Shown piece by piece: positions 1 through 64,000 of a DNA stretch of 64,000 nt. A program made the translations under genes and the position numbers. The notes under the pieces were generated by a model. The model was given only the letters and a program-made list of their open reading frames with translations. It was not told where the DNA came from and searched no databases. Source of the stretch: Deltaproteobacteria bacterium (GTDB lineage: Bacteria > Desulfobacterota > Binatia > HRBIN30 > CADEER01); the NCBI GenBank assembly GCA_033764095.1, contig JANRJF010000034.1, forward strand, positions 16,549-80,548. The letters are read 5' to 3'. Numbering within the stretch: position 1 is the first letter of the stretch; the number at the start of each line of letters is the position of its first letter.

Positions 1-465
1 CACCCGCGCCAGCGCATCGCTGGCGGCGTCGAGCACGCCGCCGTCGTCGTCGAGGGCGCGCTGCAGCGCCGCATGCAGAGCCGGAAAGGCGACCAGCCGG
101 GCCGGCAGATCGCCGAGCGCCGCCGCCTGCGCGGCGTGACGGCGGAAGTAGGCGCCGACGTCGCGCAGCGCCGCCAGCGTGGTGCGCACCTGCACCAGCG
201 TCGGCCCGTCGAGCACGAAGCCCTCGTGCGCCGCGCTGCGCAGGTGCGGGCGCACGTCGGCGACCGTCGCCAGCGGCGGCTCGCCATACTGCTCCAGCAG
301 ACGGAACATCTGCCAGGCACGCTCCAGCGCCACGTCGGCGATCGCCCGCTCGGTCACCGGCAGCAGGGCGCGACAGCGCTCCTGGCCGGCCGGCGAGACG
401 GCGAAGTCGGCGACCCGCGCGGTGACGCGGGCGAAATCGAGCGCGGCGAGGTCGCGCGGACGCAT
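1..465 (-). CDS. mutS2: Endonuclease MutS2, N-terminal part (runs off the window edge)
   Basis: Not in the ORF track. Minus-strand translation from ATG 465 gives MRPRDLAALDFARVTARVADFAVSPAGQERCRALLP...RALDDDGGVLDAASDALARV, matching the MutS2 N-terminus (L[D/E]F..., S..G...L.P, iD..G.v.D.AS..L). Confidence 0.85.
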   Translation of the reverse strand, partial: MRPRDLAALDFARVTARVADFAVSPAGQERCRALLPVTERAIADVALERAWQMFRLLEQYGEPPLATVADVRPHLRSAAHEGFVLDGPTLVQVRTTLAALRDVGAYFRRHAAQAAALGDLPARLVAFPALHAALQRALDDDGGVLDAASDALARV

Positions 466-477
466 GCGGGGATCATA
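466..477 (-). promoter_or_regulatory. Putative -10 element (TATGAT) for a leaderless mutS2 transcript
   Basis: TATGAT at 477-472, 6 nt before ATG 465; no Shine-Dalgarno. Confidence 0.55.
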
Positions 478-479
478 CC

Positions 480-571
480 GCGATGAGCGATGAGCGACGA
501 GCGATGAGATTCCAAGCCAGTGGATGCCCGCGCCCCCAACACCAGGCCCTCATCGCTCGTCGCTCATCGCT
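480..571. repeat. Palindromic element, heptamer family A (GCGATGA/GCGACGA)
   Basis: Left arm gcgatgagcgatgagcgacgagcgatgag, unique core, right arm ctcatcgctcgtcgctcatcgc (reverse complement). Confidence 0.9.
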
Positions 572-623
572 TCCGGGCGCAACTTGACTCGCCACACCCC
601 CACCGTTAGCCACTTGGCGGTAC

Positions 624-1139
624 ATGTCGGGCTGGCTCGCGGCGCGCGTGATCGGCACCTTCCTGGTGCTGATCATGGTCTTCTTCTTCATCCTGACGTG
701 GGACCCGATCCTCAAAGTGGTCGACATCGGCGCCGCGCTGGCGCAGCTGTCGGCCTGGATGAGCTACGGCGTGCTCAAGGTGATCGGCGCCATCGGCGGC
801 TTCCCGGTGCACAAGATGGGGACCATCATGGGATCGGGAAACTTCGAGGTCGACGTGGCGCCGGCCTGCTCCGGCGCGGTGCCGACCAGCATCTACCTCG
901 CCGCCGTATTCGCCTATCCGACCTCGTGGCGAGCGCGCGGCATCGGCACCGCCATCGGCATCGCCGTCATCCAGTTGGTCAACGTCGTCCGCGTCAGCGC
1001 GCTGTTCCTCGTCGGGCTGTTCTTCCACGAGATCTTCCACGACACGCACGTCTACGTGGCGCAGGCGTTGGTGGTCTGCGTCGCCGTGGCGCTGTGGCTG
1101 TACTGGGCCACGCGGTTCGCCGATGTCCCCGCGCATTAG
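624..1139 (+). CDS. xrtH: Exosortase, exosortase H-like single-domain transpeptidase
   Basis: Hydrophobic 171 aa protein with the exosortase Cys-Arg-His triad context: VAPACSG, NVVRV, HVYVAQ. TTGACT -35-like box at 584-589. Confidence 0.8.
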   Translation: MSGWLAARVIGTFLVLIMVFFFILTWDPILKVVDIGAALAQLSAWMSYGVLKVIGAIGGFPVHKMGTIMGSGNFEVDVAPACSGAVPTSIYLAAVFAYPTSWRARGIGTAIGIAVIQLVNVVRVSALFLVGLFFHEIFHDTHVYVAQALVVCVAVALWLYWATRFADVPAH

Positions 1140-1848
1140 GCCGCTGCGCTTCCTGTTGCTGCTGGTCGTCGGACTGGTCGTCACCTACCAGGCGTGGAAG
1201 CCGCTGGCGCCCGCCTACGCGCAGGTGCTGTTGCGCGCCACGCGCGTCGGCCTGTGGCTGACCGAGTTCTCCACCGACCCGAACTGGAGTCACCCAACCG
1301 CGCTGTTCATCGACACGCAGCGCAACCCAACCGGCATCTTCTACCTGCAGACCAAGCTCGGCCTCGCCACCCAACCGCCCGCCGACCAACCGCTGCTCGA
1401 CTGGCTGAAGGCCAACCCGAGCGCGCTGCGCATGGCGCCGCAGGGCATCCCGGCCGAATGGGTGATGGCCAACCTGGTGCTGCTGATCCCGCTGATGCTG
1501 GCGACGCCGGCGCCGACCTGGGGCGTGAAGGCGAAACGGCTGGGATTGGCGCTGGCGATCGCGCTGGTGCTGCAGGTGTTCGACGTCGTGGTGTCGATCA
1601 AGGCGAGCTACGCGACCGCCTTCCCGGGTGCGTTCAACCCCTTCATGACGCGCGTCTACCAGTTCTTCGACGCCTTCGTGCAGAGCTGGGACACGCAGCT
1701 CTTCCCGTTCGTCATCTGGGCCGGCATCCACTTCCGCCAGATCCTGCCGCAGCGCCTGCTGACGCCGGCGACCGGCGAGGCGCAGCGCGCGCCGGCCGCG
1801 CCGGACGGCCTGTCGCGCGCCGAACGCCGCCGCCAGATCCGGCGCTGA
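1123..1848 (+). CDS. Exosortase-associated membrane protein
   Basis: Overlaps the exosortase by 17 nt; multi-TM (NLVLLIPLMLATP..., LGLALAIALVLQV, LFPFVIWA); position and size resemble XrtH-associated partners. Confidence 0.6.
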   Translation: MSPRIRPLRFLLLLVVGLVVTYQAWKPLAPAYAQVLLRATRVGLWLTEFSTDPNWSHPTALFIDTQRNPTGIFYLQTKLGLATQPPADQPLLDWLKANPSALRMAPQGIPAEWVMANLVLLIPLMLATPAPTWGVKAKRLGLALAIALVLQVFDVVVSIKASYATAFPGAFNPFMTRVYQFFDAFVQSWDTQLFPFVIWAGIHFRQILPQRLLTPATGEAQRAPAAPDGLSRAERRRQIRR

Positions 1849-1904
1849 CGGCCGCGAGCGGGAGGCAGTTCCCCGCTCCGCCGCCGCGTGGCATACAGCC
1901 GCGC

Positions 1905-2678
1905 ATGCTGCGCGCTACCGCCGTCGCCCTGCTGCTGTTGGCCGCGCCATGCGCGGCGGTCGACATCGACACCGCCAAGCTGGTCGACCTCACCTACCCG
2001 TTCGGCGCCGAGACGATCTACTGGCCGACCGCGCAGGGATTCAAGCTGGAGGTCGTGCACCACGGCGACACGCCCGGGCACTACTGGTACGAGGCGAACA
2101 ACTACAGCGGCGCCGAGCACGGCGGCACCCACATGGACGCGCCGGCGCACTTCAGCGAGGGCAAGCTGACGGCGGACCAGGTGCCGATCGCCGCCGGCAT
2201 CGGGCCGCTGGTACGGGTCGACGTCAGCGCCGCGGCGGCGCGCGACCCCGACTACCGCCTGACGCGCGACGATCTGCTCGCCTGGGAGAGGGCGCACGGC
2301 CGCATCCCGGCCGGTGCCATCGTGGTGATGTACAGCGGCTGGGGCGCACGCTGGCCGGACAAGCTGCGCTACCTCGGCACCGACAAGGCCGGCGACGTCG
2401 CCAACCTGCATTTTCCTGGCTTCTCCAGGGAGGCGGCGGAGTTTCTGGTCGGCGAGCGCGACATCAAGGCGATCGGCGTCGACACGCCGAGCATCGACTA
2501 CGGCCCGTCGCAGGACTTCATCGTCCATCGCGTCGTCAACGGCGCCAACAAGCCCGGCTTCGAGAACCTCGCCAACCTCGACAAGCTGCCGGCCAAGGGC
2601 GCGACGCTGATCGCGCTGCCGATGCCGATCGAGGGCGGCTCGGGCGGCCCGCTGCGCGCCATCGCCATCCTGCCGTAA
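1905..2678 (+). CDS. Secreted cyclase family protein (kynurenine formamidase-like metal hydrolase)
   Basis: Signal peptide MLRATAVALLLLAAPCAA; HGGTHMDAPAHF motif; GVDTPSID; ENLANL; GSGGPLR. Confidence 0.9.
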   Translation: MLRATAVALLLLAAPCAAVDIDTAKLVDLTYPFGAETIYWPTAQGFKLEVVHHGDTPGHYWYEANNYSGAEHGGTHMDAPAHFSEGKLTADQVPIAAGIGPLVRVDVSAAAARDPDYRLTRDDLLAWERAHGRIPAGAIVVMYSGWGARWPDKLRYLGTDKAGDVANLHFPGFSREAAEFLVGERDIKAIGVDTPSIDYGPSQDFIVHRVVNGANKPGFENLANLDKLPAKGATLIALPMPIEGGSGGPLRAIAILP

Positions 2679-2683
2679 GAGCA

Positions 2684-2788
2684 GTGCCGAGCGATCAGCG
2701 ACGAGCGACCGGGAAGTGCCGAGCGATGAGCGACGAGCGATGAGGTATACGCGCGCTTCGCATCGCTCATCGCTCGTCGCTCATCGCT
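2684..2788. repeat. Palindromic element, family A, with duplicated left arm
   Basis: agtgccgagcgat(c/g)agcgacgagcga occurs twice, then catcgctcatcgctcgtcgctcatcgct. Confidence 0.9.
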
Positions 2789-3459
2789 TCCTACTGCTCG
2801 TGATGCTGGCGTCGTGCGGACGCGACAGCGCGCCACCCGCCGCGCCTCCGCACCTCGCCTTCGCCGCCACCGCGCATGATTTCGGTCGCGTCCCGCAGGG
2901 CACCGCGGTCGAGCACGAGTTTCCCTTCGTCAACGACGGCGGCGCGACGCTGAGCATCACCGAGCTGCGCGTCGCCTGCGACGCCGCCGCCGTGCTGGTC
3001 GGTCCCGGCGAGGTGCCACCGGGCGGGCGCGGCGCGGTGCGCGCGCGCTTCGACACCGCCGCGGCACCGGGTGCGCAACAGCGCACGGTGACCGTCTACA
3101 GCAACGACCCGACCCAACGCGCCGTCCTGCTGACGCTGGCCGGCAGCGTCGCACTGGACGCCGCGGCCGAGCCCGCACAGGTGTACCTCGGAACCGTGCC
3201 GCCGGGCGCCGAGCTGGCGCAGAGTGTCGCGCTGCGCGCCGGCAACGATGCGGTGCGCTTTCTCGGCGCCAGCAGCGCGGCGCCGCAGCTCGCCGTGCGC
3301 CTCGCCGACGCGGCCGACGGTCGCGCCCTGCTGATCGGCACCGTCGCCGGCGCGGCGCCCGGTCCATTCACCGCCGTGGTGCGCGTGCACACCACCAGCC
3401 CGACGCGGCCGCTGCTGGAGGTGCCGGTGGCGGGCATCATCGCCGCCCCGACGCCATGA
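2740..3459 (+). CDS. DUF1573-like Ig-fold lipoprotein
   Basis: HDFGRVPQG...F.FVNDG...L.I...C, vPPGgrG.v, TVTVYSNDP; lipobox LASC. Start ATG 2740 lies inside the repeat. Confidence 0.75.
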   Translation: MRYTRASHRSSLVAHRFLLLVMLASCGRDSAPPAAPPHLAFAATAHDFGRVPQGTAVEHEFPFVNDGGATLSITELRVACDAAAVLVGPGEVPPGGRGAVRARFDTAAAPGAQQRTVTVYSNDPTQRAVLLTLAGSVALDAAAEPAQVYLGTVPPGAELAQSVALRAGNDAVRFLGASSAAPQLAVRLADAADGRALLIGTVAGAAPGPFTAVVRVHTTSPTRPLLEVPVAGIIAAPTP

Positions 3460-4382
3460 GCGCGACAGCCGCCGCCCAACGCGCCTTCGACGTCGTCGGC
3501 TTCGGCTTCAATACCATCGATCACGTCTGTCGGGTGCCGCGGCCGCCGGGCGGCGACGGCAAGGCGCGCCTGCTCGACTACGCCGTGCTGCCGGGCGGCC
3601 AGGTGCCGACCGCACTGGTCGCGTTGCAGCGTTGGGACCTGCGCACCGCCTACGTCGGTCCACTCGGCGATGACGCCGGCGGCGTTCTGCAGCGCGAGTC
3701 GCTGACCGCGGCCGGTGTGGATCTGCGCGGCGCGCCGCTGCGACGTGGCGTCGGCAGTCACACGTCGATGATCATGGTGGACGCGGTCACCGGCGAGCGC
3801 AGTATCCTCTGGCATCGACCCGCCGGCCTGGCGCTCGCCGCCGCCGAGCTCGATCGCGCCACGCTGTCTTCCGGCCGCGCGCTGCTGCTCGATGCCGACG
3901 ACGTCGAGACCGCCATCCTCGCCGCCGGCTGGGCGCGCGACGCCGGTGCGTTGGTGATGCTCGACGTCGACGAGCCCGGCCCGCGCACCGATGCGCTGCT
4001 GGCGCTGAGCGACGTGGTGATCGTCTCCGACCGCTTCCCGCAGCGGCACACCGGCCGCGCCGACCTGCGCGAGGCGCTGCGCGCCATGCACGCCGCCGGA
4101 CCGCGCCTGGTCGCCGCGACGCTCGGTGCCGGCGGCGCGCTCGCCATCGCCGACGGCGAGTTGCTCTATGTTCCGGCGTTTCGCGTTGCGGTGGTCGACA
4201 CCACCAGCGCCGGCGACTGCTTCCACGCCGGCTGCCTCTACGGTCTGCTGCAGGGCTGGGATGCGGCACGCGCGTTGCGCTTCGCCGCCGGCGCCGCGGC
4301 GCTCGCCTGCACGCGACTCGGCGGCCGCTCCAGCGTCCCGGAGCTCGCTGCCGTCGGTGCCCTGGTCGACGGCGCGAGCTGA
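3456..4382 (+). CDS. PfkB family carbohydrate kinase
   Basis: GG...ALVAL..., VGPLGDDAGG, TLGAGGA, VVDTTSAGDCFHAG (PfkB signature 2). ATGA overlap with the upstream gene. Confidence 0.9.
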   Translation: MSATAAAQRAFDVVGFGFNTIDHVCRVPRPPGGDGKARLLDYAVLPGGQVPTALVALQRWDLRTAYVGPLGDDAGGVLQRESLTAAGVDLRGAPLRRGVGSHTSMIMVDAVTGERSILWHRPAGLALAAAELDRATLSSGRALLLDADDVETAILAAGWARDAGALVMLDVDEPGPRTDALLALSDVVIVSDRFPQRHTGRADLREALRAMHAAGPRLVAATLGAGGALAIADGELLYVPAFRVAVVDTTSAGDCFHAGCLYGLLQGWDAARALRFAAGAAALACTRLGGRSSVPELAAVGALVDGAS

Positions 4383-4433
4383 TCGCGTCGTCGAACCCGC
4401 TTCTGGGGCTCAAACCATCGCTGCTTATCGCGC

Positions 4434-4462
4434 GTAGGGGCGCGGCTTGCCGCGGCCCCTAC
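4434..4462. repeat. GTAG-class REP palindrome
   Basis: GTAGGGGCGCGGCTTGCCGCGGCCCCTAC between convergent genes. Confidence 0.75.
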
Positions 4463-4488
4463 GCACGGTGCCAGCGAATCGCCCCTTC

Positions 4489-6579
4489 TCACCTGGGCAG
4501 CAGGTTGCTGCCGGCGTGGCGCAGGATCGATTGCGGCACGTCGGCCTCGCTCTCGATGACGCGATTGCGCGCGTAGCTGAGGTTGATCGGGTAGGAGACG
4601 CCGAAGTCGTCGGTATACGGGCACGGCGCTTCGAAGCGCGGGTGCGCCCAATAGTTGCCGACGTAGCGGATGTTGCCGTAGGTGCGGCAGCCGCCGGTAT
4701 CGCTGCCGTACGGAATGAGGTCGGCGATGCAGTAGGGCGGGTACGGCAGCGGATCGAGCAGACTCGGGCACGGTCCGAAGTCGGCGAAGCCGGTCGGGTT
4801 GTCGTACGAGACGTTGCCGCGCAGCGTGACGTGGGTGCTGCCGCCGTCGGTGTAGAACGTGTTCGAGCCGGCGCGTGGGCGCTTGTGCGCGGCGACGTTG
4901 CCGGCGAGCAGCGTGCCGGTCGCCGGCGTCGGCCCCTGGCCGCCGACCGTGTAGACGGCACCGCCGTCCCACACCACGTTCACGTATTGCTCGATGCGAT
5001 TGGCGATCACCTTGGTCTCGCGCAGCACCGTCGGCGTGTCGAAGGTGCCCCACATCCCCGCCGTCGCGTCACCCAGGCCGGGAAAGCTCGGGCGGTCGAG
5101 CAGACCCCAGCCCCAGCCGATCGAGATGCCGGACCACGGCACGTCGATGATCGTGTTGTGCAGGATCGAGGTGCGCTGCGCGTAGCCGATCATGATCCCG
5201 GCGGCGTCCACGTAGTCGCGACCAGCGCGATAGATGTGGTTGTTGAAGAGCGTGTTGTCGCGCAGCAGGAAGCTCGCCGCCGGCGGCCGCGCGTCATCCA
5301 AGCCGACGCCGCCGATCTGCACCGCGGCGGAGGAGAGGTCGCGGAAGATGTTGCTGGTGACGCGGTTGCGCTGGCAGCCGACGACGAAGTCGATGCCGAC
5401 GGCGCCGAGGTGCTCGAAGGTGTTGCGGTCGAACTGCAGATCCGTGCCGAAGCGCACGCTGACGTTCCCCGGCGTGCGCGTCCAGTTGAGGTTGTCGTGG
5501 CCGGTGTAGTTCGGCGTGTGGTCGGTGCCGATGAGGTGGAAGCCGCCCTGGTCGGCGACGTAGCCGTCCGGCCCGCTCGGCTCCAGCCAGGTCGCGCCGC
5601 TGAAGGTGAGGCCGGAGAAGCGCAGCTTGGTCACCGGCTGCGTCGCGGTGCCGCGGATGTCCACCAACGTTTCGAGCAGCGGCAGTTCAACGGTCGCGGT
5701 GCGCAGGTCTTCGTTGAAGAACGGCCAGTAGTAGAGCCAGCCGCTGGCGCGATCGAGGTACCACTCGCCGGCCTGGTCGAGGAACTCGAGCGCGTTCTCG
5801 AAGCGCGTCACCTGCCAGAAGCTCCAGATGCCGGGCAGCCCGGAGGTCGCATCGCGGAACATGTTCGCGTTGGTCCAGCACGGCTCCTGCATGACCAGCA
5901 GACCGGGCGTGGTGCCGACTGGGGGCTCGACGTGGTCGATCGGGCAGCTCGCCATCTTCCATTGCGTCACCACCACCGCCTCGACGGCGCCCGGATTGGT
6001 CCACTTCGTCGGATCGGCGTAGTGCGCCGGGTTGAGAATCGGATTCGGCAGGTACTCGATGCCGCGCACCTCGCCTTCCGCCAACCCGTAGGTCGGACGG
6101 AAGCTGGCGAGAAAGTCCTGCGTGCGCGCGCGGGTGGCGCGCTGCCCGTTGACGTAGAGCTGGCGGGTCGCGAGGTCGCCAACGAAGGCGCGCTGGATGC
6201 GGCCGGAGTACGGCTGCCAGCCGCTCACCGCGATGGCGCCGGAGATCACCGGGTGGGCGCCCGGCGCGGCGCGGTAGACCACCTGCCGACCGCCGTCGCG
6301 CGCGTCGAGCTCCAGCGGCCGCGTCAGGCGGTAGGTCCCGTCCTCCAGGTTGATGAACACGGCGCGACCGCGCATGGCGCGCGCCGCGTCGCGGGCGCGC
6401 TCCAACGTCGCGAACGGCGCCGCGCGCGTGCCCGCCGCCGCGTCGCTGCCGTCGGGCGCCACCCACAGCTGCGCCGCGCCCTTCGCCGCGACGCGCGGAG
6501 CGAAGCCGAGCAGCGCGATCAGCAGCGCGCTCAGCAACGCTGCCAGGTCGGAACGTGGGGATCGGGTCGGCGCACGCAT
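4489..6579 (-). CDS. Secreted right-handed beta-helix protein (pectin lyase-like, GH141-like)
   Basis: GGAGG RBS before ATG 6579; signal peptide; WVAPDGSDAAAGT..APFATLERARDA, LEDGTYRL, ENALEFLDQAGEWY, HNTI.DVPWSGISIGWGW, DGGAVYT. Confidence 0.8.
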   Translation of the reverse strand: MRAPTRSPRSDLAALLSALLIALLGFAPRVAAKGAAQLWVAPDGSDAAAGTRAAPFATLERARDAARAMRGRAVFINLEDGTYRLTRPLELDARDGGRQVVYRAAPGAHPVISGAIAVSGWQPYSGRIQRAFVGDLATRQLYVNGQRATRARTQDFLASFRPTYGLAEGEVRGIEYLPNPILNPAHYADPTKWTNPGAVEAVVVTQWKMASCPIDHVEPPVGTTPGLLVMQEPCWTNANMFRDATSGLPGIWSFWQVTRFENALEFLDQAGEWYLDRASGWLYYWPFFNEDLRTATVELPLLETLVDIRGTATQPVTKLRFSGLTFSGATWLEPSGPDGYVADQGGFHLIGTDHTPNYTGHDNLNWTRTPGNVSVRFGTDLQFDRNTFEHLGAVGIDFVVGCQRNRVTSNIFRDLSSAAVQIGGVGLDDARPPAASFLLRDNTLFNNHIYRAGRDYVDAAGIMIGYAQRTSILHNTIIDVPWSGISIGWGWGLLDRPSFPGLGDATAGMWGTFDTPTVLRETKVIANRIEQYVNVVWDGGAVYTVGGQGPTPATGTLLAGNVAAHKRPRAGSNTFYTDGGSTHVTLRGNVSYDNPTGFADFGPCPSLLDPLPYPPYCIADLIPYGSDTGGCRTYGNIRYVGNYWAHPRFEAPCPYTDDFGVSYPINLSYARNRVIESEADVPQSILRHAGSNLLPR

Positions 6580-6734
6580 GGCTCTACCTCCGGAGCGCCC
6601 TCGAGGAGCAAGACAAATGCCGCGTCGTTCGCAATGCGAGCTGGGTGAGTCGGCGCGCGCCGGCCGCGTCGCGCGGCACAACGCCACCCGCGCAGCGCCA
6701 CTTTCTTGATGATGGGCGAGGCGGCCAACCCACG

Positions 6735-6774
6735 TTGACTCGGACGCGCCGATTGGTAGAACTGACCAGTCAGT
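6735..6774 (+). promoter_or_regulatory. Sigma70-like promoter with TetR-type operator
   Basis: TTGACT (6735-6740) and TAGAAC (6757-6762), overlapped by the palindrome ACTGAC-CA-GTCAGT (6761-6774), just upstream of tetR. Confidence 0.6.
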
Positions 6775-6794
6775 ACCGGAATTCAGCCCCTTCC

Positions 6795-7430
6795 ATGCGC
6801 GGACGAAAGAAGAGCGAAGACACCCGTGCGGCCATCCTGCGCTGCGCCTCGGAGGTGTTCTCCGAGCGGCCCTATCACGAGGTGCTGACCGACGAGATCA
6901 GCGGCCGGCTGCGCATCGGCAAGGGCACGCTCTATCGCTACTTCACCTCGAAGGAAGACCTCTACTTCGCCACCCTGGTGGACGGGCTGAAGGGCATGCA
7001 GGAGGCGATCGACGGCGTGCTGACGACGCGCGCGCCGCTCGAGCGCACGATCGAGGCGCTGACCCGCACCATCGTCGGCTACTTCTGGCAGCGGCGCGAC
7101 TTCTTCGTCCTGCTGCACCGGCACGAGACCAAGCTCGACCCGAGCGAGCGGGTCGAGTGGGAACAGCAGCGCGAAGCGGTGGTGGCGCGCGTCGGCGACC
7201 GCATCGCGGCCGAGCTCGGCCGCACCCGCGTCGATCCGCGGCTGGCGGTGGAGATGTTGTTCGGCATGATCCGTTCGGCGTGCCTGTATCGCGACGAGAC
7301 GGCGCGCCCCGACGACCTGGCGCGCCTGGTGACGCGCACCTTCCTGGGCGGCGTGCGCGCCGCCTTCCAGCCCCGCGCGACGCGCGCAGCGACGGCAAAT
7401 GGCAAGCGAGCGGCGGGAGGCAAGGCGTGA
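6795..7430 (+). CDS. TetR/AcrR family transcriptional regulator
   Basis: TRAAILRCASEVFSERPY...IGKGTLYRYFTSKEDL helix-turn-helix. Confidence 0.92.
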   Translation: MRGRKKSEDTRAAILRCASEVFSERPYHEVLTDEISGRLRIGKGTLYRYFTSKEDLYFATLVDGLKGMQEAIDGVLTTRAPLERTIEALTRTIVGYFWQRRDFFVLLHRHETKLDPSERVEWEQQREAVVARVGDRIAAELGRTRVDPRLAVEMLFGMIRSACLYRDETARPDDLARLVTRTFLGGVRAAFQPRATRAATANGKRAAGGKA

Positions 7431-8578
7431 GGCACGTGATCGAGTGCGCCGGTGTGCCGGTGCGCCGGTTTGCCGGTATCGACATTTCTACTTACCGGCG
7501 CACCGGCGCACCGGCGCACCGGCAGACCCTGCTTCCGCTGCTCGCCGCGATCGCGCTTCTCGCCGGCGCGTGCGCCAACCCATCCGACTCGCAGACCATC
7601 GCGACACCGACGGCGGGCAAGGCGGAGGAGACGCTGCAGGTGACGGTGGTGCCGGTGTCGTTCCGGCCGACCAAGCGGCTGTTGAAGTTCGTCGGCACGT
7701 TGTTCGGCAACCAGGAAGTGACGTTGTCGAGCCAGGTCGAGGGGCAGATCGAGAAGCTGTCGGTGGACCTCGGCGACCACGTCACGCAGGGCCAGGTGCT
7801 GGCCGAGGTGGACGACACCAGCGCGCGCGCGCAGCTGCGCGAGGTCGAGGCGCGGCTCGCCAAGGCGCGCGCCGACGAGGCGCGCGGTCGCGAGCTGATG
7901 AAGAGCAACGTCATCTCGCCGCAGGAATACGAGCAGATGCAGACCAACGTCGCGGTCGCCGAGGCGCAGCGCGACGGTATGAACGTGCAGCTGGAGCACA
8001 AGCACGTGCGCTCGCCGCTGACCGGTGCGGTGGTGAAGCGGCTGGTGTCGGTCGGCGAGTACGTGCGACCGGGCACGCCGTTGTTCGACCTGGTGGCCGA
8101 CGATCCGCTCACGCTGCGCGGCGACGTGCCGGAGCGCTTCGCCGACGAGGTCGCGGTCGGCCAGCCGGTGCAGATCAAGGTCGACGCCTACCCCGACGAC
8201 GCGTTCGAAGGGCGCCTGCTGCGCGTCAGCCCGGCGGCCAACGCGGAGAATCGCTCGATCACCGTCGAGGCGGAGGTGCCGAACGCCGACCATCGGCTGA
8301 AACCGGGCTTCTTCTCTGCCGCCAACATCGTCACCCGCGCCGACGACGAAGCGCTGGTGGTCCCCGAGACCGCGGTGGTCACCTTCGCCGGCGTCACCAA
8401 GCTGTTCGTCGTGCGCGACGGCATCGCCTACGAGCGCCACGTGCGCGTCGGCACGCGCGACGACCAGGGCCTGGTCGAGGTCATCGAGGGCCTGCACGCC
8501 GACGAAGTGGTCGCCACCTCCGGCCTCGCCAAGCTCGAAAACGGCATGGCGGTGGCGGTGCGCAAGGGCGACAGCTGA
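7427..8578 (+). CDS. RND efflux membrane fusion (adaptor) lipoprotein
   Basis: GTG overlaps the tetR stop, preceded by GGAGG; lipobox LAGAC; lipoyl halves VEGQIEKLSVDLGDHV.QGQVL and VRSPLTGAV..RLVSVGEYV; LKPGFF. Confidence 0.88.
   Translation: MRHVIECAGVPVRRFAGIDISTYRRTGAPAHRQTLLPLLAAIALLAGACANPSDSQTIATPTAGKAEETLQVTVVPVSFRPTKRLLKFVGTLFGNQEVTLSSQVEGQIEKLSVDLGDHVTQGQVLAEVDDTSARAQLREVEARLAKARADEARGRELMKSNVISPQEYEQMQTNVAVAEAQRDGMNVQLEHKHVRSPLTGAVVKRLVSVGEYVRPGTPLFDLVADDPLTLRGDVPERFADEVAVGQPVQIKVDAYPDDAFEGRLLRVSPAANAENRSITVEAEVPNADHRLKPGFFSAANIVTRADDEALVVPETAVVTFAGVTKLFVVRDGIAYERHVRVGTRDDQGLVEVIEGLHADEVVATSGLAKLENGMAVAVRKGDS
7444..7524. repeat. Palindromic element, octamer family B (GCACCGGC)
   Basis: gtgcgccggtgtgccggtgcgccggtttgccggta ... 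taccggcgcaccggcgcaccggcgcaccggca, inside the 5' end of the adaptor gene. Confidence 0.85.
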
Positions 8579-8611
8579 TGCGCGGCGCGGGCTCGTCGGC
8601 GGCGTAGCGCC

Positions 8612-11600
8612 ATGCGCCTGGTCGATCTCTGCATTCGTCGCCCCGTCGCGACGACCATGTTCATCAGCTTTCTGGTCGTGCTGGGGTGGTTCTCCTACCG
8701 CCGCATGGCGGTCGACCTGTTCCCCAACGTCGACTTCGCCATCGTCTCGGTCACCACGACGCTGTCCGGCGCCAGCGTCGAGGAGATGGAGAGCAGCGTC
8801 ACCAAGCCGGTCGAGGAGGCGATCAACACCATCGAGGGCATCGACGAGCTGCAGTCGACGACCAGCGAGGGGCTCTCCACCGTCATCGTCTTCTTCAACC
8901 TGTCGCGCGACGGCGACGCCGGCGCGCAGGACGTGCGCGACAAGGTGTCGGGCATCCTGTCGCAGCTGCCGGAAGGCACCGACGCACCGATCGTGTCGAA
9001 GTTCGACGTCGAGAGCACGCCGATCCTGAGCGTCGTCGTCTCCGGCAACCGCGACCTGCGCGAGATCACCGAGATCGCCAAGAAGCAGATCAAGGAGGAC
9101 ATCGAGACGCAGCGCGGCGTCGGCTCGGTGTCGCTGATCGGCGGCCTCGAGCGCGCCATCAACATCGTGCTCGACACCGACAAGCTGGCCGCCTACGGGC
9201 TGTCGATCGACCGCGTCAAAGCGGCGGTGCGGGCGCAGAACGTCGAGATTCCCGGCGGGCGCGTCGACCAGGGCAAGAAAGAGCTCATCCTGCGCACCAT
9301 GGGGCGCATCACGCGCGCCGAGGACTTCCGCGACCTGATCGTCGGCAGCGCGCAGGGCCGGCCGCTGACCATCGGCGACATCGGCACGGTGGCCGACGCC
9401 TTCGTCGAGCCGCGCAACCTCGCCCGCCTCGACGGGCATCCGGCGGTGACGCTGATCGTGCGCAAGCAGACCGGCACCAACACCGTGCAGGTCATCGACA
9501 CGGTGAAGAAGCGCCTGGAGATGATCCGCTCGACGCTGCCGTCGGACATCGACATCCAGCTGGTGCGCGACCAGTCGCGCTTCATCCAGCGCTCGATCGA
9601 CGAGGTGAAGCTGCACCTGATCCTCGCCGGCGTGCTGGTCAGCCTCACCGTCATGCTGTTCATCGCCAACCTGCGCGCGACGCTGATCGCGGCGGTGGCG
9701 ATTCCGACCTCGATCATCGCGACCTTCACGGTGATGCGCTGGTTCGACTTCACCCTCAACAACATCACCATGCTCGGCCTGGTGCTGGCGACCGGCATCG
9801 TCATCGACGACGCCGTCGTCGTGCTGGAGAACATCTTCCGCTACATGGAGGAGAAGGGCGTCAGCGCGCGCGAGGCGGCGAGCGCGGCGACCGGCGAGAT
9901 CAGCCTCGCGGTGCTCGCCACCACCTTCTCGCTCGTAGTGATCTTCCTGCCGGTGGCCTTCATGGAAGGGCAGGTCGGGCGCTTCTTCCACAGCTACGGC
10001 GTCACCGTCGCGGTCTCGATCCTGGTCTCGCTGATCGTCTCGTTCACGCTGACGCCGATGCTGTGCGCGCGCTTCCTGCGCCTCAGTCCGCGCCAGCACC
10101 GCGCCCAGCAGGGCGTCTACGGCGCCATCGACCGCGCCTACGGCGCCATCCTGCGCTGGTCGCTGCGCCACCGCTGGGTGATCGTGCTGCTGTCGCTGCT
10201 GGTGATGGGCAGCACGATCCCGCTGTTCGGCGCGGTCGGCAAGGACTTCATCCCGCACGACGACCAGAGCGAGTTCGAGGTCGTGGTGCAGACGCCGGAA
10301 GGCTACAGCCTCGAGCGCACCGACGAGACCATGCGCGCCATCGAGGCGCGGCTGCAGCAACTGCCGCACGTCCACCATCTGCTCACCACCATCGGCGACA
10401 CCTCCGGCCGGCTGCGCGCCGGCGAGGGGCCGGTGACGCGCGGCACCACCTACGTGCGGCTGGCGGAGCTGGAGGAGCGCCAGATCGGCCAGCGCGACAT
10501 CATGAAGCAGGCACGCGCGATCATGGGCGAGTACCCCGACCTGCGCACCAGCGTGCAGGACGTGAACCTGTTCGTCAGCGGCGGCCAGCGCTTCAGCGAC
10601 CTGCAGTTCGATCTCACCGGGCCCAACCTGGCGACGCTGCAGGCCGCGGCCGAGAAGATGATGGCCAGCCTGGGGGAGATGAAGGGCTTCGTCGACATCG
10701 ACACCACCCTGTCGGTGCGCCAGCCGGAGCTGCAGGTGGACATCCTGCGCGACAAGGCGTCGATCTTCGGTATCAACGTCCGCGACGTCGCCAGCGCGCT
10801 GCGCACCCTGGTCGGCGGCGAGGCGATCAGCACCTTCCGCGAGGAGCAGGAGCAGATCGACGTCTGGCTGCGCGCGCAGCGACAGAATCGCAACGACCCG
10901 CGCGCCATCGGCGACGTCACCATCGCGACGCCGACCGGCGAGTTGGTGCGGCTCGCCAACCTGGCGACGCTGAGCGAGCAGCGCGGCCCGGCGCAGATCG
11001 ACCACCACAACCGCCAGCGCAAGGTGACGGTGGTGGCCAACCTCGACGGCATGCCGCTCGGCACCGCGGTCGAGCGCGTGAAAGTGCTGTTCGCGCAGCT
11101 CGACCTGCCGCCGACCTATGGCCTGGTGTTCGGCGGCCGCGCCAAGTCGCTGGGCGAGAGCGGCGGCAACTTCCTGCTCGCCTTCTTCCTGAGCTTCCTC
11201 TTCATGTACATGATCCTGGCGGCGCAGTTCGAAAGCTTCGCCCACCCGATCACCATCCTGCTGGCGCTGCCGCTCTCGATCCCGTTCGCCATCGCCTCGC
11301 TGTGGCTGCTCGGCGAGACGCTCAACATCTACAGCGTGCTCGGCCTCTTCATGCTGTTCGGCATCGTCAAGAAGAACGGCATCCTGCAGATCGACTACAC
11401 CAACACGCTGCGCGCCCAGGGCATGGACCGCGACGCCGCCATCCTGCAGGCCAACCACGTCCGCCTGCGGCCGATTCTGATGACCACCGTCATGCTGGTC
11501 GCCGGTATGATCCCGATCGCGCTCGGCCGCGGCCCCGGCTCGGGCAGCCGCGCCTCGATGGCGAAGGTGATCATCGGCGGCCAGACGCTGTGCCTGCTGC

Positions 11601-11737
11601 TGACCCTGCTGATGACGCCGGTGGCCTATTCGCTGTTCGACGACCTCGGCCGCCTGCGGCTCGGCGCCCGCCTGCGGCGCGCCTGGCAGGTCGCCTTCGC
11701 ACGGGTGTGGCCGAGCAACGGCCGCCACCCGGCGTGA
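8612..11737 (+). CDS. RND efflux transporter permease (AcrB/HAE1 family)
   Basis: 1041 aa; IRRPVAT, GIVIDDAVVVLENI, TLTPMLCARFL, GIVKKNGIL, RLRPILMTT. Confidence 0.97.
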   Translation: MRLVDLCIRRPVATTMFISFLVVLGWFSYRRMAVDLFPNVDFAIVSVTTTLSGASVEEMESSVTKPVEEAINTIEGIDELQSTTSEGLSTVIVFFNLSRDGDAGAQDVRDKVSGILSQLPEGTDAPIVSKFDVESTPILSVVVSGNRDLREITEIAKKQIKEDIETQRGVGSVSLIGGLERAINIVLDTDKLAAYGLSIDRVKAAVRAQNVEIPGGRVDQGKKELILRTMGRITRAEDFRDLIVGSAQGRPLTIGDIGTVADAFVEPRNLARLDGHPAVTLIVRKQTGTNTVQVIDTVKKRLEMIRSTLPSDIDIQLVRDQSRFIQRSIDEVKLHLILAGVLVSLTVMLFIANLRATLIAAVAIPTSIIATFTVMRWFDFTLNNITMLGLVLATGIVIDDAVVVLENIFRYMEEKGVSAREAASAATGEISLAVLATTFSLVVIFLPVAFMEGQVGRFFHSYGVTVAVSILVSLIVSFTLTPMLCARFLRLSPRQHRAQQGVYGAIDRAYGAILRWSLRHRWVIVLLSLLVMGSTIPLFGAVGKDFIPHDDQSEFEVVVQTPEGYSLERTDETMRAIEARLQQLPHVHHLLTTIGDTSGRLRAGEGPVTRGTTYVRLAELEERQIGQRDIMKQARAIMGEYPDLRTSVQDVNLFVSGGQRFSDLQFDLTGPNLATLQAAAEKMMASLGEMKGFVDIDTTLSVRQPELQVDILRDKASIFGINVRDVASALRTLVGGEAISTFREEQEQIDVWLRAQRQNRNDPRAIGDVTIATPTGELVRLANLATLSEQRGPAQIDHHNRQRKVTVVANLDGMPLGTAVERVKVLFAQLDLPPTYGLVFGGRAKSLGESGGNFLLAFFLSFLFMYMILAAQFESFAHPITILLALPLSIPFAIASLWLLGETLNIYSVLGLFMLFGIVKKNGILQIDYTNTLRAQGMDRDAAILQANHVRLRPILMTTVMLVAGMIPIALGRGPGSGSRASMAKVIIGGQTLCLLLTLLMTPVAYSLFDDLGRLRLGARLRRAWQVAFARVWPSNGRHPA

Positions 11738-11796
11738 CCGGGTCGGGCACGCGTGCTAGAGGCGGCGCGATTCACTGTGTCGATCGGGGGAACACC

Positions 11797-13584
11797 ATGC
11801 TGAGGCGGATCGCTGTCGTCGCGCTGTTGTTGCTCGCCGCCGCCGCGCCGGCCGCCAACGTGTCGCTGAACAGCGACGGCTCGCGCGAGTACCTGCTCGA
11901 CGACGTCCCCAACTTTCCGACCCTGCTCGGCGACCAATGGAGCAACCGCATTCCGAGCGACGCGTTCGAGAGCGAGCGCGGCAGCTACGGGCGCCTGGTG
12001 GAGACCGCCGGGCCGCGGCCGATCACGCTGGCCGAGTGCATCGGCCTGGCGCTGGAGAACAACACCGGCCTGCGCATCCGCAAGCTCAGCCCCATCGCCG
12101 CCACGGCGCGCGTCCGCCAGGCCTGGTCGAAGTTCGATCCCGAGTTCTTCGGCGAAGCGCGCAAGACGCGCAACGTGACGCCGGTGCAGACGATCAGCCC
12201 GTTCTCCAACATCGATCCCGACACCGGCGCGGGACAGCCGTTCCTCTTCAGCGAGGAAGTCGATTTCAACGCCGGCCTGCGCAAGACGCTGTTCAGCAAC
12301 GGGCGCCTGTCGGCCGATTGGACCAACGCCAAGCTGGAGAGCAACCCGAACTTCATCAACCTGGTCAATCCCGACTACGTCACCACCCTCAACCTCACCC
12401 TCAACCAGCCGCTGCTGCGCGACTTCGGCTGGCGCTTCGCCTACCTGGTGGTCGACGTGGCGCAGATCGGCGAGGAGCAGGCGTACTACGACTACACTGC
12501 CGGCGTCGCGACGCTGATCGAGAACGTCGAGCGCGCCTATTGGACGTACGTGCTGGCGATCGAGAACGTGCACGTCGAGGAGAAGGGCCTCGATCTCGCC
12601 AAGGAGCTGCTGCGCCAGAACGAGGGACGCTTCAAGGTCGGCGCGTTGCCGCACACCTCGGTGCTCGAGTCGGAGGCGGAGGTCGCCCGCCGCGAGGCCA
12701 ACCTGGTGCGCTCCCGCGCCCTGGAGCGCATCGCGCGCGACAACCTGCGCGCCCTGGTGAACGCCTCTCAGGACGACAGCGACGCGTTGATCATGATCGA
12801 GCCGGCCGACAAGCCGGCGGTGGTGCGCACCGAGTTCGACCTCGACGAGAGCCTCAAGGTCGCCTACCTGCAGCGCCCCGAGCTGATCGCCGCGCGCCTC
12901 AACGTCGATGGCCGCAAGGTCGAGCGCAAGATCGCCGAGAATCGGCTGTTGCCGCGCTTCGATCTGACCGCGCGCATCGGGCTGAACGGCCTCGGCGGCA
13001 CCGACGCGGGCCTGGTGCCGACGCCGGTCCCGGGCGCGCCGACGCCGACCCCGGGCGGCTTCTCCTCGGCCCCCAACCCGCAGATTCTCGGCGGCTACGG
13101 CCGCTCGCTCGATCTGCTCACCGACGGCCGCTACTACCAGTACCTGGTCGGCGCGCAGCTGACGATCCCGCTCGACAACGCGTCGGCCAAGGCCGAGTAC
13201 GCGCAGGCCAAGGTGAACGCCGAATCGGCGCGCCTCTCGCTGCGCCAGGTCGAAGAGGACGTGACGCTGGAGATCACCCAGACGGTCAACAACCTGAAAG
13301 CCTACCTGAAGGCGATCGAGGCGACGCGGGTGGCGCGCGAGCTGGCGGAGGAGAACGTCAAGAACCAGCAGGCGCGCTACGACGTCGGGCTGGCCACCAC
13401 CAAGGACCTGATCGATTTTACCGAGCGCCTGACGCAGGCGCAGCGCTCGGAGATCGAATCGCTGACCAACTACAACATCGAGCTCGCCCGTCTGCGCTAC
13501 GCCGAGGGCACGCTGCTCGACTCGCGCAGCGTGCATCTGGAGCGCAACAACGCCGAGAAGAAGCCCTGGTGGGCGTGGTTCTGA
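11797..13584 (+). CDS. TolC family outer membrane efflux protein
   Basis: Signal peptide; ITLAECIGLALENN, QPLLRDFG, VERAYW, RPELIAAR, RYDVGLAT. Confidence 0.9.
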   Translation: MLRRIAVVALLLLAAAAPAANVSLNSDGSREYLLDDVPNFPTLLGDQWSNRIPSDAFESERGSYGRLVETAGPRPITLAECIGLALENNTGLRIRKLSPIAATARVRQAWSKFDPEFFGEARKTRNVTPVQTISPFSNIDPDTGAGQPFLFSEEVDFNAGLRKTLFSNGRLSADWTNAKLESNPNFINLVNPDYVTTLNLTLNQPLLRDFGWRFAYLVVDVAQIGEEQAYYDYTAGVATLIENVERAYWTYVLAIENVHVEEKGLDLAKELLRQNEGRFKVGALPHTSVLESEAEVARREANLVRSRALERIARDNLRALVNASQDDSDALIMIEPADKPAVVRTEFDLDESLKVAYLQRPELIAARLNVDGRKVERKIAENRLLPRFDLTARIGLNGLGGTDAGLVPTPVPGAPTPTPGGFSSAPNPQILGGYGRSLDLLTDGRYYQYLVGAQLTIPLDNASAKAEYAQAKVNAESARLSLRQVEEDVTLEITQTVNNLKAYLKAIEATRVARELAEENVKNQQARYDVGLATTKDLIDFTERLTQAQRSEIESLTNYNIELARLRYAEGTLLDSRSVHLERNNAEKKPWWAWF

Positions 13585-13599
13585 CCGCTCCCGGAAAAA

Positions 13600-13698
13600 T
13601 CAACGCAGAGTCGCAGAGTCGCGGAGGGCGCGAGATGAGAAGGACGATGAACTCTCGTTTTCTCGGCAATCCTCTGCGCCTCGGCGTCTCTGCGTTGA
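13600..13698. repeat. Palindromic element, family C (CGCAGAG/CGCGGAG)
   Basis: Perfect 11-bp terminal inverted repeat TCAACGCAGAG / CTCTGCGTTGA with internal tandem units. Confidence 0.85.
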
Positions 13699-14402
13699 GT
13701 CTGGTGGTGCTCGCCGGCTGCGGGCCGTCGCGAGTGAAGATCACCCAGGAGACCAACGCGGTCGGCCTGCCGCGTCCGGCGGCGGTCTACGTCTACGACT
13801 TTGCCGTCTCGCCCTCCGAGGTGCAGCTCGACCAGGGCGGCCCGCTGCGCCGCATCGGCAGCCGCCTGCTCGGCGAGGGCGGCGATCCCGATCAACAGGC
13901 GATCGACACCGGCCACCAGGTGGCCGACCGCCTGGCCACCGACCTGGTGGCGAAGATCACCGCCATGGGCCTGCCGGCGCAGCGCATCACCCGCAGCCAG
14001 GTGCCGCCGGAGGGCGCCGTCGCTGTCGGCGGCCAGTTCGTCTCGGTCGACGAGGGCAGCCAGCTGAAGCGCATGGCGATCGGCTTCCACCAGGGCCAGT
14101 CGAGCGTCACCGCACAGGTGCAGCTCTACCAGGTCACCGGCCGGCGCGAGGCCGCGCAGCTGCTCGAGTTCACCGCGTCGTCGGCCAGCCCGCCGACGCC
14201 CGGCGCCGTCGTCACCATGGGCGCCGGCGCCGCCGTGCAGGCCGGCGCCGCCGCCTCCGGCGTGAAGGAGCTCACCTCGACGGTGGAAGCCGACGCCGGC
14301 CGCCTCGCCGACGCGGTCGCGCGCAACCTGCAGACGTTCTTCGCCAAGCAGGGCTGGACCGCCCCGCCGAGCCAGCTGCCGTCGCTCCCCGACCTGCCCT
14401 GA
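13635..14402 (+). CDS. DUF4410-like lipoprotein
   Basis: Lipobox LAGC; VYVYDFAV, GQFVSVDEGSQLKRMAIGF.QG, FFAKQGW. Start is 13635 or 13647. Confidence 0.75.
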   Translation: MRRTMNSRFLGNPLRLGVSALSLVVLAGCGPSRVKITQETNAVGLPRPAAVYVYDFAVSPSEVQLDQGGPLRRIGSRLLGEGGDPDQQAIDTGHQVADRLATDLVAKITAMGLPAQRITRSQVPPEGAVAVGGQFVSVDEGSQLKRMAIGFHQGQSSVTAQVQLYQVTGRREAAQLLEFTASSASPPTPGAVVTMGAGAAVQAGAAASGVKELTSTVEADAGRLADAVARNLQTFFAKQGWTAPPSQLPSLPDLP

Positions 14403-14549
14403 GCCGGCGCGCGGCAGCGCGCCGCGCGTGCGCTCTGCCACAGTCCTTCGCGCAGATGGCTGAACAGCAGATTCTGCGTCCTATTTTCATGTTGAACGAC
14501 GCGCTGCGCGACGCTCTAAGTCGCCCCGTTCGCTTCGGGGAGAGGGCTC

Positions 14550-17500
14550 ATGCAGGCTGCGCTTCGCATCGCTGCGGCGATGCTGTCGTTGTTCGTCGCA
14601 CCGCGCGCGCGCGCGATCGATCCGCTCGGCGGCGAGCTCGCCGTCAACACCGTCACCGCCGGTGATCAGGTCACGCCCGCGGCGTGCCGTCGGCCGGACG
14701 GCTCGCTGGTCGCGGCATGGACCACCATCGCGAGCGCCGATCGCGTCGCCAGCATCGCGGCGCGACTGTTCGACGCGAGCGGCATGCCGCTCGGCGACGA
14801 ATTCGCCGTCGAGAGCGCCACGACGCCGGCGCGCCTGCCGGCGGTCGCCTGCGATGGCGGCGGCGGCTTCGTCGTCGCCTGGGTGATGCCCGACGCGGCG
14901 GAGTCGACTCCGGCGCACGCCGCCGCGGCGCTGCTGCGCCGCACCAACGACGTCTACGCGCGCCGCTTCGGCAGCGACGGAACGGCGCTCGGCGACGCAT
15001 TCCTGGTGAACACGTTCGCCGCCGGCGCACAGGGCAGCGTGGATCAACCCGACGCGGTCGGGCCATCGGTCGCCGCCGACGCCACCGGGCGCTTCGTCGT
15101 CGTGTGGGCGAGCGACACGGCCGGATCGCTGCCGGCGACCAGCGCCGCCAGCGCGGTCGATGCGGACGGTACCGCGGTGCGCGCGCAGCGTTACAGCAGC
15201 ACCGGTGCGGCGGTCGGCGGCGAGTTGCAGATCAACCGCACCACGGCCGGCGATCAAACCCGCCCCGACGTTGGCATGCGCGCCGACGGCAGCTTCGTCG
15301 TCGCCTGGACGACGCCGGGCGACACCGACACCGACGTGGTCGCGCGCCGTTTCGCCGCCGACGGCAGCCCGCTCGGCGACGAGATCGCGGTCAACGACCC
15401 GAACGACAACAACGACGGCACCGGCATCCGCTTCCACGAGGGACCGGCGATCGCCGTGCACGATGGCGGCGGATTCGTCGTCGCCTGGTCGAACACCGCC
15501 GGGGCGATGGGCCCGCCGGCGGCGATGATGGCGGCGACGCCGGTGGTGGACGGACCGAGCAAGTCGCAGGTCTTCGCCCGCCCGTTCGACGCCGACGGCC
15601 TGCCTACCGGCGACGCGATCCTGATGCCCTTCGAGAGCTGGGGCGAGACCGCACTGCCCGACGTCGCGCCGCTCGCCGGCGAGCGTTTCGTCGTCGCCTG
15701 GACCGGCCGCACGCAGTTCAGCGACGGCAGCGTCTTCGTGCAGAGCTACGAGGCAGACGGCACCCCGGACAGCGGCGCCCAGGCGGCGAACACGACCACC
15801 GACGGCGTGCAGGGATTCGCGCTGGTGATCGACAGCGGCGCGGGCAAGGCGACCGTCGTGCTCGACGCCGGCGGCGCGGCGCTGGCGGCACGCGGCACCG
15901 ATGAGTACGCGGTGCTCTGGGAGAGCGCCGGCGTCGCGGATCTGATCAATGATGCGGTGGCCGACGGTCAGGACGGCAGCCTGAGCGGCATCTACGCGCG
16001 CCGCTACGGCGCACCCGCCGGCAGCACCCCGACCGACACGCGCACGCCGACCAACACGCCGACACCGACGCCGCGCAACCCGGCGCAGCCGAGCGGCGAC
16101 GAGATCCCGATCAACCTGCTCACCGACGGCAGCCAGATGGTGCCGGCGGCGTGCCGCGCCGGCGACGGTAGTTTCGTCGCCGCATGGACCAGCTTCGATC
16201 CCGACGACATGAACGTCCCGGTCGGCGTGCGGGCGCGCCGCTTCGCCGCCGACGGCACGCCGCTCGGCGGCGAGCTCGCCGTCAACCCGAGCGAGCAACG
16301 CGCCGCGCTGGCGGCGGTGGCCTGTGCACCGGACGGCCGTTTCGTCGTCGCCTGGGCGGCGGCGATTTCGTCGCAGACGCCGGTCGAGGGCTCCGCCGCC
16401 GCCGCCGTCGCGACGCCGGATCGCGTCGACGTCTACGCGCAGCGCTATGACGCCGGCGGCACGCCGCTGAAGGATGCGTTCCTGGTCAACAGCACGACGC
16501 TCGACAATCAGGGCTCGGTCGAGCGTCCGGCCGGCATCGGGCCCGCCGTGGCGATGGATGCCGACGGCAACTTCGTCGTCGTCTGGCCCGGCCGCTCCGA
16601 TGCGTCCGCCTCCGACGTCTTCGGCCAGCGCTTCGCCGCCGACGGCACGCCGCTCGGCGGCGAGTTTGTGGTCAACGAAACCTCCATCGGCGACCAGTTC
16701 CACCCCGACGTCGCGATGGCGCCGGACGGCCGCTTCGTCGTCGTCTGGAGCAGCGACGGCGGCATGGCGGGCTGGCAGGTGATGGCGCGCCGCTACGCCG
16801 GCGACGGCAACCCGGCGAGCGGCGAGGTGCGCATCGACGCCGGCGTCGACTTCTACGCCGGCGTCGGTCTGCCGCCGTTGATCGACAACCCGGCGGTCGC
16901 GCTGAGCCCCGGCGGCGAATTCCTCGTCGTCTGGTCGAGCCTCGGCGAGCTGCCGCCGACCAGACCCGACGAGCTTCCAGCCGCCGCCGATCCGCCCAGC
17001 TTCGGCGTCGTGCGCGGCCAGTACTTCGCTGCCGACGGCAGCCCGCTCGGCGCGCCGCTGCTGTTCGCCACCGCACCCGACACGCACGATCTGATGCCCG
17101 ACGTCGCCGCCGCCGGCAGCTGCTTCATGGTGGTCTGGACGGCGGTGCCGTATCCGATCACCGACGGCCTGGTGTTCGCGCAGTTCCTCGACGCCGCCGC
17201 GCGACCGATCGGCACGCCGTTCCAGGTCAACACGACGACCGAGGGCATCCAGGGCCTGGCGCTCGGCGCCGCCGCCGGCGGCCGGCCGGTGCTCAACCCC
17301 GGCGGCGCCGCCGTCGCCGGCTCCGGCACCTGCGACATCGCCGTTCTGTGGGAGAGCGACGACGCACCACCCACTCCGGCCGCCGCCAGCCTCGCCGGTC
17401 AGGACGGCGACAACAGCGGCGTCTACGCACAGCTGTACCAGGCGGCGATGGAGGAGGGGTCGCCGACGCCGAGCGCGACGGTGACGGCAACCGCCACCGC

Positions 17501-17978
17501 CACCGACAGCGTCGCGCCGGCGGCCAGCACGCCGACCGCGACGGCGAGCGCGAGCGCGACGGCCACACCCACCGCCACCGCGACCGCCACGGCGACGCAG
17601 ACGCGCACGCCGAGCCCCGCCGCGCCGCGCCTCGCCGGTCCGCTGGCGCCGGGGAGCGGTCCGGTGTGCGGCGACACCGACAACAGCCTCGCACCAGGAT
17701 GCCTGCTGCTGTGCAGCGCCGGTGCCGACGGCCGCCTCGGCGGCGGCGACGACGACTGCGGTCTCGGCAGCACCGGCAGCGACGCCGGCGGCGCCTTCTG
17801 CTTCACACCGGCCCGCCCACTACGCGACGGCGAGCGCGTCTTCGCGCGCGACGTCTGCCGCGGCCTCGACGGCCCACTCGCGGCGGTGAGCACCATCGCG
17901 CCCGCCCCCGCGCTCTCACTGCTCGGATTGCTCGCCGCACTCGCCGCATTGATGACCATGGCTCGACACAAACTGTAG
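14550..17978 (+). CDS. Large surface protein: two duplicated beta-repeat domains, Pro/Thr linkers, IPTL-CTERM-like tail
   Basis: Signal peptide; repeated G.E..VN..T.G.Q..P.VA...dG.FVVAW units; TPTNTPTPT and TATATAT linkers; ends APAPALSLLGLLAALAALMTMARHKL. Confidence 0.85.
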   Translation: MQAALRIAAAMLSLFVAPRARAIDPLGGELAVNTVTAGDQVTPAACRRPDGSLVAAWTTIASADRVASIAARLFDASGMPLGDEFAVESATTPARLPAVACDGGGGFVVAWVMPDAAESTPAHAAAALLRRTNDVYARRFGSDGTALGDAFLVNTFAAGAQGSVDQPDAVGPSVAADATGRFVVVWASDTAGSLPATSAASAVDADGTAVRAQRYSSTGAAVGGELQINRTTAGDQTRPDVGMRADGSFVVAWTTPGDTDTDVVARRFAADGSPLGDEIAVNDPNDNNDGTGIRFHEGPAIAVHDGGGFVVAWSNTAGAMGPPAAMMAATPVVDGPSKSQVFARPFDADGLPTGDAILMPFESWGETALPDVAPLAGERFVVAWTGRTQFSDGSVFVQSYEADGTPDSGAQAANTTTDGVQGFALVIDSGAGKATVVLDAGGAALAARGTDEYAVLWESAGVADLINDAVADGQDGSLSGIYARRYGAPAGSTPTDTRTPTNTPTPTPRNPAQPSGDEIPINLLTDGSQMVPAACRAGDGSFVAAWTSFDPDDMNVPVGVRARRFAADGTPLGGELAVNPSEQRAALAAVACAPDGRFVVAWAAAISSQTPVEGSAAAAVATPDRVDVYAQRYDAGGTPLKDAFLVNSTTLDNQGSVERPAGIGPAVAMDADGNFVVVWPGRSDASASDVFGQRFAADGTPLGGEFVVNETSIGDQFHPDVAMAPDGRFVVVWSSDGGMAGWQVMARRYAGDGNPASGEVRIDAGVDFYAGVGLPPLIDNPAVALSPGGEFLVVWSSLGELPPTRPDELPAAADPPSFGVVRGQYFAADGSPLGAPLLFATAPDTHDLMPDVAAAGSCFMVVWTAVPYPITDGLVFAQFLDAAARPIGTPFQVNTTTEGIQGLALGAAAGGRPVLNPGGAAVAGSGTCDIAVLWESDDAPPTPAAASLAGQDGDNSGVYAQLYQAAMEEGSPTPSATVTATATATDSVAPAASTPTATASASATATPTATATATATQTRTPSPAAPRLAGPLAPGSGPVCGDTDNSLAPGCLLLCSAGADGRLGGGDDDCGLGSTGSDAGGAFCFTPARPLRDGERVFARDVCRGLDGPLAAVSTIAPAPALSLLGLLAALAALMTMARHKL

Positions 17979-18067
17979 GGGCGCGGTTTGCCGCGCCCGG
18001 GTTTGCGACGACACCTGGTCCGCGAACACGATCGCGCATGACCCGATGCTTGCAACCCCGAGCGCGA
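17975..18067. repeat. GTAG-class REP with downstream inverted partner (REPIN-like)
   Basis: GTAGGGGCGCGGTTTGCCGCGCCC supplies the TAG stop of the upstream gene; cgcgcccgggtttgcg pairs imperfectly with tgcaaccccgagcgcg. Confidence 0.6.
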
Positions 18068-18086
18068 CCGGGGACAAGCTGCGCCG

Positions 18087-18848
18087 GTGCGTTACGTCCG
18101 CCTGATCGCCGTTCTCGCCCTGCTCTCGTCGCTCGGCTACACCGTGCTGCGCTGGCGCGCGCAGGTGAACTGGCGGCCGACCCAGGTCGTGCTGCTCACC
18201 GTCGCCTCGCTGCCGGTGGCGCGGCTCGGCGACGACCAGGGCGCCGCGTCGATCACGCCCAACCTCGATGCGCTGGCGCGCCAGTCGGTGGTCTTCGACC
18301 GCACCGCCGCCGGCGAGGGCGGCAGCGTGCGTACCACCGCCGTGACGCTCGCCTCGCTCTTCCAGCAACGCGGCACCGCCACCGCCGCGGTCGATGCGCG
18401 CAGCGATCCGGATCGCGGCTTCGCGACGGTCATCGCGCAGCCGTTCGCCGCGCCGCCGCAGGGTGACACCGCGTCGCTGATGACCTGGTTGGCCGAGCAC
18501 GCACGGCTGCCGTTCTTCCTCTGGATCCACGATGACGGCCCACCGCCGGGCGCCAGCGACGGCGTCGTCGCCTGGAGCGACGCGCTGGTCGGACGCGTCC
18601 TGCGCCAGCTCGCCGCGCTCGGCCTCGGCGACGGGGTCTTGGTCGTCTTCACCGCAAGCCGTGGCGACCCCACCCACCCGGGGCTCGTCCCGCTGCTGAT
18701 CGGCGCGCCGCGCTTCACGCCGCGCCGCGTCTACACGCCGGTCGAGCAGATCGACGTACTGCCGACCGTCGTCGCCCTCGCCGACCTGCCGCCGCCGGCC
18801 GGCATGCCCGGCAAGAGCCTGCTGCCGCTGCTCGACGCGGGCAACTGA
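18087..18848 (+). CDS. Degenerate sulfatase/alkaline phosphatase-fold membrane-anchored protein
   Basis: QVVLLTVASL, TPNLDALARQSVVF, PFFLWIH, DALVGRVL..L, VPLLI, QIDVLPTV, PGKSLLP. The (C/S)xPxR active-site motif is absent. Confidence 0.6.
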   Translation: MRYVRLIAVLALLSSLGYTVLRWRAQVNWRPTQVVLLTVASLPVARLGDDQGAASITPNLDALARQSVVFDRTAAGEGGSVRTTAVTLASLFQQRGTATAAVDARSDPDRGFATVIAQPFAAPPQGDTASLMTWLAEHARLPFFLWIHDDGPPPGASDGVVAWSDALVGRVLRQLAALGLGDGVLVVFTASRGDPTHPGLVPLLIGAPRFTPRRVYTPVEQIDVLPTVVALADLPPPAGMPGKSLLPLLDAGN

Positions 18849-18927
18849 CCGGCGCGCTCCGGCCCGGACGTGAGCGTGGCAAGATCGCGTGGCCAGCCGG
18901 CATAGAGAGACAACCAGCGGAGGTCCG

Positions 18928-19584
18928 ATGCGCGCCAGCCTGCTCGTCTTGCTGCTCCTGATCGCTCGTCCACTCAGCGCGGTCACGCTGACCGCGGCCA
19001 CCGCCGGCCCGGCCGACCCGGGCGGCACCGCCACCGTCTGCGTGGCGCTCGACACCGGCGGCGCGCAGGTCGCCGGCACACAGAACGACCTGACGTGGGA
19101 CGGCAGCTGCCTCACCCTGCCCGACACCAGCGCCTGCTACGCCTCCGGCACCCACGGCAAGCAGCTGCAGGGCAAGCTGCTCGACAACCGCGACTTCACC
19201 TACCGCGCGCTCATCCTGTCGCTCAGCGACGTCGACCCGATCGACGACGGCGTCCTGTACTGCTGCGACTTCTTCGTCGAGGCGACGGCTGGCGAGTGCT
19301 GCAGGGTGGACGTGACCGGTGCCGGCGCGTCCGATCCGCGCGGCAACGCGCTGGACGTCCTGGCTGTCGGCGGCCAGGTGTGTGCGGAACCGGAGTCCGC
19401 TGTCACCCCCATCGTCATCGCGACGCCGACCCGCACGCCGACGCTGTGCGGCAGCTGCCCTCCGGTCGCCAACGACGAAGACGACGGCTGCCAGGTCGCG
19501 GCGCCCGCATCGGGCGGCAGCGCGGCATGGCCGCTCGTCGCCGCCGTCGCACTGGCGTTGCTGCGTCGCCGGCGTGGGGTGTGA
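18928..19584 (+). CDS. Secreted Cys-rich cohesin-like protein with MYXO-CTERM-like tail
   Basis: GGAGG RBS; signal peptide; VAGTQNDL, DGVLYCC.F, GASDPRG; ends DDGCQVA...WPLVAAVALALLRRRRGV. Confidence 0.75.
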   Translation: MRASLLVLLLLIARPLSAVTLTAATAGPADPGGTATVCVALDTGGAQVAGTQNDLTWDGSCLTLPDTSACYASGTHGKQLQGKLLDNRDFTYRALILSLSDVDPIDDGVLYCCDFFVEATAGECCRVDVTGAGASDPRGNALDVLAVGGQVCAEPESAVTPIVIATPTRTPTLCGSCPPVANDEDDGCQVAAPASGGSAAWPLVAAVALALLRRRRGV

Positions 19585-19610
19585 GCGGCGTCCTTGTCGC
19601 CGGCGCGCTT

Positions 19611-19727
19611 GGCCACGGATTGCACGGAGAAGACCTGGATTACCCGGAGAGAAGAATAAGCCCGGAGCCCGCAAGCCGCCTGCAGGCTCCGTGTAATCCG
19701 TGTCCGGCATCCGTGAAATCCGTGGCC
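19611..19727. repeat. Palindromic element, family D (CACGGAT)
   Basis: ggccacggattgcacgga ... tccgtgtaatccgtg ... atccgtgaaatccgtggcc. Confidence 0.85.
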
Positions 19728-19825
19728 TCAGCGCCTCAGCTGGAGCACGTCCGCCGAGACCCTCCGCGCACCCACGACGACGCGTGACCCTTTTGCCGCG
19801 CCGCGAAAGCCGCTAGTCGCGCCGC

Positions 19826-21076
19826 ATGCAGCCCGGCCTGTCGCGGCGGATGTTCATCGGTCTGGTCGCCGGCGCCGGCCTCGGCGTGCTGGCGCACCTG
19901 GTCGCCGGCGACAGCGCCGCGCTGGCGGCGCTGATCACCTACGGCACCGAGCCGATCGGCAAGATCTTCCTGCGCCTGCTGTTCATGCTCGTCCTGCCGC
20001 TGGTGCTGTCGGCGCTGGCGCTCGGCGTCGCCGAGCTGCGCGACCTGCGCCAGCTCGGGCGCATCGGGCTGAAGACGCTCGCCTACACCGTCGTCGTCAC
20101 CAGCATCGCGGTGCTGGTCGGCGTCACGCTGGTCAACCTCATCCGTCCCGGCGACGGGCTGCCGCCGGCGCTGCGCGACACCTTGCAGTCGCGCGCCGCG
20201 GCGCCGCCGGCGGCGGCGCTCGGCGGCGGCGCCACCGGCGTCGACTTCCTCGTGCAGCTGGTGCCGGCCAACGTCGTCAGGGCGATGGCCGACGGCGACA
20301 TGCTGGCGGTGATGGTGTTCGCGCTGCTGCTCGGCATTGGCCTGGTGCTGACGCGCAGCGAGGCGACGCGCGCCTTCGAACAGGCGCTGCAGGGGCTCTA
20401 CGACGTCACCATGCGGCTGCTCGGGCTGGTGATTCGCTTCGCGCCGATCGGCGTCGGCTGCCTGCTGTTCACGCTCACCGCGCGCCTCGGCTACGACATC
20501 CTGAACCAGCTCGGCTGGTACGTGCTGGTGGTGGTGCTGGCGCTGGCGATCCAGCAGTTCGGCGTCTACTCCGCCTCGGTCGCCTGGCTGGGCGGCATGT
20601 CGCCGCTGTTCTTCTTCCGCGCCGTGCGGCCGGCGGTGGTCACCGCCTTCTCCACCGCCTCGAGCAACGCGACCCTGCCGACGGCATTGCAGGTGGCGGA
20701 GGAGAACCTGCGCCTGCCGGCGCACGTCAGCCGCTTCGTGCTCAGCATCGGCTCGACCGCCAACCAGAACGGCACCGCACTGTTCGAGGGCGTCACCGTG
20801 CTCTTCCTGGCGCAGTTCTACGGCGTCGAGCTGGCGCTGGCGCAGCAGATCCTGGTCGTCTTCATCTGCGTGCTCGGCGGCATCGGCACCGCCGGCGTGC
20901 CGGCCGGCTCGATCCCGGTCATCGCCATGATCCTCGGCCTGGTCGGCGTGCCGCCCGACGGCATCGGCATCATCCTCGGCGTCGACCGCATCCTCGACAT
21001 GTGCCGCACCACCGTGAACGTCACCGGCGACCTCGCCGCCGCGGTGGTGGTCAGCCGCGGCGAGACGCAGCACTGA
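19826..21076 (+). CDS. Dicarboxylate/amino acid:cation symporter (DAACS, GltP/DctA family)
   Basis: AFSTASSNATLP, GSTANQNGTALFE, GTAGVPAGS, GVDRILDMCRTTVNVTGD. Confidence 0.95.
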   Translation: MQPGLSRRMFIGLVAGAGLGVLAHLVAGDSAALAALITYGTEPIGKIFLRLLFMLVLPLVLSALALGVAELRDLRQLGRIGLKTLAYTVVVTSIAVLVGVTLVNLIRPGDGLPPALRDTLQSRAAAPPAAALGGGATGVDFLVQLVPANVVRAMADGDMLAVMVFALLLGIGLVLTRSEATRAFEQALQGLYDVTMRLLGLVIRFAPIGVGCLLFTLTARLGYDILNQLGWYVLVVVLALAIQQFGVYSASVAWLGGMSPLFFFRAVRPAVVTAFSTASSNATLPTALQVAEENLRLPAHVSRFVLSIGSTANQNGTALFEGVTVLFLAQFYGVELALAQQILVVFICVLGGIGTAGVPAGSIPVIAMILGLVGVPPDGIGIILGVDRILDMCRTTVNVTGDLAAAVVVSRGETQH

Positions 21077-21162
21077 GCCCGACTTCGTCCGTAGGGATTT
21101 CCCCCAATTGATCGACTCGGTGCCGCTCGACTAAGTCGAAGAGCGGGACGCGAGGGGGAACG

Positions 21163-24100
21163 ATGACGGCAGGCCTTCTGGGCGGTCGGTTGGTCGCGGC
21201 GTGGCTTGCCGTCTGGTTGTTGATCCACGCGCCGGCGGCGGCGGCGCAGACGTGCAGCGACTACGACGGCGACGGCCTGTGCAACACGGTCGACAACTGC
21301 CGCTACGTCGCCAACCCCGACCAGGCCGACGGCGACGGCGACGGCGCGGGCGACGTCTGCGACATCTGTCCGGCGCTATATGATCCGTTGCAGGGCGACT
21401 ACGACGGCAACGGCGTCGGCGACCTCTGCCAGGTCTGTCCGGTCAACCAGGACTACGACGGCGACCAGCTGTGCAACGGGCAGGACAACTGCCTGTACGC
21501 GCCCAATCCCGATCAACTCGACAGCGACGCCGATGCGATCGGCGACACCTGCGACAACTGTCCGGCGCTCGCCAACCCCACCCAGGCGGATGCCGACGGC
21601 AACGGTCGCGGCGACCTGTGCCAGACGTGCGCGGCCGGAACCGACTACGACGGCGACGACGTCTGCAACGGCGCCGACAACTGCATCTACGACCGCAACG
21701 CCGACCAGGCGAACGGCGATGGCGATCCGTTCGGTGACGCCTGCGACAATTGCGTCGGCGCCGGACTCGACAACGACGGCGACGGCGTCTGCGATCCGCT
21801 CGACAACTGCGACTACCGGCCGAATCCCGATCAACTCGACAGCGACGCGGACGGAATCGGCGATGCCTGCGACAACTGCGCGGTGGTGTTCAATCCGCTG
21901 CAGGCCGACCGCGACTCCAACGGGCGCGGCGATGCCTGCCAGAGCTGTCCGTCCTTCAACGACGACGACGGCGACGACACCTGCAACGGCGTCGACAACT
22001 GCCGATACGATGCGAATCCCGATCAACAGAACGGCGACGGCGATGCGTACGGCGACGCCTGCGACAACTGTGTCGGGCAGGGCCTCGACGACGACGGCGA
22101 CGCGGCGTGCGATCCGGTCGACAACTGCCTGTACACGTACAACGCCGATCAGCTCGACGGCGACGGCGATGGGCGCGGCGATGCCTGCGACAACTGCCCG
22201 GCGCTCGCCAATCCCGCGCAGACCGACAGCGACTACAACGGCGTCGGCGACGCCTGCCAGACCTGCCCGCTCAACGGCGACTACGACGGCGACGAGATCT
22301 GCACGGCCGCCGACAACTGCCCGTACGACCGGAATCCTGCGCAGACCGACGGCGACGGCGACGGTGCCGGCGACGCCTGCGATGGTTGCGTCGGTCCGGG
22401 TACCACCGATCGCGACCACGACGGCATCTGTGAGCCGACCGACAACTGTTTCTACTATCCGAACCCGTCACAGACCGATTCGGACGGCGATGGCGCCGGC
22501 GACGGGTGCGACGGCTGTTTCGGGCCGGGCACCAGCGACTACGACAACGACGCGGCCTGCGATGCGGGCGACAACTGCCCCTACACCCCGAACCCGGACC
22601 AGGCGGACGGCGACGGCGACGGCCTCGGCGACCTGTGCGACGACTGCGTCGGACCCGGGCTCGGCGACTACGACCAGGACGGCGCCTGCAACCAGGTCGA
22701 CAACTGCTCCTACACGCCCAACCCGGATCAGGCCGACCCGGACGGCGACGGGCTCGGCAGCGCCTGCGACAACTGCCCGACGGCCGCCAATCCGAACCAG
22801 AGCGATGCCGACTCCAATGGCCTTGGCGACGCCTGCCAGCTCTGTGCGCTGAATACCGATCGCGACGGCGATCAGGTCTGCGTCGCCACCGACAACTGCC
22901 CGTCGACCCGCAACACCGATCAGACCGACACCGATCACGACGGCCTCGGCGACGCCTGCGACAACTGCCCGGCGGTCGCCAACCTCGACCAGCGCGACGC
23001 CGACTCCAACGGGCGCGGCGATGCCTGCCAGCGCTGCCCGCAGTTCACCGACGGCGACGGCGACGAGGTCTGCTACCCGCACGACAACTGCGTGTATCGG
23101 CCCAACACCGACCAGGCGGACAGCGACGGCGATACGATCGGCGATGCCTGCGACGACTGCGCCGGGCCGGGCCTGGACGGTGACGGCGACGGCATCTGCG
23201 CCATCGACGACAACTGCGTCGGCACCTTCAACCCCGATCAGGCCGACAGCGACGGCGATGGCAGCGGCGACGTCTGCGACAACTGCCCGGCGGTCGCCAA
23301 CCTCGACCAGAAGAACGCGGACTACGACCAGCTCGGCGACGCCTGCGACGCCTGCGTCGGCGACTTCTGGTTCGACTACGACCAGGACGGTTTCTGCGAC
23401 GAGGCGAGCCAGTGCCCGCTCGGCTGCGACAATTGCGCCGGCGTCGCCAATCCCGACCAGACCGACGCCGACGCCGACGGGGTCGGCGACGTCTGCGACA
23501 TCTGCGTCGGGGCCGGCGGTCGCGACACCGACCACGACGGCGCCTGCGACAGCGCCGACGGCTGTCGCAACTACTACGACCCCGCCCAGTCGGATGCGGA
23601 CGGCGACGGCGTCGGGGACTTCTGCGACAACTGCCCGGACACGTTCAACCCGACGCAGCGCGACGCCAACCAGGACGGCGAGGGCGATGCCTGCGATCGC
23701 TGCCCGGTGGCCGACGACGGCGACCGCGACGGCATCTGCGGCAGCGGCGACCTCTGTCCCGACAACCCCGATCCCGATCAGCTCGACGACGACGGCGACG
23801 GGCTCGGCAACGCCTGCGACAACTGTCCGGCGGTCGTCAACCCGGACCAGGCCGACAGTGATTTCAACGGCGTCGGCGACGCCTGCCAGAGCTGCCCGTT
23901 GCGCGGCGACGACGACGGCGACCGCAGCTGCGACACGGTCGACAACTGCCCCGGTCAGTCGAACCCCGATCAGCGCGACGGCGACGGCGACGGACGCGGC
24001 GACCCGTGCGACAACTGCCCGAGCGCCGCCAACGCGACGCAGCTCGACAGCGACGGCAACGGCGTCGGCGACGCCTGCCAGGCCTGCCCGCTGTTCGCCG

Positions 24101-26355
24101 ACGGCGATGCCGACGAGATCTGCGCGCCGCTCGACAACTGCGAGTACAGCCCCAACCCCGAGCAGACCGACGGCGACGGCGACGGCTACGGCGATACGTG
24201 CGACCGCTGTCTCGGCCCCGGCACCGACGACTACGACGACGACGGGGTGTGCAACGACGCCGACGTCTGCCTCTTCTACTACGATCCGCTGCAGACCGAC
24301 TCGGACGGCGACGGCCTCGGCGATCGCTGCGACAACTGCGCCGGACCGGGCCTCGACAACGACGGCGACACCGTCTGCGACGCGGTCGACAACTGCCTGG
24401 GCACGGGCAACCCGGACCAGCTCGACGGCGACGCGGACGGCGACGGCGACGCCTGCGACAACTGCCCGGCGGTCGCCAATCCGGACCAGGCGGACTTCGA
24501 TTACAACCGCGTCGGCGACGCCTGTCAGCGCTGCGCGCCGTACGACGACTACGACGCCGACAACGTCTGTTCCGCACTCGACAACTGTCCGTACGCGTTC
24601 AACCCGACCCAGGCCGACGGCGACGGCGACGGCGTCGGCGACGCCTGCGACCACTGCAGCGCCGCCGGCAGCGACGACTACGACGGCGATGGCGCCTGCG
24701 ATTCGACCGACAACTGCCGCTATCGCAGCAACCCCGACCAGGCCGACGCCGACAACGACGCCGTCGGCGACCTCTGCGACAACTGCGTGAACGTCGCCAA
24801 CCCCAGCCAACGCGACGACGACGGCAACAGCCTCGGCAACGCCTGCCAGCTCTGTCCACCCTACGGCGACGCCGACCGCGACGACGTGTGCCTGCCGCTC
24901 GACAACTGCCCGTACGCGTCCAATCCCAGTCAGAGCGACACCGACGGCGACGGCGCCGGCGACCCCTGCGACGCCTGCGACGGAAACGGCGCCAACGACT
25001 ACGACGGCGACGGCGTCTGCGATCCGGCCGACAATTGCCGCACGCGGTACAACCCGAGCCAGGACGACGGCGACGGCGACGGCAGCGGCGACGCCTGCGA
25101 CAACTGCGCCGCGCTCGCCAACCCGGACCAGGTCAACCGCGACGGCGACAGCACCGGCGACGCCTGCGACCCGTGCCCGCTCGACGGGTACAGCGACTAC
25201 GACGGCGACGGCTTCTGTGGATATCCGCAGCAGTGCCCGAGCGGCTGCGACGACTGCCCGTTCGACTTCGATCTCGAGCAGTCCGACGCCGACCACGACG
25301 GCTACGGCGACGAGTGCGACAGCTGCCCGGGTGACGGCACCTACGACGGCGATTCCGATGGGATCTGCGACGAGGTCGACAATTGCCGCTTCGCCGCGAA
25401 CCACAATCAGTACGACGAGGACGGCGACGGACGCGGCGACCTGTGCGACAACTGCCCGGCGGTCTTCAACCCGGACCAGGCGGACGGCGACTACGACCAG
25501 TTCGGCGACGCCTGCGACGACTGCAGCAGCTACGACTACGACAACGACGCGGTGTGCAACGGCGAGGACAACTGCCCGTTCGCGTTCAACCCGACCCAGG
25601 CGGATCCCGATCACGACGGCGTCGGGAGCGGCTGCGACAACTGTCCGAGCGTTCCCAACCGCGGCCAGGACGATGTCGACTCCAACGGCGTCGGCGACGT
25701 CTGCGAGCGCTGCACCGGCGACGATGCCGATCGCGACGGGATCTGCGACGAGACGGACAACTGCCCGACCCGCGCCAACCCGAGCCAGATCGACAGCGAC
25801 GGCAACGGCGTCGGCGATGCCTGCCAGCTCTGCTTCGACACGCCGCGCGCCAGCTGTCGCCGCCCGATCCGGGCCGGCGCGTCGCGCCTGACGCTGCGCG
25901 ATCGGCGCCGCGACCTGCTGCGCTGGGAGTGGCGGCGCGGCGCCGACACGCCGCTCGGCACGCTCGGCAACCCGCTCGCCAGCACCGCCTACGCGCTGTG
26001 CCTGTACAGCGGCGCGCCGACCCGTCTCGCCTACGAAGTCGTCGTCGCCGCCGGCGGCGAGTGCGACGGCCACCCGTGCTGGTCGGCGCAGGGCGCCGAC
26101 GGCTGGCGCTGGAAGGGCCGCGGATCACACCCCGGCGGCATGCGCGAGCTCCGCCTGCAGGCCGGCGCCGCCGGCGACGCGCACTTCTCGCTGCTCGCCA
26201 AGAGCGACGCACTGCAACTTCCCGTCCTGCCGATGGACGGCAACGCGGCGGTGATCGCACAGCTGGTCAACGATCAGGGTTATTGCTGGGAAGCGCGCTT
26301 CGTCGCCCCGCATTCGGAGAACTCCGCCACCACGTTCACCGACCGGTCCCAATAG
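21163..26355 (+). CDS. Giant thrombospondin type 3 repeat surface protein (1730 aa)
   Basis: Signal peptide; dozens of DNCP...NP.Q.D.DGDG.GDACD calcium-binding repeats; about 170 aa non-repetitive C-terminal domain. Confidence 0.93.
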
Positions 26356-26371
26356 CGGCGGCGCGCCGCGC

Positions 26372-27802
26372 TCAGCTGCCCGGCCCGCACTCCTCCAGGG
26401 AACGCAGCGGGCCGCGCAGCTTGAGGCGCGTGCTCAGGTCGCGCAGCGCGGTGCGAATGCCCTCCTCGACCACCGGGTGGTAGAAGGGCATGTCGAGCGT
26501 CTCCTCGACGGTGAGGCCGGCCTGCACGGCCCAGGCGAGCAGGTGCGCGGTGTGCTCGACGCGCGGGCCGAACATCTCGGCGCCGATCAGCGTGCCGCAC
26601 TCGCGCGTCGCGTAGACGCGCACCATGCCGGCGTTCTGGCGCATGACGCGGGCGCGGCCCTGGTCGCCATAGTCGACGCAGCCGACCTCGTGCTCGCCCT
26701 GGCGCAGCTCGCTGAAGCGCGCCCCGACCATCGCCAGGTTGGGCTCGGTGAAGGCGATCAGCAGCGGCACCCGCCGGTGCTGGGCGCGCACCTCGGGAAA
26801 GCGCGCCGCGTTGCTGCCGGCGATGCGGCCCTCGTCGGCCGCCTCGTGCAGCACCGGGCGGTAGTTGCTGACGTCGCCGGCGAGGAAGATCGGCGCATCG
26901 CCGCACTGCATGGTGTGGGTGTCGATGGTCGGCACGCCCTGCGCGTCGAGCGCCAGGCCGGTGTGCTCCAGGCCGAGATCGGCGAGGTTGGGCGTGCGGC
27001 CGGCGCTCGACAGGATGGCGGCGACGCGTCGCTCGCCGCGCCCGCCGGCGGTGTCGGTCCAGCGCACGAGGAAGCCGCCGCCGTCGCGCTGCACCGCAAT
27101 GCTGGCGTTGCAGTGTATGTCGAGCTCCGCCGCCATCGCCGCGCTGACGCTGGCGCGCACCACCGGATCGGTGAGCGGGCCGAGCAGGTCGCGGCGCGCG
27201 AACAGCGTCGTACGCACGCCGAGGCGGTGCAGCGCCTGCCCGACCTCCAGGCCGATGACCCCGGTGCCGACCACGGCGATCGACTCCGGCAGGTCGGCGA
27301 GCTCGAAGGCGTTCTCGTTGGTCAGCACCGCATCCCACACCGCGGCGAGCGACGGCGGGATCTTCGGCGTCGAGCCGGTGGCGATGACCACGGCGCGCGC
27401 CTCGACGCGGGTGTGGTCATCCACCTGCAACGTCGTCGGCGCGACGAAACGCGCGTGGCCGCGCAAGCGCTGCTCGGGCGGGATCGCCTCGACGCCGTCG
27501 AGCACGAAGCCGACGAAGCGATCGCGCTCCGCCTGCACGCGCCGCAGCACCGCGCGCCCGTCCACCCGCACGCCGTCCGGCACCTGGATGCCGAAGTGCG
27601 GCGCGGCGCGCACCGCGTGCGCCGCCTCGGCGGCAGCGATCAACAGCTTCGACGGCATGCAGCCGACCCGCGCGCAGGTCGTCCCCCACGGACCACCCTC
27701 GATCAGCACCGCCGACTTCCCCGCCTCCACCACCGCCCGCCGCGCTCCCAGCCCAGCGGTCCCGCCGCCGATGACGGCGACGTCCACTCGCATGACCTGC
27801 AT
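26372..27802 (-). CDS. Dihydrolipoyl dehydrogenase family pyridine nucleotide-disulfide oxidoreductase
   Basis: GGAGG RBS before ATG 27802; VIGGGTAG, GTTCARVGCMPSK redox disulfide, GTGVIGLE, FYHPVVEEG. Confidence 0.92.
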   Translation of the reverse strand: MQVMRVDVAVIGGGTAGLGARRAVVEAGKSAVLIEGGPWGTTCARVGCMPSKLLIAAAEAAHAVRAAPHFGIQVPDGVRVDGRAVLRRVQAERDRFVGFVLDGVEAIPPEQRLRGHARFVAPTTLQVDDHTRVEARAVVIATGSTPKIPPSLAAVWDAVLTNENAFELADLPESIAVVGTGVIGLEVGQALHRLGVRTTLFARRDLLGPLTDPVVRASVSAAMAAELDIHCNASIAVQRDGGGFLVRWTDTAGGRGERRVAAILSSAGRTPNLADLGLEHTGLALDAQGVPTIDTHTMQCGDAPIFLAGDVSNYRPVLHEAADEGRIAGSNAARFPEVRAQHRRVPLLIAFTEPNLAMVGARFSELRQGEHEVGCVDYGDQGRARVMRQNAGMVRVYATRECGTLIGAEMFGPRVEHTAHLLAWAVQAGLTVEETLDMPFYHPVVEEGIRTALRDLSTRLKLRGPLRSLEECGPGS

Positions 27803-27831
27803 GTCACCTCCGCGCTTTGGCCTGAACCGCC

Positions 27832-27926
27832 TGACCAGTAACCCAGTAACCGGTGACCGGTGACCAGTCCGAACTGGGCGTGTGTCGACAACCGCGGACC
27901 GGTCACCGGTCACCGGTCACTGGTCA
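27832..27926. repeat. Palindromic element, heptamer family E (GGTGACC)
   Basis: tgaccagt...accggtgaccggtgaccagt / accggtcaccggtcaccggtcactggtca. Confidence 0.85.
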
Positions 27927-27938
27927 CGCTCTTGCTCC

Positions 27939-28241
27939 TCACATCATCTTCACCACGCCGCTGACCTCGTAGCGGTCGATCGACGGCGGACCGGCGACCA
28001 TCGCGGGGATGGCGGCGTTGAACTCGGCCATGTGCGGCGTCTGGAAATGGGCGGTGAGCGCGGCCTCGTTCTCCCACTCCTCGAAGATGAAGAAGGTGTT
28101 GGGGTCGGCGAGGTCGCTGTAGAAGCGGTACGATTTGCACCCTGGCTCGGCCTGGGTGGCGGCGGCCATCTTCAGCGCCGCGGCGACGGCCTCGGCGCGG
28201 CGGTCGGGGCGCACGGGAACACGTCCGGCTACGATCAGCAT
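27939..28241 (-). CDS. Antibiotic biosynthesis monooxygenase (putative quinol monooxygenase) family protein
   Basis: EPGCKSYRF...DPNTFFIFEEWENEAALTAHFQTPH. Confidence 0.9.
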   Translation of the reverse strand: MLIVAGRVPVRPDRRAEAVAAALKMAAATQAEPGCKSYRFYSDLADPNTFFIFEEWENEAALTAHFQTPHMAEFNAAIPAMVAGPPSIDRYEVSGVVKMM

Positions 28242-28340
28242 CGCGGGGAATCCTCCGGCCGCGCCTCTACCACGGAGACGAGCAATCCGTCATAGCGCCG
28301 AGGGCTGGAGCGGCGTGCGGGCAGGTGCGATAGGGGCCGC

Positions 28341-29054
28341 ATGCTGGATGGCGCACCGCTGCTGCTCAGTGCCGCGACCATCGGCGTGCTGCACACGGCC
28401 CTCGGGCCGGACCACTCGTTGCCGTTCATCGCGCTGGCGCGCGCGCGCCACTGGTCGGGCCGCCGCACGGCGCTGATCACGACGCTGTGCGGCCTGGCGC
28501 ACGTCGGTAGCTCGGCGCTGCTCGGCCTGATCGGCGTCGGGCTGGGCAGCGCCGTCTTCCATCTCGAGCGGGTCGAGGCGGCGCGCGGCCCGATCGCCGC
28601 CTGGCTGATGCTCGGCTTCGGTCTCGCCTATGCCGCCTGGGGCGTGCGGCGCGCGCTGCGCGGCGACGGCCATGCCCATTCGCACGCGCACGCCGACGGC
28701 ACCCGGCACCGCCATCCGCACCGCCATGACGGCGCGCACGTGCATCCGCACGATGCGGCGGAGGATGGGGCGCGGACGCTGACCGTCTGGACGCTGTTCC
28801 TCATCTTCGGCTTCGGCCCCTGCGAGCCGCTGATCCCGCTGCTGCTCTATCCGGCCGCCACCGGTGGGGTGGCGCAGGCGGCGCTGGTGGTCACCGTGTT
28901 CGGCCTGGCGACCATCGCGACGATGCTCGCGGTGGTCTTCGCCGCGCTGGCGCTGGCGCCGCCGCAGGGTTGGCCGCGCCTGGCGCGCTGGGAACATGCG
29001 CTCGCCGGACTGGTGGTCGCCGGCTGCGGCGCGGCGATGACCGCCGGGCTCTGA
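28341..29054 (+). CDS. Nickel/cobalt transporter-like membrane protein (NiCoT/UreH/RcnA-like)
   Basis: HTALGPDH motif, His-rich loop HAHSHAH..HRHPHRH..HVHPH, GPCEPLIP, about six TM helices. Confidence 0.8.
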   Translation: MLDGAPLLLSAATIGVLHTALGPDHSLPFIALARARHWSGRRTALITTLCGLAHVGSSALLGLIGVGLGSAVFHLERVEAARGPIAAWLMLGFGLAYAAWGVRRALRGDGHAHSHAHADGTRHRHPHRHDGAHVHPHDAAEDGARTLTVWTLFLIFGFGPCEPLIPLLLYPAATGGVAQAALVVTVFGLATIATMLAVVFAALALAPPQGWPRLARWEHALAGLVVAGCGAAMTAGL

Positions 29055-29179
29055 CCGCCGCTGGCACCGCCGCTCGCCGCGTGCGGCTGGCGCAGTCGCG
29101 ACACTGCGGCACGCGGCACCGCCAATCGTAGCCGCGCCTGGCGCGCCGTGCCCTGGTTCTTGCTAAGCGAGACGGTGCG

Positions 29180-30448
29180 ATGCTGCGCGTGCTGCAGACG
29201 ATCATCGGGTGGGAGTGGCCGATGCGGGTGCTGAACCCGCTGCTCGGCGCGTTCAATCCGTTCCATCCCAGCTACCGGCTCGACCCCTACCCGACCTACC
29301 GGCGGCTGCTCGACCGGCACCCCGTCTACTTCGCCCCCGCGCTCGGCGGCGGCTGCGTGTTGTCGCGCCACGCCGACATCGCCGCGCTGCTGAGCGACGC
29401 GCGCTTCTCGGTCGATCGCCCGCAGGCGACCGGCTTCAAGCGGCTCGACCCATTCCGCGGCCTCAGTCCGGCGTTCGTCGAGATGATCCTCAGCACGCTG
29501 CTGATGGTCGACCCGCCGCGCCACACGCGCCTGCGCCGACTGGTCAACAAGGCCTTCACGCCGCGCATGGTCGAGGCGCTCACCCCGCGCATCCAGGCGG
29601 TGGTGGACGAGCTGCTCGAGCCGGTGCGCGGCCGCCACCGCATGGATCTGATCCAGACCCTCGCCTACCCGTTGCCGGTGGTGGTGATCGCCGAGCTGCT
29701 CGGCATCCCCAGCGCCGACCGCGAACGCTTCAAGCACTGGTCCGATACGTTGGCGGTGCTGCTCGACCCGCTGCAGGCGCCCGGCGGCCTGGTCGCCTGC
29801 CAGAGCGCGTTCGAAGAGATGGCCGCCTACCTGCGCGACATCGCCGACGCGCGCCGCCAGGCGCCGCGCGACGACCTGATCAGTGCGCTGGTGGCGATCG
29901 AGGAGCAGGGCGACGCGCTGAGCGGCCCCGAGCTGGTGGGGCTGTGCGGCCTCATCCTCGGCGCCGGCCACGAGACCACCACCAACCTCATCGCCAACGC
30001 GACGCTGGCGCTGCTGCGCCATCCCGAGCAACGCCGCCGCCTGCAGGACGACCCAACGCTGATCGCTGGGGCGGTCGAGGAGTTCCTGCGCTACGACAGC
30101 CCGGTGCAGGCGACCGACCGTGTCGTGCTCGCCGACGACGTCGAGCTCGACGGCCGCCCGCTCAAACGCGGCAGCGTCGTGCTCTGCCTGCTCGGCGCCG
30201 CCAACCGCGACCCGGCCCGCTACCACGACGCGGATCGGCTCGACATCACCCGTCCCGACATCGAGCACCTGGCCTTCGGCCGTGGCCCGCACTTCTGCCT
30301 CGGCGCGGCGCTGGCGCGCGCCGAAGCACGCATCGCCATCCCCGCCCTGCTGCGCGCCTTCCCCGACCTCGACGGCGATCGCGCCCCGAAACACTGGAAA
30401 CGCTCGATCGTCCTGCGCGGCCCAACCGAGCTGGAAGTGACGTGGTAG
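29180..30448 (+). CDS. Cytochrome P450
   Basis: DPPRHTRLR, AGHETT, EFLR, FGRGPHFCLG heme ligand. Start may be ATG 29222 (GGAG upstream). Confidence 0.96.
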   Translation: MLRVLQTIIGWEWPMRVLNPLLGAFNPFHPSYRLDPYPTYRRLLDRHPVYFAPALGGGCVLSRHADIAALLSDARFSVDRPQATGFKRLDPFRGLSPAFVEMILSTLLMVDPPRHTRLRRLVNKAFTPRMVEALTPRIQAVVDELLEPVRGRHRMDLIQTLAYPLPVVVIAELLGIPSADRERFKHWSDTLAVLLDPLQAPGGLVACQSAFEEMAAYLRDIADARRQAPRDDLISALVAIEEQGDALSGPELVGLCGLILGAGHETTTNLIANATLALLRHPEQRRRLQDDPTLIAGAVEEFLRYDSPVQATDRVVLADDVELDGRPLKRGSVVLCLLGAANRDPARYHDADRLDITRPDIEHLAFGRGPHFCLGAALARAEARIAIPALLRAFPDLDGDRAPKHWKRSIVLRGPTELEVTW

Positions 30449-30462
30449 AGCAAAACGAAAAC

Positions 30463-30548
30463 GGAACCACGGATGAACACAGATAAGAGAAACGAAGAAC
30501 GGCTCAGAGGTATTTCATCCGTGTTCATCTGTGTTCATCCGTGGTTCC
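30463..30548. repeat. Palindromic element, family D
   Basis: Perfect 22-bp inverted repeat GGAACCACGGATGAACACAGAT (30463-30484) / 30527-30548. Confidence 0.92.
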
Positions 30549-30558
30549 ACCAATTCAA

Positions 30559-31485
30559 ATGACTTCCTCTGTCGTCGTCACGGGAGGGCATACGGGGATT
30601 GGCGGGGCCTGCACGCGGCATCTGGTTGCGGCGGGGTGGCATGTAGTGGTGGCGAGCCGCGATCTCGGGCGGGCACGCCACGAGCTCGGGCCGCTGGCCG
30701 GGCGCGTCGAGCTGCGGCCGCTCGATCTCGACTCGCTCGCGGCGGTGCGCGACTTCACCGAGCTGCTGGTCGCCAGCGCCGCCGATCGGCCGCCGCTGGC
30801 CGCGGTCGTGTGCAACGCCGGCGTGCAGATCGTCGGCGCGCCGGAGCGCAGCGCCGACGGCTTCGAGCGCACCTACGCGGTCAACCACCTCGCCCACTAC
30901 CTGCTCGTCCGTCGCCTGCTGCCGCACCTGGCGACGCCGGCGCGCGTCGTCATGCTCGGCAGCGGCACGCACGACCCGGCACAGAAGACCGGCATCGCGC
31001 CGCCGCGCTACCGCGGCGGTCGCGCGCTCGCCGAGCCGGACACGGAGACGCTCGCCGCCGAGGGGCCGTTGCGCACCGGCCATCGCGCCTACTCGACCTC
31101 GAAGCTGTGCAACATCCTGTTCGCCTACGCGCTGGCCGAGCGCCTGCGCGCCGACGACAGCTCGACCACCGCCAACGCCTACGATCCCGGCCTGGTGCCC
31201 GGCACCGGCCTGGCGCGCCAGTACGGCGCCGCGGCGCGCTTCCTCTTCACCCGCGTCGCGCCCGCCCTGGTGCCGGTCATGAAGCCGTTCTTCCACGCCC
31301 AGACGCTCGACGAGGCCGGCCGCAACCTGGCCCGCATGGTCACCGAGCCGTCGCTCGCCACGGTCAGCGGCAGCTACATCGCCGGCACGACGCCGATCCG
31401 CTCGTCCGAGGAATCCTACGACACCGCCAAGCAGCGCGACCTCTGGGACGAGAGCGAACGCCTGGTGCAGGTTGTTGGTTGTTAG
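30559..31485 (+). CDS. Short-chain dehydrogenase/reductase (retinol dehydrogenase/protochlorophyllide reductase-like)
   Basis: TGGHTGIG, CNAG, VNHLAH, YSTSK, DPGLVPGTGL. Confidence 0.92.
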   Translation: MTSSVVVTGGHTGIGGACTRHLVAAGWHVVVASRDLGRARHELGPLAGRVELRPLDLDSLAAVRDFTELLVASAADRPPLAAVVCNAGVQIVGAPERSADGFERTYAVNHLAHYLLVRRLLPHLATPARVVMLGSGTHDPAQKTGIAPPRYRGGRALAEPDTETLAAEGPLRTGHRAYSTSKLCNILFAYALAERLRADDSSTTANAYDPGLVPGTGLARQYGAAARFLFTRVAPALVPVMKPFFHAQTLDEAGRNLARMVTEPSLATVSGSYIAGTTPIRSSEESYDTAKQRDLWDESERLVQVVGC

Positions 31486-31762
31486 CCTCGAAGTGACGAA
31501 AGGAATTCACCACAGAGGCACAGAGTGCACAGAGTGCACAGAGAGGACGGGGCCCGGCGAGATCAGGCAAGTGGTTCCCGAACCCCACTGCTGATGGCTT
31601 TGACGGGGTTGGCCTGTGTGCGGAGCTGCGGCAGTCCTCCTCTGGGACTCGGTGCCTCTGTGGTGAGTCCTCCTGTCTTTTCAAGGTCGGGTCGGAGGGG
31701 GCGCGGCCGATCGGTTCAGGACGGATCTCACCAACACCCTGACCACCCAACGACCAACAACC
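31470..31762. repeat. Nested palindromic elements: outer GGTTGTT-heptamer arms around an inner family C element (31507-31666)
   Basis: Outer ggttgttggttgtt (31470-31483) / aacgaccaacaacc (31749-31762). Inner perfect 15-bp TIR TCACCACAGAGGCAC with gcacagagt tandem units. Confidence 0.8.
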
Positions 31763-31769
31763 CGCCTAG

Positions 31770-31804
31770 TTGACCGCGCACAGCGCGCACGCCACAACCC
31801 AGGC
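31770..31804 (+). promoter_or_regulatory. Sigma70-like promoter, leaderless
   Basis: TTGACC (31770-31775), 17 nt, CACAAC (31793-31798), 6 nt, ATG 31805. Confidence 0.5.
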
Positions 31805-33427
31805 ATGGCGACGCACGAGGTGCTGAATCAGCCGCCGCCGCTGCGCGACTACAACCTGTTCACCGCCGACCGCGCCTTGCAGGAGGCGCTGGCGCGCGAG
31901 GGCGCCAGCTGGGCGGCCGACCGCGTCGCGCTGCTCGGCGGCATCTGCGGCAGCGGCGAGGTGATCGACTGGGGCACGCAGGCCAACAGCGTGCCACCGG
32001 TGTTGCGCACGCACGATCGCTACGGCCACCGCATCGACGAGGTCGAATATCATCCCAGCTATCACCGGCTGATGGAGCTTTCGGTCGGCCACGGCCTGCA
32101 TGCGCTGCCCTGGCGCGAGCCGCGCGACGGCGCGCACGTGGCGCGCGCGGCCCTGTTCTTCGTCATGGCGCAGACCGAGGCCGGGCACGGCTGCCCGATC
32201 TCGATGACCTACTCGGCGGTGCCGGCACTGCGCGCCGACGCGTCGCTGGCGCGCGAGTGGCAGCCGCGCCTGGTGGCGGCGCACTACGACGGGCGCAGCC
32301 GCCCGGCGAGCGAGAAGCAGGGCGCGCTGTGCGGCATGGCGATGACCGAGAAGCAGGGCGGCTCGGACGTGCGCGCCAACACCTCGCGCGCCGAGTCGGC
32401 CGGCGACGGCGGCTGGCTGCTCACCGGCCACAAGTGGTTCTGCTCGGCGCCGATGTGCGACGCCTTCCTGGTGCTGGCGCAGACGCCGAAGGGCGTCAGC
32501 TGCTTCCTGCTGCCGCGCTTCCTGCCCGACGGCACGCGCAACCGCGTCTTCATCCAGCGGCTGAAGGACAAGCTCGGCAACCGCTCCAACGCGTCGAGCG
32601 AGATCGAGTTCGACGGCGCCTGGGCGCGCCTGCTCGGCCCCGAGGGACGCGGCGTGCCGACCATCATCGAGATGGTCAACCACACCCGCCTCGACTGCAT
32701 CATCGGCGCCGCCGCCGGCATGCGGCAGGGCGTCGCGCAGGCGACGCACCACGCCCAGCACCGCAGCGCCTTCGGCAAGCGGCTGATCGAGCAGCCGCTG
32801 ATGCAGAACGTGCTCGCCGACCTGTGCGTCGAATCGGAAGCGGCGACGGCGGTGATGATGCGGCTGGCGCACGCCTACGACGCGCGCGCCGACGAGGGCG
32901 AGGCGCACTTCGCGCGCCTGGCGACGGCGGTGATCAAGTACTGGGTGTGCAAACGCTGGCCGGCGCACGCCGCCGAGTCGCTCGAGTGCCTGGGCGGCAG
33001 CGGCTACGTCGAGGAGTCGCTGCTGCCGCGCCTCTACCGCGAGGCGCCGCTCAACGGCATCTGGGAGGGCAGCGGCAACGTCATCTGCCTCGACGTGCTG
33101 CGCGCGATGGCGAAGGGCGCGGAGGCGAGCGACGCGTTCTTCGCCGAGGTCGAGCGCGCGCGCGGCGCCGACCACCGCCTCGATCAGTTCGTCGACCGCC
33201 TGCGCGACGATCTCGGCAACCCCGACAACGTCGAGGCGCGCGCCCGCGATCTGGTCGAGCGCATGGCGCTGGCGCTGCAGGGCTCGCTGCTGGTGCGCGA
33301 CGGCGACTCTGCCGTCGCCGAAGCCTTCTGCGCCTCGCGGCTCGCCGCCCAGCACGGCCTGGCGTTCGGCACCCTGCCGCCCGGCTTCCACTTCACCCGC
33401 ATCATCGAGCGCGCCCGCCCGGTGTGA
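31805..33427 (+). CDS. aidB: Acyl-CoA dehydrogenase, AidB-like
   Basis: THEVLNQPPPL N-terminus, GHGCPISMT, MAMTEKQGGSDVRAN, LKDKLGNRSNAS, REAPLNGIWEGSGNV. Confidence 0.88.
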   Translation: MATHEVLNQPPPLRDYNLFTADRALQEALAREGASWAADRVALLGGICGSGEVIDWGTQANSVPPVLRTHDRYGHRIDEVEYHPSYHRLMELSVGHGLHALPWREPRDGAHVARAALFFVMAQTEAGHGCPISMTYSAVPALRADASLAREWQPRLVAAHYDGRSRPASEKQGALCGMAMTEKQGGSDVRANTSRAESAGDGGWLLTGHKWFCSAPMCDAFLVLAQTPKGVSCFLLPRFLPDGTRNRVFIQRLKDKLGNRSNASSEIEFDGAWARLLGPEGRGVPTIIEMVNHTRLDCIIGAAAGMRQGVAQATHHAQHRSAFGKRLIEQPLMQNVLADLCVESEAATAVMMRLAHAYDARADEGEAHFARLATAVIKYWVCKRWPAHAAESLECLGGSGYVEESLLPRLYREAPLNGIWEGSGNVICLDVLRAMAKGAEASDAFFAEVERARGADHRLDQFVDRLRDDLGNPDNVEARARDLVERMALALQGSLLVRDGDSAVAEAFCASRLAAQHGLAFGTLPPGFHFTRIIERARPV

Positions 33428-33601
33428 TCGATTCCCCCCTTTGATTCCCCCCCTTTGAAAAAGGGGGGCAAGGGGGGATTTTCAGACACTCCCCGCCGAC
33501 AACCGCCGCGCCCGCGCGAGAGCTGCCGCTATGAGCGATAGTCAGAAAATCCCCCCCGACCCCCCTTTTTCAAAGGGGGGGAGCCGAGAGGGGGGAATCG
33601 A
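33428..33601. repeat. Large inverted-repeat element with CCCCCCTTT-AAAGGGGGG hairpin arms (family I)
   Basis: The ~56-bp arm at 33428-33483 is the approximate reverse complement of 33545-33601; each arm is itself a hairpin. Confidence 0.85.
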
Positions 33602-34541
33602 GGGCGGAACCTATGTGGTCACCGGCGGCTGTGGCTTCATCGGGTCGCACCTCGTCCGCGCGCTGATCGCGCGCGGCGCGGCGCGCGTGGTGGTGATCGA
33701 CAGCCTGCGCTACGGCGACCGCGCCAACCTCGGCGGCCTGTCGGATCGCGTCGAGCTGGTCCAGCACACCCTCGGCAGCGACGACGCCGCGGCATTGCGT
33801 TCCGCCATCGACGGCGCGCGCTGGTGCTTCCACCTCGCGGCGGAGAAGCACAACCAGTCCAAGGACACGCCGCTGGAGGTGTTCCGCGCCAACATCGACG
33901 GCACCTGGCTGCTGTTCGACGCCGCGGCGCGCGCCGGGGTCGAGAAGATCGTCTTCACCTCGTCGCTCTACGCGTACGGGCGGTTGAGCGGCGCGCCGTT
34001 CGTCGAGACCGAGGTGCCGGAGCCGCGCACCGTCTACGGCATCTCGAAGCTCGCCGGCGAGCACCTGTTGCGGCAGATCGGCGCCGAGCGCGGTGTCGCC
34101 TGGTCGGCGCTGCGCTACCTGTTCGTCTACGGCCCGCGCCAGTGGGCCGGCATGGGCTACAAGTCGGTGATCGTGAAGACCTTCGAGCGGCTGAAGCGCG
34201 GCGAGGCGCCGGTGGTGTTCGGCGACGGCGAGCAGGCGCTCGACTACGTCTTCGTCGACGACGTGGTCGAGGCGACGCTGGCCGCCATGCACACGCCGGT
34301 GAGCGGCGAGGTGCTGAACATCGGCAGTGGCGCCGCCACCACGGTCAACGCGCTGGTCGACGCCATGCAGCGCGTCGCCGGCACCGCGCACCGCGTCGAG
34401 CACGTCGCGCCCGACTGGACCGCCGGCAGCCGCCGCGTCGGCGACGTCGCCAAGGCGCGCCGCCTGCTCGGCTGGTCGGCGGCGACGTCGCTCGACGACG
34501 GCCTGGCGCAGGTGTGGGACTGGGTGCGGTCGCAGGCGTGA
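33531..34541 (+). CDS. NAD-dependent epimerase/dehydratase (extended SDR)
   Basis: VVTGGCGFIGSH, HLAA, YGISK, VYGPRQ, FGDGEQALDYVFVDDV. The first ~24 residues come from the repeat element. Confidence 0.92.
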   Translation: MSDSQKIPPDPPFSKGGSREGGIEGGTYVVTGGCGFIGSHLVRALIARGAARVVVIDSLRYGDRANLGGLSDRVELVQHTLGSDDAAALRSAIDGARWCFHLAAEKHNQSKDTPLEVFRANIDGTWLLFDAAARAGVEKIVFTSSLYAYGRLSGAPFVETEVPEPRTVYGISKLAGEHLLRQIGAERGVAWSALRYLFVYGPRQWAGMGYKSVIVKTFERLKRGEAPVVFGDGEQALDYVFVDDVVEATLAAMHTPVSGEVLNIGSGAATTVNALVDAMQRVAGTAHRVEHVAPDWTAGSRRVGDVAKARRLLGWSAATSLDDGLAQVWDWVRSQA

Positions 34542-34561
34542 GGCGGCAGGAAGCAGGATCG

Positions 34562-34683
34562 TCACCGCAGAGACGCTGAGGCGCGGAGAGCGACTGTTCG
34601 ACCGGCTTGGCCGAGCGAACCTTCCCCCGCGATGCGGGCGAGGAAGGAGTCTGAGCAATGAACGCTCCGCGTCTCCGCGGTGA
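34562..34683. repeat. Palindromic element, family C
   Basis: TIR TCACCGCAGAGACGC / GCGTCTCCGCGGTGA (14/15). Confidence 0.85.
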
Positions 34684-34733
34684 TTCCTTTTGAGGGCTTC
34701 TGCCAAAGAGCCGAGCCGTGCTACGGCCGCCGC

Positions 34734-35630
34734 GTGTCCGGCGAACGCATCGCCTCCGTCACCATCTTTCCCGCCTTCGTCGCGCTGATCGCCGCGCTGG
34801 CGTTGCTGGCGCCGCGCTATGACCTCGGCGCCGCGCTGGGACTGGCGCCGGATCCGCAGCAGCCACTGACTTTCGTCGCGGTGCTCGGCGTGCTCTACGC
34901 GCTGATTGCCGCCGCCGAGCGCTGGCTGCCCTATCGGCGCGAGTGGAACGTCGGGCAGGACGACGCGCGCACCGATGTCGGCCACCTGCTCGTCAACGGC
35001 CTGCTCACCAGCCGCGTCGCCAGCCTGCTGGTCTACGGCATCGGCATCGGCGGCGCGGCCTGGCTGTCGATACGGCTCGGCGTGCAGCTGTGGCCGAATC
35101 ACTGGCCACTCGCGCTGCAGCTGGTGCTTGCGCTGGCGGTGGCGGAGCTCGGCCACTACTGGTTCCACCGCCTGACGCACGAGCGGCCGCTGCTGTGGCG
35201 CATCCACGCCGCGCATCACAGCGCGCCGCGTCTCTACTGGCTCAATGCGACGCGCTTCCATCCGTTCGACCTGTTCGGCCTGATCGTCTGCCAGACGCTG
35301 CCGCTCATCCTGCTCGGCGCCGGCGCGCCGGTGATGGTCGCCTACGGCCTGTTCAGCGGCGCCTACGGCCAACTGCAGCACGGCAACATCGCCGTGCGCA
35401 CCGGGGCGCTGCGCTACGTCTTCAGCACGCCGGAGCTGCACCGCTGGCACCACTCGCCCGACCCGCGCGAGGGCAACACCAACTACGGCGCCGTGCTGAG
35501 CTGCTGGGACGTGCTGTTCGGCACCTTCTTCTATCCAGCCGACCGCCGCTTCCGCGGTCCGGTTGGCATTGCCGATGCGCCGAACTTTCCGCGCCACCTC
35601 GGCGGCCAGCTGCTGTCACCGTTTAGATAG
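34734..35630 (+). CDS. Sterol desaturase/fatty acid hydroxylase family protein
   Basis: His boxes YWFHRLTH, IHAAHHS, RFHP, QHGN, PELHRWHH; NYG...WDVLFGT. Start GTG 34734 is inferred. Confidence 0.9.
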   Translation: MSGERIASVTIFPAFVALIAALALLAPRYDLGAALGLAPDPQQPLTFVAVLGVLYALIAAAERWLPYRREWNVGQDDARTDVGHLLVNGLLTSRVASLLVYGIGIGGAAWLSIRLGVQLWPNHWPLALQLVLALAVAELGHYWFHRLTHERPLLWRIHAAHHSAPRLYWLNATRFHPFDLFGLIVCQTLPLILLGAGAPVMVAYGLFSGAYGQLQHGNIAVRTGALRYVFSTPELHRWHHSPDPREGNTNYGAVLSCWDVLFGTFFYPADRRFRGPVGIADAPNFPRHLGGQLLSPFR

Positions 35631-35735
35631 GCTGTTAGGCTGCTAGGCTGTTGGCTGTTAGGGGGAGAAAAGAGTTTCTGAGAATTTCCAATTTCCGACC
35701 CCTAACAGCCTAACCGCCTAACAGCCTGACAGCCT
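35629..35735. repeat. Palindromic element, octamer family F (CTAACAGC)
   Basis: aggctgttaggctgctaggctgttggctgttagggg ... cccctaacagcctaaccgcctaacagcctgacagcct. Confidence 0.9.
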
Positions 35736-35740
35736 TTCCG

Positions 35741-36388
35741 TCACCGGCAGATCGTCCCCAGGCTGACCCACGCGCCGTTGTCGCAGCGGTTGGTGATGCC
35801 GCCGCGGCAGACCGTGGAGCCGCTGGCGACGGTTGCGTTGCCGATCGCGCAGGTCGCGGCGTTGGCAGCGGGAGCGGGCACGACTCCCTGCTGCAGGCTG
35901 ACCGGCGGCGGCGGCGGCTCACTGACCAGCTTGAGCGCGCTCACCTGACCGCGACTGTCGAGCGTCACCTCGACCCACTTGCCGGCGTACGGCGCGATCT
36001 CGATGGTCGGCTCGGCGATGTAGACGCGCGTGTCGCCGGCGAAATTGAACGAGCGCGCCACCGGGTCGCGCACCACCATCTGGCCGCGCACCGTCTCGTA
36101 ACCGGAGGTGATCGGGGTGATCGCCACCGAGCGCTCGGTGATCCCGGTCACCCGCCCGCCGGACAGCTGCACCTCGACGTTCTTGCCATCGAGCTCGCCG
36201 AGCGGAACACCGGCCGGCGCCTTGAAGGTGCCGTCGTGGCCGACCAGGCGGAAGCGATCGGCGCTGCCATCGAGCACCACGAGCTCGCCGCTGATGAACT
36301 GCTCGGCCGCGCTCACCGGCTGCGGCGCCTGCGTCAGGCACAGCGCCAGCGCCGCACTGATGGTCACACTCGCAAGTATCCGGGACAT
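35741..36388 (-). CDS. Hypothetical secreted protein (two OB-like repeats plus small Cys-rich C-terminal domain)
   Basis: AGGAGG RBS before ATG 36388; signal peptide; repeated G.lVV.D....F...G....f.A.......GK.VEV.L unit; C-terminus TC...TVC..NRCDNGAW..IC. Confidence 0.7.
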   Translation of the reverse strand: MSRILASVTISAALALCLTQAPQPVSAAEQFISGELVVLDGSADRFRLVGHDGTFKAPAGVPLGELDGKNVEVQLSGGRVTGITERSVAITPITSGYETVRGQMVVRDPVARSFNFAGDTRVYIAEPTIEIAPYAGKWVEVTLDSRGQVSALKLVSEPPPPPVSLQQGVVPAPAANAATCAIGNATVASGSTVCRGGITNRCDNGAWVSLGTICR

Positions 36389-36510
36389 GATGACCCTCCT
36401 GCCTGGATGACCCACCACGGGTCGTGCCACGCCCTCGAACAGTCCAGTTGGTACCCAGACACGCTGGCCGTTCGTACTTCGCATGCAAAATTTGCCGGTA
36501 GATTGGCAAA

Positions 36511-37419
36511 TCAGGGTGGCGGCACTGCAAGGCGCTCGATCGGGTTGGTCAGCACCTCCGCCGGCGTCGCGCCGATGCGCGGTTCGCAGGTCGAGAGGCG
36601 GATCGGCATCGGCTGCGTCGGCGCGGCGATCACCGACGACACACCGAGCTCGTAGGATTCCGGTGGCACCCTCCATACCCAGCAATCGCCCTCGAGGTGC
36701 GCGAAGGATGACCGGGGCTCGAGTGTCAGCGCCGCATCGCCCAGATGCGCCGTCCGGGCGATCGCGAGCGGCAGGGCCGTGACCGAGTGCAGTCGAATCG
36801 CCGCGCCGTCGAGCGTCGCGTATCGGTCGAATTCGGTGCGCGCGAAGAGGCGCGCGTTCTCCTTCGCCAGGTTCTTGTCGACGCCGGATGTCGCCGCTTC
36901 CCAGAAGCGCGGCTGGCCGGCGTCGAGATGGATGAACCCTTCGCCAGCATAGAGCCCGACACCGCCGGTCTTCTCCGCACGCAATTGGTTCCACACTGGG
37001 CGCAGCTTGAGGCCGGCCAACTGCACGTCGGCGGCGAGGCCCTCGGTATGCACCGACGCCTCGGCGACCTTGCGACCGCCGGCACGCAACGACTGGTTGA
37101 ACTGTGGGCTGCGATAACCGGACACCAGCGTCATCCGTTTGGGCCGGTAGCGATCCTGCACGTAGTCGAGCAGCTCGATCAGGCGCAGCGACACGGTGCC
37201 CTGCTCGCCGTCGGTGCGGTTGCGAAAGAAGTGCGCGATCTGTTTCAGCGCGGCGGGGTCATAGCTGCCGTCGGCTTGGCGGTAGCGCACCTCCAGCACC
37301 TCGCCGGCGAAATGCGCATGGTGCAGTCGCAGCGTGCCGTCGCCGCTGAAGTAGAAGCGCGACTCGCCGGCCAGCGCCGGTCGGCTCAGCAGGACACACA
37401 GCACCACCCACCACCGCAT
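36511..37419 (-). CDS. YcbK/DUF882 family peptidase M15 (murein endopeptidase-like) with C-terminal extension
   Basis: Signal peptide; VSGYRSP..N..LR, VAEASVHTEGLAAD, GGVGLY..GFIHLDAG. Confidence 0.85.
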   Translation of the reverse strand: MRWWVVLCVLLSRPALAGESRFYFSGDGTLRLHHAHFAGEVLEVRYRQADGSYDPAALKQIAHFFRNRTDGEQGTVSLRLIELLDYVQDRYRPKRMTLVSGYRSPQFNQSLRAGGRKVAEASVHTEGLAADVQLAGLKLRPVWNQLRAEKTGGVGLYAGEGFIHLDAGQPRFWEAATSGVDKNLAKENARLFARTEFDRYATLDGAAIRLHSVTALPLAIARTAHLGDAALTLEPRSSFAHLEGDCWVWRVPPESYELGVSSVIAAPTQPMPIRLSTCEPRIGATPAEVLTNPIERLAVPPP

Positions 37420-37488
37420 GGCGTCTCTATAGACCGAATCCGCCGCCGCCCCTACCACAACGCGGGGAACTGTGGTTGCCTGCCGGCC

Positions 37489-39182
<1,694 letters not shown>

Positions 39183-39186
<4 letters not shown>

Positions 39187-39226
39187 GGGCGCGCCTTGGC
39201 GCGCCCGTGCCCGCGACGGGCGCGCC
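39183..39226. repeat. GTAG-class REP palindrome
   Basis: GTAGGGGCGCGCCTTGGCGCGCCC supplies the TAG stop of the upstream gene; followed by acgggcgcgcc. Confidence 0.65.
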
Positions 39227-39277
39227 CTCCTTCTTCAGAACTGGTGCGTCAGGCGCTCCCGACGAGATACGTCACCC

Positions 39278-40132
39278 ATGCTGACCCTGAGAGCCGCCAC
39301 GCCCGACGATGCGTCCGAATGCGGGCGCATCTGCTACGAGGCCTTTCGCAGCATCGCGGCAGCGCACAATTTTCCGCCCGACTTCCCGTCGGTCGAGTTC
39401 GCGCAACTGGTGCTGCGCACCATGCTCGGCCAACGCAACGTCTTCGGCGTCGTCGCCGAACGCGACGGCCGCATCGCCGGCAGCGGCTTCGTCACCAACG
39501 GCGGCGCCATCGCCGGGGTCGGACCGATCACCGTCGATCCGACCGCCCAGGACGTCGGCGTCGGCCGCGCCATCATGCAGCGCCTGCTGGAGCTGTGCGC
39601 CGAGCGCGACTTCGTCGGCGTACGGCTGGTGCAGGCCGCCTACCACTGCCGCTCGATGTCGCTGTACAGCAAGCTCGGCTTCGCCATCCGCGAGCCGCTG
39701 GTCTGCCTGGAGGGCGCGCCGCTCAACCTGCGCCTGCCCGGATTCCCGGTGCGCGCGGCGACCAGCGCCGACCTGGAGGCGTGCAACATCGTCTGCTTTC
39801 GCGTCCACGGCCACACCCGCCAGACCGAGTTGTCCGAGGCGATCACGCAGGGCTCCGCGACGGTGGTCGAGCGCGAGGGTCGCGTCACCGGCTACATGAC
39901 CGCGCTCGCCTTCTTCGGCCACGCGGTCGCCGAGACGCGCCTCGACCTGCAGGCGCTGATCGGCGCCGCGCCGGCGATCCTCGGGCCGGGCTTCCTGCTG
40001 CCGAGCCGCGAGGCGGAGCTGTTGCGCTGGTGCCTGGCGCAGGGGCTGCGCATCAGCCAGCCATTGTCGCTGATGTCGCTCGGCCTCTACGCCGCGCCGA
40101 CCGGCTCGTATCTGCCGTCGGTCATCTACTGA
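39278..40132 (+). CDS. GNAT family N-acetyltransferase (tandem GNAT)
   Basis: LRAATPDD, VGPITVDPTAQDVGVGRAIM (motif A), LYSKLGF. Confidence 0.9.
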   Translation: MLTLRAATPDDASECGRICYEAFRSIAAAHNFPPDFPSVEFAQLVLRTMLGQRNVFGVVAERDGRIAGSGFVTNGGAIAGVGPITVDPTAQDVGVGRAIMQRLLELCAERDFVGVRLVQAAYHCRSMSLYSKLGFAIREPLVCLEGAPLNLRLPGFPVRAATSADLEACNIVCFRVHGHTRQTELSEAITQGSATVVEREGRVTGYMTALAFFGHAVAETRLDLQALIGAAPAILGPGFLLPSREAELLRWCLAQGLRISQPLSLMSLGLYAAPTGSYLPSVIY

Positions 40133-40211
40133 GCAGGCGCGGCGTGTAGCGCTTACACGACGCCCCCCCCGCTGCTGCCGCTCGGCGCCGAATAATCCGT
40201 GTCTGGCACGC

Positions 40212-40227
40212 CGGCACGGAGGTTGCC
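40212..40227 (+). promoter_or_regulatory. Putative sigma54 -24/-12 promoter
   Basis: CGGCAC-GGAGG-TTGC gives GG-N10-GC, 13 nt upstream of ATG 40240. Confidence 0.55.
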
Positions 40228-40239
40228 TCACGACCGGGC

Positions 40240-40899
40240 ATGACTCGACTCCTGCGTGCTCTCGCCGCCGTCGCACTCGTCGCCCTCCCCTCTGCCGCGG
40301 CGCATGCCGCGATGCAGGAACAGGTCGATCAGGCCGCCGACGTGATCGCCAAGTTCCGCGACATGCCGGAGGAAGGCATCCCGCGCGCGGTGCTGAAGAA
40401 CGCCAAGGGTCTCGCCATCCTCACCGTGCTGAAGGCGGGCTTCATCTTCAGCGGCCAGGGCGGCTGGGGCGTGGTCGTCGCCCGCACCGACAACGGTGGC
40501 TGGAGCGGACCGTCGGCGATCGGCACCGGCGGGGCGGGCTTCGGCTTCCAGATCGGCGCGCAGGTGACCGAGTTCGTCCTCGTGCTCAATACGCCGGAAG
40601 CGGTGGCCGCGTTCGCGCGCGGCGCCAACGTGTCGATCGGCGCCGATCTCAGCGCCGCCGCCGGCCCGCTCGGTCGCGACGTCGGCGCCCAGGTGATGCC
40701 GGTTGCCGCCGTCTACACCTACAGCCGCAGCCAGGGTCTCTACGCCGGCGTGTCGCTGGTCGGCACCGTGGTCGGCGCGCGCGACGGCGAGAACCAGGAG
40801 TACTACGGTCGTGCGGTGACGCCGCAGGAGATCCTTTCCGGATCAGTGACGCCACCGGCTGGAGCGGCAAAGCTGGAGCGCGAGCTGCGCGGCTTCTAG
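40240..40899 (+). CDS. SYLF/Ysc84 lipid-binding domain protein (secreted)
   Basis: IP..VLKNAKGLAI, KAGFIFSG..G.G, WSGPSAI, GFQIGAQ, YTYSRSQGLYAGVSL, N..YYG. Confidence 0.92.
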   Translation: MTRLLRALAAVALVALPSAAAHAAMQEQVDQAADVIAKFRDMPEEGIPRAVLKNAKGLAILTVLKAGFIFSGQGGWGVVVARTDNGGWSGPSAIGTGGAGFGFQIGAQVTEFVLVLNTPEAVAAFARGANVSIGADLSAAAGPLGRDVGAQVMPVAAVYTYSRSQGLYAGVSLVGTVVGARDGENQEYYGRAVTPQEILSGSVTPPAGAAKLERELRGF

Positions 40900-40905
40900 C
40901 CGGGG

Positions 40906-40969
40906 ACCACCACGACACTACGACACGGCGACACAACGTTGCGTCGTGGTGTCGTGGTGTCGTTGTGGT
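40906..40969. repeat. Palindromic element, octamer family G (ACGACACN)
   Basis: accaccacgacactacgacacggcgacacaacg / cgtcgtggtgtcgtggtgtcgttgtggt. Confidence 0.85.
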
Positions 40970-41421
40970 GATCCGAACCGCGCCAACACGGCGTCGACCG
41001 ACAGCGGGCCGGCGCCGGAGACGCCCAGCCAGACGAGCAACGCGATGTAGAGGAACTCGGCCAGCGAGTAGAGGCTGGTGACGCCTTCGACCTGGTCCCA
41101 CAGCGCGGTGCGGATGGCGACGATCATGGTGATGATCAGCGGCACCACCGCGAAGCGGGTTGCCAGGCCGGCGAGCAGCAGACCGCCGCAGACGAACTCG
41201 GCGGTCGAGGCGAGCACTGCCTGAAAGGCCGGCATCGGCAGGCCGAGCTCGGTGAAGAACTGGGTGACGTCGGGAAGGCTGTGCAGCTTCCCCCAGCCGG
41301 ACTGGAAGAAGACGGTGCCAACGACGATGCGCGCCAGGGTCGGCGGCAGCCAGGTGAGCGCGCCGGCGATTCGGCTGGCGAGCGCGTTGAGCGCCGTGGC
41401 GAGGGTGACGATGCGGTGCAT
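40918..41421 (-). CDS. DoxX family membrane protein
   Basis: AGGAGG RBS; ARIVVG..FFQSGWGKL, EFVCGGLLLAGLATR, GAGPLSVD. The C-terminus runs into repeat G. Confidence 0.9.
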   Translation of the reverse strand: MHRIVTLATALNALASRIAGALTWLPPTLARIVVGTVFFQSGWGKLHSLPDVTQFFTELGLPMPAFQAVLASTAEFVCGGLLLAGLATRFAVVPLIITMIVAIRTALWDQVEGVTSLYSLAEFLYIALLVWLGVSGAGPLSVDAVLARFGSPQRHHDTTTQRCVAVS

Positions 41422-41535
41422 GGCGGGTCCTCCTGGCCCTTCGATGCGCGGTGGACGGATTGGTGTCGGCCGCCTCGCACCGAGCAGAGCGCCGGCGCGG
41501 CTGACAGCGGCGCACGGCTCTGGCAGAAGCCGGGC

Positions 41536-42060
41536 GTGGCGCTGAGCACCGACCAACGCGTCGTCCTCGCCGGCATGGCCGGCGCCGCCGGCACTGCCCT
41601 GGCGGTCGTCTGGGCGAGCGGAGCACTCGGCATCCCGGCGCCACCAGAGGCGCCGACCGCCGGGGATCGGCTCGCCTTCGCGCTGCGCTGCGATCTGTTC
41701 GCCGCCCTCGCCCTCTTCGCGGGGATCGCGGCGGTGGCGCGCTACCGCTTCTTCGAGAACGAGATCGACGGCACGCTGGCGCCGCGCGCCCATCGCCTCG
41801 ACGTACACCGCGCCTACATCCAGAACACGCTCGAGCAGCTCGCCCTGCTGCTGGTGGCACACCTCGCCTTCGCCGCCAGCCAGCCGGCCGAGCGCTTGCG
41901 GCTGCTGCCGGTACTGGTCGGCCTGTTCCTGCTCGGCCGCGCCGCCTTCTGGCTCGGCTATCTGCACAGCGCACCGGCGCGCGCCTTCGGCTTCGCGCTC
42001 ACCTTCTATCCGACCGCGGTACTGCTGGTGTACGACGCGCTGCGCATCGGCAGTCGCTAG
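41536..42060 (+). CDS. MAPEG family membrane protein
   Basis: IQNTLEQ, LFLLGRAAFWLGY, RAFGFALTFYP. Start GTG 41536 is inferred. Confidence 0.85.
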   Translation: MALSTDQRVVLAGMAGAAGTALAVVWASGALGIPAPPEAPTAGDRLAFALRCDLFAALALFAGIAAVARYRFFENEIDGTLAPRAHRLDVHRAYIQNTLEQLALLLVAHLAFAASQPAERLRLLPVLVGLFLLGRAAFWLGYLHSAPARAFGFALTFYPTAVLLVYDALRIGSR

Positions 42061-42065
42061 CGTTT

Positions 42066-42188
42066 CACCGCGGAGGCGCGGAGACGCGGAGAGAGCCGAC
42101 GCCAGATGAGACTTCCGCAATTCGCGTCAGAAGTGTCGCGGAGGGGAAGGCCGGCGATCTCGCCTCTTCATTCCGCGCCTCCGCGGTG
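42066..42188. repeat. Palindromic element, family C
   Basis: Perfect 17-bp TIR CACCGCGGAGGCGCGGA (42066-42082) / 42172-42188. Confidence 0.9.
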
Positions 42189-42299
42189 GGTTGTTCGAAC
42201 TGGTGGTCGAACCCGCGCGGTGTTAGGAGCGCTTCGAGTGTTCCTCCTCCCCCCGTACCCGTACCCGTACCTCGGTCGGCCCGCCTCCCGATTCTGACC

Positions 42300-43043
42300 A
42301 TGCGCCTGCGCCAGATCGCCTTCGCTGCCCACGACCTCGACGCCGTCGTCGCCGACCTGCGCGCCGTGCTCGGGCTGCCCGCGGGCTTTGCCGATCCCGG
42401 CGTCGCCATCTTCGGCCTGCGCAATGCGGTGCTGCCGCTCGGCGACACCTTCCTGGAGGTGGTGTCGCCGGTCGAGGCGGAGACCGCCGCCGGTCGCTAC
42501 CTGGCGCGACGCGGCGGCGACTGCGGCTACATGGGGATGGTGCAGGGCGAGGACACCGATGCGTGCCGGCAGCGCGCCGCCGCGCTCGGCGTGCGCGTCG
42601 TCTGGCACGCCGACCTCGACGACATCCGCGGCACCCATCTGCACCCGCGCGACCTCGGCGGCCCGCTGCTTTCGTTCGACACGCCGACGCCACCCGCCGC
42701 ATGGCGTTGGGCGGGACCGGACTGGCAGCGCGCGCCCGGCTCGCCCATCGCCCGCGCACTCGCCGGCGTCGGCATGCAGTGCGCCGATCCGCGCCGCACC
42801 GCCGAACGCTGGGCGGCGCTGTTCGACCGCAGCGCGCTGGCGCGCGGCGGCGGCTACGAGATCGGGCTCGATGCCGCCACGCTGCGCTTTCTCCCCGGCG
42901 CCGCGCCGGGCAGCGATGCGGTGGTGCAGGTCGACGTCGCCTGCCGCGATCGGGCCGCCGCGCTCGCCGCCGCCGCGGCGCGCGGGCTGCCGATCGCCGG
43001 CGACACGGTGACCGTCTGCGGCACCGCGCTGCGCCTGCGCTGA
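42300..43043 (+). CDS. VOC/glyoxalase-like family protein
   Basis: MRLRQIAFAAHDL, DPGVAIFGLRNA, FLEVVSP, AGRYLARRGG..GYM, HLHPRD, WRWAGPDW. Confidence 0.8.
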   Translation: MRLRQIAFAAHDLDAVVADLRAVLGLPAGFADPGVAIFGLRNAVLPLGDTFLEVVSPVEAETAAGRYLARRGGDCGYMGMVQGEDTDACRQRAAALGVRVVWHADLDDIRGTHLHPRDLGGPLLSFDTPTPPAAWRWAGPDWQRAPGSPIARALAGVGMQCADPRRTAERWAALFDRSALARGGGYEIGLDAATLRFLPGAAPGSDAVVQVDVACRDRAAALAAAAARGLPIAGDTVTVCGTALRLR

Positions 43044-43053
43044 CGTCGGGCGC

Positions 43054-43974
43054 TCAGGAGAGCTCGCGCACCACCGCGGCGCGGAAGACGCTCAGCGTGC
43101 GATCGCGATAGCCGTCGCGCAACTCGTTCAACCAGATCGCGTCGGTGAGCGGCGGGCGCCGGGTGCGCAGCTCGATCAGCCGGCGCGCCCGCAACGCCGG
43201 GGCGGCGACGGTACGCGGCAGCACGGCGGCGCCGGCGTCCTGCAGCACCAGGTCGAGCACCAGGTCGGTGGTCGCCGCCCAGATCACCACCTCCGGTCGC
43301 ACCTGGGCATCGCCGAGGTGGTGCGCGATCCAGCGCGCGATGAGCGGGTCGCTCTGGTAGTAGTCGACCACCGGCGTCACCGCCAGCGCGGCGCGGCTGA
43401 AGCCGCGCGGGAAGCGGCGCCGGTGCGCCACCAGGACCAGGGCTTCCTCGAACAGCTTGGTCGAGGCGATACGCGGATTGCTGTCCGCCGTCGGACGCAG
43501 CGCCAGCACCACGTCGAGCCGATTGCGCAGCAGGCGCGCGTGCAGATCCTCCTGCGGCGCGTAGACGACGCGCACCCGCACCTGCGGATGGCGCCGGGTG
43601 AAGGCGGTGAGGAACGCCGCCAGGCGCAGGCGCGGGAAGCCGAGGTAGACCCCGACGCGTACCTGGCCGCGCACCTCGCCGCCGGCGTTGACCAGTTCCT
43701 CGACGGTGCGCTGCAACGCGCCCTGGTAGTCGCGCAGATGGCCGGCGAGCAGCTGGCCGCCGCGCGTCAGCACCAGGCGCTTGCCGACCCGGTCGAACAG
43801 CTTGACGCCGAGCGCACCCTCCAGGCCGCTGACGCTCTGGCTCACCGCCGACGGCGTGCGCCCCAGCCGCGCCGCCGCCGCGCCGATACCGCCCTGCTCC
43901 GCCACGACGCCGAAGGCGTGCAGCTTGTTGAGGTCGATGTTGTTCAGCTTCACTGAACGACACGCGTAGGACAT
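43054..43974 (-). CDS. LysR family transcriptional regulator
   Basis: DLNKLHAF..VAEQGGI.AAA.RLG.TPSAVSQ...LE..LGVKLFDR....LT..G. Start may be GTG 43953. Confidence 0.95.
   Translation of the reverse strand: MSYACRSVKLNNIDLNKLHAFGVVAEQGGIGAAAARLGRTPSAVSQSVSGLEGALGVKLFDRVGKRLVLTRGGQLLAGHLRDYQGALQRTVEELVNAGGEVRGQVRVGVYLGFPRLRLAAFLTAFTRRHPQVRVRVVYAPQEDLHARLLRNRLDVVLALRPTADSNPRIASTKLFEEALVLVAHRRRFPRGFSRAALAVTPVVDYYQSDPLIARWIAHHLGDAQVRPEVVIWAATTDLVLDLVLQDAGAAVLPRTVAAPALRARRLIELRTRRPPLTDAIWLNELRDGYRDRTLSVFRAAVVRELS
43942..43958. promoter_or_regulatory. LysR-type T-N11-A recognition box
   Basis: GTTCAG-N5-CTGAAC palindrome containing T-N11-A, at the lysR start and upstream of divergent glyA. Confidence 0.6.
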
Positions 43975-44027
43975 TTAACTTGGCTGATCAACGCCGTTCG
44001 CGCGAGAGTGCGTCGACGGCAGGAGGC

Positions 44028-44121
44028 AGCGATGAGCGATGAGCGACGAGCGATGGGCACCCAGCACCGGGCGGCAGCGAACGACGACGTGGCTCATCGC
44101 TCATCGCTCGTCGCTCATCGC
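44028..44121. repeat. Palindromic element, family A, inside the glyA 5' end
   Basis: agcgatgagcgatgagcgacgagcgatg ... gctcatcgctcatcgctcgtcgctcatcgc. Confidence 0.9.
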
Positions 44122-45372
44122 GCTCTCCTCGCCTCGTCCGATCCCGACGTCTTCGCCGCCATCGCCGGCGAGGAGCGCCGCCAGCAGGCGGGCATCGAGC
44201 TGATCCCCTCCGAGAGCGTCACCTACCCGGAGGTGCTGGCGGCGCTCGGCTCGGTGCTCACCGACAAGTACGCCGAGGGCTATCCCGGCCGGCGCTACTA
44301 CGGCGGGCAGACCTACACCGATGCGATCGAGCGGCTGGCGCGCGAGCGCGCCTGTGCGCTGTTCCGCGCCGAGCACGCCAATGTGCAGCCGCTCTCCGGC
44401 TCGCCGATGAACCAGGCGGCGTACTTTGCCTTCTGCCAGCCGGGCGACGCGATCCTGGCAATGGACCTCTCGCACGGCGGCCACCTGACGCACGGCGCGC
44501 CGGTGTCGCACATGGGGCGCGTCTTCCGCTTCGCGCGCTACCGCACCATCCCGGGCGAGCGCGGGCGCATCGACTTCGACGCCGTGCGCGCGCTGGCGCG
44601 CGCGACGCGGCCGAAGATCGTGCTGTGCGGCTACACATCGTATCCGCGCGACTACGACTACGCCGCCTTCCGCGCCATTGCCGACGAGGTCGGCGCCATC
44701 GCCATGGCCGACGTCTCGCACGTCGGCGGCCTGATCGCCGGCGGCGCGCTGGCCAATCCGTTCGACCACGGCTTCGACGTCGTCACCACCACGACGCACA
44801 AGAGCCTGCGCGGCCCACGCGCCGGCATGATCCTGTGCCGCAAGGCGCACGCCGCGGCGATCGACGCCTCGGTGTTCCCCGGCCTGCAGGGCGGTCCGCA
44901 CGTGAACACCATCGCCGGCGTCGCCGTCGCGCTCGGCAAGGCGGCGACGCCGGAGTTCCGCGCCTACGCGCGGCAGGTGCTGGTCAACGCGCGCGCGCTC
45001 GCCGAGGCGCTGCTCGCCGCCGGCTGCAGCCTGGTCACCGGCGGCACCGACAACCACATGCTGGTGCTCGACACGGTGGCCAGCTTCGCCCTCGACGGGC
45101 GCGCCTGCGAAGAGCGCCTCGACGCCATCGGCATCACCACCAACAAGCAGATCATCCCCGACGATCCGCGCCCACCGCTGCGCCCGAGCGGCATCCGCAT
45201 GGGCACGCCTGCCGCCACCGCGCGCGGCATGGGCGAGGCCGAGATGCGTCAGCTCGCGGCCTGGATCGTCGCCGCGTTGCGCGACGAGGTCGCGGCCGAT
45301 CGGCTGCACGGCGCGGTGCGCGCCCTTGCCGGCCGGTTCCCGCTGCCGACGCTCGCCGCCACGCCGGACTGA
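44032..45372 (+). CDS. glyA: Serine hydroxymethyltransferase
   Basis: KYAEGYPGRRYYGG, NVQPLSGS, GGHLTHG, TTTTHKSLRGPR (PLP lysine), FPGLQGGPH, GGTDNH, SGIRMGT. AGGAGG 5 nt before ATG 44032. Confidence 0.96.
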   Translation: MSDERRAMGTQHRAAANDDVAHRSSLVAHRALLASSDPDVFAAIAGEERRQQAGIELIPSESVTYPEVLAALGSVLTDKYAEGYPGRRYYGGQTYTDAIERLARERACALFRAEHANVQPLSGSPMNQAAYFAFCQPGDAILAMDLSHGGHLTHGAPVSHMGRVFRFARYRTIPGERGRIDFDAVRALARATRPKIVLCGYTSYPRDYDYAAFRAIADEVGAIAMADVSHVGGLIAGGALANPFDHGFDVVTTTTHKSLRGPRAGMILCRKAHAAAIDASVFPGLQGGPHVNTIAGVAVALGKAATPEFRAYARQVLVNARALAEALLAAGCSLVTGGTDNHMLVLDTVASFALDGRACEERLDAIGITTNKQIIPDDPRPPLRPSGIRMGTPAATARGMGEAEMRQLAAWIVAALRDEVAADRLHGAVRALAGRFPLPTLAATPD

Positions 45373-45428
45373 CTGGACAGGCTGGAAATGGCTCGCCTTC
45401 GCCCGACCGGCGCGCCTATTGGATACGG

Positions 45429-47477
45429 GTGCGTACATGGCTGACGCTCGCCGCGTTGCTGATCGCCTCGACCGCGGCCGCGGCGCCGGCCGGCTGGACA
45501 GCGCTCGGGCCGCAGGGCGGCCGCATGAGCGCGGTCGCCTTCGATCCAACCGAGCCATCGGCCGCGTACGCGATCGGTCACGACGCCGGGTACCGCCGTG
45601 ACCACGCCGCAGCGCCGTGGCGCCGGTTGATCGACAACGTCTACAGCCTCGCAGTCGGCGCCGATGGAACGCTCTACTTCGGCGGCGACGGCCACGTCTT
45701 CCGCAGCCGCGATCGCGGCGTGACGTTCACCACCCATGCCATTCCGCTCGACGGGGCGGTCGACGTGCTGTCGCTCGATCCGGGCGACGGATCGCTGCTC
45801 GCCGTGCGCACGCTGGCGGCGCTCGACTACGACGGCATCGCCGCGGCGACCTTGCTGCGCAGTACTGACGCGGCCGTCACCTGGCGCGTGGTGCGCGCGC
45901 TGCCGGAGGAGCGCATCGCCGGCGTCACCCGCGACCCGGATCATCCGGCCACCATCTACGTCGGCGCCGAGACGAGCGGCGTCTTGGTGAGCCGCGACGA
46001 CGGCGCCACCTGGGAGACGACCGCAATACCGTGCGCGGGAGCGCCGCGATACACGCGCTGCGTCGAGAGCATCCTCGCCGTGCCGGGCGCGCTGCTGGTC
46101 GGCACGTTCAACCTCGGCGTCGTCCGCAGCCGCGACGGCGGGGCGAAGTGGGACAGGGTGTCCACGCCCGCCTACGTCGCCGCACTCGCCGCCGCGCCGC
46201 AGGCGCCCGAACTCTATGCCGCCGGGGCCAGCACCTGGCCGGGCGCGCCGGGCGCCAGCAGCGCTGCGGTCGTGTTGCGCTCGAGCGACGGCGGCGGCAG
46301 CTGGCTACCGGTCACGTCGATGTCCCCGCCGGCGCCGGTCATCGCATTGGCGGTCGATCCGAACGAGCCGAGCCAGTTGCTGGCGGCGACCGGCAGCCGC
46401 GAGTACTTCGCCGGCGACGGCGTCTACTCGAGCGCGGATGGCGGAACCACCTGGCGGAGCGATCGCGCCGGGCTCGACGCCACCTGCGTCTCCGACCTCG
46501 CCGCCGCATCGGGGGACGACACCGTCGTGTACGCCGCGCTCAGCCAGTCCACGTTGCCGCTGCAGGTCAGCTCCGACGGGGGCTCGCACTGGCGCGCCGC
46601 CACGCCGCCGATGGCGTGGCCGAGCTTCCCGGCGCTCGCCATCGACCCGCGCGACCCGCACGTCGCCTACGCTGCGGCGCACGTCGACGGACTGTTCGTC
46701 ACCCGCGACGCCGGCGCGAGTTGGAGCCGACAGCCGATTGACCGGGACGCGCTGAGCGACGTCGCGGTCGATGCCGCCGACGGCGCGCTCTACACCGTCG
46801 GGCCGAGCGGCTGGCTGTCGAAGAGCACCGATGGCGGCGCCACGTTCACGCCCCTGTTGCGCGGCAACAGCGTCGCGATCCAGGTCGAGGTCGATGCCGG
46901 CGGCAGCGGGGTCTACGCGCTGTCGTACGATACGCTGCACGTCAGCCATGACGGTGGGCGGTCGTGGGCGCGGTTGTTGGAAGCGCACGACAAGCCCTTC
47001 TGGAACATGGCGATCGCACCGACGTCGCCGCCGACGATCTATGTCGCCGACGGGCATGGCGTGCACATCAGCCGCGACGGCGGCCGCGACTGGCGCGTGC
47101 GCCACATCGTCGATGCGCGCCGCGACGCCGTGCAGACGTGGGCGATTGATCCGTCGAACCCACGCACCGTGTACGCCGCCGGCTTTGTCGGCGCGGCCGA
47201 GATCTATCGTACGGATGACGCCGGTCGCTCGTGGAGACGGATCGCGACGCGATCGCCGTTCAGCATCGCTGCGCTCGCGGTCGACCCGCACGATCCGCGC
47301 GTGTTGTACGTCGGCACCTGCGGCGGCGGTGTGCAACGCCTGCTGCAAGGCACCTCGAGCGGCACCGGCGCTGACAGCGGCGGCTGTGCGGTCGCCCCGC
47401 CGGCGATCAGTGCGCCGCTGCTCTTCGTCCACGCCCTACTCGCCGTCCTGTTCGCACGGTCAGCCCGCCGCCGCTGA
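45429..47477 (+). CDS. Secreted BNR/Asp-box (VPS10/sialidase-like) beta-propeller protein, paralog 1
   Basis: Signal peptide from GTG 45429; many S.DGG.(S/T)W Asp-boxes and (A/V)DP..P..vY strands; tail GGCAV + TM + RRR. Confidence 0.85.
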   Translation: MRTWLTLAALLIASTAAAAPAGWTALGPQGGRMSAVAFDPTEPSAAYAIGHDAGYRRDHAAAPWRRLIDNVYSLAVGADGTLYFGGDGHVFRSRDRGVTFTTHAIPLDGAVDVLSLDPGDGSLLAVRTLAALDYDGIAAATLLRSTDAAVTWRVVRALPEERIAGVTRDPDHPATIYVGAETSGVLVSRDDGATWETTAIPCAGAPRYTRCVESILAVPGALLVGTFNLGVVRSRDGGAKWDRVSTPAYVAALAAAPQAPELYAAGASTWPGAPGASSAAVVLRSSDGGGSWLPVTSMSPPAPVIALAVDPNEPSQLLAATGSREYFAGDGVYSSADGGTTWRSDRAGLDATCVSDLAAASGDDTVVYAALSQSTLPLQVSSDGGSHWRAATPPMAWPSFPALAIDPRDPHVAYAAAHVDGLFVTRDAGASWSRQPIDRDALSDVAVDAADGALYTVGPSGWLSKSTDGGATFTPLLRGNSVAIQVEVDAGGSGVYALSYDTLHVSHDGGRSWARLLEAHDKPFWNMAIAPTSPPTIYVADGHGVHISRDGGRDWRVRHIVDARRDAVQTWAIDPSNPRTVYAAGFVGAAEIYRTDDAGRSWRRIATRSPFSIAALAVDPHDPRVLYVGTCGGGVQRLLQGTSSGTGADSGGCAVAPPAISAPLLFVHALLAVLFARSARRR

Positions 47478-47574
47478 ACACGTCGACATCGACTTGATTT
47501 CGTCAAGCAGCAGTTTCCTCTGAATCAAGTCGAATCGTCCGCGTCTGACCGCAACGGCGAAAGGAGGCGGACAC

Positions 47575-49713
47575 ATGCTTCGCCGTATGTGGGAGTGCGC
47601 CCTGCTGTCGACGCTGCTCGCGTCGCCGGCGTTGGCTGAGACGGGTGCGTGGGAAGCCGTCGGACCCGACGGTGGAAACATCAGCGCGGTCGCGATCGAC
47701 CCGGACGACGCGGAGCGCATCTTCGCGCTCAGCAACGAAACGGCTTTCCGGCGCGAGCGTCGCGACCGGGGATTCACCGCGCTGGAGGGCAGGTTCTACG
47801 ACGAGATCGCCGTCGGTGCCGGCGGCCGCGTGTATCTGGTCGGCGGCGGCATGGCGCGCAGCGACGATCACGGGCACCATTTCGAGACGCTTCGCCTGCC
47901 GGACGAGACGTATGGCTCCGCGGTCGCGGCCGCGCCAAGCGACGCGGACGTCGTATACGTCGCCACGCTCACCGGCGTGTATCGCTCGCCGGATGGCGGG
48001 CGCACGTTCGCCGCCCGCGGCAGCGGCTTGCCCGTCGGCGAGTCGGCATTGGCACTGGCGGTCGACCCCGACGACGTGGACACCGTCTACGCCGCGGTGC
48101 GGAACGCCGGCGTCTTCGTCAGCCAGGATGGCGCGGCGACATGGTCGTCGATCACGAACGGGCTCCCGTGCCCGACCGCAGAGCCCTACCGGGACGGTTG
48201 TGTCATCAGCTTGCGCCTGACCGCGGCGGATCCGCCGGCGCTGCTCGTCGGTGTCGCCTCCGGCGGCCTGATGCGCAGTGTCGATCAGGGAGCGACGTGG
48301 CAGGCGGCCGAAGGCGCGATCGTCGATCAGTATGTGACCGCCATCGCCAGCCCGCGCAGCGCGCCGAGCGACGTCGCACCGGTCGTCTATGCCGGCGTCG
48401 CGAGCGATGACGGCTACTCATCCGGCGAGACCCCGACGCGCTTCCAGGTACTCGCGTCGTTCGACGGCGGGGCGAGTTGGACCGTCGCGAGTGACAACCC
48501 GCTGCCGGCCGCAGTCGCCGCGTTGGCCCTTTCGGACGACGGCATCCTGTACGCCGGTACGGGGGTGCGGAGCTGGGCCGGACTCGGCTATCAGGACGGC
48601 GCCGGTCTGTATCGCAGCGACGATGAGGGTCGGACGTGGGCACTCGATCAGCGCGGGATGTATGGCACCTGCCTGACGGAGATCGTCGCCGCGCCGGCAT
48701 CGCGCACTGCGTTGCACGCCGTGCCGTACTATGACGTGACACGCCTCTACTCGAGTGTGTCGGGTGGCGATGGCTGGCGCCGCACGGTGCGGCCCGGTGC
48801 ATTTACCGTTGGGTTCGATGTCGATCCGAACGATCCCAACCACCTCTACGCGCTGTCCGGCGATGGCCAGTTGTCCGCAAGTCGCGACGGTGGCGTCGAG
48901 TGGACCAGCGTGTCGACCAGCCCCAGCACGACGCGCTATCCCGCGGATCTCGCCATAGACGGACGCGACGGCGACACGTTGTACACCATCGTCACCGACG
49001 ACAGCGTGCACTACGCGGTCGAGAAGAGTGTCGACGCCGGGGCGACGTGGCGCGCCACGCTCTCGGTGACCTCCTCGGCCGTGACGTGGAAGGTGGTTGT
49101 CGACCCGGCGAGCGATACGGTCTACGCCGCCTTCACCGATCAGCTGTACCGCAGTCGCGATGCCGGCGAGACCTGGACGCAACTTCTCACGTTCGCGCCA
49201 GGCGAAGACGGAATCTACGACCTGACGGTGGCGCCCACGTCGCCACCGACCCTGGTGCGTTCGGGCCCCTCTGGCGTCCTGGTGAGCGAGGACGATGGGG
49301 CAACCTGGCAGCGCCCGCGCTTTGCCGGATCGAACGACGCCTTCTTCACCAGCGCGGTGACCGTCGATCCGGGACGCGCCGTGACGCTGTATGCAATCGC
49401 GGGCAGGCGCAGTGATGGAGCGCAGATCGGGCTGTACCGCAGCGACGACGGCGGTCGCGACTGGCGGCGCATCGGCGAGGAGCCGGCGGTGGGGTACCAG
49501 GTCAGCGGTCTCGCCGTCGATCCGCACGACCGGCTGAGCGTCTATGCCGCGACCTGCGGCGGCGGCGTGCAGCGCTTCACCCAATCAGCAACGGCGGCTG
49601 ACAGCAGCGGTGGCAACGGCTGCGCCGTGGGCCCGTCTGGCGTCAGCGCCGTGATGCTGGCCGCGCATGGGGCCGCCATCGGCCTGCTCGGCTGGTTGCG
49701 GGCGTGGCGCTGA
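47575..49713 (+). CDS. Secreted BNR/Asp-box beta-propeller protein, paralog 2
   Basis: AAAGGAGG RBS; signal peptide; Asp-boxes; tail GNGCAV + TM + RAWR. Confidence 0.88.
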   Translation: MLRRMWECALLSTLLASPALAETGAWEAVGPDGGNISAVAIDPDDAERIFALSNETAFRRERRDRGFTALEGRFYDEIAVGAGGRVYLVGGGMARSDDHGHHFETLRLPDETYGSAVAAAPSDADVVYVATLTGVYRSPDGGRTFAARGSGLPVGESALALAVDPDDVDTVYAAVRNAGVFVSQDGAATWSSITNGLPCPTAEPYRDGCVISLRLTAADPPALLVGVASGGLMRSVDQGATWQAAEGAIVDQYVTAIASPRSAPSDVAPVVYAGVASDDGYSSGETPTRFQVLASFDGGASWTVASDNPLPAAVAALALSDDGILYAGTGVRSWAGLGYQDGAGLYRSDDEGRTWALDQRGMYGTCLTEIVAAPASRTALHAVPYYDVTRLYSSVSGGDGWRRTVRPGAFTVGFDVDPNDPNHLYALSGDGQLSASRDGGVEWTSVSTSPSTTRYPADLAIDGRDGDTLYTIVTDDSVHYAVEKSVDAGATWRATLSVTSSAVTWKVVVDPASDTVYAAFTDQLYRSRDAGETWTQLLTFAPGEDGIYDLTVAPTSPPTLVRSGPSGVLVSEDDGATWQRPRFAGSNDAFFTSAVTVDPGRAVTLYAIAGRRSDGAQIGLYRSDDGGRDWRRIGEEPAVGYQVSGLAVDPHDRLSVYAATCGGGVQRFTQSATAADSSGGNGCAVGPSGVSAVMLAAHGAAIGLLGWLRAWR

Positions 49714-49742
49714 GCCCCCGCACTGCCAGGACGCGGGTGAAG

Positions 49743-51815
49743 ATGGCAACGAGCACTCTGCTGCTGGCGGCGTCGCTGGCGAGCGCGACGCTCGCCGCGG
49801 CGCAGGAGTGGCAGGATCTCGGCCCCACCGGCGGTGAGATCGCCGACATCCTGCTCGATGATGACGGATGCACATACGCCGTCGGTCGCGGGGTCTTTCG
49901 CCGTGAGCCCGGCGAAGCGCAGTGGGAGCGCCTGCCGCGGACACCCGGACCACACGTCAGCCTTCGGGGCGGGACGCTCTGGAGCACCGGAGGCGACTTG
50001 CACGTCCACCGCAGCGTCGATCGCGGCGCCACGTGGGAAGCGCTCGCCGCGCTGCCGGAGCTGAGCTTCGATGCGCCGGCGGTGGACGCCGCCGATGACG
50101 CGCTGCTGTACGCCGCGACGGTGCAGGCCGACTACGTTCGCCGCCTGTATCGCAGCCGCGACGGCGGCCAGTCGTGGCAGTCGATCCAGCAGGGACTGCC
50201 GGACCACGACTTCAGCTACCACTACCTGCTGCGCGCGGACGTCGAGCACGCCAGCTCGGTGTTCGTCGCCTCGGAGCTCTACGGCGTGTTCGCCAGCAGC
50301 GACGCGGGCGATCACTGGATTGAGGCGAGCACCGGCCTCCCCTGTCCCGGCGTGATCTCCGCGGAAGGCCGCCTCCCGTGTGTGCTGGCGCTGGAACAGG
50401 GACGCGACGGAACGCTCTATGTCGGCGCCGCCGACGGCCGCGTCTACCGCAGCGACGATCGCGCCCGGTCCTGGCAGAGCCCGCATGCCGCGCCGCTCGG
50501 CGTGCAGGTGGTCGCGCTCGCTCTTGCACCGCGCGATCCCGCCAGGGTTCTGGCGGTGACGTCCTCGACCTGGGCCGGCGGGCATCCGCCGGAGTACCAG
50601 GTCCTCCGCTCCAGCGATGGCGGCGCGCACTTCGAAGTGGTCGGCAGCGGTCTGCCGCACGGCGCACTCCACGCGCTGGTCATCGACGCCGAGCACAGCG
50701 ATCGCGCGTATGCGGCGACCGACGACGGCGTGTACGCCAGCGACGACGCCGGCACGTCGTGGATTGCGGTCAACGATGGTCTGTTTGCCACCTGTGTGTA
50801 TGCGCTGGGCGCCGGCGGCGCACCGACGACACTTCACGCCCTCGGCCCACAGCGCTACTGGCGCCGAAGCGGCGCGCCCGAGGGGTGGAGCGAAGGCGAT
50901 ATCTCAATGACCTACCCCGGCTACCGCCGGATCGCGGTTGGCTCCGAGTTGGCCGGCGTCGTCGTCGCACCGGACGGAGAGCGGCTCTATGCGTTCGACT
51001 GGTCGATCGGACCGTTCGCCAGCGAGGACGGCGGACGAAGCTGGGCGCCGCGGTTCGGCGACGGGGGACCTTTTGGCGCCTACGACCTGGCGCTCGACCC
51101 GCATGACGCCGATTCGATTTTCATCGCCACCGATTACGCCGCCATCGCGCACAGCCTCGACGGCGGCCGACACTGGGAACGCGTGCACGACGCCGGCGGC
51201 GGATCGCCCGGCCAGGTGCGCGGCGTCGCCACCGAGGCGCGCAGCGGTCGGGTGTACGCGCTGTACGATCACGCGACTTTCGCGTCGCCGCCGTCAGGCG
51301 CCCACTGGCGGCGCATCGGTCGCGGAATCGAGGGCCGGCAGTTGGATCTCGAGATCGCGCCGACCGATCCGCCGACGCTGTTGGCGCGAACGCCGTACGC
51401 CGTGACGATGCGCAGCCGCGACGGCGGACGCACGTGGCGAGCGCTGCACGTGCCGGGCGAGACCGAGTTCGAACGGACCATCGTCGCCACCGCCTCCGAT
51501 CCGACCGCTCCACACATCCTGTACGGAGTCGCGGGCAAGCAGCTCTACCGCAGTGACGATGCGGGCGGGACGTGGCGCCGCGTCGCAGCGCAGCTGCCGA
51601 CCGGCGTGCAGCAGTTGCAGGTCGATCCGAATGAGCCGGAGCGCATCTACGCTGCCACCTGCGGCGCCGGCGTGCAGCTGCTGGTGCAGGAGCCGGTAAC
51701 CGGGGGCAGGATCGGCGACGGCTGCGCCGTGGTGCCGGCCGATGTCAGTGCGGCGTTGCTCGCCGCGCACGGGTTGGCCATCGGCCTGCTCGGCTGGTTG
51801 CGGGCGCGCCGTTGA
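49743..51815 (+). CDS. Secreted BNR/Asp-box beta-propeller protein, paralog 3
   Basis: Signal peptide; Asp-boxes; tail GDGCAV + TM + RARR. Confidence 0.88.
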   Translation: MATSTLLLAASLASATLAAAQEWQDLGPTGGEIADILLDDDGCTYAVGRGVFRREPGEAQWERLPRTPGPHVSLRGGTLWSTGGDLHVHRSVDRGATWEALAALPELSFDAPAVDAADDALLYAATVQADYVRRLYRSRDGGQSWQSIQQGLPDHDFSYHYLLRADVEHASSVFVASELYGVFASSDAGDHWIEASTGLPCPGVISAEGRLPCVLALEQGRDGTLYVGAADGRVYRSDDRARSWQSPHAAPLGVQVVALALAPRDPARVLAVTSSTWAGGHPPEYQVLRSSDGGAHFEVVGSGLPHGALHALVIDAEHSDRAYAATDDGVYASDDAGTSWIAVNDGLFATCVYALGAGGAPTTLHALGPQRYWRRSGAPEGWSEGDISMTYPGYRRIAVGSELAGVVVAPDGERLYAFDWSIGPFASEDGGRSWAPRFGDGGPFGAYDLALDPHDADSIFIATDYAAIAHSLDGGRHWERVHDAGGGSPGQVRGVATEARSGRVYALYDHATFASPPSGAHWRRIGRGIEGRQLDLEIAPTDPPTLLARTPYAVTMRSRDGGRTWRALHVPGETEFERTIVATASDPTAPHILYGVAGKQLYRSDDAGGTWRRVAAQLPTGVQQLQVDPNEPERIYAATCGAGVQLLVQEPVTGGRIGDGCAVVPADVSAALLAAHGLAIGLLGWLRARR

Positions 51816-51878
51816 CCACCACGGCACGACGACACGACGGCACAACGATCTGCCGTTGTGCCGTCGTGTCGTGGTGGT
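51815..51878. repeat. Palindromic element, family G, between convergent genes
   Basis: accaccacggcacgacgacacgacggcacaacg / cgttgtgccgtcgtgtcgtggtggt. Confidence 0.88.
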
Positions 51879-51881
51879 GAG

Positions 51882-52547
51882 TCAGTCGGGGCGGCCCCAG
51901 TCGACCACCGGCCAGCCGCGACGGCGGGCGGCGCGGCGCAGCTTGGGGTCGGGGTTCACCGCCACCGGGCGGCCGACCACCTCCAGCATCGGCAGGTCGG
52001 CGAACGAATCGGTATAGAACGTCGCCGTCTGCAGGGCGGCGCCGTGCGCGGCGGCGTAGCGCGTCGCCAGCGCCACCTTGCCGGCGCCGTAGCAGAGCGG
52101 CTCGATGGCGCGGCCGGTGTAGCGGCCGTCGGCGTCGATCTCGAAGTGGTTGCAGATGAAGTCGTCGAGGCCGAGCTCGGCGCAGGTGAGCTCGGACATG
52201 TAGTTCGACGACGAGGTCAGCAACACCAGGCGCTCGCCGGCGGCGCGGTGGGCGTCGATCGCGGCGCGCGCGCCGGGGCGGAAGAGCGGCCGCACCGACT
52301 GGCGATAGAAGGCCTGCGCGCGGTCGCGCATCGGCGCCTCCGGCTGACCGGCGACGGTGGCGATGCTGCGCCGGATGGTCTCGTCGATGGCGACGAAGCC
52401 GAGGCTGTAGCGCGCCGCGTAGGTCAGCGCGTGCAGCGCCTGCCAGGTGGTGACCCGACCGGCGGCGAGCTCGGCGCGGATCCACAGCGTCGCCGAGTTG
52501 CGGCTGATCAGCGTCTTGTCGAGATCGAAGAACGCAATCGCAGACAT
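51882..52547 (-). CDS. HAD-IB family hydrolase
   Basis: AFFDLDKTL, LLTSS, YGAGK, FYTDSFADLPML, VAVNPD. Confidence 0.93.
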   Translation of the reverse strand: MSAIAFFDLDKTLISRNSATLWIRAELAAGRVTTWQALHALTYAARYSLGFVAIDETIRRSIATVAGQPEAPMRDRAQAFYRQSVRPLFRPGARAAIDAHRAAGERLVLLTSSSNYMSELTCAELGLDDFICNHFEIDADGRYTGRAIEPLCYGAGKVALATRYAAAHGAALQTATFYTDSFADLPMLEVVGRPVAVNPDPKLRRAARRRGWPVVDWGRPD

Positions 52548-52679
52548 CGGGACTGCTCCGCGCTGCGCGAAGGCATTTGGCGCGGCGCTATTCCCCTACC
52601 AGCCAACCGCCAGGCAGCCCAACCGCCTGCCGTCCTCGCTTGACCTGCCGCGCGGCGCGCGGCAACGGTGCGCGCGGAG

Positions 52680-53768
52680 ATGGCCGACCCCGGGGGCAGC
52701 GCCGCAGTGGCAACCACGCCGGCCGCCGCGCACGGCAAGCCGCGCGGGCTGGCGCCGAGCGTGTGGGAAGGGTGGTCGGACGACCAGCTGCTCGACCTGC
52801 GCCTGTGCGATCTCGGCGTGACCATCCGCGGCACCGAGCTCGACCGCCATATCCGCCAGCTCAACCGCGAGCTGCACGCCGCCGGCATCGTCCGCTTCCG
52901 GCCGTTCTTCTGGCTGTCGGACGAGTGGTTCACGCCCGACGGCGTGCCGGGCGTCGCGGTGCCTTTCTACCTGGCCCATCCGCGCCTGGCGAAGCTGGAG
53001 TTCGCACAGATGCTGGAGGTCGAGGGCGGCACGCCCGAGTGGTGCCTGCGCATCCTGCGCCACGAGACCGGCCACGCCATCGACAACGCCTACGCGCTGC
53101 GCCGCCGCCATCGCCGCCAGCAGCTGTTCGGCCTCTCGTCGAAACCGTACCCCGAGTACTACACGCCGCGGCCGTACAGCCGCAGCTACGTGCAGCACCT
53201 CGAGCCGTGGTACGCGCAGAGTCATCCCGACGAGGACTTCGCCGAGACCTTCGCCGTCTGGATGACGCCCGACTCGCCGTGGCGCACGCGCTACCACGAC
53301 TGGCCGGCGCTGAAGAAGCTCGAGTACGTCGACGGACTGCTGCGCGAGATCGGCCCGCTGGCTCCGAAGCTCACCCATCGGCGCCCGGTCGAGCCGCTGC
53401 GCAGCCTGCGCAAGACGCTGCGCGAGCACTACCGCGAGAAGCGCCAGCGCTACGGCGTCGACCACCCGAACGTCTACGACCGCGATCTGCGCCGCCTGTT
53501 CTCCGACGCGCCGGAGGTACGCGCCAATCCCTCGGCCGCGCAGTTCATCCAGCGCATCCGCAAGGAGGTGCGGGCACGCGCGGCGCGCTGGACCGGCGAG
53601 TACCAGTACACGATCAACCAGGTGATCGACGAGATCGCCAAGCGCTGCAAGGAGCTCAACCTGCGCCTCGCCGTCGCGGCCGAGGAGGCACGGCTGGAGT
53701 TCACCATCTTCGTCGCGGTGCAGACCATGCACTACCTGCACAGCGGGCGACATCGCGTATGGCTGTGA
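52680..53768 (+). CDS. Putative zinc-binding metallopeptidase (Peptidase_Mx-like)
   Basis: LRHETGHA (HExxH) and YAQSHPDEDFAETFAVW, followed by KKLEYV. Confidence 0.85.
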   Translation: MADPGGSAAVATTPAAAHGKPRGLAPSVWEGWSDDQLLDLRLCDLGVTIRGTELDRHIRQLNRELHAAGIVRFRPFFWLSDEWFTPDGVPGVAVPFYLAHPRLAKLEFAQMLEVEGGTPEWCLRILRHETGHAIDNAYALRRRHRRQQLFGLSSKPYPEYYTPRPYSRSYVQHLEPWYAQSHPDEDFAETFAVWMTPDSPWRTRYHDWPALKKLEYVDGLLREIGPLAPKLTHRRPVEPLRSLRKTLREHYREKRQRYGVDHPNVYDRDLRRLFSDAPEVRANPSAAQFIQRIRKEVRARAARWTGEYQYTINQVIDEIAKRCKELNLRLAVAAEEARLEFTIFVAVQTMHYLHSGRHRVWL

Positions 53769-53776
53769 GGTCACGT

Positions 53777-54802
53777 ATGGCGGTGAAGCCGCTGCGCATC
53801 CTCGCGCTGATGCACGAGGACCTGGTGCCGCCGGAGGACGTCACCGGCATCGACACCGCCGAGGCGGACTGGAAGATGGAGTTCGACGTCACCATCACGC
53901 TGAAGAACCTCGGCCACGAGGTGCACAATCTCGGCGTCGGCGGCGACCTCGGCGTCATCCGCAAGGGCATCGACGAGGTCAAGCCGCACCTGGTGCTCAA
54001 CCTGCTGGAGCACTTCCACGGCGTACCGCTGTTCGACCAGAACGTGGTCAGCTACCTGGAGCTGCTGCGCATGCCGTACAGCGGCTGCAACCCGCGCGGC
54101 CTGATGCTGGCGCGCGACAAGGGCCTGTCGAAGAAACTGCTCGCCTACCACCGCATCCCGGTGCCGGACTTCGCCGTGTTCCCGATCGGCCGCGCCGTGC
54201 GGCGGTCGCAGAAGCTGCGCTTCCCACTCATCGTCAAGTCGCTCACCCGCGAGGCGTCGGCCGGCATCTCGCAGGCGAGCGTCGTCGAGGACGAGGAGAA
54301 GCTGCGCGAGCGGGTGCGCTTCATCCACGAGACCATCGGCACCGACGCCATCGCCGAGCGTTACATCGACGGCCGCGAGCTCTACGTCGGCGTGATCGGC
54401 AACCAGCGCCTGGAGGTGTTCCCGGTCTGGGAGCTGCTGTTCACCAAGATGCCGGACGAGCTGTGGCACATCGCCACCGACCGGGTGAAGTGGAGCCGCG
54501 TGTACCAGAAGAAGCGCGGCATCAAGACCTCGGCCTCGAAGCTGCCGGACGGGCTCGCCGAGCACGTCCAGCACCTGTGCAAGCGCATCTACCGCACGCT
54601 CAACCTGAGCGGCTACGCGCGCATCGACCTGCGCCTGGAAGAGAGCGGCAAGGTCTACGTGCTGGAGGCCAACCCCAATCCGCAGCTCGCCTACGGCGAG
54701 GATTTCGCCGAGTCCGCCGAACGCGCCGGCATGGACTATCCGGCGCTGCTGCAACGCATCGTCAACCTCGGCCTGCGCTGGCGGCCGGACCGGGGAGGGT
54801 GA
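53777..54802 (+). CDS. ATP-grasp peptide ligase (D-Ala-D-Ala ligase-like)
   Basis: LELLRMPYSG, RDKGLSK, FPLIVKS..EASAGI, ERYIDGRE, GYARIDLR, VLEANPNP. Confidence 0.88.
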   Translation: MAVKPLRILALMHEDLVPPEDVTGIDTAEADWKMEFDVTITLKNLGHEVHNLGVGGDLGVIRKGIDEVKPHLVLNLLEHFHGVPLFDQNVVSYLELLRMPYSGCNPRGLMLARDKGLSKKLLAYHRIPVPDFAVFPIGRAVRRSQKLRFPLIVKSLTREASAGISQASVVEDEEKLRERVRFIHETIGTDAIAERYIDGRELYVGVIGNQRLEVFPVWELLFTKMPDELWHIATDRVKWSRVYQKKRGIKTSASKLPDGLAEHVQHLCKRIYRTLNLSGYARIDLRLEESGKVYVLEANPNPQLAYGEDFAESAERAGMDYPALLQRIVNLGLRWRPDRGG

Positions 54803-54808
54803 GGGGCA

Positions 54809-54897
54809 AGCGATGAGCGACAAGCGATGAGCAATGAGCGGGTCATCATACTCATCGCTCGTCGCTCATCGCTCATCGCTGATTACTCGTCGCTCGT
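54809..54897. repeat. Palindromic element, family A
   Basis: agcgatgagcgacaagcgatgagcaatgagc ... ctcatcgctcgtcgctcatcgctcatcgct. Confidence 0.9.
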
Positions 54898-54918
54898 CTC
54901 TCCTCATCGGGGGTGGTG

Positions 54919-55395
54919 ATGGATGTCGGTGAGCGTCTGGCGAGCCTGGAAGCGCGGCTGCGCGCGGTCGAGGACGAGCTGGCGATCCACAAGCTGATCG
55001 TGCGCTATGGCCTGGCGGTGGACAGCGGCGACGCCGAGCGTACCGCGGCGGTGTTCGCGGCCGACGGCGTGTACGACGCCGACGTGCGCCTGATGCGCGG
55101 CCGCGCCGCGGTCGCCGACATGGTGCGCGGTGCGCGCCACCAGGCGATGGTCGGCCACTGCGCGCACCAGATCGGCCCGGCGATCGTGCGGCTGCACGGC
55201 GACACCGCGACGGCGCTCGGCTACTCGCGCGTCTACCTGCAGGAGGCCGACGGCATCGGCGTCTACCGCGTCAGCTTCAACCGCTGGACGCTGGCGCGCC
55301 AGGCCGACGGCTGGGCGATCACCCACCGCTTCACCCGCCTGCTCGGCCACGAGGAGGCGTTGGCGATCCTGCACGACGGCCTCGACGCGGTGTAG
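54919..55395 (+). CDS. SnoaL/NTF2-like family protein
   Basis: RLRAVEDELAIHKLIVRYGLAVD.GD....VFAADG, GRAAV, HGDTATA, DGWAITHR. Confidence 0.88.
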   Translation: MDVGERLASLEARLRAVEDELAIHKLIVRYGLAVDSGDAERTAAVFAADGVYDADVRLMRGRAAVADMVRGARHQAMVGHCAHQIGPAIVRLHGDTATALGYSRVYLQEADGIGVYRVSFNRWTLARQADGWAITHRFTRLLGHEEALAILHDGLDAV

Positions 55396-55410
55396 CGCGG
55401 CGTCCGCGGC

Positions 55411-58400
55411 TCACACCTTCGCCTCCTTGCGGACCTGGAACAGTCCGAGCAGGTCGGTGGCCTTGGTGCCGACGGTGGCCAGCGCGGTGAAGAACGCCAC
55501 CCACGATCCGATCGCGTCAGGCCGCGCCAGGAACAGCACCACGGCAACCACGACGATGCCGGCAATCAGGGCGTCGCGCAGCCACGCCCGGTGGGCGCCG
55601 CCGGCTCGTTCCCAGCTGGCGATCACGCTGCGCGCCTCGGCGCGCAGCACGAAGCGGCGGAAGCTCTCGTTCATCGGTCGCACCGCCGTCCCGCGCCGCA
55701 CCAGGCCGCGACGCATCAGGCGCCGCACCGCTGGCCAGGCGCGCGGGCTGACGAAGCCGTAGCGAGCCAGGTGATAGAGCGCCAGGCGTTCGTCGTCCTC
55801 CAGTGCGCACCACAGCGCCCGGTAGTATGGTTCCGACGCCGCGCCGACCGCCTCGACGAGCGCCTCGCGATCCAGCCCGGCGACGTCGAGCCGCCCGCGC
55901 AGGTCGGCGGCGATGCCGCGCAGGCGCGGTGTGGCGCTGGTCTCGCGCGCCAGCGCGTCGTCGATCGGGCGCGGATCGGGCGTGGCGCCCGCCGGCGCGT
56001 CGACCGGCACGACGCGGAGCACCGACAGCGCGCGTGCAAAGCGCGCCTGCGCCTGACGTGTTGCCGGATCCGGCGCCGCCTCGCCGTCGGCGAAGTACGC
56101 CGCCGGGTCGAGCGCCGAAACGACGTCGACCGCGGCCGACTGGGCGAGCGCGCGCTCGAGCCAGGCGGCGACCGCCGCCTGCCAGGCCGGCGCGGCGATG
56201 CAGCGCTCGAGATGGAGCAGCAGCACGGCGCGCTGCGGCGGTGGCGCTTCCCGCTGCAAGGCCTCGGCGTCGGCCAGGCGCTGCAGATCCACGCGGTAGG
56301 CGGTCTCGGTCGCGGCCGCGAGCGCCGCCGCATCCGGTGCGACGAACAGCCGGCCGCGCGACGGCTCGCTCGCCCCCGCGTCCGGCACCCCGTCCGGCAG
56401 GTGCAACCCGAACAGCCACACCGCCAGCCGGTGCAGCCCGAGCACCGCCGCGGCGAGCAGCACCACCAGCAACGCGACGGCGACCGGCGCGGCGCCGCCT
56501 GACGGCAGCGCCAACCGATACACGGCGGTGCGCAGGCGCGACGCGGCGGCCGCGCGCCGATGCGGGTCGTCGACCCGGACCTCGACCGCGCCGTCTTCGG
56601 TGAGCGGCGCGTACCAGGAGTCGTCGCTGGCGCGTTCCCAGACGGCGTGGCGCAACTGGAGCGACTCTTCGCTGTAGACCGGCCACCGGGTGAGCAGCGC
56701 CGCCGTCAGGTGGCGGGCCATCAGCACACAGGTGTCGCTGTCACCCGCCTGCCCACACCATGCGACGGAGGGCGTCGCGGCGCGCGGCGGCGTCTCGACG
56801 GCCGTGGCGTCCGCGCGCTGCTCGACGGAGCCGAGGCGCATGCCGGGAAGGTCCCACCGGTGCTGGGCGAGACTGGCGCGCGCGACGTCGTTGCCGTCAA
56901 CGCCGCCGTACTGCGCGTCCACTTGCTCGTGATGCGCGGCCAGCAGGGCAGCGCCGCGCCAGCCGCCGCGGCGCGCCAGCGCCTCGGCCGACATCTGCGT
57001 CGCATCCCGCGTCAGCACCACCGCGGGCAGCACCGAGAGGGTGACGAGCGCCAGCGCGCCGATACCGGCATAGGCATACTCGCTCCAGCGCGACGCGCCG
57101 CCGGGCCGCGAGCGCAGCGTCAGCAGCGACACGCCACCGGCGAGCCAGGCCAGACCGATCAGCGTCGTCAAGCCGCGCTGCGGGACGCTGATGGCGAGGG
57201 CGAGCCCGACGCACAGCAGCAGCGCGCTCCACAGCAACGCCAGGCGAGGCGGCGACCAGCACGCACGCGGGATCAGGTACAAGGGGACGAGCAGCAACGT
57301 CGTCACGCCGCCGAGCAGCGCGGCGAGCAGCGCCGCCGGCGCCGCGAGCTGTTGCTGGGCCCCGACCTGCCAGGCGGCGAGCAGGGCGAGCACCAGCACA
57401 CAGCTCAGGTAACGCGCGCCGGCGGCTCGGTCCGGCCACAACGCGCTCAGCGGATCGGCCGGCAACAGCGCCCGCACGCCCATGCCGACCAGCCCGTACA
57501 GCACGCCCCAGAGCAGGAATCCGATCCATCTGGTGATGCCGCTCTCGAGCGCCACCGTCCGCAGCATCTCCTTGTCGCGCGCGACGATCAGGGACCACGG
57601 CGTACCCGCCAGCGGCGCCACGTGCACGCGTTGCGCGCGGCCCTGGTAGTCGATGCTCAATCGGGCGGCGTGGCGCGCGAACACCGCAGCGCGCAGCTGC
57701 GGTGCGCCGTCGCTCTCGGCAAAGTAGTTCTCGAACAATCGCCGACCGGAGTCGGAGTGGAACAGGACGCGCCCGTCGTTCTCGACCACTGCGAAACTGG
57801 TGTCCGGCGGCAGGACCGGGTTCACCAGCGAGACCCAGTGCGGCACGATCGCGGCGACGCCGATCGGCGCTGCCGCGGCGCCGGTGGTCACCGGCGCCGC
57901 CATGATTGCCAGCGTCTCTCCGGTGTTGGGCGACGCCATCACGTTCAGTGTCACGGGCAACGCGCCAGGCGGCGTCGGCAGGACGCGCCCCTCCATGGCA
58001 TCGCGGAAGAACTGCAATCGGCCGACGTTGATCATCGGTGTCGAGTTGGAGCGGATGGTCCACTTCTCGCGCTGCTGGCCGGTGCGATCGGCCAACATCA
58101 GCATCTCGAAATGCGGCGCCGCGCGCAGGGCCTGCAGCAGCGCCGCCTCGTCCGGCGGCGTCGCCACGTCGTCGGACACACACTCCTGGCGACCGAGCAG
58201 GCGACGGCACACGACGTACCCTTCGCTGAGCTTCGTGCCCTCACTGCGCGCCGCGTCGCGACGATGCGCGATGAACGACTGCAGCGTCGCCCGGGCGGCG
58301 GCAAGCTCCTCGCCAACGTTGCGCTGCATCGCTGCCGCGACGCGCGCCGTCTCAGCGTCCGCTTGCGCGTCGAAGGCGCTGTAGGCGTACCAGGTGACGG

Positions 58401-59592
58401 CCAGGGTGGTGAGCAGCGCCGTCCCGGCCGCCAGCGACCCCAGCATGCCGAGCGCGGTGCCGAGGCGCAGGGCGTCGCGCGGCCCGAGCGTCATCCAGGT
58501 GAGGAACGGCGTCGCCAGCAGCACCAGCGTCAGGACCAACGGGACGCCCCCCATCGCGGCGAACGACACCGAGGTCTGCGCGCCCATGTCGTTGAGCGGC
58601 AGCAGCGCGCCGACCACCCAGCGCTCGTCCTGATTGGCGCCGTCGATCATCACCCGCACCGGTTGGGTCAGCAGCAGCATCTGCACGCCGTCGATCGGCA
58701 GCGTCGTCACGCCGGTGGCGCGGCCGAGATCGGCGACCCGGGGCAGGCGCGGGATTCCGCTCGATGCAGACCCGCCGGCGGCCGCGGCATCGTCCGCGGT
58801 CGGCAGCGCCGCGATGCGCAGGCCGGTGCCCCCGCGTTCGTACAGAATGCGCCCGTCGGCGTCGCTGACGAAGACGGTCGTCCCGTCGAGCGGGCTACCG
58901 GCGATGGCGCTGCCGACCAGCGTCTCGAAATCGGCCGCCGCACACGCGTGCGCCGGGCTCCGTTCCGCCTCGCACTCCGGCGCTGCGTCCAACACCGCCA
59001 GCGGCTTGGGGGCGCAGACGACCAGGTCGCCGCTGACGCTGACGTCATCGCGACGCGTGCGGTACTGCGCGCCGACGCGGTCGGAGAGGCTCGTCTGCTG
59101 CGTCGGCGCCGGGCGCAGCAGCTTGTGCGTACAGGGTCTGGCCGCCGACGCCGTGCCGCAACGTTGCGGGTCGAGTCCGTCCGCCGCGGCTGGCGTCAGG
59201 CCGGGGATCAGCCTCAGCTTGCCATCCAGGACGCTGCGGAACCGGCATGACCGGGTGGCTGCGGCACCGTCGGGCGCCAGCCGCTGCCGCGAAGCGGCCC
59301 CCGCGGCCGGCAGGTTGGCCTGCTCGTTGTGCTGCTGCCCGACCTGGTTGCGTACGTCCTGCGCGTTGCCAGCCGCCTGCACGGCGTTCGCGAAGCCCTC
59401 CTGCAGCGCGCCGATGCTGCTTTCGGTCTTCTGCGCCACCACGCCGAGCGCGCGCAGGTAGTAGTCGAGCAGATACTGCTGGCGGAAGTGGACATGCAGG
59501 TAGAAGCCGCCGACCAGCAGGGCCAGGCCGGCGAGCAGCGGCGCGCCGAACAGCAGCAGCGAGCGGATCCGTCCAGCGGGCATCGAGCTCAT
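55411..59592 (-). CDS. Large polytopic membrane protein with two Cache-like extracytoplasmic domains and a C-terminal helical/winged-helix-like module
   Basis: 1393 aa; GGAGG RBS; dCache-like signatures (LADRTGQQ, NVGRLQFFR, SPNTGE, AVVENDGRVLFHSD, PWSLIV); about a dozen hydrophobic segments; no kinase, GGDEF or MCP output recognised. Confidence 0.7.
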   Translation of the reverse strand: MSSMPAGRIRSLLLFGAPLLAGLALLVGGFYLHVHFRQQYLLDYYLRALGVVAQKTESSIGALQEGFANAVQAAGNAQDVRNQVGQQHNEQANLPAAGAASRQRLAPDGAAATRSCRFRSVLDGKLRLIPGLTPAAADGLDPQRCGTASAARPCTHKLLRPAPTQQTSLSDRVGAQYRTRRDDVSVSGDLVVCAPKPLAVLDAAPECEAERSPAHACAAADFETLVGSAIAGSPLDGTTVFVSDADGRILYERGGTGLRIAALPTADDAAAAGGSASSGIPRLPRVADLGRATGVTTLPIDGVQMLLLTQPVRVMIDGANQDERWVVGALLPLNDMGAQTSVSFAAMGGVPLVLTLVLLATPFLTWMTLGPRDALRLGTALGMLGSLAAGTALLTTLAVTWYAYSAFDAQADAETARVAAAMQRNVGEELAAARATLQSFIAHRRDAARSEGTKLSEGYVVCRRLLGRQECVSDDVATPPDEAALLQALRAAPHFEMLMLADRTGQQREKWTIRSNSTPMINVGRLQFFRDAMEGRVLPTPPGALPVTLNVMASPNTGETLAIMAAPVTTGAAAAPIGVAAIVPHWVSLVNPVLPPDTSFAVVENDGRVLFHSDSGRRLFENYFAESDGAPQLRAAVFARHAARLSIDYQGRAQRVHVAPLAGTPWSLIVARDKEMLRTVALESGITRWIGFLLWGVLYGLVGMGVRALLPADPLSALWPDRAAGARYLSCVLVLALLAAWQVGAQQQLAAPAALLAALLGGVTTLLLVPLYLIPRACWSPPRLALLWSALLLCVGLALAISVPQRGLTTLIGLAWLAGGVSLLTLRSRPGGASRWSEYAYAGIGALALVTLSVLPAVVLTRDATQMSAEALARRGGWRGAALLAAHHEQVDAQYGGVDGNDVARASLAQHRWDLPGMRLGSVEQRADATAVETPPRAATPSVAWCGQAGDSDTCVLMARHLTAALLTRWPVYSEESLQLRHAVWERASDDSWYAPLTEDGAVEVRVDDPHRRAAAASRLRTAVYRLALPSGGAAPVAVALLVVLLAAAVLGLHRLAVWLFGLHLPDGVPDAGASEPSRGRLFVAPDAAALAAATETAYRVDLQRLADAEALQREAPPPQRAVLLLHLERCIAAPAWQAAVAAWLERALAQSAAVDVVSALDPAAYFADGEAAPDPATRQAQARFARALSVLRVVPVDAPAGATPDPRPIDDALARETSATPRLRGIAADLRGRLDVAGLDREALVEAVGAASEPYYRALWCALEDDERLALYHLARYGFVSPRAWPAVRRLMRRGLVRRGTAVRPMNESFRRFVLRAEARSVIASWERAGGAHRAWLRDALIAGIVVVAVVLFLARPDAIGSWVAFFTALATVGTKATDLLGLFQVRKEAKV

Positions 59593-59604
59593 TGGCGGCC
59601 TCCG

Positions 59605-61410
59605 TCAGGCAGCGACGTCGACGTCGGTGGGGTCGTTGACCGGCGTCCACGCGCGCGCGCCGCTGCGCATGCGCCAGGCCGTGCAGGTGCGCAGATGGAC
59701 GGCGACGGCGGCGCTGAAGGCGATGGCCAGCGGCAGGCCGAGCGCCCGCACACGAGCCGAGCGCAGCCGGCCTTCGAGCCGCCGCCACCCGCACGCACGG
59801 GCGGCGGGAATGGCGAGCGACACGACCGCGTACAGCGTGGCGAGGGCGAACAACAGGTCGCGCAGGCCCCAGCTCGCCCCCACGACCACGACCAGCAGCG
59901 CCGCCGCGAGGGCGAGGCGCACGGCCGTGCGCTGCGACCAGGCGAGACGCGGCTCGGTGTGCAGGCTCTTGCCGACCAGTCGATGTGCGACGCGCAGGTG
60001 GCAGCCGAGCGCGTCGGCTCCGAGCGGCGCGCCGAGCGGCGCGCGCATGTCGAGGAAGCACCAGCCGAGTGATGCGTCGAGCGGCGGCGCGTCGGACCCA
60101 CGCAATGCCGCGCCGAGCGTGGCTGGGATGGCGTGCTGCGCGATCAGGTAGCCGTCCGCGATCAGGGCACGCGCCTCGACGCCGCTGAAGGCGTCGAGGT
60201 CGGTGCGCACGCCGGCCAGCGCCTCCTGCACGTGGCGATCGACGCCGTACGCGGTCCGCCCGCCAGTGTCGGTCACCTGCGCCGGCTTGTCGGCACCGCC
60301 GCGCCAGGTGATCTCGCGCTGCAGCAGATCCTCCTTCAAATGCAGGAAGACCAGCTGGCGCACGCTGCCGCAGCGCTCCAGCAGGTGGGCGACCGCGTAC
60401 TGCTCCTCGCGCACCCGATCCATCAGCGCGTCGTTGCTGCGCTGCACGACGCCGAACAGACGCGTCGGCGCATCCGCGCTGTCGGCCATCTGGCCGCTGG
60501 CGTCGCTGACCAGCAGATGCGTGCACGGATGCGAGGGATCGAGCAGCGCCTCGATGCCCTGGTTGTCGTGCACCCCGCCATCGACCAGCTGCGGCGTCAG
60601 CTCGTCGGCGCCGTCCTGGTACAGCTCGGTCAGCGCCAGCGGCGGAAAGATGCCGGGCACCGCCGCCGAGGCGGCAACGGCGACGCCGAGCGGCAGGCGG
60701 CGATACTTGTCGGTGGGCGCCAGGCTGTCGTAGCAGGCGCGCCGCAGGCGCAGATTGCAGTCGATGTTGTCGTGATGCGCCAGCGCTTCCGGCTCGCCGA
60801 GCCAGGTGGCGGTGAATTGGAAGCTGTGGCCGGTGTTGAGGGTCGTCGCGTTGATGACCAGCACCGGGATCTTGTTGCGACGCCGGTCGTTGGGCGTGCG
60901 GCCGTGCGTCTCCGGCTCGAAGGGGTGGAAGCCGGCCGGCTCCCCGACCGGCTGGATGGTGAGCCGCGGCAGCTCGACACGCTGCCCCGGCGCGACGCCG
61001 GCGACCGTGGCGTAGAGGTACTCCTCGTACAGCTCGGCCATGCGGTCGCTGCGCGAGTACTTGCGGTCGTGGAACATGCGCCAGTTGGCGCGCCAGTCGG
61101 CGAAGGCGCGCATGCGCAGGTTGGCACCGACCGCGGCGGTGAAGTCGCGCGCCAGCTCGTCGACCACTCCGACATAGTCGGCGCGGGTGATCGCCGCGTC
61201 GGCCTTCGCCTGCAGCAGCCGCCGCACGTGCAGGTAGTAGAGCGCGCCGACGATCGAGCCGCCCGAGACGGTGGAGAGCACCTGCACCTCGCGCAGCAGG
61301 TCGAGCTCGGCGAGCCGCGCCAGGACGCCGATGTGGAACAGCGAGGCGCGGAAGCCGCCGCCGGACAGCGCCAGGCCGAGACGTGCGGGTCGCTGCGGTT
61401 GATCGGACAT
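59605..61410 (-). CDS. Patatin-like phospholipase with C-terminal membrane segments
   Basis: AGGAGG RBS; LALSGGGFRA oxyanion loop, STVSGGS nucleophile, ASAAVPGIF, LVDGGVHDNQG catalytic Asp; hydrophobic C-terminus. Confidence 0.92.
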   Translation of the reverse strand: MSDQPQRPARLGLALSGGGFRASLFHIGVLARLAELDLLREVQVLSTVSGGSIVGALYYLHVRRLLQAKADAAITRADYVGVVDELARDFTAAVGANLRMRAFADWRANWRMFHDRKYSRSDRMAELYEEYLYATVAGVAPGQRVELPRLTIQPVGEPAGFHPFEPETHGRTPNDRRRNKIPVLVINATTLNTGHSFQFTATWLGEPEALAHHDNIDCNLRLRRACYDSLAPTDKYRRLPLGVAVAASAAVPGIFPPLALTELYQDGADELTPQLVDGGVHDNQGIEALLDPSHPCTHLLVSDASGQMADSADAPTRLFGVVQRSNDALMDRVREEQYAVAHLLERCGSVRQLVFLHLKEDLLQREITWRGGADKPAQVTDTGGRTAYGVDRHVQEALAGVRTDLDAFSGVEARALIADGYLIAQHAIPATLGAALRGSDAPPLDASLGWCFLDMRAPLGAPLGADALGCHLRVAHRLVGKSLHTEPRLAWSQRTAVRLALAAALLVVVVGASWGLRDLLFALATLYAVVSLAIPAARACGWRRLEGRLRSARVRALGLPLAIAFSAAVAVHLRTCTAWRMRSGARAWTPVNDPTDVDVAA

Positions 61411-61546
61411 GGCCACCTCCTGTCGCGGGTTCGCGTCGAGCCGCGCGGTTCGCGACGAACCGACGACCCGCCGCTACTACGCGCCGGCGGCGGCCGACAT
61501 TCGGACTTTCCCGCTCAGGGATATCCCCCACGCCCTCGCCGGCCGG

Positions 61547-61580
61547 TTGACGCGCGGCGGCAGGACTCTAAGCTCCGCGC
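61547..61580 (+). promoter_or_regulatory. Sigma70-like promoter for leaderless pdxH
   Basis: TTGACG (61547-61552), 16 nt, TAAGCT (61569-61574), 6 nt, ATG 61581. Confidence 0.6.
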
Positions 61581-62162
61581 ATGCCTGCCGATCCGATTGC
61601 CCGCTTCCGCCGCTGGTACGCCGCCGCCACCCGCCATGCGCAGATCGCCCAGCCCGAGGCGATGACGCTGGCGACCGCCGACCGGCGCGGCCGGCCGGCG
61701 GCGCGCGTAGTGCTGCTCAAGGACGTCGGGCCGGACGGGTTCGTGTTCTACACCAACGCCGACAGCCGTAAGGGCCGCGAGCTGGCCGACAACCCGCGCG
61801 CCGCGCTGGTCTTCCACTGGCAGCCGCTCGGACGCCAGGTGCGCGTCGAAGGACGGGTGACGATGGTGAGCGCCGCCGAGGCCGACGCCTACTGGGCGAG
61901 CCGGCCGCGCGAGAGCCAGCTCGGCGGAGCCGCCTCCGACCAGAGCGCTCCGGTCGCCGGCCGCGCCGCACTGCTGGCCCGCTGGCGGGCGCTGGCGCGC
62001 CGCTACCGCGACGCCGCCGTGCCGCGCCCGCCGCACTGGACCGGCTACCGGGTCGTCCCCGACGCCATCGAGTTCTGGACGCTGCGGCCGTACCGCCTGC
62101 ACGACCGCGAGTTGTTCACCCGCACGCGCGGCGGCTGGACGCTGACCCGCCTGCAGCCGTAG
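61581..62162 (+). CDS. pdxH: Pyridoxamine 5'-phosphate oxidase
   Basis: AMTLAT, RVVLLK, FYTN..SRKG, RQVRVEG, SRPRESQ, RPPHWTGYR, EFW...RLHDR, RLQP. Confidence 0.96.
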   Translation: MPADPIARFRRWYAAATRHAQIAQPEAMTLATADRRGRPAARVVLLKDVGPDGFVFYTNADSRKGRELADNPRAALVFHWQPLGRQVRVEGRVTMVSAAEADAYWASRPRESQLGGAASDQSAPVAGRAALLARWRALARRYRDAAVPRPPHWTGYRVVPDAIEFWTLRPYRLHDRELFTRTRGGWTLTRLQP

Positions 62163-62326
62163 GCCGCCGCGTATCGCGCCACACCCACGGCGCGGCGTGG
62201 TGTCCCTTTGTGCGGTTGTGCCCAGGTTGTGCAGCAGGACGCGTCGGCGGCGCTGACCCGCCGCAACAGCCACTGGGTCGCCGAGCTGGGGCTCACTCGC
62301 TGCGCGGCTTCGGGCGAGCGAGCGGA

Positions 62327-63445
62327 TCAGACTGCCGGGCGAGCCGCGGGCTGATCGCTGATTGCCGACGGCTGGCCCGGCCCGCACGGCAGGCGCACGG
62401 TGAACGTCGAGCCGACGCCGACCTCGCTGGCGACGTCGACCGCGCCGCCGTGCGCCGCGACCACCGAGCGGACGATGAACAGGCCGAGGCCGCTGCCCTC
62501 GACCGCGCCGCTGGCGCGGCCGCGCCGGTACTTCTCGAAGATGAGCGGCAGCTCGTCGGCGGGGATGCCGGCGCCGGTGTCGCGCACCGCGATGGCGATC
62601 GCACTGCCGTCACAGCTGAGGCGCAGCTCGACGACGCCGCCGTCGGGCGAGAACTTGATTGCGTTGCTCACCAGGTTGGTGAGCGCGCGCTCCAGGTAGG
62701 CGGCGTCGGCCGGGGCGTGCGGCAGGTCGGGCGGCGCGTTGACGCAGAGGCTGATCCCGCGCGACGAGGCCAGTGCGTCCTGGCGGCCGACCACCTCGCG
62801 CGCCAGCTCGGCGAGGCACACCGGACGGCGGTCGAGCGCCAGCGTGCCGCCCTCGATGCGCCCCAGCTCGACGAAGTTGCACACCAGGTTGAGCGTGCTG
62901 GCGGCGTTGTCCTTGATGCGCTGCAGCAGCAGCCGCACGCCGGCGCTCAGCTCCGGCTCGTCGGCGATCATGTCGGCGTAGTTGAAGATGACGTTGAGCG
63001 GGTTGCGGATGTCGTGGCTCAGCATCGAGCGGAAGAGATTGCGCTCGCGCACCAGGCGCTGGCGGTCCTGGTTGCGGCCGATGACGTGCGCCAGCTCGGC
63101 GAGGTGCGAGAGGTCGGCGCGCTTGACGACGTAGTCCCAGCCGCCGCGGCGAATCGCGTCGACGGCGACGGTGAGATCGTCGACGCCGGTAACGCAGATC
63201 ACCGGCGTCTCCTCGCTGCGCGCGACGACGCGCTCCAGCACGGTGAGCCCGGGCAGGTCGGGTAGACCGAGATCGAGCAGCACCACCGCGTCGAGGCCCG
63301 CCTCCAGCGCCAGCAGGCAGTCGCGCCCGGTGGCGACGCGCTCGACCGCGAAGCCCTCGCGGCGCAGGACGCGCTCGGTCAGCCGGGCGTGACCGTCGTC
63401 GTCCTCGACCACGAGGATGGTGCTGCTGACGCGGCTTTCGCTCAC
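62327..63445 (-). CDS. Hybrid response regulator/sensor histidine kinase
   Basis: Receiver (ILVVEDD, LLDLGLPD, DYVVK), H-box SHDIRNPL, N-box NLVSNAIKF, DTGAGI, GSGLGL. Confidence 0.95.
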   Translation of the reverse strand: MSESRVSSTILVVEDDDGHARLTERVLRREGFAVERVATGRDCLLALEAGLDAVVLLDLGLPDLPGLTVLERVVARSEETPVICVTGVDDLTVAVDAIRRGGWDYVVKRADLSHLAELAHVIGRNQDRQRLVRERNLFRSMLSHDIRNPLNVIFNYADMIADEPELSAGVRLLLQRIKDNAASTLNLVCNFVELGRIEGGTLALDRRPVCLAELAREVVGRQDALASSRGISLCVNAPPDLPHAPADAAYLERALTNLVSNAIKFSPDGGVVELRLSCDGSAIAIAVRDTGAGIPADELPLIFEKYRRGRASGAVEGSGLGLFIVRSVVAAHGGAVDVASEVGVGSTFTVRLPCGPGQPSAISDQPAARPAV

Positions 63446-63891
63446 GCCAACTCCGGCAACTCGACGATCTCCAGGAACATGCCGAGCCGCTCCAGCTTCT
63501 CGCCCAGCGAGGCGATGTTCACCGGCTTGGCGACATAGCCGCTGGCGCCCATGGCGTAGCAGCGGTCGATCTCGGCCTGGTTGTCGGTCGAGGTGAGCAT
63601 GATGATCGGCAGCCGGCGCAGGCGCTCGTCGGACTTGATGCGCTCCAGCACTTCGATGCCGTCGACGCGCGGCAGGTTGATGTCGAGCAGCATCAGCTTC
63701 GGGCAGCCGAAGCGCTGGCGGTCGGCGAAGGCGCCGCCGTTGGTCAGGTAGTCGATCGCCTCCTGGCCGTCGACGACGCGGTCGATCGGGTTGATCAGGT
63801 TGACGCGGCGCAGGTTGCGCTCGATCAGCCGCGCGTGCCCGTCGTCGTCCTCGACCAGCAGGATCTTAATTGAGGGGCGTCCGTCCATCAT
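63442..63891 (-). CDS. Single-domain response regulator (Rcp1-like)
   Basis: [39 protein letters not shown]. Confidence 0.95.
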
Positions 63892-64000
63892 CCGCCACCG
63901 TCCTCTCGGTTGTGCCGGCGTCGGCCGGCAGGGTGAACCAGAACGTGCTGCCGTGGCCGAGGCTCGACTCCAGCCACAGCTTGCCGCCCTGCCGCTCGAT
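63866..64000 (-). CDS. Sensor histidine kinase, C-terminal fragment (continues beyond the window)
   Basis: Minus-strand translation [25 protein letters not shown]...* is the end of a HATPase_c domain. Confidence 0.88.

Follow-up and report, generated by a model that had tools for sequence, protein, structure and literature searches.

The 17 palindromic loci of the window, that is, the whole stretch of 64,000 nucleotides of DNA from an uncultured soil bacterium that was analyzed, are supported as part of a genome-wide population of related non-coding palindromic repeats, and the major families of this population each share their arms with one gene-bearing cassette of the same genome. We consider it moderately probable that the hairpins are selfish elements, being gene-less miniatures of cassettes that have the same arms and carry one gene of approximately 120 residues.

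Architecture, number, and siting of the hairpins

When the sequence was read directly, all of the 17 loci listed in the original prediction were found to have tandem units of 7–10 bases, a core and a reverse-complement arm, and inverted-repeat and tandem-repeat tools concurred at the loci that each lists. The arms comprise 2–6 such units and have family-specific outer ends, the commonest outer 5-mers being different for each family with no head common to families. For the 14 loci of 150 nt or less, to which folding was limited, a single long hairpin was predicted in every case (z from −3.5 to −11.5), and none of 200 shuffles for each locus folded as well as the real sequence. The outer H element and the elements C31507 and I33428 were too long to fold, and the call for all three was based on the sequence and the inverted-repeat tool.

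Hairpins of family A are present at 480..572, between a divergent gene start and an exosortase-like gene (arms 100% complementary over 23 nt; fold −54.2 kcal/mol, z −8.2), at 2684..2789, where an additional partial left arm accompanies a complete hairpin at 2721-2789 (z −7.5) and the first residues of a lipoprotein signal peptide are encoded by the right arm, at 44025..44124 (z −8.1), where serine hydroxymethyltransferase has an N-terminal extension translated from the right arm, its Pfam match beginning at residue 42 of the ORF, and at 54805..54898 (z −6.6), with a degenerate right arm. The family B hairpin, which has 8-nt units (7444..7523; z −9.4), lies in frame within a lipoprotein gene, separating the ancestral start codon from the core of the signal peptide. 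Family C is represented at 13600..13698 (z −5.5), where a lipoprotein gene has its ribosome-binding site and start codon within the core, with translation covering the right arm, at 34562..34685, with a structured core (z −3.5), at 42066..42188 (z −5.3), and at 31507..31666, where the element is nested in that of family H (31470..31762), whose outer arms at 31470-31485 and 31747-31762 enclose it. Family D occurs in a 9-nt dialect (19611..19727; z −6.2) and in a 10-nt dialect with defined outer termini (30463..30549; z −8.0). The family E hairpin (27832..27927; z −5.9) is located between two co-oriented minus-strand genes, and that of family F (35626..35738; z −11.5) fills the gap between two convergent stop codons, its first left-arm unit containing the stop codon of the upstream gene. 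Both family G hairpins, at 40906..40969 (4-nt loop; z −6.5) and 51815..51878 (z −8.7), are also located between convergent genes. The family I element (33428..33601) has 54-nt arms, which are 83% complementary and contain internal palindromes, and its right arm runs into the 5′ end of an epimerase ORF.

A detector that calls an array of period 7–11 having its reverse complement within 250 nt at an ungapped score of at least 14 identified 435 elements among 4028 arrays in the 6.82-Mb genome, which is a 491-contig draft, 93% complete, and may break at repeats. The arrays with a direct copy instead of an inverted one numbered 87. A first-order Markov control gave 2 elements in 2 Mb, corresponding to about 7 expected per genome, against which at least 435 were found, in agreement with the predicted enrichment of the units in inverted arrangement. 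The detector is conservative, recovering 9 of the 17 window loci and missing family I, which was located by BLAST at about 80–100 places genome-wide. The period was 7 in 194 of the elements, 8 in 188, 9 in 18, 10 in 34 and 11 in 1. The predicted density of one element per 4 kb was appropriate for the window but not for the genome, in which the strict detector found about one per 16 kb.

The siting at gene junctions was borne out, as 376 of the 435 elements (86%) were outside called genes compared with a random expectation of 26%, and only 6 (1.4%) were in gene interiors compared with 54% expected, by a crude gene caller (4557 genes, 73% coding). Arms began a median of 9 nt beyond the upstream stop codon, and at several loci the following gene has both its ribosome-binding site and its start codon in the core. 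Elements and cassettes were also found in frame inside dnaE2 and inside signal peptides. Intrinsic terminators were rejected, since a T-run (four T within 12 nt after the arm) was present in just 22 of the 435 elements.

Cassettes carrying the same arms

According to the original prediction, small GxxExxY, four-helix-bundle and DUF559 genes are often flanked by similar arms, and in this genome GxxExxY, S23p and DUF559 genes indeed carry flanking arms of the hairpin families; filled copies, with an ORF between the arms, were found for the major families. All three S23p genes have such arms, two of them being enclosed by inverted arms and the third having a one-sided arm and a complete hairpin 240 nt upstream. 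Three of the four GxxExxY genes have them and the fourth has an adjacent G hairpin, and both DUF559 genes are flanked, one by family I arms and one by plain inverted repeats. The arms of the cassettes with the S23p four-helix-bundle gene are those of families A and F, with near-matches to B and E; those of the cassettes with the GxxExxY PD-(D/E)XK nuclease gene are those of families C and D; and those of the DUF559 cassette are of family I. With respect to individual window loci, the arms of 19611..19727 also flank the GxxExxY gene at G000:C422, and the arms and termini of 30463..30549 flank both the GxxExxY gene at G000:C231 and a lipoprotein-like ORF (C325). The termini of 31507..31666 are those of the GxxExxY cassette between imuB and dnaE2 at G000:C202, where a family F arm is also found downstream of the S23p gene inside dnaE2. 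A G-type hairpin abuts the GxxExxY gene at G000:C373, and the arms of 33428..33601 flank the DUF559 gene at G000:C388. The sequences captured between arms also include a HisKA fragment, a lipoprotein-like ORF and nested hairpins.

In an order-wide survey, inverted arms with a score of at least 12 flanked 29 of 31 GxxExxY genes and 19 of 31 S23p genes, some of the S23p loci without arms being cut by contig ends, compared with 18 of 250 control small genes. As predicted, no transposase was found in the window among the 38 ORFs scanned with Pfam, and no known transposase family is involved in the elements. A diversity-generating retroelement with the S23p gene as an Avd homologue was rejected because the 93%-complete genome has no RVT_1 match, and the S23p/Avd-like gene is thus not beside a reverse transcriptase. 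All S23p and hairpin copies seen are situated between or within protein-coding genes, not in rRNA; the draft genome has no 23S rRNA gene, and a copy in rRNA may exist outside it.

The arms of the GxxExxY cassettes were also followed beyond this order. Among 79 usable GxxExxY loci from many phyla, arms scored at least 12 in 63 and at least 14 in 52, and the 52 foreign cassettes of the latter set shared a 7-mer with window family C in 42 cases, D in 24, G in 16 and I in 3, and with families A, B, E, F or H in none. Within the order, 5-mers were shared in 271 of 406 pairs of GxxExxY arms versus 210 of 551 pairs of GxxExxY and S23p arms. The arm dialect of GxxExxY is conserved together with its gene across many phyla. 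By a test for the C dialect that required more than 7 matches per genome to a two-unit pattern in related genomes, this number was reached in 28 of 33 genomes with a GxxExxY gene versus 0 of 19 without it, a correlation that is confounded by kinship. The 19 gene-less genomes include five of one genus, four of which carry S23p, and five genomes have the GxxExxY gene and few arrays. The reverse-pattern control for this dialect is non-independent, matching the same arrays in another phase. The conservation of the dialect across phyla and the presence/absence correlation support family-specific coupling to a protein for GxxExxY. Of the prediction that each family is mobilized by its own trans-acting nuclease, the coupling of family and gene is supported for GxxExxY; the word nuclease does not suit S23p, which is a four-helix bundle.

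Descent, turnover, and rival readings

The arm polarity is absolute within families, the strand version of the 5′ arm being identical in every copy of the 14 largest families (e.g., 90 of 90 in family A), and within a family the variant units come in one order and the outer ends agree from copy to copy. The cores, which had been described as unrelated, mostly are: no similarity was found among same-family loops in six C/D-dialect families with clean arms, to which the comparison was confined (0 of 13, 14, 9, 8, 8, and 7 loops). The two exceptions are a sub-terminal motif in 6 of 17 copies of one family and a hairpin within a conserved, dispersed repeat of about 180 nt. Because the cores are unrelated in most families, the whole element is not simply copied. 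The description of the units as all unrelated had to be abandoned, as C, D and G share one dialect and orthologous copies drift between units in situ. Orthologous hairpins change their unit in concert, with compensatory change in both arms; in the hairpin at 7444 compared between G001 and G011, which belong to two genera, 6 of 33 pairs were changed on both sides and kept, with 0 broken, and the hairpin inside dnaE2 has different units in different genomes. Arm mismatches were symmetric (187 of G-T type vs 182 of A-C type), indicating that neither RNA strand is favored.

As for turnover, which was compared at nine junctions with clear flanks, no element was kept in all compared relatives, and the elements are thus not fixed at orthologous sites, as the original prediction requires. 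The same-genus genome G001 has a related element at 4 junctions; 2 further junctions are empty in it and 1 is occupied by another family. The junction of 480..572 is occupied by another family in G011. At 2684..2789, G001 lacks such an element, the empty site of G007 leaves 1 nt between stop and start, and G011 has a 10-mer D-like element. G001 and G011 have orthologous hairpins with altered units at 7444..7523, where G003 and G007 are empty; at 13600..13698, G001 has the same family with an unrelated core and G007 and G011 are empty. The site of 27832..27927 is empty in G011, with a 10-nt spacer, and holds a family F-type element in G007. G001 has a different family at the junction of 30463..30549, and it retains the outer H arms of 31470..31762 with different enclosed content. 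The site of 35626..35738 is empty in G001, with the convergent stops 1 nt apart and the upstream protein 8 codons longer. G011 has a C-like element with another core at a junction comparable to that of 42066..42188; it is empty at 44025..44124, where the family A hairpin of G001 lies some 40 nt more upstream and the start codon is normal. G003 and G011 are both empty at 54805..54898. The comparison of orthologous loci thus revealed the empty sites that had been sought. As for target duplications, no consistent direct repeat was discerned by eye in the flanks inspected, and the relatives are too diverged for base-exact empty sites. No transposition event and no presence/absence polymorphism within a population came to light, the public runs containing just tiny contigs of low share, and this sequence was found in no RNA run. 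There are also ancient residents, as several genera and families share the hairpin and the S23p gene in dnaE2 as well as the GxxExxY cassette that separates imuB from dnaE2. Such copies are very old and stable, not recent insertions, which agrees equally with mobile elements and with residents that are neutral or domesticated.

It is unlikely that the elements are host structural or regulatory hairpins (terminators, stems that stabilize mRNA, or translational switches) that grew in place by slippage and have been kept by selection, immobile and with the genes merely sitting inside. In favor of this reading, the elements closely follow stop codons (median 9 nt), several cores provide the next gene with its ribosome-binding site and start codon, the stems are maintained by compensatory change, the units can alter in place and some elements are conserved across an order. 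However, the same arm, order of variant units and outer ends recur at up to 90 loci with absolute polarity within families, close relatives have empty sites with spacers of 1–10 nt, and one junction may carry different families in sister genomes. The scarcity of T-runs (22 of 435), the elements in frame within dnaE2 and the GxxExxY dialect that accompanies its gene across phyla also argue against host hairpins.

Repair scars, in which both 3′ ends of a double-strand break would be extended with the unit by a family-specific activity, leaving inverted arrays around the DNA that closes the gap and arms synthesized anew at each site, are quite improbable. This would explain why the polarity is fixed, why the cores are unrelated and vary in length, and why assorted small genes have been captured, and the strand symmetry of arm mismatches is in line with it, but addition unit by unit does not predict a specific order of variant units, or non-repeat outer ends, common to the copies of a family. 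Moreover, the 93%-complete genome has no RVT_1 match, no enzyme with such an activity has been identified, and the sole core of apparent local ancestry amounts to a single 8-base match in an unpublished genome. That case is, in light of same-genus G001, better explained as a deletion fusing the arm to the gene.

Proposed model of spread and known systems

In our proposal of gene-less miniatures, the cargo gene would be that of the S23p/23S-rRNA-intervening-sequence four-helix bundle for A, F and the relatives of B and E, that of the GxxExxY PD-(D/E)XK nuclease for C, D and probably G, and that of the DUF559 Vsr-like nuclease for I. The earlier description as non-autonomous mobile elements holds for a related, palindromic and non-coding population, whereas we infer the mobility, as well as the mobilization in trans and its mechanism. 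A DNA-level copying step dependent on the cognate cassette protein, for which the arms may act as tandem binding sites, would give rise to new copies, and these would survive only at harmless spots, namely after stop codons, in the n-regions of signal peptides and in in-frame surface loops. S23p is not known to have catalytic activity. Replication slippage and templated correction between the palindrome arms would keep the arms alike, while the center would be free to break, be repaired and drift, from which the unrelated cores would follow. The predicted stems of 25–35 bp would suit RNase III, of which they would, as RNA, be substrates like the ribosomal intervening sequences.

Such intervening sequences of 23S rRNA were reportedly treated by Ralph and McClelland in 1993, in work cited in the Coxiella paper. 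In Coxiella, the terminal stem of the S23p-bearing intervening sequence is 28 bp long and is cut by RNase III (Warrier et al. 2016, PMC4990558), and the intervening sequence of Coxiella and Leptospira is regarded as a selfish element of unknown mobility. The elements are alike in that terminal inverted repeats forming a long stem surround a small S23p gene; however, those described here are between or inside protein-coding genes, not in rRNA helix 25 or 45, have arms of tandem short units and hundreds of gene-less copies, and include parallel cassettes with GxxExxY or DUF559 in place of S23p.

Heptamer repeats known as STRR occur in cyanobacteria. Convergent heptamer arrays have also been described in Xanthomonas, with 70 and 75 pairs in two genomes, repeat lengths that differ between the two compared species and one G-rich unit treated as a quadruplex former, in a report in which neither S23 nor ‘intervening’ occurs (Rehm et al. 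2015, PMC4692102). Those arrays resemble ours in their tandem units of about 7 nt, mostly intergenic location and closely spaced opposite-strand pairs, but here there are dozens of units, few of which are G-rich, and a link to cassettes.

REP, BIME and REPIN sequences, which have RAYT transposases, are abundant families of extragenic palindromes, regarded as selfish and partly domesticated and each tied to one gene partner (PMC3733652). Our elements share the abundance, the extragenic palindromes in families and the gene-bearing partner, and differ in the lack of a RAYT, in their tandem-array arms and in having other proteins as partners; the arms are not a single 20–40-bp palindrome with a conserved tetranucleotide head, and no Y1 gene is flanked by the repeats. 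MITEs likewise share terminal inverted repeats with a longer gene-bearing element and are non-coding and high-copy, but the internal sequence here is unconserved in most families and the partner is not a known transposase. An origin as REP/REPIN elements with a RAYT transposase, or as MITEs of a conventional insertion sequence, is highly improbable despite the many high-copy, intergenic, palindromic families and one non-window family that is classical-MITE-like (a conserved repeat of about 180 nt in about 25 copies with 84–98% identity), given that the Y1 model (PF01797) had two weak partial matches (about 31 bits, in ORFs of about 480–580 residues; in the one ORF scanned, of 552 aa, the match is confined to residues 450-511, at 28 bits), the flanks show no consistent target duplication by eye, the cores are not conserved and the gene-bearing partners carry S23p, GxxExxY or DUF559.

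Template-switch correction of quasipalindromes and slippage of tandem repeats are established mutational mechanisms, which would yield a concerted unit change in both arms and perfected complementarity, although they explain maintenance only and not the origin or spread. The link between hairpins and cassettes was not found described in the literature searched. New in this study are the conservation of the arm dialect, the co-occurrence of gene and arrays, the concerted change of arms, the absolute polarity and the in-frame siting in dnaE2 and signal peptides. The cassettes are present in many bacterial phyla, and the hairpins look like their gene-less offshoots.

Architecture, number and placement of the elements

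Direct reading of the 17 loci in the window showed at every one of them the plan described in the original prediction, here with 2–6 tandem units of 7–10 bases followed by a core and then by the reverse complement of the units, and the repeat tools agreed wherever they listed a locus. A long single hairpin was predicted for all 14 elements that could be folded under the limit of 150 nt, with z scores of −3.5 to −11.5 and 0 of 200 shuffles as good for any of them; the outer H arms, C31507 and I33428, which exceed this limit, were judged from the sequence and an inverted-repeat tool. The source genome, a draft of 6.82 Mb in 491 contigs with a G+C content of 71%, was then scanned with a detector requiring an array of period 7–11 and its reverse complement within 250 nt, at an ungapped score of at least 14. 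The scan found 435 elements among 4028 arrays, the direct-copy arrays numbering 87. In Markov sequence with the same dinucleotide frequencies, there were 2 detections in 2 Mb, resulting in about 7 expected per genome. Thus, the inverted arrangement is enriched genome-wide well beyond chance, which confirms the observation. The detector recovered 9 of the 17 window elements and wholly missed family I, for which BLAST indicated about 80–100 genomic places, which puts the true number of elements well above 500. The 435 elements comprised 68 canonical units, the biggest families being A (90), F (45) and E (41).

The placement of the elements was evaluated on a gene map from a crude GC3-based caller (4557 genes, 73% coding). 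Outside the called genes lay 376 of the 435 elements (random expectation 26%), with 46 in the first 150 nt of a gene (9.8%), 7 in the last 150 nt (9.7%) and 6 in gene interiors (54%). The distance from the upstream stop codon to the start of the arm had a median of 9 nt over the 435 elements, and the mean G+C content of the arms was 60%, compared with 71% for the genome. A T-run followed the arm in only 22 of the 435, indicating that the elements are not canonical terminators. A Pfam scan of 38 window ORFs indicated ordinary metabolic, transport and envelope genes, with no transposase and no gene of the kind borne by cassettes (copies in which the same arms surround one small gene, S23p, GxxExxY or DUF559) among them, and an Rfam search of the window and three cassette loci gave no match at the gathering score. 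The numerous long tandem repeats reported at 21163–26355 of the window are explained by a protein of 1730 residues encoded there, which Pfam identifies (E-value 2e-138) as almost entirely thrombospondin type 3 repeats.

Turnover, descent and polarity of the arms

The junctions carrying the elements were compared by synteny with those of G001, a genome of the same genus, and of G011, G003 and G007, which belong to the same family. No element was kept in all the relatives compared. Some relatives had empty junctions, with a spacer of 1 nt at F35629 and of 10 nt at E27832, and empty sites were also present at A2684, C13600, A44028 and A54809. An element of another family occupied the junction at A2684 in G011, at E27832 in G007 and at D30463 in G001, and a related element was found in G001 at B7444, C13600, the outer H arms and A44028. 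Thus, neither fixation at orthologous sites nor a lack of genome-wide inverted enrichment, which would have spoken against the mobility originally predicted, was observed. No target duplications were seen by eye in the flanks inspected. In three public DNA runs, where only small, low-share contigs were present, the joints reported proved to be noise from other organisms, and none of them spanned an element as an empty site; no public RNA run was found to contain this sequence. The window block at about 45350–51890, which includes two BNR/sortilin-like genes and has element G51815 at its right edge, is missing from the syntenic position in G011, where a stretch of about 150 nt containing a D-type hairpin is found instead.

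At B7444, all three genomes in which the junction is occupied have a hairpin at the same place, and the differences among them affect two positions of each 8-nt unit throughout both arms. Of 33 pairs compared between G001 and G011, 6 were preserved through changes on both sides, 3 had a change on one side and 0 were broken, indicating that the units evolve in concert in place. The many unrelated units of the original prediction are, therefore, partly a product of such in-place drift. The loops of the elements are 11–123 nt long from the 5th to the 95th percentile (median 42). They were unrelated within the six families of the C and D dialects (shared types of arm unit) with clean arms, so that the unrelated cores of the prediction mostly stand. 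Loop-to-loop BLAST matches in families A and F were considered as shared cores and rejected, as they arise from leftover arm units scored as loop. At C13600, the cores of the source genome and G001 could not be aligned, yet both contain the start codon of the same gene. The idea that the arms flank ancestral local sequence, raised at the glyA junction from one 8-base match in G004, an unpublished genome, was dropped because G001 suggests a deletion fusing the arm to the gene. Arm mismatches genome-wide were mostly transitions and strand-symmetric (187 vs 182), so that the wobble bias considered as a clue to the transcribed strand was absent.

The strand version of the 5' arm was uniform across all copies in each of the 14 largest families, and within a family the copies have their variant units in the same order and the same outer ends, characteristic of that family, which points to copying from founders rather than to independent growth. 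An outer end common to all families was considered and proved weak, the four-base end of several families being present in 46 of the 435 elements against 16 at a control position. The 5' arm was purine-rich in 27 of the 29 families with at least 3 copies, ATG occurred in the 5' arm of 132 of the 435 elements versus 9 in the 3' arm, and the same polarity was found in 46 of 52 foreign GxxExxY cassettes. Because the arms form a palindrome, a gene leaving in either direction has a purine-rich arm upstream and can be read through a stop-poor, pyrimidine-rich arm. Consistent with this, elements are in excess at the 5' ends of genes, the right arms of A2684, B7444, C13600 and A44028 are translated, and cargo genes begin within an arm or immediately downstream of it. 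Such read-through would explain the polarity only in part, the stop asymmetry being variable among families: "self-insulating" arms, with stops in the 5' arm and none in the 3' arm, were true for A, E and the 10-mer D only, and the pattern was reversed in two families, with stops in both arms in F and in neither arm in many others.

Gene-bearing cassettes and their arm dialects

The small GxxExxY, four-helix-bundle and DUF559 genes, named in the original prediction as often flanked by similar arms, do occur with such arms in this genome. Three S23p genes (PF05635/TIGR02436) are present, the first enclosed by family A arms, the second by 8-nt units one base off family B, including the family E unit, and the third with a family F arm downstream; the 23S rRNA gene, where an rRNA-borne copy could have sat, is absent from the draft. 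Among the four GxxExxY genes (PF13366/TIGR04256), three have arms of the 10-mer D, the 9-mer D and the C dialect, respectively, the outer ends of the C-dialect cassette being identical to those of window element C31507, and the fourth adjoins a complete G hairpin. One of the two DUF559 genes lies within family I arms, and the other (G000:C146, L004, about 46336–46653) within plain non-tandem inverted repeats, themselves a dispersed hairpin family. Copies of this plain hairpin are nested in the loops of tandem-arm elements elsewhere (L017, L010). A few other hairpins contain a HisKA fragment, a lipoprotein-like ORF or nested hairpins. Flanking arms with a score of at least 12 were found at 29 of 31 GxxExxY genes, 19 of 31 S23p genes and 18 of 250 control small genes, counts that omit one locus of the unpublished genome and in which contig ends cut some of the S23p loci.

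An S23p cassette lies directly upstream of the apparent start of the replicative dnaE (G000:C139, L021, 1050–1650), and an imuA-like/imuB/dnaE2 operon (G000:C202, L097, 5641–12497) holds four elements. Of these, an S23p cassette precedes imuB and a GxxExxY cassette separates imuB from dnaE2; the other two lie within dnaE2, one being a family F hairpin without a gene, in frame in the helix-hairpin-helix region, and the other an S23p gene. Thus, the cassettes cluster at DNA polymerase genes. The dnaE2 frame (1224 residues) is open across both embedded elements, so that the embedded S23p is read in another frame. Several genera and families have both of these dnaE2 sites filled, and at least in the source genome, G003 and G019, S23p does not interrupt the frame. 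In another relative (G010), the in-frame hairpin at the first site (L107) has expanded to many tandem copies with stops in the dnaE2 frame; either the gene is broken or split, or this is an artefact of the assembly.

The GxxExxY cassettes were also sought more widely, using a 5-sequence alignment as the query and one genome per species. The 80 loci obtained (L149–L228) came from many phyla, including Acidobacteriota, Planctomycetota, Verrucomicrobiota, Chloroflexota, Bacteroidota, Chlamydiota and Omnitrophota, as well as several proteobacterial classes and a cyanobacterium. Their proteins were 52–67% identical to the Binatia ones, and such similarity between very distant phyla suggests that the cassette is often transferred horizontally. 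Inverted arms, with periods of 8–11, were present at 63 of the 79 usable loci at a score of at least 12 and at 52 of 79 at a score of at least 14. Of these 52 foreign cassettes, 42 had arms with at least one 7-mer in common with window family C, 24 with D, 16 with G, 3 with I and 0 with A, B, E, F or H. Within the order, 5-mers were shared in 271 of 406 pairs of GxxExxY arms, 64 of 171 pairs of S23p arms and 210 of 551 pairs between the classes. Thus, the GxxExxY arms represent one conserved dialect and the S23p arms are diverse.

To relate arrays to genes, a degenerate two-unit pattern of the C dialect was counted in 52 genomes of the order and set against gene presence. More than 7 matches were found in 28 of the 33 genomes with a GxxExxY gene (27 of 32 without the unpublished G004) and in 0 of the 19 genomes without it, for which the maximum was 7. 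In one genus, where GxxExxY was absent from all 5 genomes and S23p was present in 4 of 5 (up to 8 copies), each genome had at most 3 matches. Gene presence and array count thus co-vary across genomes that are kin and non-independent, which is a correlation and not a test; the reverse-pattern control is likewise not independent, as it hits the same arrays in another phase. G004 is counted in several tallies, among them those of gene presence and of pattern matches, and no claim depends on it. A non-coding dispersed repeat of about 180 nt (G000:C23, about 10671–10849, and about 25 other places; copies 84–98% identical) holds a tandem-arm hairpin with a unit similar to the arms found at some of the foreign GxxExxY cassettes. 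Several of its copies are located at the ends of contigs, and one copy (in L010) gave no Rfam match.

Proposed mechanism and significance

Gene-bearing and gene-less copies share their arms, the GxxExxY dialect is conserved with its gene across phyla, genes and arrays co-occur, junctions turn over and arms change in concert. The best interpretation of the elements is as miniature relatives, lacking a gene, of the small cassettes bounded by hairpins. The elements are likely to be mobile. In the proposed mechanism, the cassette protein would act on its own arms and the gene-less copies would depend on that protein; the centre of the palindrome, from what is generally known of palindrome instability, would be free to break, be repaired and drift. 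GxxExxY and DUF559 have PD-(D/E)XK folds, and the tandem units, whose core is conserved and whose period varies, resemble iterated binding sites. S23p is a four-helix bundle related to Avd (PMC10053308), with a structural relative in PDB 2GSC; no reverse transcriptase was found in this genome. The stem of the Coxiella intervening sequence, cut by RNase III (PMC4990558), can be likened to the RNA stems here. A bolder proposal, which we put forward tentatively and consider rather unlikely as a whole, is that GxxExxY, DUF559 and S23p each drive their own hairpin-end transposition or homing, with no known transposase family, the arm units being the iterated sites of the protein on an extruded cruciform or single-strand hairpin. 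All of them would then belong to a single, so far unrecognised class of mobile elements spread across bacteria, from which most "heptamer repeat" hairpins would derive and which could reside in frame in essential genes such as dnaE2.

To our knowledge, neither an origin nor a mechanism has been given for the paired heptamer arrays and STRR repeats, which have been on record for decades, and we know of no means of spread for the S23p ribosomal intervening sequences, which have been called selfish. The present analysis adds cassettes with GxxExxY and DUF559, an arm dialect shared across phyla, a correlation between gene presence and arrays, evidence from orthologous sites and a rule of polarity. 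Convergent pairs of one heptamer were described in Xanthomonas (Rehm et al, 2015; PMC4692102), in a text that contains neither "S23" nor "intervening", and PF13366 appears in PMC3424549 as a family of unknown function with multiple transfers. A search of the openly accessible literature by family name or accession returned nothing on arms. PDB 2GSC, the sole solved relative of S23p here, comes from Xanthomonas campestris, where paired heptamer arrays were described.

For annotation, the elements matter in that ordinary genes obtain stop codons, start codons and N-terminal extensions from them; they also occur within the reading frame of a DNA polymerase gene and interrupt draft assemblies. More broadly, tying hundreds of hairpins per genome to three cassette types leads to a hypothesis that can be tested at the bench with a protein and its cognate arms, and that is strengthened by the conservation, across many phyla, of the arm dialect of one cassette type.

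Follow-up and report, generated by a model that had tools for sequence, protein, structure and literature searches.

A membrane-tailed patatin encoded next to a Cache-type polytopic protein: a candidate receptor-phospholipase module

The gene of a patatin-like phospholipase lies directly ahead of the gene of a 1393-aa polytopic protein on contig JANRJF010000034.1 of a Deltaproteobacteria bacterium (assembly GCA_033764095.1). Does the larger protein act as a receptor that gates the lipase, so that the two genes encode a single membrane module? We consider this the probable answer, with moderate confidence. The family of the large protein has so far been without a name, an identified output or a Pfam model for its inward part. 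All positions given here refer to the window, i.e. the whole stretch of 64,000 nucleotides that was analysed.

Gene pair and patatin

The initial annotation described a minus-strand operon of two genes with a 12-nt gap, strong ribosome-binding sites and unrelated neighbours, and each of these elements is present. The patatin gene (P0002; 59605..61410, minus strand) is followed, after 12 nt (59593..59604, minus strand), by the gene of the large protein (P0001; 55411..59592, minus strand, ATG at 59592), and GGAGG stands ahead of each. The patatin reading frame encodes 601 aa from the ATG at 61410 to a TGA stop codon at 59605-59607. An alternative GTG start exists at 61416 (ORF span 59605..61416, minus strand), but the ATG is most likely the true start, judging by the position of GGAGG (61416..61420, minus strand, 5 nt upstream of the ATG) and by the same start position in orthologues of 53-58% identity. 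Within the gap, GGAGG occupies 59599-59603, 6 nt ahead of the ATG of the large gene. The pair is bordered by a convergent SnoaL_4 gene (54913..55395, plus strand) and a divergent PNPOx gene (61581..62162, plus strand), both unrelated to it; the genes around it in the window are ordinary metabolic or signalling genes. The GC3 of the P0001 gene (0.91) is similar to that of the genes on either side.

P0002 matches the Pfam patatin family PF01734 with 68.6 bits (curated cut-off 27.7) over residues 15-291, and the catalytic domain was placed at residues 13-289 (60544..61374, minus strand). The oxyanion-hole motif GGGFR (residues 17-21) is invariant in all eight aligned sequences. The nucleophile, Ser49 (codon 61264-61266), lies in TVSGG (T47-V48-S49-G50-G51), of which the serine and both glycines are likewise invariant (8/8). 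The first position of this nucleophile elbow (GxSxG) is a threonine in every one of the eight, indicating a clade-wide variant. Finally, the catalytic Asp277 (codon 60580-60582) belongs to an invariant D277-G278-G279 (8/8). A hydrophobic C-terminal tail (residues 492-574; 59689..59937, minus strand) would form two to three TM helices according to hydropathy. Thus the patatin appears catalytically intact, as far as motifs can tell, and membrane-tailed, as had been claimed.

The closest other patatins come from genomes of the same order (loci L023, L024, L026 and L027) and are 40-42% identical to the window protein over the aligned length, TM tail included; the tail can be aligned in, and is common to, orthologues and these paralogues. 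The L024 gene sits amid TIR-SIR2, Lipase_3 and TIR-WD40 genes. All four paralogues have an N-terminal TPR-S domain (PF20308) of about 300 aa (E 1.7e-15 to 7.2e-12). TPR-S is a mark of conflict systems. This domain is absent from the window patatin, whose sequence starts 11 residues ahead of the catalytic domain. This lipase core is therefore met in two arrangements, one with the sensor fused to it and one with a receptor encoded separately.

Architecture of the large protein

From hydropathy and positive-inside loops, P0001 is predicted to have ten TM helices, three regions that face outward and a module that faces inward; the first two outward regions are probably Cache-type domains. The order of parts proposed in the initial annotation was recovered, except that two elements between the membrane bundle and the alpha/beta module had been missed: a third outward region, about 170 aa long, and a further TM helix, the tenth.

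The first outward domain, D1 (residues 33-340; 58573..59496, minus strand), contains six cysteines and lies between TM1 and TM2. It has neither a Pfam match nor a PDB sequence match. Comparison of the D1 and D2 profiles with hhalign gave a probability of 91.4% (E 9.1e-7), over 83 columns only, corresponding to the membrane-proximal module. The nearest named clusters of D1 in the Atlas are dCache_1 (score 0.94), which serves as a lead only. The half of D1 nearest the membrane (residues ~219-316), at least, is thus probably Cache-like. The second domain, D2 (residues 400-690; 57523..58395, minus strand), is probably of the dCache_1 double Cache type and is predicted to be extracytoplasmic, between TM3 and TM4, with loops that obey the positive-inside rule and a cysteine pair at 462/471. 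It matches Pfam dCache_1 (PF02743) at E 1.9e-8 over 206 of the 240 profile positions, with 34.6 bits, below the cut-off of 45. Eleven relatives out of 32 match the same family (E ≤ 0.01), one of them (L043) above the cut-off, at 46.1 bits. D2 is the best-conserved outward part within the subclade of P0001 (41-51% identity). The description as a double-Cache protein probably holds for D2, at a score below the cut-off, and for D1 at least near the membrane.

A six-helix membrane bundle follows (residues 691-861; 57010..57522, minus strand), with a nearly invariant W719-P720 near its start. An AlphaFold model of residues 690-1062 (pLDDT 80.2) shows the six helices of the bundle. The third outward region, D3 (residues 862-1034; 56491..57009, minus strand), is probably on the outward side, given the TM count and the positive-inside loops. 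In the model a long helix prolongs TM9 and is accompanied by a small sheet and a loop of low confidence; two cysteines, Cys946 and Cys955, do not vary within the subclade. A fold search with bundle and D3 gave no clear match and no recognisable fold. TM10 (residues 1035-1061; 56410..56490, minus strand) has a hydropathy peak of 2.77 and corresponds to model helix 346-372.

The inward module begins with an AAA+/STAND-like alpha/beta domain (residues 1062-1205; 55978..56409, minus strand; model m2abc5a2098c0, pLDDT 85.5). It continues with a helical part and a winged helix (residues 1206-1336; 55585..55977, minus strand), assigned by fold matches, and ends in a C-terminal membrane hairpin (residues 1337-1393; 55414..55584, minus strand), identified by hydropathy and by model helices 272-295 and 297-329. 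With VIA-align, the alpha/beta domain matched Hda (3bos, Z 10.6, rmsd 2.5, 109 aligned), a DnaC-like protein (5he8, Z 9.7) and DnaA (Z 9.0-9.2), and the helical and winged-helix part matched the NLR WRR4A (9qlv, Z 8.7, model residues 142-267). PAB2304 matched the module model with a Z of 8.4 over residues 15-256. Foldseek with the inward module returned ORC4 (7jpo_D, E 6.8e-4), then Cdc6, Apaf-1, RPP1 and Avs4. The model and fold searches bear out the earlier suggestion that the C-terminal motif is the helical/winged-helix end of a STAND/AAA-like unit. The family signature MNESFRRF (residues 1307-1314) is conserved at ≥ 90% in 51 sequences. Among the inward parts, the winged helix and C-terminal hairpin are the best kept within the subclade (42-58% identity; 40-58% for the hairpin, which is among the best-conserved parts), compared with 29-38% for the alpha/beta domain.

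Walker A (GxxxxGK[ST]) is absent from P0001, where the equivalent site reads RLFVAPDAAALAA. It is kept in 3 of 51 aligned relatives and in 24 of the 144 best representatives, in some members in the form hhhhGxPxSGK[ST]. The Walker B-like strand of P0001 is LLLHLER, and many relatives have hhhhDH[FL]E there; the aspartate is replaced by histidine and the later glutamate is retained. Because Walker A is lost in P0001 while some relatives retain it, "inactive NTPase scaffold", the label first proposed, is a fair one. No Pfam or NCBIfam STAND or AAA match was obtained in P0001 or in 32 relatives, including those that bear Walker A. As initially noted, no kinase, cyclase or MCP output was detected in P0001 (none at E ≤ 1). 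Regarding enzymatic output domains in general, Pfam yields dCache_1 alone in P0001, in the 32 relatives and in 12 long representatives.

Lipase genes beside members of the putative receptor family

The patatin-receptor pair was found again in further genomes. The two genes are adjacent in all three loci of the P0001 subclade with enough flank (the window, G014 and the metagenome locus L105), although, as the subclade members are kin, the three pairs cannot be counted as independent cases of adjacency. In G014 (locus L013), the receptor follows the patatin after 8 nt, between flanks that include Tex, a Phd antitoxin and Usp; in L105 the order is the same, with a 21-nt gap. At a fourth locus (G004), the two genes lie at two contig ends, which is compatible with adjacency and does not prove it.

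In all three pairs the lipase gene thus comes first and its larger partner 8-21 nt behind. Such gene order is common in toxin-antitoxin-like pairs. The receptor might then keep a dangerous, constitutive lipase inactive, in the manner of an immunity protein or antitoxin, and release it upon its own loss, degradation or change. This reading is favoured by G001, of the same genus, from which the lipase and the greater part of the receptor have disappeared together, and by toxin-antitoxin genes close to some family loci (L013, L015). However, 1393 aa and three outward domains far exceed the needs of an inhibitor, and the TPR-S-fused paralogues suggest sensor-driven control. Moreover, in G299 a patatin orthologue (47% identity) that has the TM tail and lacks TPR-S is found with no family gene within 12 kb. 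Restraint is therefore, in our opinion, rather unlikely, and we prefer gating by a receptor.

Outside this subclade the picture is different. The C-terminal module, used as a profile, matches 3775 representative clusters, and the hosts are soil and sediment bacteria (Acidobacteriota, Gemmatimonadota, Verrucomicrobiota, Nitrospirota, Brocadia and others). Patatin linkage is limited to the small subclade: at about 150 other family loci, neither a patatin of this clade nor a conserved neighbour was seen. Family genes were located in 152 of 157 public loci, with only 63 co-directional neighbours within 150 nt, mostly unrelated, and, of 81 loci, at most 6 share any one neighbour cluster. Since most family loci show neither a lipase nor a conserved neighbour, the receptor presumably works without a lipase in most genomes. 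The initial annotation had made its proposal depend on linkage of large-protein homologues to patatins in other genomes; family-wide they are unlinked at most loci, which counts against the proposal there, and the pairing is conserved in the subclade of P0001.

Lipases nevertheless recur beside other branches of the family. A DUF2235/Tle1-like lipase (PF09994) with a C-terminal two-helix anchor is encoded downstream of the receptor and co-directionally in L069, L086 and L130. In L078 the two genes converge, and L139 has a remnant of the lipase upstream. This lipase family is rare, PF09994 being present in 2 of 41 related genomes and in none of 14 control genomes. In L043, a patatin-like protein with a polytopic TM insertion is found upstream of the receptor. 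In a tree of 117 C-terminal modules, the seven lipase-linked tips that pass the filter require five changes. The window itself has no DUF2235 lipase partner. Together, the TM-anchored patatin described here and the TM-anchored DUF2235 lipase of other branches give a first clue to the output of the family.

The roughly 150 loci without a patatin, and the G299 patatin without a receptor, would also fit two genes that travel together in a few relatives with no functional tie, the receptor acting as it does alone elsewhere. Against this, the narrow gaps and the identical order and strand are kept in three differing surroundings, and a second, rare lipase family recurs with other branches. Furthermore, chance adjacency is unlikely because G000 (~6.8 Mb) contains seven patatin matches and one member of the large family. 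We regard mere co-travel as unlikely.

The lipase might instead act first and the receptor sense or need its product (a lysophospholipid or free fatty acid), for example via the six-helix bundle. This order would suit a lipase gene placed upstream, and a bundle and D3 of no recognisable fold or function. It agrees poorly with the DUF2235-linked branch, where the lipase gene is downstream, and with hydropathy, which places the Cache domains outward and the catalytic domains of both lipases inward. The analysis gave no positive evidence that the receptor senses a lipid product, and we judge this order very improbable.

Proposed module and comparison with known systems

In the gating model that we favour, D1 and D2, both probably of Cache type, and the third outward region would sense an extracytoplasmic cue. 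The ten TM helices would relay the resulting change to the inward AAA+/STAND-shaped domain, the winged helix and the C-terminal membrane hairpin. The nucleotide-binding loop having been lost in this lineage, the inward module would have no ATPase function and would serve as a scaffold for conformational change or oligomerisation. The patatin, probably anchored in the same membrane via its own C-terminal TM tail, would be controlled by the receptor, presumably through physical contact and by activation, not restraint, and the cue would end in hydrolysis of the cell's own inner-membrane phospholipids. As for the biological role, we give about one third of the weight to conflict or abortive defence and about one third to envelope or lipid adaptation, leaving the remainder unallocated.

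A broader and quite tentative proposal, to which we attach a low probability, is that the whole family, with its thousands of clusters, consists of membrane receptors that signal from outside to inside by way of a STAND/AAA+-type switch. Periplasmic Cache domains would detect envelope attack or change; the inward NTPase-shaped winged-helix module, often nucleotide-independent, would oligomerise and activate patatin or DUF2235 phospholipases anchored in the membrane or, in loci that encode no partner, its own C-terminal hairpin. If true, such a family would be an unrecognised class and would mirror, across the membrane, the NLR-like immune receptors that bacteria have in the cytoplasm.

CBASS CapV is a patatin phospholipase that acts as the output of a sensing system and attacks the cell's own membrane. 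The proposed output is of the same kind here, but a CD-NTase, a nucleotide-binding domain on the lipase and a PADLOC match are all missing, and control would be protein-protein in the membrane instead of through a diffusible nucleotide. Indeed, the suggestion of a defence system found no counterpart in PADLOC-DB 2.0.0 (library dated 2023, CBASS CapV included), where neither P0001 nor P0002 matches any family at E ≤ 0.1, and the pair might be called a candidate defence system at most. The TPR-S-patatins (PF20308 and PF01734) share GGGFR, TVSGG, DGG, the post-catalytic helical region and the C-terminal TM tail with the window patatin; they differ by their fused N-terminal TPR-S and by the lack of an adjoining family receptor, whereas the window patatin has no fusion and a receptor gene next to it. 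Tle1-like/DUF2235 lipases of T6SS (PF09994) resemble the partners in other branches in their catalytic domain, with an intact GFSRG motif. The receptor-linked partners, however, have a two-helix anchor, adjoin the receptor and, to judge from their loci, do not lie in a secretion locus.

On the receptor side, P0001 has a probable outward double Cache between TM helices, like dCache_1 chemoreceptors and histidine kinases. Unlike them, it has two serial domains, both probably of Cache type, plus a third outward region, at least ten TM helices, and an inward part without HAMP, kinase, MCP, GGDEF or cyclase domains. With STAND/NLR proteins (Apaf-1, RPP1, WRR4A, Avs4, MalT) and initiator-clade AAA+ proteins (ORC/Cdc6, DnaA, Hda, DnaC) it shares the succession of a P-loop-type alpha/beta domain, a helical part and a winged helix, as well as the joining of sensor and effector to a central switch; some family members also keep Walker A. 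In contrast to both groups, P0001 lacks Walker A and has its Walker B aspartate substituted, and its relatives score in no Pfam STAND/AAA family even when Walker A is present. Its sensor is N-terminal, outward and of Cache type rather than a C-terminal repeat array, its module is held between TM10 and a C-terminal membrane hairpin, and its effector would be encoded by a gene of its own. If confirmed, control of a phospholipase from the outside via a dead NTPase-shaped switch would represent a novel type of sensor-effector coupling, whose logic is akin to that of STAND/NLR proteins and CBASS-CapV and whose parts differ.

Gene pair and patatin

Both genes of the pair lie on the minus strand, in a stretch with a GC content of 72%. 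The patatin gene (59605..61410) begins with an ATG at 61410, placed 5 nt after a GGAGG (61416-61420). Between its TGA stop codon (59605-59607) and the ATG at 59592 that opens the 1393-aa receptor ORF are 12 nt, which include another GGAGG (59599-59603). GC3 values for the two genes (0.92 and 0.91) were similar to those of the flanks (0.94-0.96). The genes nearest to the pair encode a SnoaL_4 protein (convergent) and a pyridoxamine-phosphate oxidase (divergent). Beyond them, one flank carries HAD, peptidase and BNR genes and the opposite flank two-component genes. A simple scan, uninformative at 72% GC, returned 0 sigma-70 promoter sites and 0 intrinsic terminator sites. Among sequencing runs, none of RNA is listed as containing the sampled words, and one DNA run contains 0.11 of them. 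Near the pair, a 350-aa ORF at 53771-54823(-) has no Pfam match and is located in a stretch whose GC content is lower (0.67, versus 0.72-0.76); the ORF is 89% conserved in a genome of the same genus.

The patatin (P0002, 601 aa) matched Pfam Patatin with 68.6 bits, for a cut-off of 27.7, and is one of 7 patatin-domain matches in the source genome. The motifs GGGFR (residues 17-21), TVSGG with Ser49, and Asp277-Gly-Gly were invariant in an alignment of P0002 with three orthologues and four paralogues. Residues 492-574 are hydrophobic and, by hydropathy, would form two to three transmembrane (TM) helices. The nearest other patatins are 890-1000 aa long and carry a TPR-S domain at the N-terminus (TPR-S-patatins); they share 48-50% identity over the catalytic part and 40-42% over the whole alignment. 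The core and the TM tail are common to both, whereas the window patatin has no fused sensor. One TPR-S-patatin gene is located amid TIR-SIR2, Lipase_3 and TIR-WD40 genes (L024, G043:C6, 1-10478), a context resembling an island of defence or conflict genes. In another genome (G047), an MscS-type channel with a cyclic-nucleotide-binding domain is encoded two genes away from a TPR-S-patatin (L023:4117-5625).

Receptor topology and domains

Hydropathy analysis of the receptor (P0001) delineated TM1 (residues 12-32), a first large domain with six cysteines (D1, 33-340), TM2 and TM3 (341-399), a second domain (D2, 400-690), six TM helices (691-861), a third domain containing Cys946 and Cys955 (D3, 862-1034), TM10 (1035-1061), a soluble module (1062-1336) and a terminal hydrophobic hairpin (1337-1393). 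Because the short loops following TM2, TM4, TM6 and TM8 are rich in arginine, D1, D2 and D3 are predicted to face outwards and the 1062-1336 module inwards.

D2 matched dCache_1 with 34.6 bits (E 1.9e-8), below the cut-off of 45. Of 32 relatives, 11 show the same domain at E <= 0.01, one of them with a score exceeding the cut-off. It was also detected in 5 of 12 representatives chosen among the longest of the family (1444-1751 aa), and none of these 12 carried an additional Pfam domain. D1 has no Pfam match. A D1 profile built from 52 sequences aligned with the membrane-proximal half of the D2 profile over 83 columns (hhalign probability 91.4%, E 9.1e-7), and the Atlas neighbours closest to D1 were dCache_1 clusters (0.94), which is a lead only. 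On this basis, "double Cache-type sensor" is a reasonable label for the receptor, though firm for D2 only. Searches against PDB sequences gave no match for the D1 profile; for the D2 profile the best hit was 3lic, at a non-significant E of 0.19. Residues 690-1062 were modelled with a pLDDT of 80.2 and a pTM of 0.77. No fold was assigned to this region: the top Foldseek E was 1.1, and the top VIA-align Z scores, 7.4 and 7.3 to bestrophin-type channels, fall in the range common among helical bundles.

An alignment of 51 relatives (A2) served to model the inward module; the model reached a pLDDT of 85.5. In it, the module consists of a five-stranded alpha/beta domain at model residues ~19-135, followed by a helical part and then by a winged helix made up of two helices (205-217 and 222-233) and a hairpin (237-245), and ends in two long helices corresponding to the terminal membrane hairpin. 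In a VIA-align fold search covering 48,161 chains, the alpha/beta domain was closest to Hda (3bos; Z 10.6, rmsd 2.5, 109 residues), with further matches to a DnaC-like loader (Z 9.7), DnaA domain III (Z 9.0-9.2), MuB and RFC. The plant NLR WRR4A matched model residues 142-267 (Z 8.7), and the archaeal Walker-type ATPase PAB2304 spanned model residues 15-256 (Z 8.4). Foldseek ranked ORC4 first (E 6.8e-4), then Cdc6, RFC, Hda, RPP1, Apaf-1, Avs4 and MalT. The AlphaFold model and both fold searches thus bear out the initial annotation, which had likened the C-terminal motif to the helical/winged-helix end of STAND/AAA-like NTPases: the module has an AAA+/STAND-like fold with a winged helix. At the sequence level, the profile of the C-terminal module gave nothing significant against PDB sequences (best XopAI, E 0.026).

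The initial annotation had also noted that GxxxxGK(S/T) is missing, and the Walker A site of P0001 is indeed degenerate, reading RLFVAPDAAALAA. The canonical GxxxxGK[ST] is present in 3 of the 51 aligned relatives, several others having decayed forms, and hhhhGxPxSGK[ST] occurs in 24 of the 144 top-ranking database representatives spanning the site. Likewise, the Walker B-like strand reads LLLHLER in P0001, versus hhhhDH[FL]E in many relatives. Because the Walker motifs are intact in some relatives and degenerate in P0001, the family ancestor appears, from sequence, to have been a real P-loop NTPase, and nucleotide binding to be gone from P0001. In the 51 sequences, conservation of the signature MNESFRRF (1307-1314) is 90% or higher. 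Within the subclade formed by P0001 and its closest relatives, the winged helix and terminal hairpin are the most conserved inward parts (42-58% identity, versus 29-38% for the alpha/beta domain).

Lipase genes beside the receptor family

A word-index homologue search recovered 3 relatives, badly under-reporting the family. A profile search with the C-terminal module retrieved 3775 representative clusters at E <= 1e-3, including 2021 at E <= 1e-30. Full-length matches were almost all 1250-1490 aa long, with the module at the C-terminus. In named genome records, the hosts are metagenome-assembled genomes (MAGs) of Acidobacteriota (Thermoanaerobaculia, Vicinamibacterales, Bryobacterales), Gemmatimonadota, Verrucomicrobiota, Nitrospirota, Brocadia and KSB1, among others. 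The scan of these records gave 77 family loci, and 9 of 61 relatives of the source genome had a match. The source genome holds one copy; G004, an unpublished genome, has matches on four contigs.

In the subclade, which is small, identity to P0001 is 41-43% for P0003, 42-43% for the G004 protein (contig C971) and 32-34% for that of G014 (contig C124); metagenomes added L105 (41%) and L106 (37%, C-terminal piece only). The sequence upstream of the receptor is present in the window, G014 and L105, and each has a patatin gene immediately upstream on the same strand. These patatins share 57-58% identity, with gaps of 12, 8 and 21 nt respectively, and the surroundings of the pair differ among the three loci. 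In G004, only 3 nt separate the start of the receptor gene from the contig end in C971, and a patatin gene with 53-55% identity is cut off by the start of a second contig (C380). This is compatible with a fourth adjacent pair, which is unproven because no overlapping sequence was found between the two contig ends. The possible fourth pair and the per-genome paralogue count are based on G004, which also contributes single rows to alignments A2-A7; removing these rows is expected not to alter any conclusion.

The link to this patatin clade, which the initial annotation had proposed to survey, held for the window, G014 and L105 and did not extend to the other family loci covered: searching six-frame ORFs of loci L013-L184 with a patatin-clade profile revealed no further member beside a family gene, except for a weak match in L043. 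Conversely, among 400 other genomes of the phylum, one (G299) has a TM-tailed patatin orthologue with no TPR-S domain (47% identity), and no family gene lies within 12 kb of it. In that locus (L186, G299:C79), the orthologue (2241-4103(-)) has a divergent neighbour (4088-7555(+)) encoding a dCache_1-PAS-HisKA-HATPase-REC hybrid histidine kinase, another Cache sensor adjoining the patatin clade.

In G001, a genome of the same genus, counterparts of the window's flanking genes are present with 77-89% identity. The region syntenic with window positions 54900-61500 contains a sole 295-aa ORF between the flanks (L021, C8, 5082-5969), 41.6% identical to D1; neither the patatin nor the SnoaL gene is present, nor is any other part of the receptor. 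Because only this D1-like remnant is retained, the patatin-receptor module is accessory and subject to rapid turnover.

Other lipases adjoin other branches of the family. A DUF2235/Tle1-like lipase gene is next to the receptor in five loci and three arrangements: downstream, at 14-20 nt in L069 (2232-3773) and L086 (10312-11814) and also in L130 (869-2374); convergent in L078 (9647-10366); and, in L139 (544-1260), reduced to a remnant that overlaps the receptor gene at its start. The GFSRG motif of this lipase is intact, and in L069 and L086 it has its own C-terminal two-helix membrane anchor. Its Pfam family, PF09994, is rare (2 of 41 related genomes and 0 of 14 controls). In L043 (1840-4581), a 913-aa patatin/cPLA2-like protein is encoded 588 nt upstream of the receptor. 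It carries GGGIR, TVSGGG and SDGG motifs, and an insertion of roughly eight hydrophobic helices separates the Ser motif from the Asp motif. In L063, the receptor gene faces a convergent PAF-acetylhydrolase-like gene. The receptor gene of L028, a member that retains Walker A, is preceded at a distance of 11 nt by an Exo_endo_phos gene.

A midpoint-rooted FastTree phylogeny was computed from 117 distinct C-terminal modules, leaving out duplicates and sequences matching <280 profile positions (including L028, L078 and L130). On this tree, the seven lipase-linked tips require five changes. Lipase-linked loci are a minority, about a dozen of ~160; related loci carry shared labels, and the labels differ in weight. 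Across 81 loci, every neighbour cluster was confined to 6 loci or fewer, and Pfam annotation of 127 neighbours from 47 loci, plus 25 further co-directional neighbours, returned largely unrelated genes. The 150 matches listed of 3775 included no fusion of receptor and lipase.

Several single loci have other contents. In L015 (G010:C16; 5858-9436 and 11359-13174), two ORFs of 335 and 752 aa together represent one split family member, which adjoins pairs of toxin-antitoxin type (ParE/Phd and Gp49/HTH_37). In L029 (2999-6277), from a MAG labelled delta proteobacterium, the receptor gene is convergent with genes for a caspase (Peptidase_C14) and a clostripain (Peptidase_C11). An MscS-type channel with a cyclic-nucleotide-binding domain adjoins the receptor in L014 (3478-5016; G005).

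Possible function and comparison with known systems

As the initial annotation had suggested, the receptor has no conventional output: no enzymatic output domain was found in P0001, 32 relatives or 12 long representatives. Patatin and DUF2235 partners alike are anchored in the membrane through helices at their C-termini. The simplest reading, in which we infer contact, direction of control and cue alike, is that an outward cue gates the lipase via the receptor. The cue would be read by the Cache domains and would shift the state of the inward module, which in turn would gate the neighbouring lipase inside the membrane.

Such gating may result either in cell suicide during conflict or in regulated lipid remodelling. 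Patchy distribution, the loss in the same-genus genome, the context of the TPR-S paralogues and the swapping of effectors all speak for a conflict role. However, PADLOC gave no match, the flanks in the window and the neighbours in most family loci are ordinary, and Cache domains usually bind small molecules.

PADLOC and NCBIfam searches returned nothing useful, and no curated family in Pfam, NCBIfam or PADLOC matches the parts and arrangement of the receptor-lipase pair. The architecture was not found in the titles and abstract openings covered by a literature search. The logic of sensor, NTPase-type switch and patatin effector is already known from STAND/NLR-like systems, TPR-S-patatins and CBASS-CapV. 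The parts and arrangement of the receptor-lipase pair differ from these systems, with outward Cache sensors, at least 10 TM helices, a mostly degenerate AAA+/STAND-like module set between membrane segments, and a lipase that is TM-anchored and separately encoded.
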